Shown here: piece after piece, positions 1 to 64,000 of the stretch
How positions within the stretch are numbered: the first letter of the stretch is position 1
Layout: every line of letters begins with the position of its first letter
Assembly (NCBI RefSeq): GCF_963921235.1
Contig: NC_086108.1
Location: forward strand, 45,696,001 to 45,760,000
Origin: Mobula hypostoma
Lineage: Eukaryota
Direction: 5' to 3'
DNA: 64,000 nucleotides
Notes under the pieces: model-generated
The model's input: only the letters and a program-made list of their open reading frames with translations
Databases searched by the model: none
What the model was told of the DNA's origin: nothing
Translations under genes and position numbers: made by a program

Positions 1-2060
1 CTACGTGAAAAGTTTGTCGCCTTCCCAAATTGCGGAAGCGAGTTCGCCACACATCCATGAAATAACCACTCGCTGTTCTTTTTTTTACTTAGAATACATG
101 GTAATATTTAAAATATAGGTAACGTATTATTTCTTTGCAATAACTCAGATTAAAGTCAATAAGGGAAAACGAATCACCCAAGTGAGATCTATTTAAAATA
201 TCGCACATATAGGACAGGGACAGAAAACAGTTTGACTGTACGTGTGATCTGCCTGAACTGAGAATCGCTTCGTCCGAACATCCAAAGAAATTATAATCCA
301 GCAAAACTCTCGCCAATTTGATAAACCTTTAATTAAATAGAATAACTCATTATTTACATGAAAGTGTCCCGTTAGTTTCTATCTGATTAATACTCATAGA
401 TTCAAATGAAAGTTATGGTTTACTTGCGTGTTTTTTTTTGACATTTTGTTCACATTATTCGAATGTAAATAGTATTGACAAGAATAACACGTCACCAACA
501 ATTTATAACAGGTTACCAGTTGATGTTGTAAACAATTTGTTAGATACTTCAATTTATAACCTGTTATACGTTATTATTTTCGTTTGTCCGGCCAAATCCA
601 AATCGTATCTACTCTGTTTCAACCGTACGGAACAACTTTTTTATTTTGCTTAAACTCTTGATTGATAATGTGAAAAGGTCAATCGGCTCCTTTAGTTAGA
701 GCAGCAACCTCTGACTATCTCAGTATAGTTCAGCAATCGGCATTGGGGAGTCTTTGCAGAATGTCAATCTAGATCATTGCTATATACTTTAAATCTATAT
801 TTGGAACAAACATATGGAAATGTCACTAAAGTGTTTTATCAAAATTTATTAAAGCGCGGTTTTATTAAAATAATGACGTTCATAAAAGTAAGGTTTTTAA
901 AAAGAAATATGTAGAAATGATCCCAGCAGTAGGTCTCTCTTTGTTTCAATTGTAACCAGGCAATTTGATCCCTTAATCCTTGCACTGTGCAGATTAATCA
1001 CGTCCCTGGGGCTGAAACGGTAAACGCGGGTCATCCAAACAGATCAATCCCCCCTTTCACCCCAACGCAATTATCATAACCAGAGCCTCATGCCTTTGAA
1101 CTAGCCGGCTCTTTGATTTGTTATGTTGAGAATTAACGCGGAAAAAACAAGCAGGAAGCCAATTTGTAGTAAGAATAATAAGACCCTTAAGTGTTCACAG
1201 ACAAGAGGATAACAAGTGTGGCTTGCTATGCCACTGATTATGCAGTTAAAATGACATCCAGATTGTTGCATTCACTCCAGATTCTGTGCTCCATTCATTA
1301 AACTAAAACGCTCTACCCCCTTGTTCGACATAAGTAATTCATGTCCATGTAGCCATGAAATTGTTTGCGGAATTTTTTTAAGGGGCAATATTATATTTCT
1401 TGTTAACCTTCCTGGAGTCGGAAAAATCTTGCGAAATCACCTCACACGTAATGAAGATGAGGAGACAGATGAGGTGCTTTTGCTAACTGAACAAACACCC
1501 CTAATACATAGAATTTTTTTTCGCAGTGGGTTAGTTTAATATATGCTGAACAAATCGGGATTCCCCATTCCTGACCGCCCGAGTCTACGGCCAGGAGAAT
1601 CAGACTGTTTGGGGTGTTCAAAGGGGGTATGAGTTGCAGGCGTGAAAAAAAAAAACCCGTCCAATTCTCTCATTCGGGGCAGATTTGAGGAATTCTGTCT
1701 TATAATGTTTCCAGAGGAGAAAAAAATAAACATCCAATTTTGTAGACTCCCTTCATGCTAATATCTCCATGAATGCAAGCTTGTAACGTTGTTACATGTC
1801 CTGGAAAATAGCAAACTCCCCATTATGAATTAAGTACAACAGTGGCCGCCTCGTTCTTAGAATGGGTGAAACAAAACGGATCATACATTGTATGCTGACG
1901 TTTTGAAAAAAAAATTCTTAAAGGCTTCCTCATACAAAATGAATGTATTTTTAAATCTAAATTCCCAAGTGAATGTGAGACACTTACCAGGTCCCAAGAG
2001 GTGTGATAATTCGCTCTACGTTAGATTAATTGTTTTCTTTTTAAAGGGGTGATAGTTTGT

Positions 2061-2127
2061 CAGGGGTTCCCAACCTTTTTTATGCCATTAAGCAAGCGTC
2101 CCTTTGAGCCCAGGTTGGGAGCCCCTG
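2061..2127. mobile_element. Small hAT (Charlie-like) MITE
   Basis: TIRs CAGGGGTTCCCAACC...GGTTGGGAGCCCCTG; same family as 12628-12707. Confidence 0.7.
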
Positions 2128-2496
2128 GTTTAAAGATTTCATAGCTTCAGAGGGCCTTACAGTGAAGAGACTGTCCCTTCACCTCACCACGTACACACCG
2201 ACCTTGTTGCCTATCAACACTAATTGCATTTGCCCACACTTTGACATTAAAAATAGCCGGAAAATATCTACTTGGATTAACGTTTAGAGTTAGAGCGCAT
2301 GATTTAATCGGAAGTGACCCGCAGTCTCACATGAGGAGTTACTGGTTTCTGATACTGGCTCGTTATAATTTTAATATCAAATGGCATTGCACTGCGAAAG
2401 TGCAGAGTCCTCGATATCTACAGGTCGTTTAGCGAATATGTTGCCTTGTAGTCGTTAAGGTTCCCAGTGATAAGAAAAGCCCCGACGTTTCCTCAC

Positions 2497-2893
2497 CTGG
2501 TTGTTGATGTAGCAGGGAGTCAGCAGCCGTCGTCTCCTCTGGTCTGTTCCTACCTCTGTCTCTTGAGTACACAGTCTCCGGAGGGGGTGAGTCCCCGAGT
2601 CTCTCGGGGACTGGATAAATCGGTCTATAATCCTCGGGAAGAACCAGATTGCAAGGATTCTCGCTGCTTTGCTGCCGCCTAAGGGCCACCTGGGCGGCCA
2701 TAACCCGCTGCCTCTCCAGGATGAGGATGCACTTGTCGCAAGTACAGTCTCTGAAGCGGCAGTAGCGCTTGTGGCCTTTCAGCCAGGACAGCACGCCGTG
2801 GTTCCGACACCTCGCACATTTGGGAGTTCTCTGGGACGGAGCTCGGGGAGACGCGGAGGGCATGTACAGATACGGAGCACCATAGCTATTCAT
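2497..2893 (-). CDS. dmrt3: DMRT3-like DM-domain transcription factor, coding exon 1 (exon 2 not found, probably left of the window); possibly a second dmrt3 paralog
   Basis: [11 protein letters not shown]...[55 protein letters not shown] matches the DMRT3-specific N-terminus and DM domain ([13 protein letters not shown]). ATG at 2893 is in a good Kozak context (ACCATG). Donor CCAG|GTGAG follows 2497 (phase 1). The region is CpG-rich. Confidence 0.88.
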
Positions 2894-3063
2894 GGTAGTT
2901 GAGCGAGAGTTCCGTGTCTTTTGCAACACAGGTCTTGATTCTTCCCCGGCAACCTTTTGGCAAATGAAAATTGCATTTAAGACATCAACACCGGAGAAAG
3001 CGCGAGTAGGATCCCTAGAGCCGGAGTGCGATTCATACACATTCCGCCTGCACCGCCTGGCTG

Positions 3064-3069
3064 TTTATA
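3064..3069 (-). promoter_or_regulatory. Candidate TATA box of the dmrt3-like gene
   Basis: CTATAAACAG on the minus strand, about 170 nt upstream of the ATG. Confidence 0.45.
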
Positions 3070-4069
3070 GGCAGTTATTTCAAGTCACTCAAGTGAAACG
3101 ATTTCAATGAAAGGATTGAAAATCATTTTTTTTCCGCCACAAACCTCTCCCCTTCCATTCTTTCCGAGAAGGGTTCAAAACAGCTCCACAATAAGACAAT
3201 TCTCAATGGGTTCGAGTGGCTGGAGGAGGAGATATAGGTGCAGAGAAAGGGCGGGTTCAGTCCATTCAACAGAGATTAAAAGCAAACGAGAGAACTGGAA
3301 GCGAGGTAATAGAGCTAATGGATCACTTCTTACAGATCCCATTTCACAAAGTCTTCTTCTTCTCCGTCTCTGTAAAACGGAAATATCTCGTTTTTTAAGG
3401 TGCGTCAAATTTCAGGATGCATTGTGGTCGTTGTCTGCTTTCACTTTACAGTTCAGTTTTTAAAAAAGTAGCAACCAGAAATAACAATATGAGAATTAAC
3501 TCCCTCTGTACATTAACTGAAATTTACACAGCGCAAGGTCACTCGGTTTTATTTTGCGTTGTCTGGTAACTCAAACCACGGGGAAGAGAGGGGCTAGCTA
3601 TTTAGCTCCTCCAGGTGGAATGAAGAGCTATCAACATTGTTTAAATGTGTCCCTGTACGGTCAATTTTGTTTTGTCTGTCAATAATTCACCTTGCTTCAC
3701 TTGTCTTGGGGCAGTCGGCGCGCTGAACATTGCGCGCGATCACCTCCTTCTACAACATTTAGTTAATACATAGGAAACACGGCTGATTCGAAGCGGCAGA
3801 ATTTATGCCGCATGATTTCACCCTCATGGAAACCACACACCTGAAACCCGTGAGAAAGTGCTCCGCTGGGAAAAAAGCCACAGTCTGTGATTTCAATCAT
3901 TCCAAACAATATGAAATTTTATTCTATCCGGGGGCATATGGTTGAGATTTGAAAGCACTAGGCACTTACACATAGGGAGCAAGGTGGGGGTGGGGAGGAG
4001 GAGCTTGGCTAATAGCCTTAAACATTTTTCTCTCCCTGGCGATCTTGTCCCTTTGGTCCTTGCAGCCTG

Positions 4070-4870
4070 CTTTCCATTGGTAACTACAATATGAACACGT
4101 AAGCCTTACCTCAGTGGTAGCGAAATTGCTGGAGAAAATCCGAAGAGCTAGGATGAATGTACATTTGGAAAGGTAGGGATAGTCAGTATGGTTTCTTCCA
4201 GGGGAAATCCTGCCTCACTAATTTGATTGAATATTTTGAGGAGGTAGAATATTTTAAGAAGATTAATGAATGCAATCCATATAGACTTTAAAGTATCCGA
4301 CAAATTCCAACATGGTGAGGTGATCCAGAACTGATGCCCCGTGCAGTCCAGGATGAGCTTCTAACCGGATCCAAAACTCTCAGCGATATGAAGCAAAGAG
4401 CAGTGGTGAGGGTATTGGAAGTTTGTGACAAGTGGTGTACCACAGGGATCAGTCCTGGCACCCTTGTTATTTGTGATATATATTTATATGTAGGAGGCAT
4501 GATCCGTATACTTGTAGAAGGCACAGAAGTTTGTGACAAATGGTGTACCGCAGGGATCAGTGCTGGCACCCTTGTTATTTGTGATATATATATATATGAT
4601 CCGTATACTAGTAGAAGGCACAGAAGTTTGTGGGTGCCGTTAATAGTAAGTTAGGATTTAGCAGGATATAGAATAGATGGGAGATCGAGTGGAACATGGT
4701 AGGTGTAAATTAATCCTGACAAGTGTGAGGTGATGCATTTCGGCAAGTGAAATAAGGGGGGGACAAACACAGTAAATGGTAGGGGTCTAAGAAGTGTTCT
4801 TGAACAGGGCGATCTTGAAGTTTGGGCTCCATAGTTCCCAGAAAATAGCAACACGTGTAGATAGTGTAGT
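4070..4870 (+). mobile_element. Degraded CR1 LINE RT fragment with internal tandem duplication (about 100-bp unit, 4418-4630)
   Basis: CR1 motif remnants ([17 protein letters not shown], CEVMHFG); repeat units start at 4418, 4526 and 4623. Confidence 0.75.
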
Positions 4871-4879
4871 GAAGGAACA

Positions 4880-5700
4880 GACTTTCCGCCTGTGATGTCT
4901 GTGCCTACAATGATGCCACTCTAAACTGGGCATTTGTTAACATGTAGTCTACATCCCTTCATTTTCTGTCTGTTCACTTGTCTGTTTAAATGCCTTTTAA
5001 CCTGAGCAGCGCATCCCATGTACCGACCACCGTATATGTGAAAAATGTTTGCCTTATAGATCTCCTTCAAACTATCCTCCTATTACCTCACACCCGTGCC
5101 CTCTACCATTTGCCATTTCCACTCTGATAAAAAAGACTCCGACGATTTACTTTGACTGTGCCTCAGCCTCAAACACTCCAAAGATACCAATCCACGTTTG
5201 TCCATCATCTCCCTATAGCTAATACTCTCTAATCCAGGCAACATTCTGGTGAACCTTTGCTGAAGCCTCCACATCCAACCTGTAACATGACGAACAGAGC
5301 TGTATACAAAGCTGCAAAGTTTTATACGGGTGCAATATGACTTCTCAATTTTTATACTCAACACCTGAAACCGATTAAGGCAAGTATACTGTACCGTTGT
5401 TTCCCATCCTGTCTATTTGTGTTGCCACTTTAGGGCGCTATGGGCTTGCACCCCAAGATCCCTCTGTCGTTTACTGTATATTTTCCTCCTACATTGACCT
5501 TCCAAGTGGAAGACCACACACTTGTTCAAAATAAATTCTATCTGCCATTCCTTTGCCCACATTTCCAAATGATCTATATTCTGCTGAATCATTTGACAAC
5601 CTTCCTCACAATTAACAACTTCAGCCATTTTTGAGCTCTCCGAAAACTTATAAATCGATCCAACTATGTTTTATCCAAATTATTTGTGTATATCACGAAC
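4880..5700 (-). mobile_element. Degraded CR1 3' fragment
   Basis: QQRFTRMLPGLESISYRE and WAKEWQIEF...KCVVFH in the minus-strand ORFs. Confidence 0.75.
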
Positions 5701-7319
5701 AAACAAAAATATCAGCCACTGGTCGCAAGCCTCCGTTCTTAACGACACCCCTCCATTGCTATTCAAAACGGAAATTGCGTTATTTAATGTCACGCAGCTT
5801 TCACCTCTCTTTTGATTCAATTTTATTCATCAAGTCCCCTTGAATTTGATATTTTAGTCGTTAAGCGTGGGTCATTGAAGAGCATCGCAAGTCATATTCA
5901 GAATTAAGGCTTGGATAATTTGGTGAATTTGTCAGCAGGAAAGGCGAATGCTGCATTTCACTCTCATTTTATACAGCCCTGCATCCCCAGATATTTTGAA
6001 TCCCATTATAAAACGAGTGTGAGGAAAATGCATTAGTTTGGCCTGCTTGTTTGACAATCGCCTCAGAGGGGTCACTGCGGTGGAAGCGGCGGCCGCACAT
6101 TATTCGATTCAGAGCGTGGCATGTCCCATTTGTTTGACTTGACTGGTGCCCATGAACTGCGGGGTTGAGAGTCCAGATTTGTTGGCTGACTTTCGGACGG
6201 TAAGCATTTTCAACACCTGTCACTTTCCTCTCCAAGGAGTCCACATACACACGAAAGTATAATCAGCAAGTGCTGGTAACAGGTTCCGGACAGAACTGGA
6301 ATTTTTTTCCCGTTCTGCCATTTAGTCGCAGGCATTAAATCCGTTTCCCTTTCCACATGTACTCTCGCAAACTATTTTCGACTTTTTCCTGTGTGTTTCG
6401 GAGAGCCAACATCCGCAGCATTTTACCATTTGTAGTTACTCAAATCGCTGTCGGGACGATAATTGAAATCTGGTTTCACTTCATTTTCCGGTGGCGGCAG
6501 GGTAACTGGTTCCTAGGACAGCTCGTGTATGTCAGGTTATTTCAGTATTTCTCTATAGCTGGGTGTATTAATAATAAATCGCAGTGCAAGGTTCAACTAG
6601 ACTGAGCTGTTCTAGCGAAATCAGAGACTTTGAGGTAAAGACGCTGCTCAGCTATCTGCGCTGCGACGGGCATCGCTGCCAAGAGGCTGACAAAGTTAAT
6701 GATTTATCATTACTGTTTTTAAAAGCAGCCCTGGATCCCATTACGGTCTCTCAAGACAGGGAATTTTTAAAAATGTTGCATTCTGAAAAGACCTTTAAAA
6801 TTCTCATTTCAGCATTGTAGCAATTCTAAAATGTTTTGTGCCCGTTGTTTCACAAAACTTTTTAATCGAAAGATTTATTTATTTTTACTGGAAAAATTCA
6901 ATTATGTAGATTTGGTATCAATTTTAAACTCAGTAATTTATTTTGTTTATACGACATTATTTATTATGTAAAGAAGTAACTCTGGATCTGGCCACAATCC
7001 CACGCAGTCTGGCTGAAGTGTCATTCAGGGTTAATTGAACCAAAACTAGTTTCATAATGGACCATTTCTCCATGAAAATTTTCCAATTGTGTTGCTGCTT
7101 TAATTTAAAATACATGTTTTATCTCGACAGAAATAAAAAAAATAATCACGGATTGACATGCCAGGTAAATCAAACTTGACTCCAATCAGAATTTTGGAAT
7201 TAATGTATTTCACATTGGTGAGATGTTTCAAGGTAATGCAATTTTATTTAAAACAGAAAAAAAACTGCAGATCTAACATTTAAGTTGATGTCTACCTAAA
7301 TCTAAAATTCAGGGAAATT

Positions 7320-9990
7320 CAATTCAAGATTGTTTTGTGTCATTTCCTTCACACAAACGTAAGGAGAACGAAATCATTGTTTACTCCGGATCAAATGGCA
7401 CAAAGAAAAACACAAACGATAAAGAACACAATAATAATAGAACACACACACTAAATGTAAATAGATAAGACAACTTATATGCATAGATTGATTGTATGTC
7501 CATAAAGAGACGCCAGCCTGCACATAAGGATACTGACGGGAAATAATAAAGTAGTGGCGGATTAGTGGCTGGGCGGCTCGGGGTAAGTAACTGTTTTTGA
7601 GTCTGGTGGACCTGGCATGAAGGCTACGTATCCTCTTCCCTGATGGGAGTGGGACAAACTGTCCATAAGCGGGGTGTTTGGGATCCTTCATGACGTTACC
7701 GGCTCTTTTCCAGCACCTTTCTGAATTTACGTCCTTGATGGTGAGTAGGCTGGTGCCAATGATGCGTTGGGCAGTTTTGACTACCCAGTGTAGAGACCTC
7801 CTGTCCGCCCCAGTGCAGTTACTGGAGCAAGCAGTGATGCAGCTTGTCAGGATACTCGCCGCTGTGTGTCTGTAGAATGATGTGAGTATGGATGTGCAAA
7901 CCCCATCCCTCTTCAGCCTCCTCATAAAGAAGAGGTGTTGGTGAGCTGTCTTAACTGTGCGTGATGTGCTCTGGGACCATGAGAGGTTGTGTGTGATGTG
8001 CACTTCCAGTTTCCACTGCTGTGCCGCCGGTGAAAAGGGGGAGGGAGGGGAGGTACGAGTCCTGAAGAGAAGACATTGTTGACATAGAGGAAGAGGTTAT
8101 TTGCCTAGCCTCCAGCTCTTCCGCCTCCTCTCAGTAGGCCGTCTCAACGTTGTTGACGATGGGCCCCACCCCATCGTGCCATTGGCAAACTTGACAATGT
8201 GACTACTTGGTTGTTTGGCCGTACAGTTATGTATGAGCAGAGTGTACTCTCAGTAATGGACTCAGCACATAGTCCGGCAGGGGTGGGGGGAGGCACCCGT
8301 GTTGAAGATAATAGTGAGGGAGGAGTGGCGGTACCCCCGACGATCTGGGGTCTGTTCGTTAGGAAGTCCAACACCCAGTTACATAGTGGCGTGTTTAGAC
8401 CGAGGAGTAGGGGTTTGTTCACCAAGGTCTGTGGGGCAATAGTGTTAAATCCAGAAAAGCATTCTGACATTAGTGTCCTTGTTTTGTAGGTGGGTCAGGA
8501 CCAGGTGCATGAGATCGTAGAGCGGTTCTGTCCGTAAGCATATCAGTGACTGTCCAGTGTGGCAGGAATGGAGTTTTTGATATGTGGCCATTATCAGCCA
8601 TACAAAGCACTCCATGATGATTGGTGTCAGTGCCAATGGGTGGTAGTCGTTCAGTTCTGAGTGTGTAGAGTTCTTTGATGCAGGGGTGATGGTGGCTGAT
8701 TTGAAGCATGGGGATGGCTGAAGTGTTGAAGATGTCCGTGAAGATGCCAGTGAGCTGATGTGCACACTCCCTGAGTACTCAGCCTGGGATGGTGTCTGGC
8801 CCGGCCGCCTTACGGCAAAGAGTCCTTCTCACGACTGCTGCTGTTACAGACAATGGCTGCTCGCCTGGGATGGGGGGGGGGGGTAGCTTTTGTGGCCGGC
8901 TTTGTGTTGGATGCCTTGAAGCGTGCATAAAAGTTGTTTAGAGCATCAGGGGTCACTGGAACAGTCGAAGCTGTCTTTCCTTGTGTAGTTAGTAATGACC
9001 CTGATGCCCAGCCACATACGTTGGGGATCATTATCAGACATATGTTCCTGAATTTCTTATGCGTGAGTGATTTCCATCTTTTTGATTCATAAGACGATGT
9101 TTCTCCTGGGGAGCACACCTGTATTTAGCCAAGGCTCCTAGTTGGGCCGTGAGGTGACCATTCTTGCCGGAGTAACGTAGTCTACACACTCACCGATGGA
9201 CAGATGATGCATATTCCTCGAGGTCTGTGTCTACTCTTAAGTATCTGCCACTTGGTCCGTTGAAACAGTCCTAAAGCATAAAGATCACCATATAGTGATT
9301 ATGGTCCTCCTCTCTGGTGTCTCCACTTTCTGCAGCAGTCGGTGTGCTGTGATTAACCTTATGGAGGTGTGGTCAGAGAGACCAAGATGAGGGCGTGAGA
9401 TGGCTTTGTAACTACCGCACTCATTTGTATAAACATGGTCTAGTCTGTTCCTTTGGTGACCATGGTGATGGGTTGATGGAATTTGGGTAAAATGTCCTGC
9501 AGGTTAACACGACTGAAGTCTCTTACATTTATGAAGAGAGACCGTCCGGATATTTGTTTTGTAGAGAGCTGATGATACTGTAAAGCTCTCCCTGTGGCGT
9601 CACAAACTCGGGGGGGAGGGGCGCGGGATGGACACAGCGGTGAGGAACACAACAGTAAACTTCCCGAGCAGGTCAATGTGGCTGGTACTTAATTGCAAAA
9701 TGTTCCATTTCCCCAGAACAGTGACTACTATCTAAAGGTAAGTGTGTGCACCAGCCTTTGTTAATGCACACACAGATTCCCCTCCTTTGGATTTCTCCGG
9801 AAGGGAATTCCGGTCTGCGTGGAAGTCATCTTGTCGAGTTGAAATGCCGAGTCTGGCATGCTGTTGTTTAACCATGTTTCGGTGAAAACCAGAATGCAGC
9901 AGTTTCTTATATCTTTCTGTGCATTCGTTCTCAGCCATATTATATAATTACAACTTATTTTTCGTTCAAAACAGCATTTACAGGAGATCT
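7320..9990 (-). mobile_element. Near full-length degraded Rex1/Babar-like LINE
   Basis: APE remnant (ILVFTETWL), RT remnants ([31 protein letters not shown]) and C-terminus (SILTSCITA...RLKNSYLPRA); multiple frameshifts. Confidence 0.85.
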
Positions 9991-10559
9991 CAGAATATAT
10001 TGCCACATCATGTACTTTCTCCCCAAACTTAGTGAATTTAAGTTGATTTTATGGCAAGGAAATTTTGCACTGCTGACATTCTTTGATTACACATTCTGTA
10101 CTGGGCAAGGCTTGAATCCCATAATAGTTCCATGTTGGCAGCTTTGTTCAGAAATAATAGAGCCATGTTAAAAATTCAAAATAATGACGCTACTTCTTCT
10201 ACCTTCCTTTCCTTAAGGATGCAATATTTTCACATTTTAAGTTGTTCTTATTCACAACTCTAGTAAAATGTGTCACCATTTTCACCCAAAGTTTGTGATA
10301 TAAATATGTTGATATATTTCTTGGTTGGACCTTGTTAAATAATGCAAGCTGTGACATTAGCATTTGTGAAAGTGTTTACATCAAAATCTAAGTGTAACTT
10401 CACAGTGTGTACTGGACAGTAATCAGAAATATGGATGTCTCATCATTGGTTTCTTTTATACTCTGCTGGGAACATGGCCAATCAATTTCCATCTAGCTGA
10501 GATCTGTTCGTTCTGCACGCACTGGGTACCAAATCCAGAACTTTGTCTTGATTTTTTGC

Positions 10560-10960
10560 CAGTCATAGAGCCATAGAAAACTACAGCACAGAAACAGGCC
10601 ATTTGGGTCATCTAGCCCATGCTGAACTATTTAAACAGCCTAGTCCCATTGACCTGCACCTGAACCATAGACCTTCATACCCCTCCCATTCACATATCTA
10701 TACAAACTTCTCTTAAATGCTGACATCAAAGCTGCATTCACTACTTGCGCTGGCAGCTCATTCCAGACTCTGACTGCCCTTTGAGTGAAGCAGTTTCTTC
10801 TCATGTTCCCCTTAAACATTTCACTTTTCACCCTTAACCCATGATATCTAGTTGTAGTCTCACACAACTTCTGTGGAAAAAGCCTGCTTGCATTTAGCCT
10901 ATCTATTCCTCTCATAATTTTGTATACCTCTATCAAATTTTCCCTCAATCTTCTATGGTC
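10560..10960 (-). mobile_element. CR1 3' end
   Basis: LIEVYKIMRGIDR...FTQRAVRVWNELP and a CR1-type 3' UTR. Confidence 0.85.
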
Positions 10961-11234
10961 CTTCCTTATAACTTCATGATGATTCAGGGATAAAGAAAAG
11001 TGCCACTTTTAATTCTCTATGCCACTCTCACTCTGACCCATTTTGGCCTTCTGCACCATTATAAAAAGGAACAGTACCTTATTTTCATTCTAGGCACATT
11101 GCAAACCTTCCTGTTGACCTGGCCCCATGCAATTAGATATTTTCCCTCTGAGATACTTGCACCTTCTCTGCAAGTCCAATTGTTTTCTCTTTCCCAATTT
11201 TGATGCAAGGTCTTCAACATTAATTCACATTTCC

Positions 11235-12175
11235 AACGATATTAGCATTCATTTTAAGAGGGTTAGAATGTAAGAGCAAGGGTGTAGTATAAAGGACGGG
11301 TGAGGTCTCACATGGGTATTGTGAGCAGTTTTGGGCCCCTTATCTAAGAAAGGATGTGCTGACACTGGAGAGCGTTCAAAGGTGTAATGAGAGACCTTGA
11401 CGAAGATGATAAGGACCCAAGTGTGGGGGTAGCCAAGACTAGGACGAGACACGATACAAGACTGAAACTAGAACTGAGCTCAAAACAAGACGCTAGGTGA
11501 CAAGTGAGCTTACGAATGAGCACTGAACCTCCATTCAGGTGCCCCTTAAATACTGAAATCCAGGTGCCAAAACATGGCAGTTAATTAACGGGACAGTCCT
11601 GAATCCTTAAAGCGGCTGCACCAGCTATCCGTACTCTGGAGAATTTGAGCACTGGGATTCCGGAAGCTGGTGCAGTTGAATGCACATTGTAACGAAAGGA
11701 CAGACGTGAAAATGATTCCAGGGTTGAATGGATTGTCGTATGAAGTATGTTTGATGGCTCTGGGCCTGTGTTCAATAGAATTCAGAAGAATAAGGGGTGA
11801 CCTAATTGAAACCTATCGAATGGTGAAAGGCTTGATAGAGTGGATTTGGAAAGGAATTTTTCTGTGGTGGGGAGTCTAGGACCAGAGGACACAGCCTTGG
11901 AATAGAGGAGTGTCGTTCTACAGCAGAATTGAGAGGGGATTTCTTTGACCAGGCAGTGGTGAATCTGTGAAATTCGTTGTCACAGGCTGCTGTGGAAGCC
12001 AAGTCTAAAGCATTTTTAAGATTCTTGATCAGTCACGGCATGAAGTGATATGGGGAGAAGGCAGGAGATGGGGGCTGAGAGGAAAATTGAATCAGCTTAG
12101 ATGAAAAGGTGGAGCAGACTCGATGGGCCAAATGGTCTAATTCTACTCCTATATCTTATGGTCTTCAGGTCTTAT
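11235..12175 (+). mobile_element. CR1 3' fragment interrupted by a solo LTR
   Basis: RRIRGDLIETY remnant; 3' tail ATATCTTATGGTCTT. Confidence 0.8.
11383..11694. mobile_element. Solo LTR (312 bp)
   Basis: TGT...AACG termini (TG...CA with one change) and 5-bp TSD AAAGG at 11378-11382 and 11695-11699; splits the CR1 sequence. Confidence 0.7.
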
Positions 12176-12627
12176 ATTCCCTGACTTGCTGTCCATTGTG
12201 ATTTTTAATTCATATTTCCTGCATCTGCTTTTTTTTGTTTGAATTTCATGCAGTTCAAACTGACCGCAAAGAATTTTCTATCTTCACTCAATTTCATCGT
12301 CACATTTCAAACTTGGATGTAAAACTTGCATTTTCCATTTTCATGGCCTCAGGATACCCTGAAGAAGTATTTTTGTAATGTACAGACACAGCCAGCCAGT
12401 TTGGATACATTAGACTGGAGTAATACTGGTAATTTGACGTTGCTTCTAGAACAGCACTGATTCAAGGATAAATATTGGTTCAAGCATCACATAAGTGTTC
12501 TGGAATAGTTTGAAAACTGCAAAAGGGTCCTTCACACCCTGAGCTGTTTTAGCGTGAGGCACCTTGAACCATTTTAATAAAAGTCAGTCAACAATTATAT
12601 TTTTGGTGAAAATATAAGAATCTAAAG

Positions 12628-12707
12628 CAGGGGTTCCCAGCCTTTTTTATGCTGTAGACCCCCACCATAAACCAAGGGGTCCATGGACCCCAGGTTGGGA
12701 ACCCCTG
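12628..12707. mobile_element. 80-bp hAT (Charlie-like) MITE
   Basis: TIRs CAGGGGTTCCCA/TGGGAACCCCTG; 8-bp TSD ATCTAAAG/GTCTAAAG. Confidence 0.85.
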
Positions 12708-13359
12708 GTCTAAAGGAATCAAGGTCATCTATACATGCAAACAATTCCCATCCTCACAGTTTCACATTTCCAGCTATGCCCTGCAGAATTGCACATCCTG
12801 TGCTGCCACCTTGAGAAACTTAGTGAAGTCACATACTACCTTTAAGTTTTAAAGCCATGCTGTTAAACTTTGAAATTGCCTAGTCATTGCATTAAGATCT
12901 GTTGAGAAAATTGTTACATCTGATAAGCTTCCTCCCTTTTCTTCCTTTTCCCTCTTCAGCAATATTGGAGGTCTTAATTGATAAAATACAGAATGGCTAT
13001 ATAGGAAAAATCACCCCCCCCCCCACAAAACTTATCTAAAATCTGAAATTCAAATATTTGTATAATTATTTTTCATAATGAAACAGTTAACTTCGGAATT
13101 AAAAACAGAATTAGTATAATGAATCTGAGTCTGAAGATTGAGATGAAAATTTTACCCCTAATCATATACAAAATAAAGCACAGGAGGGTATATTGGTAAA
13201 TCTACTGTGTCCATGTCACAAATGTTTTCCTTCAAACTAATTCCAGTTTGCACGCACCTAAAAAGGAAATGTGATGTAATAATGCTTTTCTTATCCTGAG
13301 GATGTTCTGATTCAGAGGGAAGAGTCAATAATGTGGCTCTCTGTTTGTGTAATTCAGGT

Positions 13360-13890
13360 TCAAGTTCACTTTCTTGTCATTCAACCTTACACACGCATAC
13401 TGTTAAATGAACCAACGCTCCTCTGGACTAAGGTGCACAACACAGTGCGAGCAACTCACACACATAACGTATAAATTAATATTACCAAAAGAAAATTCAC
13501 AAACAAAAGGGTGAATTTACAACACAAGTTAAAAAGTAAACAGTGGCACTTTATGTGCGATGAGAACTGGATGGCAGCAGGGAGTTCAGTAATCTTACAG
13601 GCTGGGGGAAGAAGCAGTTTTCCATTCTAAACATTTCCTGTCCTAATGCTACGCTACATCCTGACCAATGGTAGGGGAACTGAGATTGTGGATGGATGGG
13701 AGAGATCATTGACAATGCTAAGGGCCCTGTGTACACAGCGCTCCTGATAAGTATCTCTATTGTGTGAAAGAGAGATCCCGATGATCCCCTCAGCAGTTCT
13801 CACAACCCTTTGCAAGAACTAGCAGTCAGATGCCTTGCAATTCTCATAGCAGACAGTGTTGCAGCTGGTCAGGACACTCTTGACGTTGCT
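13360..13890 (-). mobile_element. Rex1-like 3' fragment
   Basis: NCFFPQPVRLLNS C-terminal motif. Confidence 0.6.
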
Positions 13891-13969
13891 TCCGTAAAGA
13901 TCAGATTTGTGTTCCCTTGAGTATAGATTAAGGGGAAAGTCAATAAGGTGTTTATAAGTGTTTAAAGTT

Positions 13970-14607
13970 TTTCAGAAACAGCGGCTATACTTCATGGGAG
14001 TTTGAAGAGATTTGGTTTGTTAATTAAAACACTCGAATACTATAGATGTACTGTGGAGAGCATTCTGACAACCTGCCACATTGCTGTCTGCTATTGGGGG
14101 GTTGGAGGTGGGGCGGGGTGGGGGGGGGGCTACTGCACGGGGCCGAAAGAAGTTACAGAAAGCCGCAAAATTAGACAGCTCTATCTTGAGTACTAGCCTT
14201 CGTAATACCCAAGACATCTTCAAGGAGTGGTGCCTTAGAAAAGCGAGGTCCATTATTAAGGACCCCCATCACCCAGGGCATGACGTCTTCTCATTGTCAC
14301 TGTCAGGAAGGAGGTACAGAGGCTTAATGGCACAGACTCAGCAATTCAGGAACAGTTTCTTCCCCGCCACCATATGATTCCTAAATGAACATTGAACCTA
14401 TGAACACTACCACAATTTTTTATATATATTATTTCTGTTTTGCACTATTTTTAATCTATTCAATACTGTATATGTACAGTATATATATTTACTGTAATTG
14501 ATTTACTTATTTTTTCTCTATATTATCATGTATTGCATTGAACTGCTGCTGCAAAGTTAACAAATTTCACAACATCTGCCAGTGATAATAAACCTGATTC
14601 TGATTCG
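13970..14607 (+). mobile_element. Rex1-like 3' fragment
   Basis: YRCTVESILT, IIKDPHHPGH...SGRRYR...FRNSFFP; tail AATAAACCTGATTCTGATTC. Confidence 0.8.
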
Positions 14608-15718
14608 GAAATGGTTAAAGAATTTGATAGGAGAGGTTGAGAAACTATTTGCCCTACTGGAGGGCGATGTAACACAAGGCCTTTAAAGTTGGAGCTAGCC
14701 CCTTTAGAGAGATGTATAAGGAAGGATATTTTCACGAAAGGTTAGTGAAAATTTGTAATGTTCTTACTCTAAAATACTGTTGAGGTTACTGTTGAGGCTA
14801 CTGAAATACGAGATTCTTGTCAGGCAGTGTTATGAAAAGTCTATAATTACAGAAATTAACAAAACATTTTAATAAGGAGTTAAGATAAATATTATACATG
14901 ATTCAACCAAGAGGAGAAATAGGCTCAAGTGTTGGGATAAACTTGATCTATTACCTGAGATTTGAAGAACTATGAGCATGCATTTGGGCATGTGTTCATT
15001 GTAAGAATAAAACACAATCTTATTTTAACACATAAGATTCTGAGGGGAAATTACAGCATAGGTGCTGAGAGGTTGTCTTACTAGTGGGGATATTTAGAGC
15101 TAGGACACACAATTTCAGATGAAGATGTTGCTCATTTAATATGGAGATTGAGGAAGATTTTTTTTCCTCAAGAATCATGAATGTTTTCCTTGAAACCTTC
15201 TACCCAGAAAGCTTAGGAGGCAGAGTCGTTAAATGTATTCAAGGCAGATGTTGATAGATAATTCAACAATGTGGAATTTGTGGAGAGAATGGAAAAGTGA
15301 TTGTGGTCAAGACAGTTATTATTATTGGCTAGTTTACCTTCATATTTCATCTACTCCCTCCACCCTCCACCCATAGCTTTTTTAGTTGCCCCTTGTTGGT
15401 TTTTAAAGGTATCCCATCCCTTGGCTTCTCAATAATCTTCAAAAGTACTGTGACTACATTTGTGTTGTACAACATACATGCCAATGAACCACATCCAGCC
15501 TATGGGATGTGTTGGTCAGACCCACCTACAATCACCATACCAGCTCTCTGTAGGCCTGCCAGGTCGTCTTCTTTTCCATTTGACCACCAGATCACACTTA
15601 CCACAACAGGCATTTTGTACATCCCAGAGGTCTGCTTCAGTCCGAGTGTTTGCTGTCAGCCCCTGCTCCATGAAATCTTAATACACATGATGTTAATTTT
15701 CTTGACTGTTTGATTGAT

Positions 15719-15897
15719 GCCGGCTGGTGGCGTAGTGGCATCACTGCCGGACTTTGGAGCGAAAGCTCCCGAGTTCGAATCCAGCCGGCTCCCTTGCACG
15801 CCTTCCATCCGTGCTGGGTTGAGCGTCGAGCTAGCAACTCGGCCTTGTAAAAATAAGGAAGCCTGCTAAAAAAACCGCCGTCATGACGGCCTCCCGA
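15719..15897 (+). mobile_element. tRNA-derived SINE
   Basis: A box TGGCGTAGTGG, B box GAGTTCGAATCC; 16-bp TSD TGACTGTTTGATTGAT at 15703-15718 and 15898-15913. Confidence 0.9.
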
Positions 15898-16137
15898 TGA
15901 CTGTTTGATTGATTAATTGAAGAATTGTTTGTATTTGAAATTCCAAGCCAGCATTGTGATATTTAGTGGAACCTCTAAACTAGACTACCTGCTACATATA
16001 GGGAAGGAACACTGGAAATACGGAGATAGGAAATGAAGCGGCAAGGTGATGGAGCAGGTCTGTGGACAATGAGGAGGCAGTGGGTAATGCAGTGTGAACT
16101 AGGGCAGTTGTTCTGCTGAAGCTAACTGGAGATATTG

Positions 16138-17625
16138 AAGCAACACACACAAAATGTTGGAGGAACTCAGCAGGCCAGGCAGCATCAATGGAAAAATGTA
16201 AACAGTTGACATTTTCTGCCGAGACCCTTCATCACAATTGGTAAAAAAGTGAGAAAGTAGAGCAAAAAGATGGGGGGAAGGGAGGAAGAAGTACAAGGTG
16301 GTAGGTGATAGCTGAAACTGGGAGATGACAAGGGGTGAAGTAAAGAGCTGGGAAGTTGATTGGTGAAAGAGATAAAGGGCTGCAGAGGGGGAGTCTTACA
16401 GGAGAGGGGAGATGGCCATGGAAGAAAGGGAAGGAGAAGGAGCACCTGAGAGAAGTGATGGGCAAGTCAAGAGAAAAGGTGAGGGAGAGAAATGGGAACG
16501 GGAATGGTGAGAGAGGGCAATTGCCAGCAGTTCGAGGAATCGATGTTCATGCCATCAGGCTGCAGGCTACTCAGATGGAATATAACGTGTTGCTCCTCCA
16601 ACTTGAGAGTGAGCTCATCGCAGCAGCTGAGGAGGCCATGGACTGGCATGTCAGAGTGCAGAATGGGAATGGAAAGTAGATTTGAAGTGGGTGGCCACCG
16701 GGAGATCCCACTTTTTCTGGCGGATGGACCGTAAGTGCTCAGGGAAGCAATCTCCCAATCTACGACAGGTCTCACTGAAATACCAGTGGCCACACCGGGA
16801 GTACCGGACACAGTATATGAACCCAACAGACTCACAGATGAAGTGTCACCTCACCTGGAAGGAATGTTTGGGGCCCTGAATGGTAGTGAGGTTAGCGGTG
16901 TAGCACTTGTTCTGCTTGCAAGGGTAAGTGCCAGGAGGGAGATCAGTGGGGAGGATGAATGGACAAGGGAGTTGTGTAGGGAGTGATCACTGTGGAAAGC
17001 GTGGGGGAGAGAAAGATGTGCTTGGTGGTGGGACCCCGTTGGAGATGGCAGAAGTTATAGAGAATGATGTGCGGGGCGCGGAGGCTACTGGGGTGGTAGG
17101 TGAGGATAAAAGGAACCTTATCCCCGATGGGCTGGTGAGAGAATGCGATGAGGGCAGACGCGTGTGCGAAATGGAGGAGATGCAGGTGAGGGCAGCGTTG
17201 ATGGCGGAGGAAGGAAAGACCCTTTCTTTGAAGAAGGAGGGCATCTCATTAGTTCTGGAATGAAAAGCCTCATCCTGAGGACAGATGCAATGAAGATGGA
17301 GGAAATGAGAGAAGGAGATGGCATTTGTACAAGTGGCAGGGTGGGAAGAGGTATATTCCAGGTAGCAATGGGAATCAGTGCATTTGTAAAAGATACCAGT
17401 AGATAAGCTATCTCCAGAGACAGAGACAAAAATCGAGAAAGGGGAGGGAAGTGTCAGAAATGGACCAGGTTAATTTGAGGGCAGGGTGGAAGTTGAAGGC
17501 CAAGTTGATGAAGTGAATGAGCTGAGCTTGGGTGCAGGAAGCAGCCCCAGAGCAGTTGTCCATGGAGCATAGGGCGAGTTGGGGAGTGATACCAGTGTAG
17601 GCTTGGAACATTAACTGTTCCAAGA
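16138..17625 (-). mobile_element. Penelope-like element (RT C-terminus, GIY-YIG region and 3' terminal repeat with a degenerate hammerhead at 16203-16240)
   Basis: KLEEQHVIFHLSSLQPDGMNIDSSN is a PLE endonuclease C-terminus; NFHPALKLTWSISDTSLPFLD is an RT motif. Confidence 0.85.
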
Positions 17626-17789
17626 TATCGATATCTGGGTTTGTTGACCCTCTCTGCATACAAAAGTTTGAAGTATGGCATGCCCCAATATTTTTTATCG
17701 AGAAATATGGAATATATAAGGTTGGAAGCCAATTTAAACATGATCTCAAAGGAGCAACTTCAATTTCCCTTCAAGTTGGGAATACACTA

Positions 17790-17990
17790 CATAAGAACAT
17801 AAGAAATAGGAGCAGGAGGAGGCCGTCCGGCTCATCGAGCCTGCCCCACCATTCAATAAGATCATGGCTGATCTGTCTGTAAACTCAGCTCCATCTACCT
17901 GCCTTTTCCCCATAACCCTTAATTCCCGTACTATGTAAAAATCTATCTAACTGTATCTTAAATAGATTTAGTGAAGAAGCCTCAACTGTT
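17790..17990 (-). mobile_element. CR1 3' terminal fragment
   Basis: (ACATAAGA)n tail and a 3' UTR like that of the 60330-61970 element. Confidence 0.8.
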
Positions 17991-20900
17991 ATAACTATTA
18001 CTACAACTGATACACGTGATGGTGACCTTCCTCTTATTGTACCTTGGTCAGTTCAGCTGAGGGCTCTGCAGACAAGAAAACCCAAAAGTATTACCCACAC
18101 CCTTCCCTTTCCATACCAGTTGGCCTGTTGTGCATCCTAAGCATTTTCTGATTTCATTATTGATCAATGCAGTTACAGCCTCACATTACATCATGGGAGG
18201 TTCAATGCGCTGTAACTAAAAGTCCAAATCTAAGGAGCAATTTTGTAAGCCATTGTAGCTGAAGCAGAGACATACCCAAAAAATAACACGTCCTTTGTCT
18301 TTTTAGCCATATATTCATTTAGTGCCCTCATGAAAGGACAAGGTCATTCATAAAAGTTCATATATAGGGAGGAGTGTACTCAGTTTCCAACTCTATAGTG
18401 GGTGATCAGTGGCTGGTTTTACTGTGGAGAAATAACAAAGGAGCTCGCAATAGAGAGTCTGAGTTAATGTTGGACGGAAACATTTTTCACATTGAGATAA
18501 AATAATGAAATTTTCTTGGCTACTCTGGGAGCTCATGTCAGTCACTGGTCAAGCGTTTCAAAACACTTACTGTTTATTGACATATTAATTACTGATTATG
18601 GCACAATATGCCACAAATCACAACCACTAGATTCGTTCCAAGCAAACTGCACGGTGAACAAAAAAGAAATAAAATCAATCCTGTGGAAAATTCAATTCAG
18701 TCTGTACTTGACGAACTGCACATTGGTGTAGAGAAACTGGCTGTAAATTTCTTTGATATATCCATTTAGATCATTCAGGAATCTTTGTATAAAACAATAC
18801 ATCATAACTGTAATATTACAAGGCTACATAAGTTCGGTAAGAGTCAACCGAGTGTGAAATTGCTAGGTATGGCTTTACCGTGAATGATGACCAAATTATT
18901 GATTAGGAGAGGCAATCATTTTGTTCTTTTGACAAAAGCAATTGAGATGGTACAGGCAGCTTCCTTGTTATATGAAGGGTTACTTTTGAGTAATGTCATG
19001 GAACATGATTCCACACAACACAAAGTTGTCAGGGAAGAATTTGAAGGCAAAACTTTGTGGTAGAATAAGGGGAATCCTTTTCAAACTTGAACCACTCCTA
19101 CACAAAACTTCAGAGTCACTAAATATCAACCATCTTGTCACTTTGTGTTTCACATTACTCATCAGTGCCCGCTTGCAAGAACTATCCCGTAAACAGCAAT
19201 TGTGGGCGTAACATTGAAGGGGCAGTAAATAATTCAAAAAGGTTACACTATTCAACAGGCTTTCCTTCAATTAAGAAGGAAATTGAAATCAAACCAGGAA
19301 TGAGATTTGTTCTCCAGATGGCTTGATTGCCAGGAGTCAGTTGCTTTCTTGTGAACTTTTACTTCCAAGACAGATCATTCCTGTGTCTGGATTGTCAATG
19401 GCTGACTCTAGAATAGAAGCACAACAAAGTGTAAATAGCCTGGCAAACCCTTTGGATTATTTCCACATTATTTCCTAAACTCCACACAGATCTGCACATG
19501 AAACGTTGCAGCCAACAGTCTCTTATCTGTTTGTTTAGTTTTGTGCTAGCTTCTTTTGTAATGCTAAAGAATATGCAGCTTGTTCTATGAAGTACACACT
19601 TCAATGAGCATCCTGTTCAGGAAAGCCCTTGTTTTTACAGCACATTCCTGTAGCCACTCTATAATGCTTGCCTTATTGGTATTTGTAAATGAAGGATGCA
19701 CAGTAGTTGCTTTTCCCAGGGGCATTCCTATCAGCTGACGAATGGCTAAGGTAGAGCAATTCATTTACTGCTGTGAGATGTGCACTGCATCTGGGTTTTA
19801 AAGTATTGTGGTGGTCGGGAGGGTGGTGAAGGAGAAGAGTATTTTTGGTGCTTGGAAACAGAGTTTAATATAAATGGAATATAGAACTTTATTCCTACAT
19901 TGTATACATTTTATTAAGAAGCACAGAGTCCATAATCTCTGCAGTATTGTGGCAGCAATAGCTATATGAATCAAAAGCTTGATAATTTGTAGGTTGAAGA
20001 ACTGTTGGACAAGATAATTGAAGATATGAAGCCAGGATATGGTCTTTCAGTACTTAGCACAGATTCATGCAACTTGTTTGTATTGTGGATGTACTACGTA
20101 CTACATTCAAAAAAGTGAGGTGGTATATAAAGAGGTGAGAGTCACTCTCATGATAATTTCAAAATCAGATTCTGCCAACAGAATATAAAATAGTCATTCA
20201 GTTTTGACCAGCTGTGATACATTCCCTGAATACAAGGTGCATTTATCTTCAGAATACAGATGCTCCAAACACTGGTATGACCACTTTGAATCCTTGGACC
20301 CCATGACAATGGCTTCAACATGCACTTCTGAAGCTTAAATCTAAAATGTAAACTATTGAAATTATTCTAGATGATTATTTTGAATGCTTCATCTGACAAT
20401 TGATTTGGTGGGAGTTTGCAAAGTAATTATATTCAGCATGCTGCGCAACATTAATGTAATAAATTGTACATATTTGTAAGAGTGTTAGCAAGGCTGGTAT
20501 TGGGAGAGGTGGAATATGACTGTGTCTGCAGAAGATGAGTCTATCCCTCTTGTTCAACAGGTTTGACATTCATTGAAGATTTGGAGATTTCCACATGACT
20601 CTGCATACAAAATGATGGTCAGAAAATTCTCAATACATTTCATTTGGAAAATATTTTGTATACATTGAAACCATTTGAGTTGAAAGCTACCAAAGAGGGA
20701 AATACGATATTTTTTTCACAATTTTTATTTGACCGTCTTCTTGAACTGGTCGTAAAGTAATTTCATTCAGGCCAGGTGAACTTGCCATCCCTCAAAGACT
20801 TATTTTAACTAATACCATTTACCGCCAGTTGGCTAGTAGCGTTTTATGACAAGATGTTCAAATGCTCATCTAGTAAATCTTAAATGTTGTGAGAATACCT

Positions 20901-22363
20901 GATTCCACCAGTACCTCAGAAGTGCTTCCAGATTTTGGCTATCCTCTGGATGAAAAATTCTTCCGAAACTCATCTCTAAATCTCCATTAAACCTATGCCT
21001 CAGCTTATAGACATTTCTGGTGAGGGGAAAAGTTGCTCATCCTGTAAATGCCCCTCATAATTTTGTATACTTCAGTCAAATCAGCCCTCAGCTTTCACAA
21101 AAACAGGTCGTTCCGGGTATGAGTGTCTGACTTTTGGCCATCCTTACATATGAACAAGCTTCCATAATACTTTTAAATTCAAAACTCCAAAGTACCTAGA
21201 TACGTTTATTTCTACAAACGACAAAATTAGTTTCCTCTCTCTCTCTCATTTCAATTATGTTCTCTCTTATCAGTCTTATGTGCTTTTCATGCTATTCATT
21301 ACTATACTGTGGCAGTATGGTGAGTTGTGTGTATTTTCCAACTTACGGACAACATCAACTACTGGATGTTTGGGAAAAACAGCACCCATTTATTACGCAG
21401 GGACAGTTTGTAAAGAAAACACAACCTGTCCTCTCTCTCCTACTCCCAGAGAAGATCCTGTTGAATCCCCAATGCACCTTCTCCAGTTCAATCACATTGC
21501 CAAAGCATGGTGGCATTACAGACCAAGCACTGGTAAGTGCAATTTTAAAGAGGAGTTACTTGTGGGTCGCTATAGACAATAGTGGGTCAATGGCCTGTTT
21601 CTGTGCGGTATGACTCTATCTCATTCTTCCTATATTGTGGTTACACATAGAATGCTAGCTGTGGTCCAATTAATGATTTCTATTGTTATACAATTACTTT
21701 TTTGCTCTTATATACTATGTACCAACTAGTAAAGGCAAGTATTTCTATTGCCCTCTTACATTCCTTATTTACTTGACTTGCTGCCTTCAGAGATACTTTT
21801 GTACATACGCTATGTTTCCTTTGTGCCTCAGTACATTCCAGTGTCCTATGTTTCATTATGTATATCCTAGTCTTTTTAGATCTTCCAAAATTAGCCCTCA
21901 CATTTTCTGGGTTAAACTCCATGTCATTTCTTTGCCCGTCTTACTAATAGGTTAGTATCACTCTATTGCCGAAGATTTCCATCCTCACTATTAACGTCAC
22001 TGATCTTTTTAACTCTGGCATTCACATCCAGATTGTCAATTTATATAACAAACAGGAGGAGTCCTAGCATTGATACCTGCAATGGGGTTTCAATTACAAA
22101 AGCAATCCTCAACAATCAGCCTCTGCCTTCTATCACATAGCCTTTGTTAATGTCCAGTTTGCCAAACTGCCCTGGATTCAATGGGGTGGAACCACTTGGA
22201 CCCATCATCCATGGAGGGCCTTGTCAAAGGCCTTATTAAAGATCATGCAGACTACATCTACTGCACCATCCTTGTTTACTCACTTAGGTGTCTCCCCAAT
22301 AACTTCAATCAAATTGATTAGATATGACCTCTTCCTTAACAAAGCCTCTCCAAGTGCAGATGA

Positions 22364-22399
22364 AGTCCTGACGAAGGGTCTCGGCCTGAAACGTCGACT
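22364..22399 (+). ncRNA. Minimal type I hammerhead ribozyme (Penelope-associated)
   Basis: AGTC-CTGACGA-AGG gtctcgg CCT-GAAAC-GTC|GACT: intact core, helices I and II, and a palindromic loopless helix III. Confidence 0.8.
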
Positions 22400-22496
22400 G
22401 CACCTCTTCCTAGAGATGCTGCCTGGCCTGCTGCGTTCACCAGCAACTTTGATGTGTGTTGCTTGAATTTCCAGCATCTGCAGTATTCCTGTTGTT
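22365..22496 (+). mobile_element. 132-bp Penelope-derived terminal insertion
   Basis: Flanked by a perfect 16-bp duplication TCCAAGTGCAGATGAA (22349-22364 and 22497-22512); similar to the PLE end at 16138-16240. Confidence 0.85.
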
Positions 22497-23189
22497 TCCA
22501 AGTGCAGATGAATCCTGTTTAATTTTTCCCCAATAATTTCACTATCACTGACCTGTAACAATTGGACCTATCCCTGCCGCCTTTCTCAATTAAAGATTTC
22601 TTTTCCTGTCCGCTTCTGTAGCCAGAGAAGATTTGATTGTTTTAGTCAGAGCCCAAGGAACCCCTTCTCTTACCTCTTATTGCAACCAGGCTCTGAAGAT
22701 TTCTCCAACCTTAAACCTTCCTAATCATTGAATAGCAATCCCTTTCAATGGTAATTTATTCTAGAATTCCAGCAATCCTCTCTGCACTCTCTAGCTACAG
22801 TCCTTGTCTATAGTGAATGCAAATGAAAATTATTCAATATAAGAACTTACTCAAGTCCTCCATTTTCCTCCACAGATTGCCACCTTGATCCCTCATGGGA
22901 ATGGCTCAATGCAGTGGCAGGTTTTCTCCCTGAAACCCTGCAGCTTCACTCGGGTTCCTTGAAATTTAACTGAGATCTGGAGCATAGTGTTTAGAGCTGG
23001 TGAGAAGCTGAACTGAACATTTTGAACTCCCGGTTAAGAAAGTGCCAGTGAAGCACAGTGACAACTTGCTGGCTTCAAAAACAACTATTAACTACCTTAT
23101 TATTCACTTTTTCTCGAAAATGATTCCTGCAGTCAATAACCTGTAACTTCCCTTTCGGAGTTGAGCTTTTGAACTACCTGTACGACCTG

Positions 23190-23775
23190 GCATTGTAGCA
23201 GTGTGAACTGAAGTGTCGAAGGTGCGTGAAAGTTGTGGCGTGGCACATAGGGGCTGAACCTGGGCCCAAGAGCTGGGAACGAGCCAAGGTTTGACTGATT
23301 AAAGCACTGAGCTGAATCGAGGCAGCGGGTCCCAGACCTGAGAGCATATTGAAGCGGTAGAGCAAGGAACTACTCATTGTTTGGCTGATTTAAGCGCTGG
23401 GCCAGATTGAAAAGGTCAGGATGTTGTGGCAAGATACGAGGGATGGGCTGGTGTTCAGCTCACTGCTTGTCAAAGTTTACTCATCCCTGCACTGAACTGA
23501 GGCTGCGGCCTGCAATTAACAGGCTCCTGGATTGGCTGTGGCTGGCTTTGTGGCTATGGGCTCACTTTTGTGAACTTCAGTTCCGAATGTTATTTGCTTA
23601 TTTTTACTGCTTGCATGATTTGTTTTTTTCCCGCACATTGTATGTTTCATGGTCTTCTTTTTTTCCATAGGTTCTATTGGGTTCCTCTGTTTTGTGGCTG
23701 CCTGTAAGGAGACGAATCTGAAGGTTGTATATAGTATTCATACTTCTATAATAAATAGACTTTGAACTTTGAAAA
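23190..23775 (+). mobile_element. Non-autonomous retroelement with a (TTTGAAC)n tail; same family as the host element at 29700-31940
   Basis: Shares the 3' block GCTGCCTGTAA...ATCT.AGG.TTGTATA...ACTTTGAACTTT with 31905-31960. Confidence 0.6.
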
Positions 23776-24761
23776 GGTTTATGGAGTTTGAGCATCGCTT
23801 ATTGTAGTTATATTTTTAGTCATTTAGTGAACGTGGCCATTGCTGGCAAGGCTGTCAGTTATTGTGATTTATTAATTTCCCTTGAACCTCCACAGAGACT
23901 GTTAAGAATCTATAATATTGGTGTGCAGGATTCACATTTGGCCAGACCACTTAAGGATGGCAGATGTAATTAATTTATACATTTAACACTGAAAAAGAGG
24001 ATAGATTAAATAGGCCAATTGAAGTCAGAGGATAAAGTCTTTCCCAGATGGATTGCATCATGCATTTTGAAAGAGCCTAAGAAAGAGTTGAAGAAATATC
24101 ACAACACATGTTTAATAATACTTTAGCTAAAGGTGTAGTGTTAGAGGACAGATGGACACCTAACATAATATCTGCATTTAAGTTTTTCCCTAGAATTACA
24201 TAGCAGTAGGTTAAACGTCAATGGTAGGAAAAATAATGGAATTCCTACCAAAGAGATTAGAATACCTAAAGATTAAAAATAACAAGTAGCATGATTTTTT
24301 GGGGGGATAATAGAGAAAATCAATCATGGTAACATGGCAAATATAATGTATCTAGGTTTTCAAAGGGCATCAATGTGGTGCTCCCACAAAAGACCACTGC
24401 ATAAGATCAGAGAGCGTGGAGTCAGTGAATGAGAATTAGTGTCATCGAGCCATACAGAACAGAAACAACCCTTTGGTCCATCATGTACACACCAACCAAT
24501 GAACTTGCCCTATTTTCCTGTATTTGGTCCAGTTGTTCAAAATCTGCATGAACAATTTAGGGTCTGGAGTCAGAAACACAATTTTTGTATCTGTACACGA
24601 TACCACCTCAGTAATGACGGGTGGGGTGGGTAGTTGGTGGAGCAGTCGATACTGAGAAGGATGGCAACTAGTTACAAGAGGACACGGGAAGAATCGACAC
24701 ATAGTTTTTAAATGAATTCAACACAGATAAATATATCTGATGAAGTATCAGATATGAGACC

Positions 24762-24830
24762 CTGATGAAGGGTCTCGGCCCGAAACGTTGACTGTTCGTT
24801 TCCACAGATGCTGCCCGACCTGCTGAGTAT
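24762..24830 (+). mobile_element. Penelope terminal fragment with hammerhead core
   Basis: CTGATGA-A-GGG tctcgg CCC-GAAAC-GTT-GACTG. Confidence 0.7.
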
Positions 24831-24922
24831 AATGTTGCTAAATATAAATGCAGTATCTTTTGGCAAGAAATACAGAAAAGGCACTTCCTTCGTTACCTGG
24901 AAAAATAAGTCACTACTGACTA

Positions 24923-25234
24923 GTAAAGGCATCCATTAGTCTTGTGAGACCATGAATCTGCGCCTGGAAAGTCTTCACTCTCCAGGGCACAGGCCTGGGC
25001 GAGGTTGTACGGAAGACCAGCAGTTGCCCATGCTGCAAGTCTCCCCTCTCCACGACACCAATGTTGTCCAAGGGAAGGGCATTAGGACCCATACAGCTTG
25101 GCACCAGTGTCGTTGCAGAGCAATGTGTGGTTAAGTGCCTTGCTCAAAGACATAACATGTTGCCTCAGCTGGGGCTCAAACTCACGACCTTCAGGTTGCT
25201 AGTCCAATGCCTTAACCACTTAGCCACGTGCCCA
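24923..25234 (-). mobile_element. tRNA-derived SINE with CORE-like middle and probable RTE-type tail
   Basis: A box TGGCTAAGTGG, B box GAGTTTGAGCC, CORE-like TTGAGCAAGGCACTTAACC; 12-bp TSD CACTACTGACTA at 24911-24922 and 25235-25246. Confidence 0.85.
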
Positions 25235-26259
25235 CACTACTGACTACATAGCAAGAAAAGTAATTTCATGGATACACCACCACCTGTAAGGTCATACCAA
25301 ATCACAGATCATCCTGACTTGGATTTATTGCTGAATCAAAATATTGCAGCCTTCACCACAATCTCACTAGCAGGTCAAGAAGTCACGTCGTCGCCATAAC
25401 CTCCCGAGGACAGTGAGGGATGCTCACTGAATGCTCTCATTTGCAGTTTTCCCACGGGCAAAACAGATACGCCATGGAATAAAAGAACTCCTTTAATCAA
25501 ATTTACTCTGAATGTTGGTTGTGTGGGACTGGCACTTCTTTCAGACTATTATTTTTAATACCCCAACGCATTTTAAAATATGTTAGACAGTAATACAATT
25601 TTCCCAGCAAACCTGCTAAGTTTAATTGAAGGTGTTGAATGGGCCCAAGGATGCTTATGGTAAATCCAATCCTCGAGTTTCAAGGCCTAGGAAACAGATC
25701 CCTGGTGAGTCTCAAGGAAGTGCAGGAAACAAAGCCAGAGGAGTTTCACAGGAAGCAAAATGCCAGTGTGCTCAGGAGCACCAAAGACAGGACACTAAGT
25801 TTAAAGACAGTGCAGGAAACGTCAGCCAGTGAGCTGGATGCCGCAATGTGGAATTGGCACATGGATTATCTTACTGTATCTTCTCCACATCATGGTTTAC
25901 ATGATCAGCATCAGGGGAAGGTAACCTACAGTGACAGGAACAGAGTCACAACTTAAAACCATATTTACAATCTTATCAACACCAAAACTATGTAACTGTT
26001 GACTATTCACACTGGGCCTGCATTCCATAGGTCTTACAGTAGATAGCTGCTCCACAATAATCACATGGCTTCAAGTTGGAGGAAGGCTACTCACGTGCAG
26101 CAAAGGGGCAATAGAGAGCCTAGCTTCCCCGCTCGATGAACAGCAGCAGTCTGAGTTAGCTGAGAGCTGGCTCCTGATGGTGTGGAGGTGGGTGGTTCGT
26201 GAATACTGTCCTCCCAGCTGATTGATGCTCCATTAAGTTAAAGGGTGGACCCAGCAACA

Positions 26260-27700
26260 CCAGCCACAAAAACTACCCCTCTTCCAGGTAAGCAGCCACT
26301 TTCTGAACAGCAGAGGCTCAACTCCCATTGTCAGCTGCCGGCTCAGACAACATCCCAGGCCAGGTACTTAGGGAGTGTGCATACCAGATCACTGATGTCT
26401 TCATGAACATCTTCAACACGTCACTCATCCAGGCTGCTGTCCCTACATGCTTCAAATCAGCCCCCCATCATCCCTGTAACAAAGAACTCGACACCTTCAA
26501 CATGATTACCGCCTGGCGGCACCGATGCCAGTCGCCATGAGCTGCTTTGAGCAGCTGGTAACAGCTCGCCTCAAAGCTCTATTCCTGCCACACTGGGCAC
26601 TCACCAATACGCTTACTGACAGAACCGCTCTGCAACAGATGCCACAGCGTCTCATGCACTGGCCCTGACACACCCAGAAAGCAAGGACACTTTTTTTTCC
26701 TGGATTTCAGTTCAGCATTTAACACTATTGTCCCACAGACCATGGACAGCAAACCGCTACTCCTCGGTCTAAATACACCTCTGTGCAGCTGGGTGTTGGA
26801 CCTTCCTAATGAACAGAATTCAGAGTGTCAGGATGCACAATCGCTCCTTCCTTCCCATCATCCTCGGTACGGTGTCCCCAGGGCTGTGTGCTGAGCCCAC
26901 TGCCCACACACGACCGCACAGCCACACACCTCAGCAATCGCATTGTCAAGTTCACCGGTGACACAGCAGCAGTGGGGCTCATCACCCACGACGATGAGAT
27001 GGCCTACAGAGGGGAGGTGAAAGAGCTCGAGGCCTGGTGCCAGGCATATAACCTCTTTCTCAATGTCAACAAGACAAAGGAGATGGTTATTGACTTCAGG
27101 AGAACTCGCACCACTCACACCCTCTTCTTATCGGTGACACAGCGGTGGAAACTGCGAGCAGTTTCAGACTCTAGGGTCTGCACGCCACACACCTCTCGTC
27201 ATCCCAGAACACATCCTCTGCAGCCAAGAAATCTCACCTACACCCCTACTCTCTGAGGAGGCTGAAGAGAGCTGGACTGTGAACATCAGTAAGACCTACA
27301 AATGTGAACTTGAGAGCTGCATCACTGTGTGGTACAGAAACTGCTCTGCGGCAGACAAGAGGGCTCTACAACAGGTGGTTAAAACTGCCCAACACATTAC
27401 TGGCCTACCTGCCATCAAGGACAGAGATACAGAAAGGTGCCGGAAAAAAGCCAGCAATACTATGAAGGAGACTACTCACCCGGTTTGTCCCACTCCCATT
27501 AGGGAAGACGCTGCACAGCATCCACGCCAGGACCACCAGACTCAAAAACAATTACTTCCCTCCAAACTGTCCAACTAATCAATACCTCTATCCATTAACC
27601 TACCCCTCCGTACCCCTCCACCATCTCTACTTTATTATTTCATGTCAGAGTCACATCATGTAGATATTCCTGTGACTAGCATTACTTTATGTGCAGCTAA
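26260..27700 (+). mobile_element. Degraded Rex1/Babar-like LINE
   Basis: PQGCVLSPL, IVKFTGDT (FADD-derived) and LNVNKTKEMVIDFRR. Confidence 0.85.
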
Positions 27701-29005
27701 TCAGGAAACAACCTCTGAAAAGACCCGTGTCTAAACATGGTGCGACAGTCTGGGAATTGTACCACGTAAAGAATCAGTCCATTCAGAGCTGAAATGAGAA
27801 TAATAGGGCCAAACACTCTTTTATTGCAGCCAGGGTCTTTACACAACAAATGTCCAACCAACAGACCAGCATGGACAAAGGCTGGTAACTCCACCAGGGA
27901 CAGCAGTTTGTCAGCGAGCTCCAGAGTCGGACTTCCATGTGAGCAGCGGGAACGAGGTCTGGTCAACCCCCTGGGTTCGTGTATCAGTGAGACCAGTGTT
28001 TGAGGCCGAGTATTTGGGATCCTGTCATTGGTGGGTCTGGACTTTGATGTCTGGTGTATGGCGATTGTCGGGTCCTGTGGTCAGTGCCAAGGATTGAGAC
28101 CCGAGGGTCAAATTGGAATTCTGGGGGGGCAAGGCACATTAGCCAGGGTCCTGGGTCTGTGTATCTTTGTGAGTCCGCTGGGGTAGTTGAAGGCCCAATA
28201 TCTGCATGTCCACGTCAGAATCCAAGTCCAAGTCTGGGTCCTCTGCAGGCCAATGAAAACCGACGACTTGAGGTTGCAGGACTGTGTATGGACGTGGGTG
28301 GAGGGAGGAAAGGGGGTTGTTTAGCTGTTGTTTTGTTGCTTGTCGTGTTGTGCGTGGCTCTGCTGAGCATTGTGGGCACTGAAATTTGTGGCGACAGCAC
28401 AGCCTTTGTGTTGCTGGTTACACGCCTGGATGTATGTTTCCATGTACACGTGATAAATAAAATAGAATCTTGAATTCTAACATTCAGGAACAAAGATAAG
28501 TCAACCTGCCTGACACTTGATCTCAGAAATGTGAAAAAACAAGCTTCCTCCAATCACACAGTTGATCTGTTTCTAACACTTCAGGTTTTTTAAAAATAAT
28601 ATCTATGGCTGACCTTGAACATTCTACACCAGATTTTATACACTACCTAATTTAACAAACCTTTCAAAATCAGGGCATGCTTGAGAGAAACATACCATCA
28701 ATAGAGGCTGACATTAAATTTATTTCTCACATAAATCACGAGGAAAGTCATTGATTCTGTAGATCAACAGCAAACAAAATTTATCTCCCCTTAAACATGA
28801 TCTGTTGACCTAAAACACAGTTAAGACAAACCACAAAGAATAAACACGTTAGTTTTGTTTAAAATAATCACTTGGAAAGATCTAGTGAAAAGGACAGTCT
28901 GCAATAACAGGAAGATTCCACTTTTCCCACTGACTCAACATAGGCTTTGATATGTCGTTCCCCTGTTTCTCTGCATCCATTCACTTCCAACTGTGGTATA
29001 TTGTA

Positions 29006-29064
29006 TTACTCGTCAATTGTAAAATCTCCAGAATTTATGACTCTCTGCTCTAAGTTTTCTTCAG
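29006..29064 (-). CDS. dmrtb1: Candidate terminal exon 4 of the dmrtb1/dmrt6-like gene
   Basis: Acceptor ttagtttttctag| is phase-1 compatible and encodes acidic AEENLEQRVINSGDFTIDE*. AATAAA lies on the minus strand at 28719-28724. Confidence 0.5.
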
Positions 29065-29307
29065 CTAGAAAAACTAAATTTCTTCATTTTGACAATTATC
29101 ACTGACAATTATCATCTTCCCTGGCTATTCCGTCCTTGCTGAATGTGCATCTTATTATTTTGAAAGCCACTACTTTCCCACCCTTTCTCCTTTCGTGAAT
29201 GCATTGGGGCACTTTGTGGAGTTAAAAATTTAATGGTAGCCAAAGCGGTCAGCGCCATGCTATTCAGCTTGGGGCTTTGGAGCTCGCAGTTCAATTTTAG
29301 TGCCATT

Positions 29308-29512
29308 CTGTAAGGAGTCTCTGAACTTCTTCACGTGGAATGCATGGGCTTTCCCTGGGAGTTTTGGTTTCCTTCCACAGTCCAAAGACAAGCTGGTCAT
29401 TATAAATTGTCCCATGATTAGGTTAAGGTTAAATCGGGGTTGTTGGGTCTTACTGGGGTGGCATGGCTTGAGTGGGCCCGCTCTGCACTGTACTGCTAAA
29501 TAAATAAATAAA
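29308..29512 (+). mobile_element. V-SINE (HE1-like) fragment
   Basis: V-domain-like GGTTTCCTTCCACAGTCCAAAGAC and a (TAAA)n tail. Confidence 0.65.
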
Positions 29513-30036
29513 AGTTATTGGGAGCACATCCATGTGAAATAGGCCATGTGTTACACATAAAGGGTGAACAAAGTTGTTCATAGGGAAAGAAAGCCAAATG
29601 GCATTATTTTCTCTTCAAGCAACTTGTGAAATTTTACACCCATGTATAAAGATGGATGCATGCTTGATTGCATTCAGTTGCACACACAGTCTGCTGTTTG
29701 ACAGTGTGGCGGCAGGGTCCAGGCCTAGAGCGTATCCATGTGACAGGGTCCGGGACCTAGTGTGAAGAACGACATGATATTTGGACAATTTAAACACTGG
29801 GCCAGATGGATTGGAAGGGCAAGGAGTTGGGACTGGAGGTGAGGGTCAGGCCAGTTCTGCTCACTGCTCCACAACACTTACTCAGCTCTTTGCTGCATTG
29901 AGGCTTGCTCCAGCTACTCAGGGCTACGCGCCTGCGGGCTTTGTGATGCTTTACTCTAGTATGTGATCAACTGAACCTGAAGCTGTGGGCCTGCTCTGGC
30001 CTTCCTGCCTGTGGACTCTGTGATCTTTTACTCCAC

Positions 30037-31422
30037 CAGACATCCCACCCTGCAAAGAGATCTCAACCGGAAGTCTCAACCTCATAGCAGTCTGTGTCAA
30101 TGAATTTGTTAATTTTGCAAGACATCAGATTCACAAGTGTTTTCTGAGACAGCTGACTTCTGAATTCTGTCCTAATGTGCCGTGTTCACAATAGCTGCTG
30201 TCTTGGTTGATGAGAAGGCATAGTTTTTTGCTATTTCTGAATCAGGAAACATATTCCTGAATAGCTTGCCTGTGTGCTTACACACCTGGAATGGCAGGTT
30301 ATGCTCAGCGATGAAAGATGTAAAGTACACCTCAGCTCTCGTGACCTTTTCTGTCAGACTTTGGTTTTCTGCTGAAAAGAACTGTGAAAAACTTGAGCAG
30401 CCTACCCTGCGCTTAGCCTCCCTAATATGTTGTGGTCTCTAAAAGAAATAAAAGCATAAGGTGTATCCTTATTACAGGTGTGCGCCGCTTAACGTCCATT
30501 CGGACACATCCGATCCCATATACGTCCATAATCACACCCACACACACACACCGCCTGCAATAGTCAGGATCAGAACTTACTTTTTTACATCGAAATGGGG
30601 GATTTTAAATGAGTAATTTAGAAGTTCTGTATCTTCAAGTTCAAGTTTATTGTCATCTGGCAGATTGTCCACAAACAAAACAACCTCTGTCTGGACTGCG
30701 GTGTAGCAACAATACATATATCATGCACACCACATAAAACAATATATTACAATATTATTTAATAAAGTGTAATCCAAAATGTATATAAAGTGTGCAGCAC
30801 AGGTAAACAGTTCGCTGTCCTAATGACGAGACCTTGGTGGGGGCCAGGTATTTATTAAAATCGTTTTTTCTTCTGAAAATGGCTGTGCTTAAACCCAGCC
30901 CATCGCGGGCTTCGATGTACCTGTAAGTGGAAGTGTTCCAGGAAAACTCCCTGAAGAATTTGCTTGCTGCGAGTGCGTTTTTAAAGATGTCTTAGCGGAC
31001 GATTTTGGAATTTCGCTCCAATTTAAACCCCGATCTAATCCCCTTTAAGACGCCAACGCGCCCTGCCTGTATAGGACAGCCTCACGTAGTCAGGTTGTCA
31101 CCGCCACCCTTGGGAATTTCTTTGCCAGGCTTTTGTACTTCATCAACAACAGTTGTCCGGATGATTTCAGTGTCATTACAGAACTGAGGAATATGGAAGA
31201 GAGAAAGAGAGGCCGACTATAAACCCGCCCACAGAGAAAACTGATAGGTCTACTTAGCACAAAGAGAGATCAAACAGGATTCATTCATTTTCTTTCTTTT
31301 TTTTTCCCTCTCCCTCTCTAAAAAATCGATTTCCGGGATATTGTATATAATTTGCGGGCATCAGGGAGCCGCTAGCGAAATGCGGGAGACTCCTGGAACT
31401 CCCGGGAGAGGTGGGATGTCTG
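30037..31422. mobile_element. Internally deleted hAT-like DNA transposon with nested fragments
   Basis: Perfect 13-bp TIR CAGACATCCCACC and 6-bp TSD CTCCAC. The minus-strand remnant RTEFRSQLSQKTLVNLMSCKIN resembles a hAT C-terminal dimerisation region. Confidence 0.75.
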
Positions 31423-31730
31423 CTCCACTATGTGATGAACTGAGGCTCTGGGCCTGCTGTGGCCTTCATGCCTGTGGACTCTGTGATCTTTTACTCCACT
31501 ATGTGATGAACTGAGGCTCTGGGCCTGCTGTGGCCTTCATGCCTGTGGGCTCTGTGATCTTTTACTCCACTATGTGATGAACTGAGGCTCTGGGCCTGCT
31601 CTGGCCTTCATGCCTGTGGACTCTGTGATCTTTTACTCCACTCTGTGATGAACTGAGGCTGTGGGCCTGCTGTGGCCTTCATGCCTGTGGGCTCTGTGAT
31701 CTTTTACTCCAGTATGTGTTGAACTGAGTC
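31423..31730 (+). repeat. 71-bp minisatellite, about 4.3 copies (plus one unit at about 29950-30036)
   Basis: Units start at 31423, 31494, 31565, 31636 and 31707. Confidence 0.95.
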
Positions 31731-33087
31731 TGAGGCTGAGGCTGTGGCCTGCTTTGGGCTTTGTGTCTATGGACTCACTTCCGTTCTAATTGCTCCTCTG
31801 CTTGCTTTATTGTTTGCACAATGTGTTTTTTTTCCTCTCTCTGCACGTCGGGTGTTTGTTGGTCTTCTTTCTTAATGAGTTCTTTTGGGTTTCTTGTTTT
31901 GTAGCTGCCTGTAAAGAAACCAATCTCAGGATTGTATAATGTATACATACTTTGAACTTTTGACAGTCAGCACTGACAGAACTGTCAACTGCAGGAGAGA
32001 GTCACAGCTGCCCCCAGTCCTCAACTTGACCATCAACATGGCATAATTTTCCAGCAAAATAGAGATATGGAAACCAGGAGTGCATCGCTGATCCTTCATT
32101 GTATAAATTGATGGATTCTAAAGGTGCAGCTTCAGAAAAAAAAATGGAGGCATTCAGCATCCATAAATATATAGTAACTGCTCAGCAGCCTGCCCTTTGA
32201 TGCTGAGTTTTGTTCAAAAGTGGAATATTCCTTTACAAAGTTACAGTTAAATGCCGTGCAGAGACTGATAAGTCCAGGCATATCACTGATCAAAGTTGAA
32301 ATCTGGATGAGGTCAGTTGACCCTTAAAGGTAAATTACCTTGGGCAAGGAAAGGGACAGAGGAAGAGTGAGCACCCTTGGCACGATCTCCATATAGTAAT
32401 TCATAGAATGGGTTGGGTAAACTTCAACTGAAGCTGTACGGGGTACTGCAATACCCTCAAACTTGAACAGTTTGCTTGCACTCAGTGATTGCACTTGGAA
32501 GTGCAAAAAGTTCATTTGCTGAGACCATGCAGCAGCTGGAATCTATTCAGCACTTGCTAGATTCACCGTGAAGACAGCATTGGGGAAAAATAAACTTTTT
32601 TCTCATAGATGACAAATAAAATCAATTCCTGTTTTGTAATGCTGTTGCTGATTATAATGAAGCTAGTGTTCTGTTTTTGACTCCCTCAATGTATCAATTA
32701 AAAAGAACACAGTGTGCATACGTGAAAGCTCCCCAAATCAATCCAGATGATGCCAGTTCCCTTTTCTCCCCCACAGTATCGCTCGTTTGGCAACAGAAAA
32801 ATAGCCTGAGTTTTCATGCACTTAGAAATGCCGGCATGGGAGACGAGTGGGAGCAGGATCCATAATGGCCGATTTCCCTTCGCTGGGGCCAAATCCCCAG
32901 GTAATAATTTTAATCTATATTCTCACAGAACCAGTGATGCTTGGCTAAGTGGTCTCTGTAATCATACCTCCTACAATGTATCAACATTTTCAAGGGAATC
33001 TAGAGAATGGGGAGTGGCCAGCAACTAAAATTAAAATGCTTACATGTATATCTGTTGAATGACTGAATACATTTCCCAAACTCTCAC

Positions 33088-33235
33088 CTGCCGTGACCTC
33101 AATTTCACCGGAAGTTTCGTTCACCCTTGGTGTCATGAGAGGGGAGATGTACCGAGGCCCAGAGAACAGTCTTGAACCAAGAAATGGAGCCGATGAGTAA
33201 TAAGATGATTGCAGTCCACAACTATTATCACGCAT
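33088..33235 (-). CDS. dmrtb1: dmrtb1/dmrt6-like exon 3
   Basis: Acceptor ttcctttttgacag|ATG (phase 0). LQSSYY...PRYISPL resembles DMRTB1 FQPSYY...PGYLSAL. Donor GCAG|GTGAG (phase 1). Confidence 0.75.
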
Positions 33236-35289
33236 CTGTCAAAAAGGAAATTAAATCTATCAACGGAAGCAAATGACTGGGAAAATGAATGAAATGAATA
33301 GAAGGCTCAAACTGAGAACAACATATTGATAAATCTATTAGAATAAATGGAATAAAGTATCCTGCCGCCCTCTGCTCTCTCATCCTGAATAACAACTGGG
33401 TGGCTTGTAATAGCAAAGCATTCTTCCACATCTGGTACAAATTCAAATCCATTCAAAATTCAGGATTCTTGGCATAGGACATAGAAAATATTACATTAGC
33501 ATAGCAAGGGGTACTCATCCTGCTGAGATCATGGTGCATGTATGTTGTACAGGGAGGCCTTAATTTGCTGTTCCAAGTTATCAATAGTCCACAGCTTTGA
33601 AAAACACAACCATTCCTAGCACTTGCACTCCTTGTTAACCAGCGTAAATAAAAACTTCTAATTCAATTGCATTTAGTGTACTTCTGTGCAAACTATGGAA
33701 ACTTTGTACATGGAGCTTAGAAAAAGAGGGCTATGGGTAACCCGAGGTAATTTCTAAAATAAGTACATGTTCAGCATGGCATCGTGGGCCAAAGGGCCTG
33801 TATTGTGCTGTAGGTTTTCTGTGTTTCTATGAAAGGATTTCAATAGTTGTGATAACCAAATTCAAAGTGACTGAGCTAAGAAGTGCATCAGTGTTAGCCT
33901 TGCTGACAATCAGGGATCTGATATGCCGCAGTTGACATAAAATCTCAGTTTTTATGACTATTCTGATAGGTGTGGCTCTGGTTAATTTAACTTGTTCTCT
34001 GCTTGATGGAAATGGACTATATTTGTTAAATGTGTTCAAACTGCTTCAGAAGTGGTGGTGGGGGGTGTGGTGGCGAGTGGAGAGTCACTTATCCTCAGAT
34101 TTATTACCATTAAGAGACAAAATTGATTAACTTAATTCAGATAAGGTTACATCAGTTAAAATGTCTTTCCTTGAATGGCCCTGTTACCAAGGCTACAAGC
34201 AGAAAAGCTGAAAATGGTTTCTGAGAAATTGAATAATTCTTGTACCGAACTGAAGAAAAGAAACTTCCAGTTATGTTCCTTTGAATTAGCAAACAAGAAT
34301 AAATACAGCATCTCCATAACTAACCTTTATCCAGCGGTACTTGGGAAGCTGGTTAAAATTCTGAGCTGGTGAACTGCGACTATACCTTTACCTCATACAT
34401 CATCTAATATTATTGGGAATTTATGATTTAATATATTTTATTATATTTTATGAATAGAATTTATAAGATACTTAATTAGTGATTTGCCTTTCTGCTGTTA
34501 AATAGGTGACTATCACAACATTTTTATTTCACAGTTTACAACCTGAGGCATGGTTTGTTGCTTTTTACATTTTTATGAAAAGAAACTAGAATATATTGAG
34601 GTTTAACCCATAGTCAGTGAGGCTACAGAAATGTAAGGAATTAACTTTCATAGCATTGCATTTTAATACATCCTCAGGACATTTTAGCAAATACTGTTAA
34701 ATAAAAAACACATTTACATGAACAGCAAACAGAATAATGCTATAGCAAAGAACCATAAACAGGAAGCTAGCTGATTCAAGAACAATGCATGCCCGTACAC
34801 TGTCTGAATACTCGCGTGGGTGTTTTTTAAGGTCCACTTAAACAAGCTTCAGTTTTAAATCTTACCTGAGAAGCATCTCACAGTCATTCTAGATTCAAGA
34901 ATAAGCACCATGTTCACCGTCAGTTTATCTAAATGGTCATGTATTGGTTTATTTAAAGGACAGATTTGCTTGTAAAAGGGCATTTTGCCATGTCATAAAC
35001 AAAAGTCATATTCTGAGAAGTTTATGAGAAATGCAAGGATTCAATATATCTCCAGAAACCTAAACTTGATTTTTCTCCTTTATATTCGTAAAATGCAGCA
35101 AATAATGGCAGTCACTATCCCACAAAACTTTGATTGGGAACATCATCGACAGTGCAGTACCAACAGCATGGTGTGAATTATTACTAAAACCTGAGATTTA
35201 CTGCTGGAATGGAGTTGCAGGGCATAACTCCATTAAAGGTAAAAATAGTTTGGATCTATTAATGTCTGTAACATTGTACAGTACATATT

Positions 35290-36000
35290 TATTGAATTGA
35301 ATTGACTTTATTACTTACATCCTTCATATACATGAGGAGTAAAAATCTTTGTTATGTTTCTGTCTAAATGTGCAATGTGCAATTTATAGTAATTTATCAT
35401 AAATATTATGTACAACAGGATTGTCAATATAACATAGAAATACAGTTGCGTCAGCATGAATTAAATCAGTCTGATGGCCTGGTGGAGGAAGCTATCCTGG
35501 AGTCTGTTGGTCCTGGCTTTTATGCTGCGGTACAGTTTCCCAGATGGTAGCAGCTGGAACAGTTTGTGGTTGGGGTGACTCGGGTCCCCAATGATCCTTC
35601 AGGCCCTTATTACACACCTGTCTTTGCAAATGTCCTGAACAGTGGGAAGTTCACATCTACAGATGGGCTATCTGCACCACTCTCTGCAGAATCCTGCGAT
35701 TGAGGGAAGTACAGTTCCCATACCAGGCAGTGATGCAGCCAGTCAGGATGCTCTCAATTGCGCCCCTGTAGAAAGTTCTTAGGATTTGGGGGACTATACC
35801 AAACTTCTCCAATAGTCTGAGGTGAAAGAGGCGCTGTTGTGCCCTTTTCACCACACAGCTGGTGTGTACAGACCACGTGAGATCCTCAGTGATGTGGATG
35901 CCGAGGAACTTAAAGCTGTTCACCCTCTCAACCCTAGATCCATTGATGTCAATAGGGGTTAGCCTGTCTCCATTCCTCTTGTAGTCCACAACCAGCTCCT
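35290..36000 (-). mobile_element. Rex1-like 3' fragment
   Basis: VERVNSFKFLGIHITEDLTW...AIESILTGCITAWYGN; (ATTGA)n tail. Confidence 0.9.
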
Positions 36001-36282
36001 TTGTTATAACCTTTTCTGTATTAATTTCTTGTTATAACCTTCATGAACATGACTCAGAGCTGTTACTCTTTTCTCCTTGATAGTTAATGGATTAAAACAA
36101 GGAAGCTTAGTTATTTCAGATACGACAGAATAAATGTTTACGCCACATGAAATAAAAGTATTAGCTCTACGGTTTCGTCCTTTTATGCAACATTTTTCAA
36201 GAATCAGTGATAAATTTATACATGCACATACATACGTATAGAGTATGTGTCTGTGTATTTATATGTATGTTGATAAACATAC

Positions 36283-36768
36283 ATAGTGATTCTACTTAAT
36301 TGGGCCGTCAGTTAATTGGGGGTGGGGGGGGCAGCTGTTTATTTGGGACAACTCTTACAATACAAAAACTAATTAAGTAAATAGCCGGAATTCCCTTTGT
36401 TTATTTAGAACACTGTACTGCTTAACTGAGGCAGGAAACTTAATTGAGGATGAACAGGTTCTAACTGGAGCCAGATGTGTGCATTTCTGTGGCCGTTGGA
36501 TGCTACACCATGCTTAAAGTGAAGGTTCATTGCATAACTGGATGAATTCCTCTGTCAATAGCTATTGGGAACTAATAAACAGTTTTATAGTACTGGAGTA
36601 GTATTGGTAATGTTCTAATTTGTTCTGTATTTCATTTAAATATGTGATTTGTTAATTCAGTTTGTCTTTTTAACTACTTCCATGTAACTTTGGCTAACTG
36701 GGGCAGCCATTTATTTGGACCAGAATGTACTGACCCCGATGTGTCTCAATTAACCAAATTCTACTTAT
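36283..36768. mobile_element. Possible Tigger/pogo-like MITE
   Basis: Degenerate inverted ends (AGTGATTCTACTTAATTG / CAATTAACCAAATTCTACT) and repeated TTAATTGGG motifs. Confidence 0.45.
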
Positions 36769-37016
36769 TTCCGTTTTACTGCAACAAATTTCACAAAAAA
36801 AACTTTGCACCACCATCTATTGACCACAGCTTGTAACTGCATTGATACAAGCAATTATGATTTTTTTTTAAAGAACTGCAACCTATACACTGAGATAAAT
36901 GTGCAAATTGTATCTGTGACACAGTAAAATTCAAAAATATGTTAGTGCCTGCGTTGAATTTTGACAACATACTGGTTGATGTTTTATGGATATACAGCTT
37001 GAGAATCTTTGTGGGA

Positions 37017-38132
37017 ACACGGTAGGCTCATTCAGAAAGTTAGAAGGCATGGGATCCAGGGAGGTTTGGCCAGGTGGATTCAGAATTGGCTTGCCTGCAG
37101 AAGGCAGAGGGTGGTGGTGGAGGGAGTACATTCAGATTGGAGGATTGTGACTAGTGGTGTCCCACAAGGATCTGTTCTGGGACCTCCACTTTTCGTGATT
37201 TTTATTAACGACCTGGATGTGGGGGTAGAAGGGTGGGTTGGCAACTTGCAGACGCCACAAAGGTTGGTGGTGTTGTAGATAGTATAGAGGATTGTCAAAG
37301 ATTGCAGAGAGACATTGATAGGATGCAGGAGTGGGCTGAGAAGTGGCAGATGGAGTTCAACCTGGAGAAGTGTGAGGTGGTACACTTTGGAAGGACAAAC
37401 TCCAAGGCAGAGTACAAAGTAAATGGCAGGATACTTGGTAGTGTGGAAGAGCAGAGGAATCTCGGGGTACATGTCCACATATCCCTGAAAGTTGCCTCAC
37501 AGGTGGATAGGGTAGTTAAGAAAGCTTATAGGATGTTAGCTTTCATAAGTCGAGGGCTAGAGTTTAAGAGTTGCGATGTAATGATGCAGCTGTATAAAAC
37601 TCTGGTTAGGCCACACTTGGAGTACTGTGTCCAGTTCTGGTCACTTCACGATAGGAAGGATGTGGAAGCATTGGAAAGAGTACGGAAGAGATTTACCAGG
37701 ATGCTGCCAGGTTTGGAAAGTATGCATTATGATCAGAGATTAAGGGAGCTAGGGCTTTACTCTTTGGAGAGAAGGAGGATGAGAGGAGACAAAACAAGAT
37801 AATAAGAGGAATAGTTAGAGTGGATAGCCAGCGCCTCTTCCCCAGGGCACCACTGCTCAATACAAGAGGACATAGCTTTAAGGTAAGGGGTGGGAAGTTC
37901 AAGGGGGATATTAGAGGAAGGTGCTTTACTCAGAGAGTGGTTGGTGCGTGGAATGCACTGCCTGAGTCAGTGGTGGAGGCAGATACACTAGTGAAGTTTA
38001 AGAGACTACTAGACAAGTATATGGAGGAATTTATGGTGGGGGCTTATATGGGAGACAGGGTTTGAGGGTTGGCACAACACTGCGGGCCAAAGGGCCTGTA
38101 CTGTGCTGTACTATTCTATGTTCTATGTTCTA
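37017..38132 (+). mobile_element. 5'-truncated CR1 LINE
   Basis: [38 protein letters not shown]; (TTCTATG)n tail; two frameshifts. Confidence 0.95.
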
Positions 38133-38404
38133 CACTGAGATCAGCCCCAATATCTGCACTAATGCAAATGCTGACAAAGCCATAGTTCAGGAGGAGGTAG
38201 GATAGATAATATAAAATTGATAGGTAGGAATTTGTAAGGACTCAAAGTAGAAATATCAGCCAGTCCAAATGGGGTGCAACCTAGACAATAAGGATGGAGG
38301 TAACAAGAATGCTGACTACTTTCTTCCAATCCCCTTTAGATTTGGAAATTGTGACAAAGGCTTGTAAATTTTCAAATATTAAATTCCTGTTAAAAAAATA
38401 AATG

Positions 38405-39370
38405 AGGGTCAACCAGCTCCCCCTTTGTTTCCCTGTTGCCTCTGGCCCCTTTACTTCTCTTTACCTTTACCCTCGCTTGCTCTCACATCCTACCTATCAT
38501 CCACACTTTCCTCCCTCTGGTTCCCCTCCTCCTTCCCTTTATTCCATGGTCTACTCTCCTCTCCTATTAGATTCCATCTTCTTAGAGGCTGATTTATACT
38601 TCTGTGTCAAATGGACGCCATAGGTATGGCGTAGCCGCGAACCCTACGCAGTGCCTACGCGGATCCCTATGCCGTAGCCTGACGCGCACCTCTCCCAAAA
38701 TGTAACTACGCATGGCGGCAATGCAGACCGCAACAACTGTGATTGGTCGGCTTGGCAGCATCGCATTTCCTTCTACGCTGCAATACCTTCCCTCTGGGCG
38801 ACTGAAGGGCAGGGAAGGAACTCTGGCTGCAATGCTTTCCATAAAGCCTTACAGACCTCCAAAATTATGGAGGACACATTTCGCTTTTACGAAAAAAGAC
38901 GCTCGCTTTAAACTTGTTTACCCCGAGAAAGACTACCATGACCATGAAGCCTTGCACGGGCAGGTGTGTGTGCATGCGCGACATGCCTGAATTGCAGAGC
39001 GATGCAGACACACCAACGCACAAGAATAAATACTCACAACGGCGTTGTTCACTTGCGTAGGCTACGGCGCAAGCTTGACGCACAAGTATAGATCAGCCTT
39101 TAGCCTTTTGCCACTTCCACCTATCACCTGTCAGCTTCTCACATTGTTCCTAGTTTCCTCCCCCAGCCCCACCTACCTACCTTCCCCCATTCACCTCAAT
39201 CCACCTGTCACCTGCCAGCTCTTGCTCCACTCCCTCTCCCCACCATTTAATTCTGGCTTCTGCCCTCTTTTCTTCTCTGCTCTGATGAAGTGTCAATGGC
39301 TCTTTTTCCACCTAAAGATTCTGCCTAACCTGCTGAATCCCTCCACTATTTTGAGCACGTTGACAAGGTT
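38405..39370 (+). mobile_element. Penelope 3' pyrimidine-rich remnant hosting a MITE
   Basis: Similar to the reverse complement of 16140-16530. Confidence 0.6.
38586..39099. mobile_element. 514-bp MITE
   Basis: 25-bp TIR AGGCTGATTTATACTTCTGTGTCAA (3 mismatches), flanked by TTAG on both sides. Confidence 0.85.
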
Positions 39371-39876
39371 TTAATATACTTGGCAAACTTCCCAAATTGA
39401 AAGTAGATTTTTAATCTGGGTAGTTATGAGATATAGTGTCTGAATGTGTGATGGAGGCAGATTTATTAGAAATTTTCACAGCAGAATTGGAGAGGTGAAA
39501 GATGAGCTCTGTCAAGAATGAACTGAAAATGGAACTGGTTTCAAAGATATAAAAACAAAATAAATGCTAGAAGATCCCAGGTCAGGCAGCACCTTTGGAA
39601 AGAGAAACAATCAGAACATGCAATCCTTTGTCGGCAACCACTTCAAAATTCCTTCGGTGCCATGACATGCCATGGTGTTGGGAGGACAGTACATTGAGAA
39701 GTGAGATATAATTGGAGTTCACATCCTAAGGAAATTATTACAAAGAAGAGTGTATTACATTCTAAAATTTCTAAATTACATCAACATCTTTTACACTTTG
39801 AAACTTCAAATACATTACAGCATTTAACTGAAAGTGGATTTGTAATTTTTTTTTGTTCTATTTAATAATGTCTTAC

Positions 39877-40151
39877 CAACATGGGGTTCGGATGGAATGC
39901 TCCAAGATTTCCTTGGACAGGCCTGAAGCTGCCTCTTGAGGCACACATCCCAGCTGGCACAGGAGCCCCTTTGTAGCCTGGCTGATTCATTGGAAAGCCC
40001 ATGGACAGGGGGTGATAACTGTAGACACTGCTGCAGTATCCCGTGTATAGCTTCGGTGGCAAGATATTCTGGTAAAAGCCACTGCTCATCACGTTCCTTT
40101 CAGCTTGCTCTTTACTGGCAGAAGTGAACTCTTGGTACAAAGCAGGATGAT
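39877..40151 (-). CDS. dmrtb1: dmrtb1/dmrt6-like exon 2
   Basis: Acceptor cctttccacatttag| gives phase-1 continuity (D-HPALYQE...). The peptide SVYSYHPLSMGFPMNQPGY...GSFRPV resembles the DMRTB1 YHPFPLGY...GFRHV segment. Donor TTG|GTAAGA (phase 0). Confidence 0.8.
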
Positions 40152-40434
40152 CTAAATGTGGAAAGGATCTCTCTCAGTCAATCCGACCAATCTTGAGCTC
40201 AAGTAGTAAAAAGCAAATAAACTAAGTTGTAAAACTTAACAGAAGGCACCACTGAAGGCTTGGCATTTGTTCTAGGCTTTGCTGAAGGCAATATTAGCAA
40301 AATTAGCTCCACTTCAGATTTCAGCTAGAAGCTACACAACTGGACACAGAGATAAGAAGGGGAACTTGTCTTCTATTGTGGAGCTTATTTGAACAGCCTG
40401 GTGAAGTTTCCTGACTAGGTTTACTTCAGTAGTA

Positions 40435-41240
40435 CTGGAATGCAACCATGCCAGATGAAGTTTAATGCAGATATGTGTGAAGTGTTGCACTTTGGGAGGA
40501 CAAACCAGGGTGAGACTTAGACAGTGAATGGCAAGGCACTGAGGTGTGTGGTAGAACAAAGGGATCTGGGAATACAATCCATGATATGTTGAAAGTAGCT
40601 TCACAGGGAGATAGGGTCATAAAAAGAGGTTTTGACACATTGGCCTTCATAAATCAGAGCACTGAGTACAGAAGTTAGGATGATAGACTGGAGCTGTATA
40701 ATACGTTGGTGAGGCCATAGTTGGAGTCTTGTATGCAGTTCCAGTTATCTACCTACAGGAAAGATATCAATAAGCTTGAAAGCATACAGAGAAAATTTAC
40801 ATGGATGTTGCTGGGACTTGAGGACCTGAATGACAGGGGTATGTTGAATATATATTACTTTATTCCCCGGAGAATGAGGCAAGATCTTATAGAGGTACAC
40901 AAAATTATGAGGGATGTAGATAGGGTGAATGCACACGGGATTTTTCCCCTCAGGTTGGGTGAGACTAGAACTAGAGGGCACAGGTTGAGGGTGAAAGGTG
41001 AAATATTTAAGGGGAACCTGAGGGGGAGGAACCTCTTCACTCAGAGTGTGTTGCGAGCGTGGAAAGAGCTACCAGCGGAAGCGGTGGAAGTGGGTTCAAT
41101 TTTAACATTTAAGAGAAGTTTGGATGGGTATGTGGATGAAAGAAAAGTGGAAGGCTATGGACTTTTACTGGTAGATGGGACTAGGTAGAAAACCAGGTCT
41201 GCATGGATTAGATAGGTGAAAGGACTGCTTCTGTGTTCTA
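40435..41240 (+). mobile_element. CR1 3' fragment in dmrtb1 intron 1
   Basis: LESIQRKFTWMLLGL...RTRGHRL...FTQSVLRAWKELP. Confidence 0.9.
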
Positions 41241-41664
41241 TCACTCCAGAACCAGGTACCAGTACAGACATATGGGTGGTGGGGTAATAAATTTGAGAAT
41301 CCCAAACATGTTACTGTGTGAATACTCAAGTGTTAATCCTGTTCAATATTCCTTCTCAAGTTGCTCCAAAAATTCCTTCATAGGTTCTCTTCTCCTTAAC
41401 TCTTCATCTCCTTTTGTTTCTCTCAACCCTCTATCACATTAGTAATATGTGCATACCTCCTTCATTTTCACACAACTATCAGCTGTACATTTAGTTACCA
41501 AGATCCCATAATCTGAAATTCCCTGCCAAAAGCCGCCAGTTCACTCTCCTCCTATTATTCTCCTCTACAATCCCTACTTTGATCACGCATCCAAATATAT
41601 ATTCCTCTGACATTATTTATTGCACATCTGATCTGCTATATCTTGCTCTTCTACATTAAAGATA

Positions 41665-42135
41665 TTCAAAGTTCAAATTTAAATTTATTATCAAAGTACA
41701 TACATGTCAACATATACAACCCTAAGATTTACTTTCTTGTGGATGTATTCACTAATTCTATAAAATAATAACCAGAATACAATCAATGAAAGACCACCCA
41801 ACTAGGGTGTTCAACCACAGTGCAGAAGACACCAACTGTGCAAATATAAAAATAATAACAAATAAATAAATAAGCAATATATATCAAGAACATGAGGTGA
41901 AGAGTCTTTGGAAGTGAGCCCATTGGTTGTGGGAAGATTTCATTGATGGGGCAAGTGAAATTGAGTAAAGTTATCTCTTTTGGTTCAACAGCCCGATGGT
42001 TGAAAGGCTATAACTGTTCCTGAACCTGGTGGTGTGAGTCCTGAGGCTCTTGTACCTTCTTCCTGACGGCAGCAGTGAGAAGAGAGCATGTCCTGGGTGG
42101 TGAGGGTCTCGGATGATGGATGCTGCTTTCCTGTG
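41665..42135 (-). mobile_element. Rex1-like 3' fragment
   Basis: HHPGHALFSLLPSGRRY-type coding remnant and a TTTGAAC tail. Confidence 0.7.
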
Positions 42136-43678
42136 TTTATATAGAAGGTTGTTGAATTGGTACTCAAACTTCAGGGTTTGTAATATATATCAGAACAACA
42201 GAACTACAGGGGTGTGGTTGCTCTGAGTGGTGTAGAGAGTTTTATTTTCAAAAATAAAGACATTTATCTAGATCCTTTAACAATTTTAGAATGTTATCAG
42301 ATTCAATTCCAACTGCTAATCTACTAAAAGTGGCAGCCAGTTTTCTCTTATAGGGCAATATGATAAAAACCACATAATCTGTTCAAACAGTATCTCCTGA
42401 GAGTTAAATTAGATGGGGATACGGGGCTTTTGAATCATTATGTTCACCTGAGAAAGCAGCCAGAGACTCAGGTTTATATTTATTTGAATCTTGGCATCTG
42501 TGGCAGGGCAGTACCTTCCGGTTTCTGCACTGGAAAGGCAGACTGAATTTTTGAGTACATATTTTGGGATGGAAGCACTATACTTGTCATTTAGGTCACT
42601 AAACTCTAAACTGGGTTTGTCCCAGGACTGGAAGACACTTTACCAGGACATGTTGGTAGTTTAGCCCCTAGACCTAAATTGATTACTTTAATTTGGCTCC
42701 TACCCTTAGACAACTCTAGTTTGAGAGCCCCTCCAGCGGAATTTTGCGGTGGTGATAATGGGCGAGGATCACTTCCGTGTGTTTAAAAGATGCTCACTGC
42801 TAAAGAACACCAGAGAATCAAACCCTTCAGGAAGCCTTGGGACTAAAGGTTGCGTCATTGTGTCCGTTGTTCACAACGCACCTTACTCTTTGCGACTTTG
42901 AGAACACAGTGCCGCCCAGGACTGCGGAGATTAATGTTTATTATTTTTGACCGTTTGGTGAAGACACAAATGTTAAATTTCCTATTTGTTCCGGATCTTT
43001 TCTTTTGTCCGGTGATCCAACACTTTTTCTTTCGCAGCTTGGTTAACGAAAACTGTTTTTTTACATGATAATGGGACCGCAATCCGATTTAAAACAAAGT
43101 GAGCAGAAACAACCGAGCCGCGACGGAAACACTACTTTACATTTCCAGCCGGAATTTAAATAAATTCCGCACCGGAAAAACGAAGTGGTCTAACTGTATA
43201 ACTGTAAATAGCAACAATTATAAATACCTCTTCATATATGGAAATGGGGGGGGGCGGAGGAAACAAATACTTTTGTGAAACACACTATAGTTGTAAGGGT
43301 TTTCTTTTAAACTTTATATCAAGGGAAGATATTAACATGAGCCTGTCATTATAATTTATAAAAGTTCGAAGCCGCAAATGTAACTAGAGAATTATTGAAG
43401 TTCTATGTTTAGTAATGCATGCAAAAGGAGGTATTTAAAAACGTTCAACAAGTCCAACCAAACGTTAAAATAGAAAACACGATAACCCCATGGTTTCTTA
43501 GAACGGTTTCAGTCTGATTCGATTTTAAAGAATTTAAAATACGGTTTAGCATAAAATCTTTTAAAATACTATACCTTGAATAAATGAAATAAATAGTTCT
43601 TCTCTTCTAGCATTTGAGTTACGAGCAGCTCTGCACGTTGTCAAGTATCTTAACTAATTTGCAGTTTTTCTCTCTTAC

Positions 43679-44129
43679 CGAATTGAGTAGAGGCGTGGAC
43701 CATGTAGGTGGAGACATTGTCCTTCCTCTCGCCACCGCCCTGTCTATCTTCCAGCCCCGAGGATCCACGCCTGTCCGGGAGAGAGGCTTCAGCCTCCGGC
43801 TGGGTGCTGTTGGTGGCCGGGCTCGGGGCCAGAGCTGGCAGTGGCTCCGGGGCAACAAGTGTGCTGGCCCCTGTGCTGTTGCCCTCTGCGGCCGAGCCCA
43901 GCTCCTCTTCCCGCTGCTGCTGCTTACGGAGCGCTTTCTGAGCTGCCATGATGCGCTGGCGCTCGGCGATCAGGAAACACTTGGGGCACTGGCAGTGGCG
44001 CCAGCTGCATACTCCGTGCCCCTTCAGCCGCACGTCGAAGCCGTGGTTCCTGCAGCGGGAGCATTTGGGAGTTCGCGGAGACTTGCTCAGCGTTCCGCCG
44101 CTTCTCTCCGTTTTCGAGCTCCCGGGCAT
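43679..44129 (-). CDS. dmrtb1: DMRTB1/dmrt6-like gene, coding exon 1 (DM domain)
   Basis: [13 protein letters not shown]...[35 protein letters not shown] and IMAAQK are DMRTB1-type. Kozak GGCATG, donor TTCG|GTAAG after 43679 (phase 1), GC/CpG-rich. Confidence 0.85.
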
Positions 44130-44233
44130 GCCTGCTGCTTCGACCCACAGAGTGAGGGTGCAAACTGAGTCAGAGAGACGAGGCGCGCACCTGCCAGAGG
44201 GAAAACGTTACACATGGCATACATTTGATGTTG

Positions 44234-44239
44234 TTTATA
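44234..44239 (-). promoter_or_regulatory. Candidate TATA box of the dmrtb1-like gene
   Basis: TTATAAACAA on the minus strand, about 105 nt upstream of the ATG; an AP-1-like TGACTCA lies near 44166-44172. Confidence 0.35.
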
Positions 44240-44390
44240 ACTTTCTTCAGATGGTCCCAGAATCGATACTTTTGCAACTGAACTGTTTCCAATACTGTAC
44301 TGGGAGAGTCTAGGACCAGAGGGCACAGCTTCAGAACACAAGGACGCCACTTTAGAACAGGAATTTCTTTGGCCTGAGGGTGGTGAAAAC

Positions 44391-47300
44391 TGTTGTGTTC
44401 TTTATACGTACCGTGGGTTACTAATAAGGAATCATGTTCTGGAAGAAATAGAACTTTTATTTACAGCAACAAAACCACGTTTCCTATAAAGCCATGTTCT
44501 CTCAGATCGTTCTCCCATTTCTGCGCATGCACAGAACTCCAACACGTTCTTACACGAGATATCATCACATCTTCCTTTCCTTAAAAAGAAAAACAATTAG
44601 CAACATTGACCATAACAAATGCATAACTTAACAGGTCTCTATCAGTCTCTCTGGGGGTTTACGAACACAAGTAGATCTTCTAAGTGGTTCACACAGTCTT
44701 TGTGTTTCATTGTTACTTCCATGTTTTGCCTGGTCTGCATCAGTTAACTGAAACTCTGAAGTTGGCTCTTTCTTGAAGTCTTTGCGATTTCTTCTTAATA
44801 CTACTGCTTCTTCTGTTTGGACCATGTATGATCTGGGTTGTACTTCTTCAAGTACTGTAGCTTTCTGTGTCCATGTGTTCATTTTGTCTTGTGTCCTTAC
44901 TTCACCTCCTTGTCCTTCAGACAAACATTTCCTTAGATCAGTCAACTCACATTCCACTGTTTCCTTATACTGTGCCCACTGTGAGTGTTCTTGCTCTAGA
45001 CGGTGATGAAACTAAATCTCATATTCTCTCAGTGTCTCTTTCATTATCGCTTGCATTGAAGCAACCTCCTCCTGCCATGCTTCTTCACATCATCAATTGC
45101 CTCCTGTTTGGTCGTCTCAGAAACTGCAGCTACTGCTTTTATGTTCTCCATGTCAGCATTTGCCTCCATGAGCTGGATCTGCAGTCGAGTTACTTCACCT
45201 TCTGCCGACTGTAATGCAACATTCTGTCACTTCAGCTCTGTTTTCAGTTGATGACGTAATGCAGAAGGCACTTTTCTACATGGATGTACTACGGGTGGCA
45301 CTGTGTTGTCAATTTTAATCATGTGCTCTCCTGGAAAACAACTAAGCCCTTTGAACAAGTCCTCATACTCTTTCATCAAGTCACTGTATTCTGACTCTGT
45401 GTCACTATCCAGGACTAATACTCTTTTCACCAAATTCAGTCTCTCACAGGCAGATAAACCCAGTATTGACTGTATATTCTTCGGCACGACCACAAATGAA
45501 AGCCTGTGCACAATATTTTTGTGTGATACTTTTGGCACACATGTTCCTTTAACTGGAATGCCTGCACCTGAATACCCAGTCACTTTTATATTTGTCTTAT
45601 GTAACTTTGGTCTTGGCTTTAATGCATTAAACCCAGATTCTGCAGAAACATTTACTTGTGCTCCAGTATCAAGTTTAAACAGAATATTGTTTTGGTTCAC
45701 TTGCAATGGAATAGTCCAGTCATTCTTACTTTCTTTGTTTTCACAAAGCACATCTATATAAAACTCCTCAAGTTCATTTTCAAGCACTGCATTTACTTGT
45801 TTTATTTTCTTCCTACTTCTGAACAGTGTGAAAAATGATTACTCTTACCGCAGTCATTGCACATTTTACCATATTCTGGATGCTGTTTTGGTCGATGTTG
45901 CCGCCCACAGCGATCACATAGCTTTTTCCTCTCAGATGACATCTTGCTTTCTGTCGGTTTTGTTGTCATTATTTTTTTCTAATATATTCGTGTTTCCTCA
46001 CAGCGTCTACATGGCAGCTCTCACTGAAAAGTTCTTTAGCCTGTAACGTCACGGTTTCCGAAGCCTTGCAGAGCATCACAGCTTTTTCCAGGTCTAAGTC
46101 TTGTTCTCTTAACAGTCTTTCTCTCAGACCATTATCCAGAATGCCACAAACAATTCTGTCTTTAATGAGAGAGTCTGTCAGTTCTCCAAACTCGTGTGTT
46201 TTACTTCGGTGTCTCAACTCAGTAATATATTGATTTATAGAGTCACCATCTTTCTGCCGACAAGTAAGAAATTTATACCTCTCAAATGTCATATTACGCT
46301 TTGGTATACAAAATGCTTCAAATTTGTCCATTATCAATTGCAAATTTAGATTGTCTCCACCTTCAAAAATAAAATGATTATATACTTCAATTGCGTCGCC
46401 AACTATTACATGTAGAAGTGCAGCTTGTGTTTTTTCCCCTTTTTTATCTGTTCTGATCGCCAATAAATATATTTCAAAACACTGCTTGAATTTTCTCCAG
46501 TTCTCAGCTATGTTCCCAGTCAGCTGAAGTGTCAGTGGGGGTCACAGCCCTTCCATCTGTAAAACTGTTAACAAACACCAAAACAGTTTGAACTCTTTTT
46601 TCAGTTGTAGCTCCCTGGTAAGCCTCAGGCTCGCTCAACTCACTCTCGTCTAGGGGAAGCAGCCTTCAGCCCCACCAGACTGGGTAATCAAGTTTGTGTG
46701 GAGGCTGTGTGATGTACCCCACCCCGCCAAATAACAGACAATACACCATATGTGATTAAATGATTACACTTTACTGGAACTATGTAATTAATAGAGATAA
46801 AATATAAAAGGAAAATAAAAGGCGCCAACCTTATCAAAGCTCAACCACTTCGTGCACAACCGTTGGAGCTCAATTAACGGAGTCTTCTTTCCACCATTCG
46901 ATCCCCTCCGACCTCCTCGACCTGCCGCCTGGGACTAACCACGGTGGTCAACCAGATGCTCCACACGAGTCTGTCTTCGTCTCCTCTCCTCGCCGAACAC
47001 CTTGGGCCTCGGACTCCCACTCGGGGTCCGTCCTGTCACCCAGCTTACAGCATCACGTCTCCTGTCTCTGCCCCCATCCGCCTTCTGCCTCATTGCCCGC
47101 GAAAAACAATAGCTTACAGACACACAAGAAAGAATAGCATCTATCCCAATTGGTTCGTTCTTTCTCTTATCAATCATATAACCCAAATAAGCTACGAAAG
47201 AGAAGCACTTTCTCAGCAGTTAACATAACAAAGAAGTCATTTTCATTAGCCTTAGCAGTAACATAAAAGAAGAAACCCCTTACACTGTAAATTATCTTCG

Positions 47301-47545
47301 GCTCTCCGGTGTTAGCCAACGTATTATTCTTCCAGACCGACTTCTGATACCATGTTGTGTGCTTTATACGTACCGTGGGTTACTAATAAAGAATCATGTT
47401 CTGGAAGAAATATAACTTTACTTACAGCAACAAAACCACGTTTTTTACAAAGCTATGTTCCCTCAGATCATTCTGGATCATTGTCTCATTTTTGTGCATG
47501 CTCAGAACCCTCTCCAATCATGTTCTTACATGTGCTATCACCACA
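44391..47545 (-). mobile_element. Ty3/Gypsy LTR retrotransposon, internally deleted (no RT, RNase H or IN core)
   Basis: LTRs at 44391-44569 and 47353-47545 (TG...CA) with TSD AAAAC. PBS TGGTATCAGAAGTC resembles a tRNA-Leu PBS; PPT AAGGAAAGGAAGA. gag starts at 46556 with an early stop, followed by protease FKLDTGA and IN tail PRSY...RRNR...LRRST. Confidence 0.95.
46606..47284 (-). mobile_element. Solo LTR (679 bp) nested in the Gypsy leader
   Basis: Minus-strand termini TGTAAGGGG...GGGAGCTACA; 4-bp flanks CAGT/CTGT (one mismatch). Confidence 0.65.
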
Positions 47546-48499
47546 AAAACATTGTCACAGGTGGCTGTGGAGGCCAGGTCATTGGGTATATTTAAGACAA
47601 AGAGTGATAGGTTCTTTATTAGTGTTGGTGTCAAAGGTTATGGGGAGAAGGCAGGAGAATGGGGTTGAAAGGGCTATTAAATCAGCTATGATGAAATGGC
47701 GGAGCAGACTGGATGGTCCGAATGGCCTAATTCTGCCCCTATATCTTATGCTCTTACAGTCTAAAATCAAGTGCTCGGGGGATCAGCGGGATAGATAGAG
47801 ATGGATTCGCCAGCCACTGCTGTGCTGCAAGGTAGGAACAGAGCTTTTCCGCTTTTCTACTGAATGTTTGATATGAAAACTATTCATTTTTGTGCTCTTC
47901 CACTTCAGTATTTGTCTAACTTTCAGTGAAGTGTAGAAACAATGAAGTATATTTCACTGGGATCATGCATTTTCTTCAGATTTTGGCGTTGAGAGGGAAA
48001 ATAAATCAGCCATGTTTGAATGACGGAGCAGATTCTTGTTATGACATTATCAGAATTGCAACCATACTCACTGGATAAGGTATACCTCGGGCTGGTATAC
48101 ATTCGCCTGAAGAGGAACTTGTTCAGAAGGAAAAAGCAAACACAGGTAAAGTAGGCAACGTCAATTTGGGTTTGGTTAAAGCCTGTGACCTTCTGCACTC
48201 TCAATCTGAGCATAGCCACCAAATTAGGTCCTTTGAAGGCATGTTGAAAAAAATACTAAATCCAATATTTCACCAGCACAAAGTTTACAATGTAACCTAA
48301 ACAACAGATTGACGCGATCGTTAGAAGCTAATTGATTTCATCTATAATTCCTGGGGTGCAAGTTGGAAATAAGATTGCAAGAACCCAAGCACCAAAGTTA
48401 TTAAAAAATCGTTTTCAAAATTTTGACGCATTACAAGTGGCCATGGCTACAACTGTCAAGTTACAATCTACAAATGCCTCTTCACTGAATTTGTAAAAT

Positions 48500-48895
48500 C
48501 AGAATTAAAATGTTTGGCCACTGGGAAGTTCCGCTTTTGGCAGCTGGAGTGAAGAAGCTTGACGAAGCAGTCCCCCAATTTACGAAGGGTCCCACCAGTG
48601 TAGAGCAGGCCTCATCGGAAGCACTGGACACGATAGATGACTTCAGCAGGTTCACAGATGAAGTGCTGGCTCGCCTGGAAGGACTTGCTTGGGGCCCTGA
48701 ATGGAGGTGAATGGGCAGGTGTAGCACTTTGGCCACTTGAAGGGATAATTGCTGGGAGAGAGACTAGTGGGGAGGGATGAATGGACAAGGGAATCACAGA
48801 GGGAGCGATCCCAGTGGAAAGCAGAGGGGAGTGGAGGTAAAGATGTTTGGTGGTAGGATCCCTTTGGAGATGGAGAAAGTAGTGGAGAGTGATGG
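48500..48895 (-). mobile_element. Penelope GIY-YIG fragment
   Basis: Homologous to 16680-17060; SIQGPKQ and CEPAEVIYRVQC motifs. Confidence 0.8.
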
Positions 48896-50119
48896 CTATT
48901 CCCTGTCCAGAGATCCAATAATCAAATACCTAAAAATTCAACCGTGTAGGGCGAAGGGAAACTCTTTCACCACATCTTCCTCCCCTGATGTGAGATTCTG
49001 ACTGGGCTCACAACCTTCCTGCCATGCTCACAAACATTTCCCAATCAGCCTTCTAGTATGCCACATAATGCACGCAAGAACCAAGATCTGGAAAAAAAAT
49101 TCCTCCTGAGTCACTGCCCGCAGAAATCACTGATTTATCCATCATACTGCCTTCAAAATACTGCCACTGGGGTCCCCAATATTTAGTTGGAAGGTATCTG
49201 AATGGGTTCCAGGGTATTTGTACATGTGCCACTGTGTACATTAGAATAAGGAATAAGTCTGGAGATTAAATAAATCTACCTGACATACTTCAATCACTGT
49301 GTATAGCCCCTCCTTTTATCTACTGTACAAACTGGCATAACCAACTGGAAAGAAATTACATGTGGAGGAGAATACATTTAAATCTCTCCATCTGAGGTAG
49401 ACCACTTGCCCCCCCCCCCCCAAAGACTGGGGATAATTTGCTTCTGTTCTGTTTTTGTGAGTTCTAAGGTATAAATGTGGCCAATGTGGAAACCACAGAC
49501 TTTTCCACACAGATGGAGTTAGTGGTGGCTAGCACAACAAGCAGATGGGTGGTTTATGAGTTGGTGAGTGCCTTCTGCTGCTTGTATGGAGCCTCTGTGC
49601 ACTCCTACATATGCCAGGCCTTGAGGTTCTCAATGCCATTATGAATACTCTGTGCAATTGTGAACCAGAGATCCAAAGGTCCGTCAGGGAAAGCTGCATT
49701 TCATTAAAGAGGATGCATCGAGAGCACCAGACACATTAGATGACCCCAGCAGGTTCTCCAGTGAATCCTTTCCTCTTTCTGCCTGGAAATCTCTTCCCAT
49801 CATACAGTTTGCTTGGGATTCAGATATGTGAATGACAGCTTATGTAGCATAGCGTAGTAACTATGCAGCATGCAGTGTAACTGAAGCCTGAATACTAAGG
49901 ATGTTGGGCCGGGGAGTACTCGAACGTTGGATCACTTATCCTTGCAGTGAATGTGGAGAATTTTGTGAATATAGTGTTGGTGATATTTTTCCAGTGCTTT
50001 CAGATGCCTGCTTTATGTAATCTATGTCTCAGTAGCATATAGGAGAGCAGCAATTGCTGCTGCTCAGCAGAGAATATGTTTTGTGCCAGGTTTGAACCCT
50101 TAAACCTTTCTAAGGTCTG

Positions 50120-53100
50120 TGCTGGTCTCACTTCCAACACTGTATTCCATCTGTCACTTCTTTGCCCATTATGCTAATCTGTCTAAGTCCTTCTTCAGTC
50201 TCTTTGATTCCTCAACACTACCTGCCCCTGTACCTATCTTCATATTATCTGCAAACTTGGCCAAAAAGCCATCAATTCCATCATCCAAATCATTGACGTA
50301 TGACGTAAAAACAAACGGTCCTAACATAGACCTCTGTGGAATACCACTAGTTACTGCCAGCCAATCTGAAAAAGATGCCTTTATTCCCACTCTTTGCTTC
50401 CTGCCAAGCAACCAATGTTCTATCCATGCTTGTATCTTTCCTGCAATACCTAGGGCTCTTATCTTGTTTAGCAGCCTCATGTGCAGTACCTTATCAAAGA
50501 CCTTCTGAAAATCCAAGCACACAGCATTCACTGATTCACCTTTGTCTATCCTGCTTGTTATTTCTTCAAAGAATTCTAACAGATTTGTCAGGAAAGATTT
50601 TCCCTTAAGGAAACCATGCTGACCTTGACCTATTTTGTCATGTCCCTCCAGGTAACCCAAGCCCACATCCTTAACAATTGACTCCAACATTTTCCCAAAC
50701 ACTGAAGTCAGACTAACTGGCTTATGATTTGTTTTTTTCCACCTCCCTCCGTTTTTGAGGAATAGAATGATATTTGCAATTTTCCAGTCTTCCAGAACCA
50801 TTCCAGAATCTGGTGATTCTTGAAAGATCATTAATAATGCCTCCACAATCTCTTCAGTTACCTCTTATAAGACCCTGGGCTGTAGTCCATCAGGTCCAGG
50901 TGACTTATCCGCCTTCAGACCTTTCAGTTTCCTAACCACCATCTCCCAAATAATAGCAACTCAATCACTTCTACCCTTGGCACACTAGAACTTCCAGCAT
51001 ACTATTAGTATCTTCCACAACGAAAAATAATGCAAAACACTTATTCAGTTCATCTGCCATTTCATTGTCCCCCCTTACTATCTCTCCAATGTCATTTTCT
51101 CCTCTATTTTACTCTATATGTATCTGCAAAAACTTTTGGTATCATTTTTGATATCATTGGCTCGCTTTCATCTTTTTCCTCCTTATGGGTTTTTTAGTTG
51201 CCTTCTTTGGTTTTTAGAAATGTCCCAATCCTCTAACTTCCCATTAATTCTTGCTCTATTATATGCCCTCTCTTTTGTTTTTATGTTGGTTTTGACTTCC
51301 CCTGTCAGCCATGGTTGCATCGTCTTGCCTTAAAAGTACTTCCTCTTCTTTGGAATGTATCTATCCTGTCCCTTCAGAATCACTTCCAGAAACTCCAGCC
51401 ATTGCTGCTCTGCCATCATCCGTGCTAGTATCCCCTTGTAATCCAGTTTGACAGCTTCTCTCTAATGCCTCTGTAATTCCCTTTACTCCACTGTAATACT
51501 GATACATCTAACTTTAGCTTCTCACTCTCAAATTGCAGGATGAATTCTATCATATTATGATCACTGTTTCCTAAGGGTCCCTTCATCTTAAGTTCCCTAA
51601 TCATATCTGGTTCATTATACAACACCCAGTCCAGAATTGCTGATCCCCTACTGGGCTCAACCACAAGATGCTCCAAAAAGCAATCCCCATCTTGTGATTC
51701 AGCATCAACCTGGTTTTTCCAGTCTATCTGCATATTGAAATCCCCAAAGGCTAATGTAACATTGCCTTTTTGTCATGCTTTTTCTATCTCCTGCTGTAAT
51801 TTGTAGTCCACATCCTAGCTTCTATCCAGAGGTCTATAAATAACTCCCATCAGGGTCTTTTTAGCCTTGCAGTTTCTTAACGCTACCCACAAGGATCCTA
51901 CATCTTCCAAACCTATGTCACATCTTTCTAAAGATTTGCTTTCACTTTCTGCCAGCAGAGCTTCTCCTCCTCCTTTGCCTACCTGCCTGTCCTTTCGATA
52001 GATTGGTATCCTTCGATATCAGGCTCCCAACTACAACCGTCACGCAGCTAAGACTCTGTGATGCTCACAACATCACACCTGCCAATCTTTACCTGCAGTA
52101 CAAGATCATCCAACTTATTTCATATACTGTGTGCATTAAGCTATAACTCCTTCAGTCCTGTATTTGTCACCCTTCTCAATTTTTTCCCCTTTCACACTGC
52201 AACCCATCCCACTGACTGCAATTTTGCCCAATCATCTGCCTGTGCTTCTTGACAGCCTCACTACACACTATCACTAGCTGTAAACCAACATCCCTATCCT
52301 CAACCCTATCACTTTGATTCCCATACCCAGTCCAATTTAGTTTAAAACAGTTTTAGCAAACTGGTCCACAAGGATATTTGTCCCCCTTGGGTTCAGGAGT
52401 AGCCCGTCCCTTTTGTATGGGTCATTTCTTCACCAGAAGAGATCTCAATGATCCATCAATCTGAAATCCTGCACACTGCACTGGTTCCGCAGCCATGTAT
52501 TCATCTGCCAAATCATTGGAGAATATTACCCTGCAAATCCTGTTTTTCAGCTTTCTACCTGGCTCTCTAAATTTTCTCTTTGGCGCCTCCTCTCTTTTCC
52601 ATTATATGTCATTGGTACCAGTATGTGTCAAGAAGTCTGGCTGCTCACTCTCTCATTCAGAATGTTGTGGACGTGATCCGAGAAGTCCATAACTCTGGCA
52701 CCTGGGAGGTAATGTACTATCTGGGTCTCTCTATCATATCCAGAGACTTTCTTATCTACTCCTCTAACTACAAAATCTTCTATCACCACTGCATTCTTCC
52801 TCTGACCCCTTCCCTTCAGAGCTACGGTGCACCAGTCAGAGACATGGTCGACGTGGCTCCCCTGGTAGGCTGTTCTCCCACCACCCAGTACCCAAAATGG
52901 TATACTAGTTTTTGGGAGGAATGGCCACAGTTGTACTCTGTACCAGCTGCATACTTCCCTTCCCTCTGCTGACAGTCACCCATTCACCTACCTCCTGCAA
53001 CCTCAGGGTGACTACCTCCCTGTAGCTCCTACCTATCATCTCCTCAGTTTCCCTTCTGAGCCAAAGGTCACTGAGTTGCAGCTCCAATTCTTTAACATGT

Positions 53101-53300
53101 TCTCTGAGGAGCTGCAGCTTGGTGCTTCTGGTGTCGATGTGGTTATCTGAAAGGCTGGAGGTCTCCCAGAACTCCTACATCTCACACACAGAACAAAACG
53201 CAGCCCCTGGAGCCATTCTTTCTGCCTTAATTATACACCTAAAACTGAGGAATGAGCAAGAGAAAGCTTATGTCACTCACATCTGTTATTGCCTAAGCCT
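50120..53300 (-). mobile_element. Long degraded CR1 (ORF1, APE and RT; 3' end missing)
   Basis: ORF1 (IGRSYREVVT...WVTV), APE (AILDWVL, SDHNMIEF) and RT (QHGFLKGKS, KFADN). Confidence 0.9.
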
Positions 53301-53484
53301 GTTGAGCCAAAGTCAAAAGTCTCCCCACTCTAACACTGCCCCACTCCAACAATGGCTCTGCTTATCCCTGCCTTATTTTTATTCAATCTCTGAGAAAACA
53401 GCTGATTTATAAAGCTCTCTTCTCGACCTGAGTGGAGACACCATTACCTTTCACCTCTGAACTCTGATTGTTTGCTGTTCGATC

Positions 53485-53676
53485 CAAAGTTACCCTAGTA
53501 AACTCTGTCCTTTTCTTGACTCTGAGGGGCTACTGCGAGTTGGAGGACATATTATGAGAGCACAGCTCACTTCAGAGGTACCTCACCCCATCGTCATTCC
53601 GGGCAAGCACCGTGTCACAGCTCTACTCATCAGAAATTATCATGAGCAAATACGTCATCAAAGCCAACATTTCTGA
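53485..53676 (+). mobile_element. BEL/Pao LTR retrotransposon pol fragment
   Basis: Manual translation KLCPFLDSEGLLRVGGH...HPIVIPGKHRVTALLIRNYHEQIRHQ, typical of the BEL/Pao RNase H-integrase junction. Confidence 0.8.
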
Positions 53677-54024
53677 AATGAGAATGGTTAAAAACTGTGC
53701 AGTAAGACTGTTTCAAGACTAGTCTCCAAGATTGCCCTTTCTTTTGCCAAAGACTTTATGAAATAGTTTCAGTAGTTAAGTTTGACATGTTCCAGATGTC
53801 GGGTGGGGAGTGTTCTGTCTTCTAAACGTGCAGGTTGTTTTATTTGAACATCACTTGCTGAGTTGTTTTTTTTTACAATATTTCCTGCGCCGGTTAATTT
53901 GGATTCCAACTTGAAGCACACAGTGTATAAGGACGTCCATCTCCATCCACTCTTTATTTCCCCTTGAAAAGGCAATATCTTTTCACATAATTTTCTCATC
54001 AAAAAACCTGAAAAAAAAAGCTTC

Positions 54025-54123
54025 TGGCTCGGGTGATTTTTGAGAAGGTGCTAACTCCCTGCCTTGTCTTGTATTGGCTCGGGTGATTTTTGAGAAGGTG
54101 CTAACTCCCTGCCTTGTCTTGTA
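54025..54123 (+). repeat. Perfect 50-bp tandem duplication
   Basis: TGGCTCGGGTG...CCTTGTCTTGTA at 54025 and 54075. Confidence 0.95.
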
Positions 54124-55129
54124 CAACCACAATGGAGGACAGTAGATATACCATCCATACAGAACAATACATTGTATGCATTGAGGAAAGGAGCATTTGC
54201 TATCTCTTTGAAACTATTCGTAGGCTGTAATATGGTGAAATGATAAAAGCTGACAAAATGCTCTTGGTTTGGAAGTGTTCCCTGTTTGCTGAGATAGTAC
54301 TTTGATTTACACAAAGTAGTGTACTTAGTAATAAAAAAATCAATGGCAATGATATAGAAAGATTTATATCTGTTTTCATGGTGGAATTAAATCATGCTTA
54401 GTGACACTGTTATTTATATTTGTCAATTTTATTTTTAAATGTCATTCTTGGTTACGGTGAAATACAGATAATTGAACGGGTAATAATAGAACTAACATGA
54501 TTTAATGAGCATTTGGAATTGCTATCAGCAGAAGGATTTGATAAATGAGTAGAAGAATAAATTTGAGGAAGGAGGCAGATAAATCTATTGGGCTGGCAGA
54601 GAACATGACCTTCTAGTAAATGGAGTGATATTTGCTCACTGCAGCAAACAGCTCCAATTAAATGTATTGTGATCAAACACATTGGAGGAAATCGACAATC
54701 TTTATTAACAGTCCTACACTCATAGAGCATGGAAACAAGTCCTTTGGCTGACCATTAAGCACCCATTTACACTAATCCTACAGGAATCCTTTTTATTGCT
54801 TTAACAGCCCTGGGCTAGCTAGTGGGAGGGCAATTGGACCTTCTGATTTCAGGGCAATGGTCTTTTGTAACATTGGGAAGAAAGATGTGATGGACCAGAA
54901 AGCCTGCCTATTTGCTAACTAGGTTTATTACTACCACATGTACTGAAATACAGTGAAAAACTTTGTTTTGCGTGTCATCCATACAGATTGTTGCATTACA
55001 TCAGTACGTCACAGTAATGCAGTGGAAAACAACGGAATGCAAAATAAATTGCTGCAGTTATGGAGGAAGTACAGTGCAGGTAGAAAATATGGGCTAGATT
55101 CTGAGATCAAGTCCATCTTGATCTCAAGA

Positions 55130-55783
55130 AGGAGGGAGGAGAATATGGCGGCGCGACGCAGTGCGCGTGGCCGTTCGAATGATATCATATGTGTTAACTA
55201 GGATACCGTGCACAATCCTGATTTGATGGAGACAGACGTGAAGAAGCACGGAGGAACATCTGGAGAAACTTCTGAAATGCCTGCTTCGCTGCCGCTGCTA
55301 CTGTGCGATCGAGAATCTCCGGAGGGAAGGTTCCAAATCCTCGGCCTTGCCTATTGCCTGTTGTTGGGGCCGGGGTTGAAGCGCTCGGCAGAGATGGTGC
55401 TCGGTGCGCGGTGTCGGAGAGCTAGTCAGAGGCTCGGAGTTTTCAGACGGACTCGGAGTCAGACTGTGGTCGGATGCTTCCAGGATGCTGCATCGGCATT
55501 TTGCGGCGCTAGAGGTTCACCGTCTGCGTGAGATGATGGGACTTTCGAGAGACTCTGAGACTTTTACCGTGCCCATGGTCTGTTCTTATCAAATTACGGT
55601 ATTGCTTTGCACTGTTGTAACTATATGTTATAATTATGTGGTTTTTGTCAGTTTTTCAGTCTTGGTTTGTCATGTGTTTTCTGTAATATCATTCTGGAAA
55701 AACATTGTATCATTTCTTAATGCATGCATTACTAAATGACAATAAAAGAGGACTGCGAGTCCTCATAATCTAATCTAATCTAA
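55130..55783 (+). mobile_element. Non-autonomous retroposon with a CpG-rich 5' end and (TCTAA)n tail
   Basis: Begins ...ATGGCGGCGCGACG; AATAAA is followed by (ATCTA)n. Confidence 0.55.
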
Positions 55784-55829
55784 TAATCTAATTTTATTGT
55801 ACAATTACTGTACTGTACCAGGGCTCAAC

Positions 55830-57915
55830 AGATTACTCACAGTGCCATGTGTTAGCGAAGTGAGATGTAGGATAGGCTAGATGAATTTGTGGCTAAGGAG
55901 AGATTGCTGGGAGCAGAGAATCAGTTTCTTGGATCATTGGAACCTCTTCTGGGAATGAGATGGCCTCTACAAGTGGGACAAATTGCACTTGAACTGGAGA
56001 GGGAGTAATATCCTTGCAGGAAATTTGCTGGTGTTGCAAGGGAGTGTTTAAACTAGATTGGTAGTGGGTTGAGAGTCAGAGCAGGAGCAAGTCAAGGGAT
56101 AAACTAATACCCTTTGAGAGCAAGTCAGGGTCACAGTGAAAACAGGGAAAGAAATAGTCATTTATTTCAGTGCTCAGGGTTTAACTCAGACCATGGAATG
56201 GCTTTGAGGGCTGGGATGTTATAGCCATAACAGAAGCATAGCTGAGATAAGGCAAGTCTGGCAGTTCAATATTCCAGGATTGAGATGCTACAGTAATGGC
56301 GGAGGCACAGGCAAGCGAGGAGGTGGTGTAGCATTTCAGATAAAGGAGGATGTATCAGCAGAACTTGGAGATGACATTCTTGGGGATTGTTCAGTGAAGT
56401 CATATGGGTAGAACTTAGAAATAAGAAGGAGAGGGTCACTCTAGTGGGGCTGAATTATAGACTCTCAAATAGTCAATGGGAACTAGAGGAGCAGGTATGT
56501 AGAGAAATTGCTCTTAGTTGTAAAAAAAAAGAGGGTTATATTAGTGGGGGATTTTAATTGCCCCAGTATCATCTGGGCCATTAAAAGTGTTAAGAGTCTG
56601 GATGAGTGGAATTTGTGAAATGTTTACAGGAGGTTGCAATACTGGACCTCTGCTTGGGGAACAGGGCAGGGAAAATAAATAAAGTGGTAGTCAAAGAGCA
56701 CTGTAGGACAAGATCTACCAGATTTGGATTGATTGAGTCTGATTTGGAGGAGTCAGCTTTATTTGTGGGAAGTCATTCTTGATGAATATCTTTGAGTTTT
56801 TGAAGAAGTAACCAGAGACGCAGATGAGGGATAGGGTAGTGGTTGCTGTTTATCTGGACTTTAATGAGGCCTTCAACAAAGACCCACATTGGTAAGCTGG
56901 TCTGGAGGGTTAGGTCCATGGAATTCAGAGAGAGACAGTTAAGTGGATACAGAATGAGCTTCGTAGTGGGAAGCGGAGGGTGGTGGTTGAAGATTGTTTC
57001 TCAGAATGGAGGCCTGTGACTTGGGATGTGCCACAAACGTTGGCGTTAGGACCCTTATTATTAATTATTTATATAAATGAATTGGTTGCAGACGGACAAG
57101 GCTTGATCGGTAAGTTTGTGAATGACACAAAATTGGGAGGTGTCGTTGATAGTAAGAAAGTTCTTGCAGTTTGCAAGGGGATCTTGGTCATGTGGGGAAA
57201 TAGACTGAGGAGCAGCAATTTGGTGTGAGGTGATGCATTTTGGAAAAGTCAGAGCCGCGTAGGACACAGGTAGAGCACTAGGGAGTAAAAGTGCATAGAA
57301 AGCAGTGTCACAAGTAGCCAGAGTGGTGAAAATGGTACTTGGCACACTGCCCTGCGTCAGTCAGAGTGTTGAGTATAGGAGTTGGTACATTATGTTGTAG
57401 TTGTATAAGTCATTGGTGAGGCTACGCGTGGAATAGTGTGTACAGTTTTGGTCACTATGTTGTAGGAAAGACATGGCTAAACTAAATAGTGCAGAAAAGA
57501 TTTGGGAGAATGTTGCCAGGACTAGAGAATCTGAATTATAGGAAGAGGTTGGCCAGACTAGGCCTTTATTCCATTGAAGGTAGGAGAATAAGGGTGACCT
57601 TATAGAAATGTTTAAAATTTTATAGTGGCAGTTTCCCCAAGGTAAGGGAGTCCAGACTTAGGGAACATAGATTTAAGGTGAGAGGGGGAAGAGTTAAAAG
57701 GGACCTGAGGGGCAACTTTTTCAGGCAGGAGGTGATGAGTATATGGAATGAGCTGCCAGAAGTGGTTGAGGCAGGTACAGTAAGATCATTTAAGAAGCAC
57801 TTGGACAGGTACATGAAGGGGTGTGGCTTAGTAGGGTGTTACTGGATGGGCACTGTTGTCAGCACGGATTTGTTAGGCTGAAGGGTCTGTATCTGCACTA
57901 AGTTGCTTTATGATT
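55830..57915 (+). mobile_element. Degraded, internally deleted CR1
   Basis: ORF1 esterase-like remnant (DGLYKWDKLHLNW), APE remnant (GDFN), RT remnants and the FFRQEVMSIWNELP end. Confidence 0.8.
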
Positions 57916-58924
57916 CGATAACTCCATGTCTAGGGCTGATGTAATGTAATTGTAAAGTCCCCTTTGCAGCTATCTAAGTTAGCAGTTTGTCAATTCCTTT
58001 CTGCACCTTCTTTCAGAGAACAAACCTTGGCAATTTTACTCTGGTTTTGTTTTCTCTACAATGTCTCATTCTTGCAGTTCATATGTTAATTTCTCAATTA
58101 AAGTAATTATGTATATTTATCTAATGGCAAAGACAAATGGCAATTTTAAATAAGACAAATTTCAGTCCCCATTGAATTATAACATCCATTTAATCAAATT
58201 TCTGTGGGTGGAATGGGTATGCAAGAACTATTGTGGGTAATGTAACTAACCTCGTAAACCTCACAAGGCATAGATTACAACACAATTTTAAAGCTTTGGG
58301 ATCCCAATCTGTCTGATCTTTAGCAGGCAAATTTGCTCCATACAGAATCGCCTGTGAAGTTGGCAGCTTTCTGGGCGGTAATGTAGGCATAAAGTTGTGT
58401 GGTCCAAAACCTCAGATGAAAGCATCTTACATATCCACCACTGACCACAGATATCTGACTGGAAACATTGACATTAACTCTCCCTAGAGTGTAATACACC
58501 CTTATCATTTCAGATTCTCCATTAATCAGAAACTACTTTCCATAATGAAAAGAGAATTAGGATTGACTGTATTTGATTATGAATGGCTGGCCAGAAATAT
58601 TCAAATTTCAAGCTATGTACCAAACTGATTTTTAAAACAATAGTGACCTTTTCTCATTTAATGCTATTAATTTTCAAGGACTTACAAGAATTTAATCATC
58701 AGCTCAGCAAGTTTCTGAACTCCAACTCGTAATTCTAATATTATCTTCCTGATTAATACAGGGCTTGGCAGGAAATGTCAGTTCAGAACAAAGCAAATCC
58801 TAACTGTGGATTCTAGCTCAAATTGCGCATGAGAACTGAATCTAATCATACAGCATGACTTTTAGGACACCAGTTCTAAACCAATCTAATGAGTAGTTAT
58901 GGGGACAGATATTTGTCTTCTGTC

Positions 58925-59720
58925 ACTGGTGTTAAATGTACAAGATTTGGAACATTTGAAAGCAGTGTTCAACATGCATCTGGAACTTGTCTCTGTTGTT
59001 TAACAATGCCCCCTGACAATAAGATTCATGGTGAGATTCTGAAAAACGTGGATTATATCTTGTATGTTGAGAGTTATGTCTTGGTAAAGGCAACCATTAA
59101 TGATGAAATCTACCACTGCCTTCGACGAAATGGAGGGGAAAGGCATTGAAGAGCAAAACCTCAAGTCTGGCATTATACTCATGGCCATTCAAGCAACAAT
59201 GCTTCCTGTCCTCAGCTGAACTATGGAAATTTGAACTACCTGACATTTCAATGTCCTGGAAAACTACCATCAGAGCTCTCTCTGCAAAAGCTTCCAAATG
59301 TACTGGAAGGACGGATCATCCGTGTCCCATCCCAGGCAAACATCTCCAGCATCAAGTTTGCAATCACACTCCTTTGGCTAAGCTGAGCAGGCCATGTTGC
59401 TGACATTCCTGACACTAGAGTGCCAAAATTGACAGTCTATTGTGAGCTAGTCATGGGAAAAAAGTACCATGTGGACCCAGCAAAAAAATTCAAGAACGGT
59501 TCAAATGTTTTTCAAAAATGAGTCTTCCCCACTGCCCCTTGGGACGCTGTGGCCCATGATCACTCTGGTGAAGGGGCACTTGTGGGAAACTGAGACCCCT
59601 GAGGTCATGCATCTGGAACACACAGGAGTCCTGAATAAACAGTTTAAGGAGTATACCACCTCATTAACTATTCACATCCCAGTCCATTACGACTTCAGCC
59701 TCACCTCTGCCATTTTGGCC
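58925..59720 (+). mobile_element. Old RTE-like LINE remnant
   Basis: AGHV-x-DIPDTRVPK...YCEL-like C-terminal remnant. Confidence 0.45.
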
Positions 59721-60329
59721 TCCTCAGAACCCATAAATACAGATCTCAAGCAAGCCATCCTCAATCCCAATAGATTGCCTGAGAAGAGGCTATATTGTGT
59801 ATTTAGTGTTAAGAAACAAGTCTTGTCCAACATTGTCTCTGCATTGGGAGACTGTTTTATTTTTCATTCATTCAACACATACAGTATTAGTACTATTATG
59901 AAGTCCAGTATCTATTGTCCTTTCTAGTTGCCCTTGAGAAGGCAATTTTGAACTTCTGCCTTGAACCATCACAGTATAACAGTCATCATCAATAATAAAA
60001 TAAATGAAATAACTAAAATAACTGGGTCCAGAGCACACACACTCTTACGACTCAAGCTTTCTTTTCATGTTACTTGTTCGCAAAAAGAACAGCATGGGCA
60101 CCTGTCACCCACACTGTTCTGAAGCCTGGACATAAAACTGCTATTTTTATACAGAATTGGCTTATCAGTTGCGGATATTGATCATTGTAAATTGTATATG
60201 TTTGAATTCCTTACTCGCAAGATCAATCACCGTTCACAATAGAGGCATTAAAGTTGATCAAAACTTCAAGTGGACAGCCAACGATATTTTGAAGTTAGTG
60301 AAATAAATAGAGCCTTAGTTGCTGGGTAT

Positions 60330-61970
60330 AGAAACATAGAAACATAGAAAATAGGTGCAGGAGTAGGCCATTCGGCCCTTCGAGCCTGCACCGCCATTTA
60401 TTATGATCATGGCTGATCATCCAACTCAGAACCCCGCCCCAGCCTTCCCTCCATACCCCCTGACCCCTGTAGCCACAAGGGCCATATCTAACTCCCTCTT
60501 AAACATAGCCAATGAACTGGCCTCAACAGTTTGCTGTGGCAGAGAATTCCACAGATTCACCACTCTCTGTGTGAAGAAGTTTTTCCTAATCTCGGTCCTA
60601 AAAGGCTTCCCCTCTATCCTCAAACTGTGACCCCTCGTTCTGGACTTCCCCAACATCGGGAACAATCTTCCTGCATCTAGCCTGTCCAATCCCTTTAGGA
60701 TCTTATACGTTTCAATCAGATCCCCCCTCAATCTTCTAAATTCCAACCAGTACAAGCCCAGTTCATCCAGTCTTTCTTCATATGAAAGTCCTGCCATCCC
60801 AGGAAACAATCTGGTGAACCTTCTTTGTACTCCCTCTATGGCAAAGATGTCTTTCCTCAGATTAGGGGACCAAAACTGCACACAATACTCCAGGTGTGGT
60901 CTCACCAAGGCCTTGTACAACTGCAGTAGTACCTCCCTGCTCCTGTACTCGAATCCTCTCGCTATAAATGCCAGCATACCATTCGCCTTTTTCACCGCCT
61001 GCTGTACCTGCATGCCCACTTTCAATGACTGGTGTATAATGACACCCAGGTCTCGTTGCACCTCCCCTTTTCCTAATCGGCCACCATTCAGATAGTAATC
61101 TGTTTTCCTATTTTTGCCACCAAAGTGGATAACTTCACATTTATCCACATTAAATTGCATCTGCCATGAGTTTGCCCACTCACCCAACCTATCCAAGTCA
61201 CCCTGCATCCTCTTAGCATCCTCCTCACTGCTAACACTGCCGCCCAGCTTCGTGTCATCCGCAAACTTGGAGATGCTGCATTTAATTCCCTCATCCAAGT
61301 CATTAATATATATTGTAAACAACTGGGGTCCCAGCACTGAGCCTTGCGCTACCCCACTAGTCACCGCCTGCCATTCTGAAAAGGTCCCATTTATTCCCAC
61401 TCTTTGCTTCCTGTCTGCTAACCAATTCTCCACCCACACCAATACCTTACCCCCAATACCGTGTGCTTTAAGTTTGCACACTAATCTCCTGTGTGGGACC
61501 TTGTCAAAAGCCTTTTGAAAATCCAAATATACCACATCCACTGGTTCTCCCCTATCCACTCTACTAGTTACATCCTCAAAAAATTCTATGAGATTCGTCA
61601 GACATGATTTTCCTTTCACAAATCCATGCTGACTTTGTCCGATCATTTCTCCGCTTTCCAAATGTGCTGTTATCACATCCTTGATAACTGACTCCAGCAG
61701 TTTCCCCACCACCGACGTTAGGCTAACCGGTCTATAATTCCCCGGTTTCTCTCTCCCTCCTTTTTTAAAAATTGGGGTTACATTAGCCACCCTCCAATCC
61801 TCAGGAACTAGTCCAGAATCTAACGAGTTTTGAAAAATTATCACTAATGCATCCACTATTTCTTGGGCTACTTCCTTAAGCACTCTAGGATGCAGACCAT
61901 CTGGCCCTGGGGATTTATCTGCCTTCAATCCCTTCAATTTACCTAACACCACTTCCCTACTAACATGTAT
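60330..61970 (-). mobile_element. Young 5'-truncated CR1 LINE with an uninterrupted 508-codon RT ORF (60426-61952)
   Basis: Complete RT motifs (NYRPVSLTS, GSVLGP, FADD), no stops, intact 3' UTR and (ATAGAAAC)n tail. Confidence 0.97.
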
Positions 61971-62944
61971 GTGTCACATCCTTCTGTTATCTCATCTCTC
62001 TCTGGCATCCCTATTGTGTAAAGGGACACTATGTTTTAGGAAGACCTTTCCAGAAAAGTCTGGCTACAGAGGCCTCACTCATCTGACTTGAGTACACACT
62101 GCCACAGTCAACCCAGCCTATTTCATCTGCAGAAGGCAGAAGTGTATCTGGTGTTCTCATTTCAAAGGTCTCAGGCTATTCTTGCTTTAACCTCAACTTC
62201 CACACTCCCTCTTCTTTATCCTGTACAAATCTTACGGAATCTCAGTAACACAGAATCTCCGAAACTCTGTGACGGTTTCATCAGGGACAGTTGTCTGTGG
62301 GTATCAGGGATGTACGTGCAACACTCGTGGCTAATAGTGGCACAAGTATCATAGAAAGTCTAGTCTAGTTGATTTTCGGTGGGTGGGGGGGGGAACACAA
62401 GTTCAAGTTTAATTGCTATTCAACCATACATGAATACCCGTGAATGTGGCCAAATGGAACAACGTTACTCTGGGTCCAAGGTGGAAAATACAGTATCTGC
62501 GGTCACACACAGCACAAGGCACATATAGCACATATAAGGTAGCAAGCACGTATAAAATATCAGTAAAATATAGTGACAGACAAAAAGATAGTCCAAGTCC
62601 CTGAGTCCATAAATGTTGCAGCAGTCTACAGTTGAACACAATACAACTTGTATTCTGCCAAGCGCACACTGAGGAGATGCACAGACTCCAGCTTGGACAA
62701 CTCACCACACCACCCCAGGTGGAGCACTCTGACTCTGATGCCTCTCTCAAGGGCGGCTGTAAATAGGCGACACCACAGCCTGAGGCCTGGTCCTCACTAC
62801 AACCGAGTTTGCACAGCTCCCTTTCCTTCTGCCAATAAATCAGTGAATTTGGACCCGACCCGCAGCATTCCACAGTAACAGTGTCCAGCAGGGTCTTGTG
62901 ATCGCAAGAAAAGCAACTGAGATGATTACTCGCTGTTAGACTGC

Positions 62945-64000
62945 ACACTGCAACTGCTCTGATGCCTCTCTGACACAGGTAGCAGCACGATCTGCGCCAA
63001 ATTCAGCTCCTTCAGTTTCTCTGCCAATGAGCAACTCTCTGATGGCGTATCGATGGGCTGATTTGGCCACAGTGCCGATTGGCAGCATTTCGGCAGTAAT
63101 GTCATTGATGGCCTCGCTAGTGTCATTTAGTGCCAAGGCTGTGTTAGTAGCCAGTTTCTCCAGCAGTGCTGAGATCACGTTAATGCTCTCGTGTGCCAGT
63201 CCGGCAGGTTCCCAGAACAAGGACACTACAATCCAGAAATGCGCAGTCTCAGTAGTCCTTGGCTGGCATCTCCTCACAGTGAGATGCAGAGAGAGTGGGT
63301 AGGTGGTTCATCCATGGTACCAAGTAGCCCAGATAACACAAACTCCTGCATGGACTCAGATCAGGCCATGATCCCATTTAAGAAGGCATACTCCTGGCAG
63401 CCAGTAATAGGCCTGTTGGCCACATAGCCAGTAAGTACCGTTAACAGGATTTGGAGGGTCACCAGTAGTATATACTTTGCAAGTATTGCTGCCTATCTAA
63501 TCCCATTCCTTGATGGTTACCAGACCTCACCCCCTTTCCCATGAAGCAGCTATGGAGTTATGCAGTCATTGTAAGTAGGTTGATACTATCTCTCAAAACA
63601 GCTGCACTGGCCAGAGTCACTCCGATGGGCAGTTGTAAGCTCATTATCAAAGTAAACCATGGAATCAACCTCGCTACCATCCGGGGGTATAAACACAATG
63701 GCAATCCACTTTCTAAATGTATAGATGCTCTCTCGAGCACTGCCAACCATCTGACTGGTTATTACATGATGCATATCTATAACTACAGCAAAGGAGAGTG
63801 TGAAGGATATTCATGCAATGAGATACTTTTGCAATTTAGGTGGAGAACAGATGTTCAGATTACCCAACATATTAAATGCATAGTGATTGGCTAATAGTGA
63901 AGATCAAGAGCTCAGTCCATCAGTCGTTATCAACATTGTTCTTCTGGCCTCCTGATTCCTGGTCCGGTGGCACCACTGTCTTAACGTGCGAGGCATGTAT
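62945..64000 (-). mobile_element. Class I (gamma/epsilon-like) endogenous retrovirus: pol C-terminus and decayed env
   Basis: IHASHVK integrase tail with stop at 63920-63922. env motifs across frameshifts: NQSDGWQC, NGTYWLCGQQAYYWLP, CYLGYLVP, heptad LLEKLATNTALALNDT and a CC-like hinge. Confidence 0.8.

Follow-up and report, generated by a model that had tools for sequence, protein, structure and literature searches.

A probable second, complete three-gene Dmrt cluster, dmrt6-dmrt3b-dmrt2b, in the genome of the ray Mobula hypostoma

Introduction

Does a ray genome keep one cluster of Dmrt genes or two? The dmrt1-dmrt3-dmrt2 cluster includes the main vertebrate testis regulator and the specifier of gait-controlling spinal interneurons (reviewed in PMC10169611). 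Of the published histories, one treats dmrt1 and dmrt6 as additions in vertebrates whose origin is left unexplained (PMC6737965), and a model from 2020 shows the sister chromosome of this cluster without a dmrt3 (PMC7689362). An initial annotation of 64,000 nucleotides of Mobula hypostoma contig NC_086108.1 (here C50; the stretch as a whole is called the window) had proposed that a dmrt6 (DMRTB1) gene is followed there by a dmrt3-type gene, in a retained sister cluster. Our analysis places the window in the middle of a second Dmrt cluster on C50. The dmrt3-type gene is called dmrt3b below, and the canonical gene dmrt3a.

Results

Two intact DM genes in the window

Pfam DM searches confirmed the two DM genes at the annotated positions, both on the minus strand, in frames 43653-44207 (dmrt6, E 1.1e-19) and 2432-3064 (dmrt3b, E 6.8e-25; Table 1). 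Their spacing, given as about 26 kb, had to be corrected: the stop codon of dmrt6 lies 16.4 kb from the start of dmrt3b, and the two starts are 41.2 kb apart.

Table 1 Features of dmrt6 and dmrt3b (window positions unless a contig is named).
Feature	Position	Strand	Details
dmrt3b coding exon 2	C50:45694200-45695059		DMA domain and stop; 0.9 kb left of window
dmrt3b coding exon 1	2497..2893	-	ATG 2893; DM domain 2690-2830; phase-1 donor after 2497
dmrt3b transcript, likely 5' untranslated part	2894..3370	-	contigs of runs X1 and X6
CpG-rich stretch across dmrt3b start	2400..3900		CpG observed/expected 0.80
dmrt6 coding exon 4	19337..19407	-	includes stop codon; tblastn match 19408-19346
dmrt6 coding exon 3	33088..33235	-	148 nt; AG/GT sites; 78% identity to P0030
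dmrt6 coding exon 2	39877..40151	-	275 nt; AG/GT sites; 81% identity to horn-shark model P0030
dmrt6 coding exon 1	43679..44129	-	ATG 44129; DM domain 43938-44075; phase-1 GT donor
CpG-rich stretch across dmrt6 start	43000..44300		CpG observed/expected 0.92

The upstream gene, dmrt6, is intact, with four coding exons joined at GT-AG sites (945 nt, a single terminal stop, 314 aa); tetrapod dmrt6 likewise has four exons (PMC7689362). Exon 1 matched the shark model P0030 at 66% in tblastn, and the whole protein shares 85.7% identity with Hypanus P0035 and 81.8% with Amblyraja DMRTB1 P0033. In agreement with the initial annotation, this gene is DMRTB1-type and not DMRT1: it falls in a 12-row DMRTB1/dmrt6 clade (support 99/97) with rows from coelacanth, amphibian, reptile, bird and mammal, and the corresponding gene on contig C59 groups with DMRT1 in the same tree.

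The dmrt3b intron (3437 nt) runs past the left end of the window to the terminal coding exon, which carries the DMA motif (PF03474, E 8.9e-16). Joined, the exons give RefSeq protein P0001 exactly, with 418 aa encoded by an open 1257-nt CDS. The spliced joint was present in three of four sequencing runs, the joint in the fourth run, from a relative, being 3-6 nt away; this intron-less form comes from contigs presumed to be RNA, no run being recorded as such. Contigs of X1 and X6 continue unbroken from exon 1 to L029:8359 and L029:8370 (window 3359 and 3370), although they cannot fix the transcription start site. For comparison with the CpG-rich starts, CpG observed/expected was 0.32 in window 10000-42000 and 0.79-1.12 for the three cluster genes on C59. 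All eight zinc ligands are kept in Dmrt3b, and its recognition helix matches, residue for residue, the one in the solved structure of DMRT1 bound to DNA.

A triplet separate from the canonical cluster

The order on C50 is kank4-lrp8-dmrt6-dmrt3b-dmrt2b, and a separate canonical block on C59 reads dock8-kank1-dmrt1-dmrt3-dmrt2-smarca2-vldlr. The genome has 10 DM matches, comprising two same-strand triplets and singletons. Two dmrt3 genes (C50:45.70 Mb and C59:55.09 Mb) and a separate kank1-dmrt1-dmrt3-dmrt2 locus were found, as had been anticipated; flanks of the dock8-kank1 and smarca2-vldlr types belong to the C59 cluster. In the place expected for dmrt2b, a dmrt2-type gene lies 66 kb further on to the left. 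Its DM domain is separate from that of dmrt2a, its three coding exons match those of dmrt2a, and an atlas look-up assigned its exon to dmrt2 at 0.90; the name dmrt2b rests on the kank4-lrp8 position.

The predicted lrp8 neighbour is represented by an lrp8-like gene that, together with a kank paralogue, flanks the C50 cluster on one side. This LDL-receptor-type gene lies head to head with dmrt6, 87 kb upstream. Among single-propeller receptors, one of its propeller exons matched LRP8 best (83 bits; LDLR 77, VLDLR 69), and its three-repeat LDL exon was closer to VLDLR and LDLR chains than to the LRP8 chains compared. Each triplet has KANK KN-motif exons upstream of it and on its own strand (C50:46.107 Mb, C59:54.814 Mb), with the other two of the four matches in the genome on C73 and C81. 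DOCK occurs on the same four contigs, LDL-receptor-type tail exons on three (C50:45.94 Mb, C59:56.32 Mb, C81:25.10 Mb), and SMARCA QLQ on C59 and C81 only, such that the blocks holding dmrt3a and dmrt3b are collinear, paralogous parts of a four-way paralogon.

All three genes of the C50 cluster are sister paralogues of those in the canonical cluster (C59, 54.81-55.19 Mb), which likewise consists of three one-strand DM genes in the order group 1/6, 3, 2, with KANK upstream and the same dmrt3 and dmrt2 exon plans. The C50 cluster is more compact, its first two starts being 41 kb apart versus 164 kb on C59, and it has its lrp8-type gene in the interval from kank to dmrt6; on C59, the vldlr-type gene comes only past smarca2.

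Neighbours, order and strand on C50 are the same as for dmrt6-dmrt2b of gar and coelacanth (PMC6737965) and for kank4-lrp8-dmrt2b of teleosts, which, with lrp8-dmrt6, is a published bony-fish neighbourhood (PMC7689362). In Table S1 of PMC6737965, the dmrt6 and dmrt2b DM exons are separated by 9.5 kb in gar and by 45 kb in coelacanth. These species are listed with a single dmrt3 each, whereas C50 has an intact dmrt3 between dmrt6 and dmrt2b. NDC1 and multi-exon DIO exons lie 0.75-0.85 Mb past dmrt2b on C50; MAGOH is 15 Mb off and a DOCK gene 7 Mb off on the same contig, so gene order nearby departs in part from the bony-fish arrangement. A motif scan of the 176 kb beyond dmrt2b found no GLIS-type zinc-finger exons.

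In a blastn comparison of C50 (554 kb) with C59 (285 kb), no shared paralogous non-coding element was found: 31 of 4794 matches lay outside locally repeated DNA, four of them coding exons. Of the non-coding candidates, the best one (C50:45.533-45.535 Mb against C59:55.123-55.124 Mb) was traced in detail and turned out to belong to an old dispersed repeat.

dmrt3b is a diverged paralogue of dmrt3a

The DM domain of dmrt3b is 92% identical over 59 aa to that of the C59 dmrt3; the remaining intact DM matches of the two contigs reach 66-84%. The protein can be aligned with mouse, coelacanth, cyclostome and amphioxus dmrt3, in dmrt3a and dmrt3b alike the DM exon is followed by a single phase-1 intron, and an exon-2 profile search of protein collections ranked dmrt3 proteins first. 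In trees built without DMRTA1/A2 rows, the vertebrate dmrt3 clade including dmrt3b was supported at 100/98 against invertebrate dmrt3 and at 100/100 against dmrt1 and dmrt6. The canonical dmrt3 position, which has dmrt1 and dmrt2 on its two sides and kank1 and smarca2 further out, is occupied by the C59 gene, and the dmrt3-type gene of the window is therefore a paralogue of dmrt3a, not its orthologue.

DMRT3 (DMRTA3) of bony vertebrates has the DMA motif and two coding exons in common with dmrt3b but is overall only 41-45% identical to it; by group, dmrt3b was 41-45% identical to shark and chimaera dmrt3 and 42-45% to bony-vertebrate DMRT3, with which ray dmrt3a shares 64-67% identity. Outside the DMA motif and three short blocks, exon 2 of dmrt3b has just 35% identity with its dmrt3a counterpart. 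Between rays and sharks, dmrt3b is 72-79% identical and dmrt3a 79-84%, indicating that dmrt3b is under constraint.

In a 30-protein tree, dmrt3b formed a clade (100/99) outside cyclostome dmrt3 plus dmrt3a (92/86), which would put the dmrt3a/dmrt3b split before the parting of bony and cartilaginous lineages. AU tests rejected none of the alternative placements of dmrt3b. Without cyclostomes, its position was an open fork at which the long stem meets the long outgroup branch, as flagged by a tool warning. DM-gene phylogeny bears out the annotated identity of dmrt6, but the dmrt3b protein tree alone fails to date the duplication. Cyclostome dmrt3 was considered as a dmrt3b orthologue from shared residues after the DM domain; the free tree groups it with dmrt3a, and the AU test cannot tell (p = 0.139 for dmrt3b with cyclostomes).

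Occurrence in other species and earlier records

Among the matches listed (best 120 of 447 and best 150 of 388 in the profile searches), dmrt3b orthologues were present in 19 named sharks and rays, and none appeared in bony vertebrates or chimaera, an absence that is judged from protein collections and a published table. The profile searches were run because a single-sequence exon-2 search had missed even canonical dmrt3, so its bony-vertebrate blank is no evidence. Outside Mobula, synteny is read from gene models and accession numbers: Heterodontus has dmrt6 and dmrt3b in one fused gene model, and in Amblyraja, Leucoraja, Hypanus and Scyliorhinus canicula the two follow each other in RefSeq accession number on a single contig.

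The gene has earlier records: RefSeq predicts it automatically, and Table S1 of PMC6737965 (2019) contains an unplaced Leucoraja erinacea 'dmrt3b' without linkage, very likely the same gene as the little skate RefSeq orthologue P0003. The available portion of that paper's main text does not mention it. The same table gives skate dmrt6 as a pseudogene, whereas RefSeq has a full 316-aa little-skate dmrt6 (P0414). Our literature search found no paper describing dmrt6-dmrt3-dmrt2b linkage, and the name 'dmrt3b' led to papers on a sea cucumber and a sole.

Discussion

Origin of the second cluster

We consider it highly probable that dmrt6-dmrt3b-dmrt2b, on one strand of C50, is a second, complete three-gene Dmrt cluster and the whole-genome-duplication sister copy of the canonical one, in line with the retained middle ohnologue first proposed. 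An ancestral dmrt1/6-dmrt3-dmrt2 block would have been copied in an early vertebrate whole-genome duplication, with the sister dmrt3 retained by sharks and rays but, it appears, lost from bony vertebrates and possibly also from chimaeras. Gene order, orientation, exon structure, open frames, dmrt3b splicing and the paired flanking families on C50, C59, C73 and C81 are observations; the duplication origin is suggested mainly by synteny, with which the protein trees are compatible, although a duplication confined to cartilaginous fish is not rejected (AU p ~0.08). That sharks retain ohnologues is well known, which makes the finding less of a surprise.

The duplication was probably the first round, before the lamprey/hagfish split, as weakly favoured by a KANK quartet (5 sites versus 2 and 1 of 233, bootstrap 56). 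Origin in the second, jawed-vertebrate-only duplication is possible, with a lesser share of our confidence in a sister cluster: dmrt3a and dmrt3b as one clade are not rejected (p = 0.139, log-likelihood 2.95 lower), and PMC7689362 places the dmrt1/dmrt6 split at 2R. Against this stand the KANK exons, which weakly pair C59 with C73 and C50 with C81, and the C50 receptor tail exon, nearer to C81 (57 bits) than to C59 (49 bits). Also against it, the C50 block would correspond to a chicken chromosome other than Z and 28. Those two chromosomes are paired as post-1R sisters in PMC10013865.

An origin of dmrt3b as a later, fast-evolving single-gene copy of dmrt3a in cartilaginous fish, landed between dmrt6 and dmrt2b, is unlikely. 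It would fit the AU tests, in which a grouping of dmrt3b with cartilaginous-fish dmrt3a is not rejected (p = 0.082, and 0.084 with a set trimmed to 22 rows), the long dmrt3b stem (1.3-1.7 changes per column), the restriction to elasmobranchs among the matches listed and the lack of non-coding elements shared by C50 and C59. However, it needs an intron-bearing, DNA-level copy in the exact paralogous slot and the right orientation, between paralogues of its two normal neighbours; moreover, dmrt3b resembles shark or chimaera dmrt3 no more closely than mouse, bichir or coelacanth DMRT3, and lies outside all dmrt3a in the free tree.

It is very improbable that dmrt3b is a decaying or non-functional copy. 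The protein has about 30 aa fewer than dmrt3a and a somewhat higher rate of evolution, and its automatic RefSeq name says 'truncated-like', but this label is borrowed, being carried also by hemichordate and amphioxus dmrt3, and the open frame, correct splicing, intact zinc ligands and helix, and full-length orthologues (412-456 aa) across batoids and sharks speak against decay. That the window is simply a misread dmrt1-dmrt3-dmrt2 cluster can be dismissed, even though RefSeq calls several elasmobranch orthologues of the upstream gene 'dmrt1-like' and one dmrt3b 'dmrt3a', since C59 carries the canonical cluster between its customary neighbours, the upstream gene falls with DMRTB1 in the tree and the C59 dmrt3 is the copy close to bony-vertebrate DMRT3.

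Predicted function and wider implications

The conserved zinc ligands and helix predict that Dmrt3b recognises the DMRT sites bound by Dmrt3a and can pair on DNA with other members of the family, while its divergent exon 2 makes it likely that partly different cofactors are recruited. Chances seem about even that dmrt3b and dmrt3a share out ancestral Dmrt3 jobs (dI6-type spinal interneurons, forebrain/olfactory patterning); a putative germ-line or gonadal role beside dmrt6 is the main alternative, more tentatively held.

An intact sister triplet would fix the ancestral state as three genes at copying, with the middle one apparently lost in bony vertebrates. In a broader scenario, which we regard as evenly balanced, sharks and rays hold both full copies of a cluster that existed before the first vertebrate genome duplication and was doubled as a whole, which would make the dmrt1/dmrt6 ancestor older than that event; rays, counting the dmrt7-like and dmrt93B-like genes described below, would hold a near-whole ancestral jawed-vertebrate Dmrt set, bony sets having arisen by loss, and dmrt3b would be a putative second locomotor-interneuron specifier in fin-walking and fin-flying animals. 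The dmrt3a/dmrt3b duo is a natural pair for asking how Dmrt3 functions split, and skate and catshark embryos are workable; shark RefSeq names (dmrt1-like, dmrt3a, a DMRTB1 isoform) are unreliable for expression studies.

Two further genes were observed elsewhere in the genome. A split-DM gene on scaffold C31 resembles dmrt7, which to our knowledge is held to be amniote-only; an atlas look-up of its exon returned generic DM clusters. A decaying dmrt93B-like gene is located on C59.

A second Dmrt triplet in the ray genome

Both DM genes of the window lie on the same strand, as the initial annotation had proposed; a six-frame motif scan placed them and Pfam confirmed them (see table). The spacing of ~26 kb claimed for the pair proved too long, with only 16.4 kb separating the dmrt6 stop from the dmrt3b start. 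Each gene has a CpG-rich start (0.92 for dmrt6 and 0.80 for dmrt3b, vs a comparison value of 0.32), and the joined dmrt3b exons are identical to the RefSeq Mobula protein P0001. The remaining long open frames of the window are derived from transposons, two of which we take from their translations to be of the LINE and LTR types.

dmrt3b is a spliced gene. We compared it with four public runs, presumably of RNA, a point on which their records are silent: three showed exact removal of the 3437-nt intron, and in two of these the joined contig contained no further letters; in the fourth, from a relative, the joint fell a few bases off. Run cover over the gene is limited to exons, untranslated flanks and short repeats.

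The upstream gene was correctly called dmrt6: a 24-row tree joins it with elasmobranch, coelacanth and tetrapod DMRTB1 (support 99/97), and the same tree groups the upstream gene of the canonical cluster on contig C59 with DMRT1. A search with the shark dmrt6 region returned, among the best 120 of 345 matches, elasmobranch proteins, followed by coelacanth and tetrapod DMRTB1 and then DMRT1. Compared with coelacanth and amniote DMRT6 and other DMRTs, the window dmrt6 has a shortened spacing in its DM domain, as do the three other elasmobranch proteins in the comparison.

Features in the window and elsewhere in the ray genome (the window lies on contig C50)
Feature	Location	Strand	Remarks
dmrt6, four coding exons	window 44129-43679, 40151-39877, 33235-33088, 19407-19337	minus	GT-AG sites throughout; 314 aa
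dmrt6 DM domain spacing	window 44000-44030	minus	second histidine to next cysteine one residue shorter in elasmobranchs
dmrt3b exon 1	window 2893-2497	minus	exon 2, with DMA motif, 0.9 kb left of window
Retrotransposon fragments, presumably LTR-type	window 44628-46541	minus	immediately upstream of dmrt6 start
Reverse-transcriptase frame, presumably LINE	window 60426-61973	minus	open; 515 aa
dmrt6, dmrt3b (window pair), dmrt2 type	C50:45.74, 45.70, 45.63 Mb	minus	
dmrt1, dmrt3, dmrt2 types	C59:54.93, 55.09, 55.19 Mb	plus	
DMRTA types	C50:68.64 Mb; C59:61.69 Mb		DM-domain search
Degenerate DM domain	C59:61667598-61669061 (L010, L122)	minus	zinc ligands lost; DMA-like frame behind; beside DMRTA type
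Split-DM gene	C31:104127-104264, 179010-179135, ~236040-236411 (L009, L124, L125)	plus	
LDL-receptor-type gene	C50:45.83-45.94 Mb		head to head with dmrt6
KANK gene	C50:46.11 Mb		
DIO and NDC1 exons	C50:44778388-44893128 (44.78-44.89 Mb)		DIO exons twice, 46 kb apart; NDC1 exon twice, 35 kb apart
Tandem repeat	C50:45616200-45617400 (L018)		long open frames; ~5 kb beyond dmrt2b stop
MAGOH copy	C66:55632887-55633297		open, intron-less

A DM-domain search of the genome reduced 15 candidates to 10 matches, among which we found both the separate canonical cluster, on C59, and the dmrt2-type gene expected left of the window, on C50. The two triplets share gene structure, with one phase-1 intron common to dmrt3a and dmrt3b and three coding exons common to dmrt2a and dmrt2b. 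Upstream of the C59 triplet come DOCK and KANK genes, and on its downstream side are SMARCA and a tail exon of VLDLR type, the flank order given for tetrapods in 10.64898/2026.07.14.738559.

The other two KANK genes lie on C73 and C81, contigs on which the DM-domain search yielded no match. We tentatively take the KANK genes of C59 and C50 to be kank1 and kank4, from their position and motifs. Of the lrp8 gene expected near dmrt6, a receptor of the right type is present, but its exon matches disagree on LRP8: one propeller exon has LRP8 as its best match among single-propeller receptors, whereas for a repeat exon the LRP8 chains compared are outscored by chains of VLDLR and LDLR. C50 also carries exons of NDC1 and DIO, genes that neighbour DMRTB1 in human; their doubling reflects either duplication in place or a fault of the assembly. 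The spliced MAGOH gene is likewise on C50, and the C66 copy is likely a retrocopy.

Distribution of dmrt3b

A search with dmrt3b exon 2 gave 12 clusters, which, with the members listed for six of them, name at least 19 carrier species (9 batoids and 10 sharks); further assembled contigs of 1.6-1.9 kb, bearing no species name, encode the joined protein. A two-paralogue profile found 447 proteins, the best 120 being the same dmrt3b set, followed by the dmrt3a proteins of bony vertebrates, chimaera and sharks. HMMER against 1.84 billion representatives returned, in the best 150 of 388, one dmrt3b representative followed by dmrt3a and by lamprey, hagfish and invertebrate dmrt3. When 141 proteins (12 from the exon-2 search, 110 from the profile search and 19 of 149 other representatives) were scored against both paralogues, 14 were nearer dmrt3b, namely 12 from elasmobranchs and two unnamed low scorers close to a tie. 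Among the matches listed, chimaera has one dmrt3, plus a dmrt6-like model without a DM exon.

In Amblyraja, Leucoraja, Hypanus and S. canicula the dmrt6 and dmrt3b accessions are consecutive and share a contig, suggesting neighbouring models, and the two models lie on equally long contigs in Narcine, Stegostoma and S. torazame. In Heterodontus they are fused, dmrt6 first, in one 1055-aa model (P0030), and RefSeq enters dmrt3b as isoform X1 and dmrt6 as isoform X2 in Amblyraja (P0016/P0033) and Leucoraja (P0003/P0414). The fusion and the isoform entries may reflect read-through transcription, or annotation error only.

dmrt3b is real, intact and conserved. Already predicted by RefSeq and once listed by name, it appears undescribed as a member of a complete sister cluster. 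In its accessible parts, PMC6737965 gives gar and coelacanth dmrt6-dmrt2b and one dmrt3 each, chimaera also one dmrt3, and little skate dmrt3a, dmrt3b, dmrt2b and a dmrt6 pseudogene, all on unplaced contigs; its main-text parts hold no discussion of skate dmrt3b that we could find, and its trees may show the gene. In contrast to that pseudogene call, the little-skate dmrt6 model P0414 is full-length (316 aa). The accessible portions of other papers model the sister chromosome without dmrt3, no shark being included (PMC7689362), trace dmrt6 to early duplications (PMC3636272) and, for sharks, mention Dmrt1 alone (10.1101/2025.03.13.642935). We found no description of a three-gene sister cluster in the accessible literature, though subscription papers and preprint supplements could hold one. 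The cluster solidly amends the history of the Dmrt family, though findings of this type are familiar.

Age and possible role of dmrt3b

dmrt3b is 41-45% identical to each vertebrate dmrt3 compared, shark or other, against 64-67% between ray dmrt3a and DMRT3 of bony vertebrates. A 30-row tree places dmrt3b outside cyclostome dmrt3 and dmrt3a (92/86, unstarred), but alternative groupings were not rejected. The grouping with cartilaginous-fish dmrt3a that a younger copy would show is one of these (p = 0.082), though such a copy seems improbable to us, and a 22-row set made by dropping the cyclostomes, a teleost and five near-duplicates does not decide the dmrt3b fork (p = 0.084). Neither dmrt3a and dmrt3b as one clade nor dmrt3b with cyclostomes was rejected (p = 0.139 each). 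As no alternative grouping was rejected, the case for a genome-duplication sister cluster rests on position in the duplicated block, not on the tree. The KANK quartet and the receptor tail-exon scores are each a weak hint of the first duplication round, as is the report in PMC10013865 that chicken chromosomes Z and 28 form a pair.

Dmrt3b retains all zinc ligands of the DM domain and the recognition helix of the DMRT1-DNA structure 4yj0, and is therefore predicted to share DNA sites with DMRTs. In its second exon the DMA motif and three short blocks are preserved, but overall identity to dmrt3a exon 2 is 35%. The likeliest reason for its retention would be a split of the known neural roles of Dmrt3 between the two copies (Dmrt3 interneurons are covered in PMC10169611); alternatively, it may have been kept for a gonadal role beside dmrt6.

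Other DM genes

The DM domain of the C31 gene is interrupted by a 75-kb intron, mostly satellite, its second half continuing in frame after an AG acceptor. A later frame matches PF15791 (DMRTC1/C2 family) weakly (E 0.0021; 18.9 bits, where the cut-off is 27), in a stretch chosen by PF15791 itself as one of five weak genome hits. The DM sequence presumably resembles DMRT7, and the gene looks dmrt7/DMRTC2-like. Published papers limit dmrt7/DMRTC2 to mammals and reptiles. The degenerate C59 domain, 23 kb from the DMRTA-type gene, is likely a decaying dmrt93B, judged by this position, since a dmrt4-dmrt93B tandem is described in PMC6737965.
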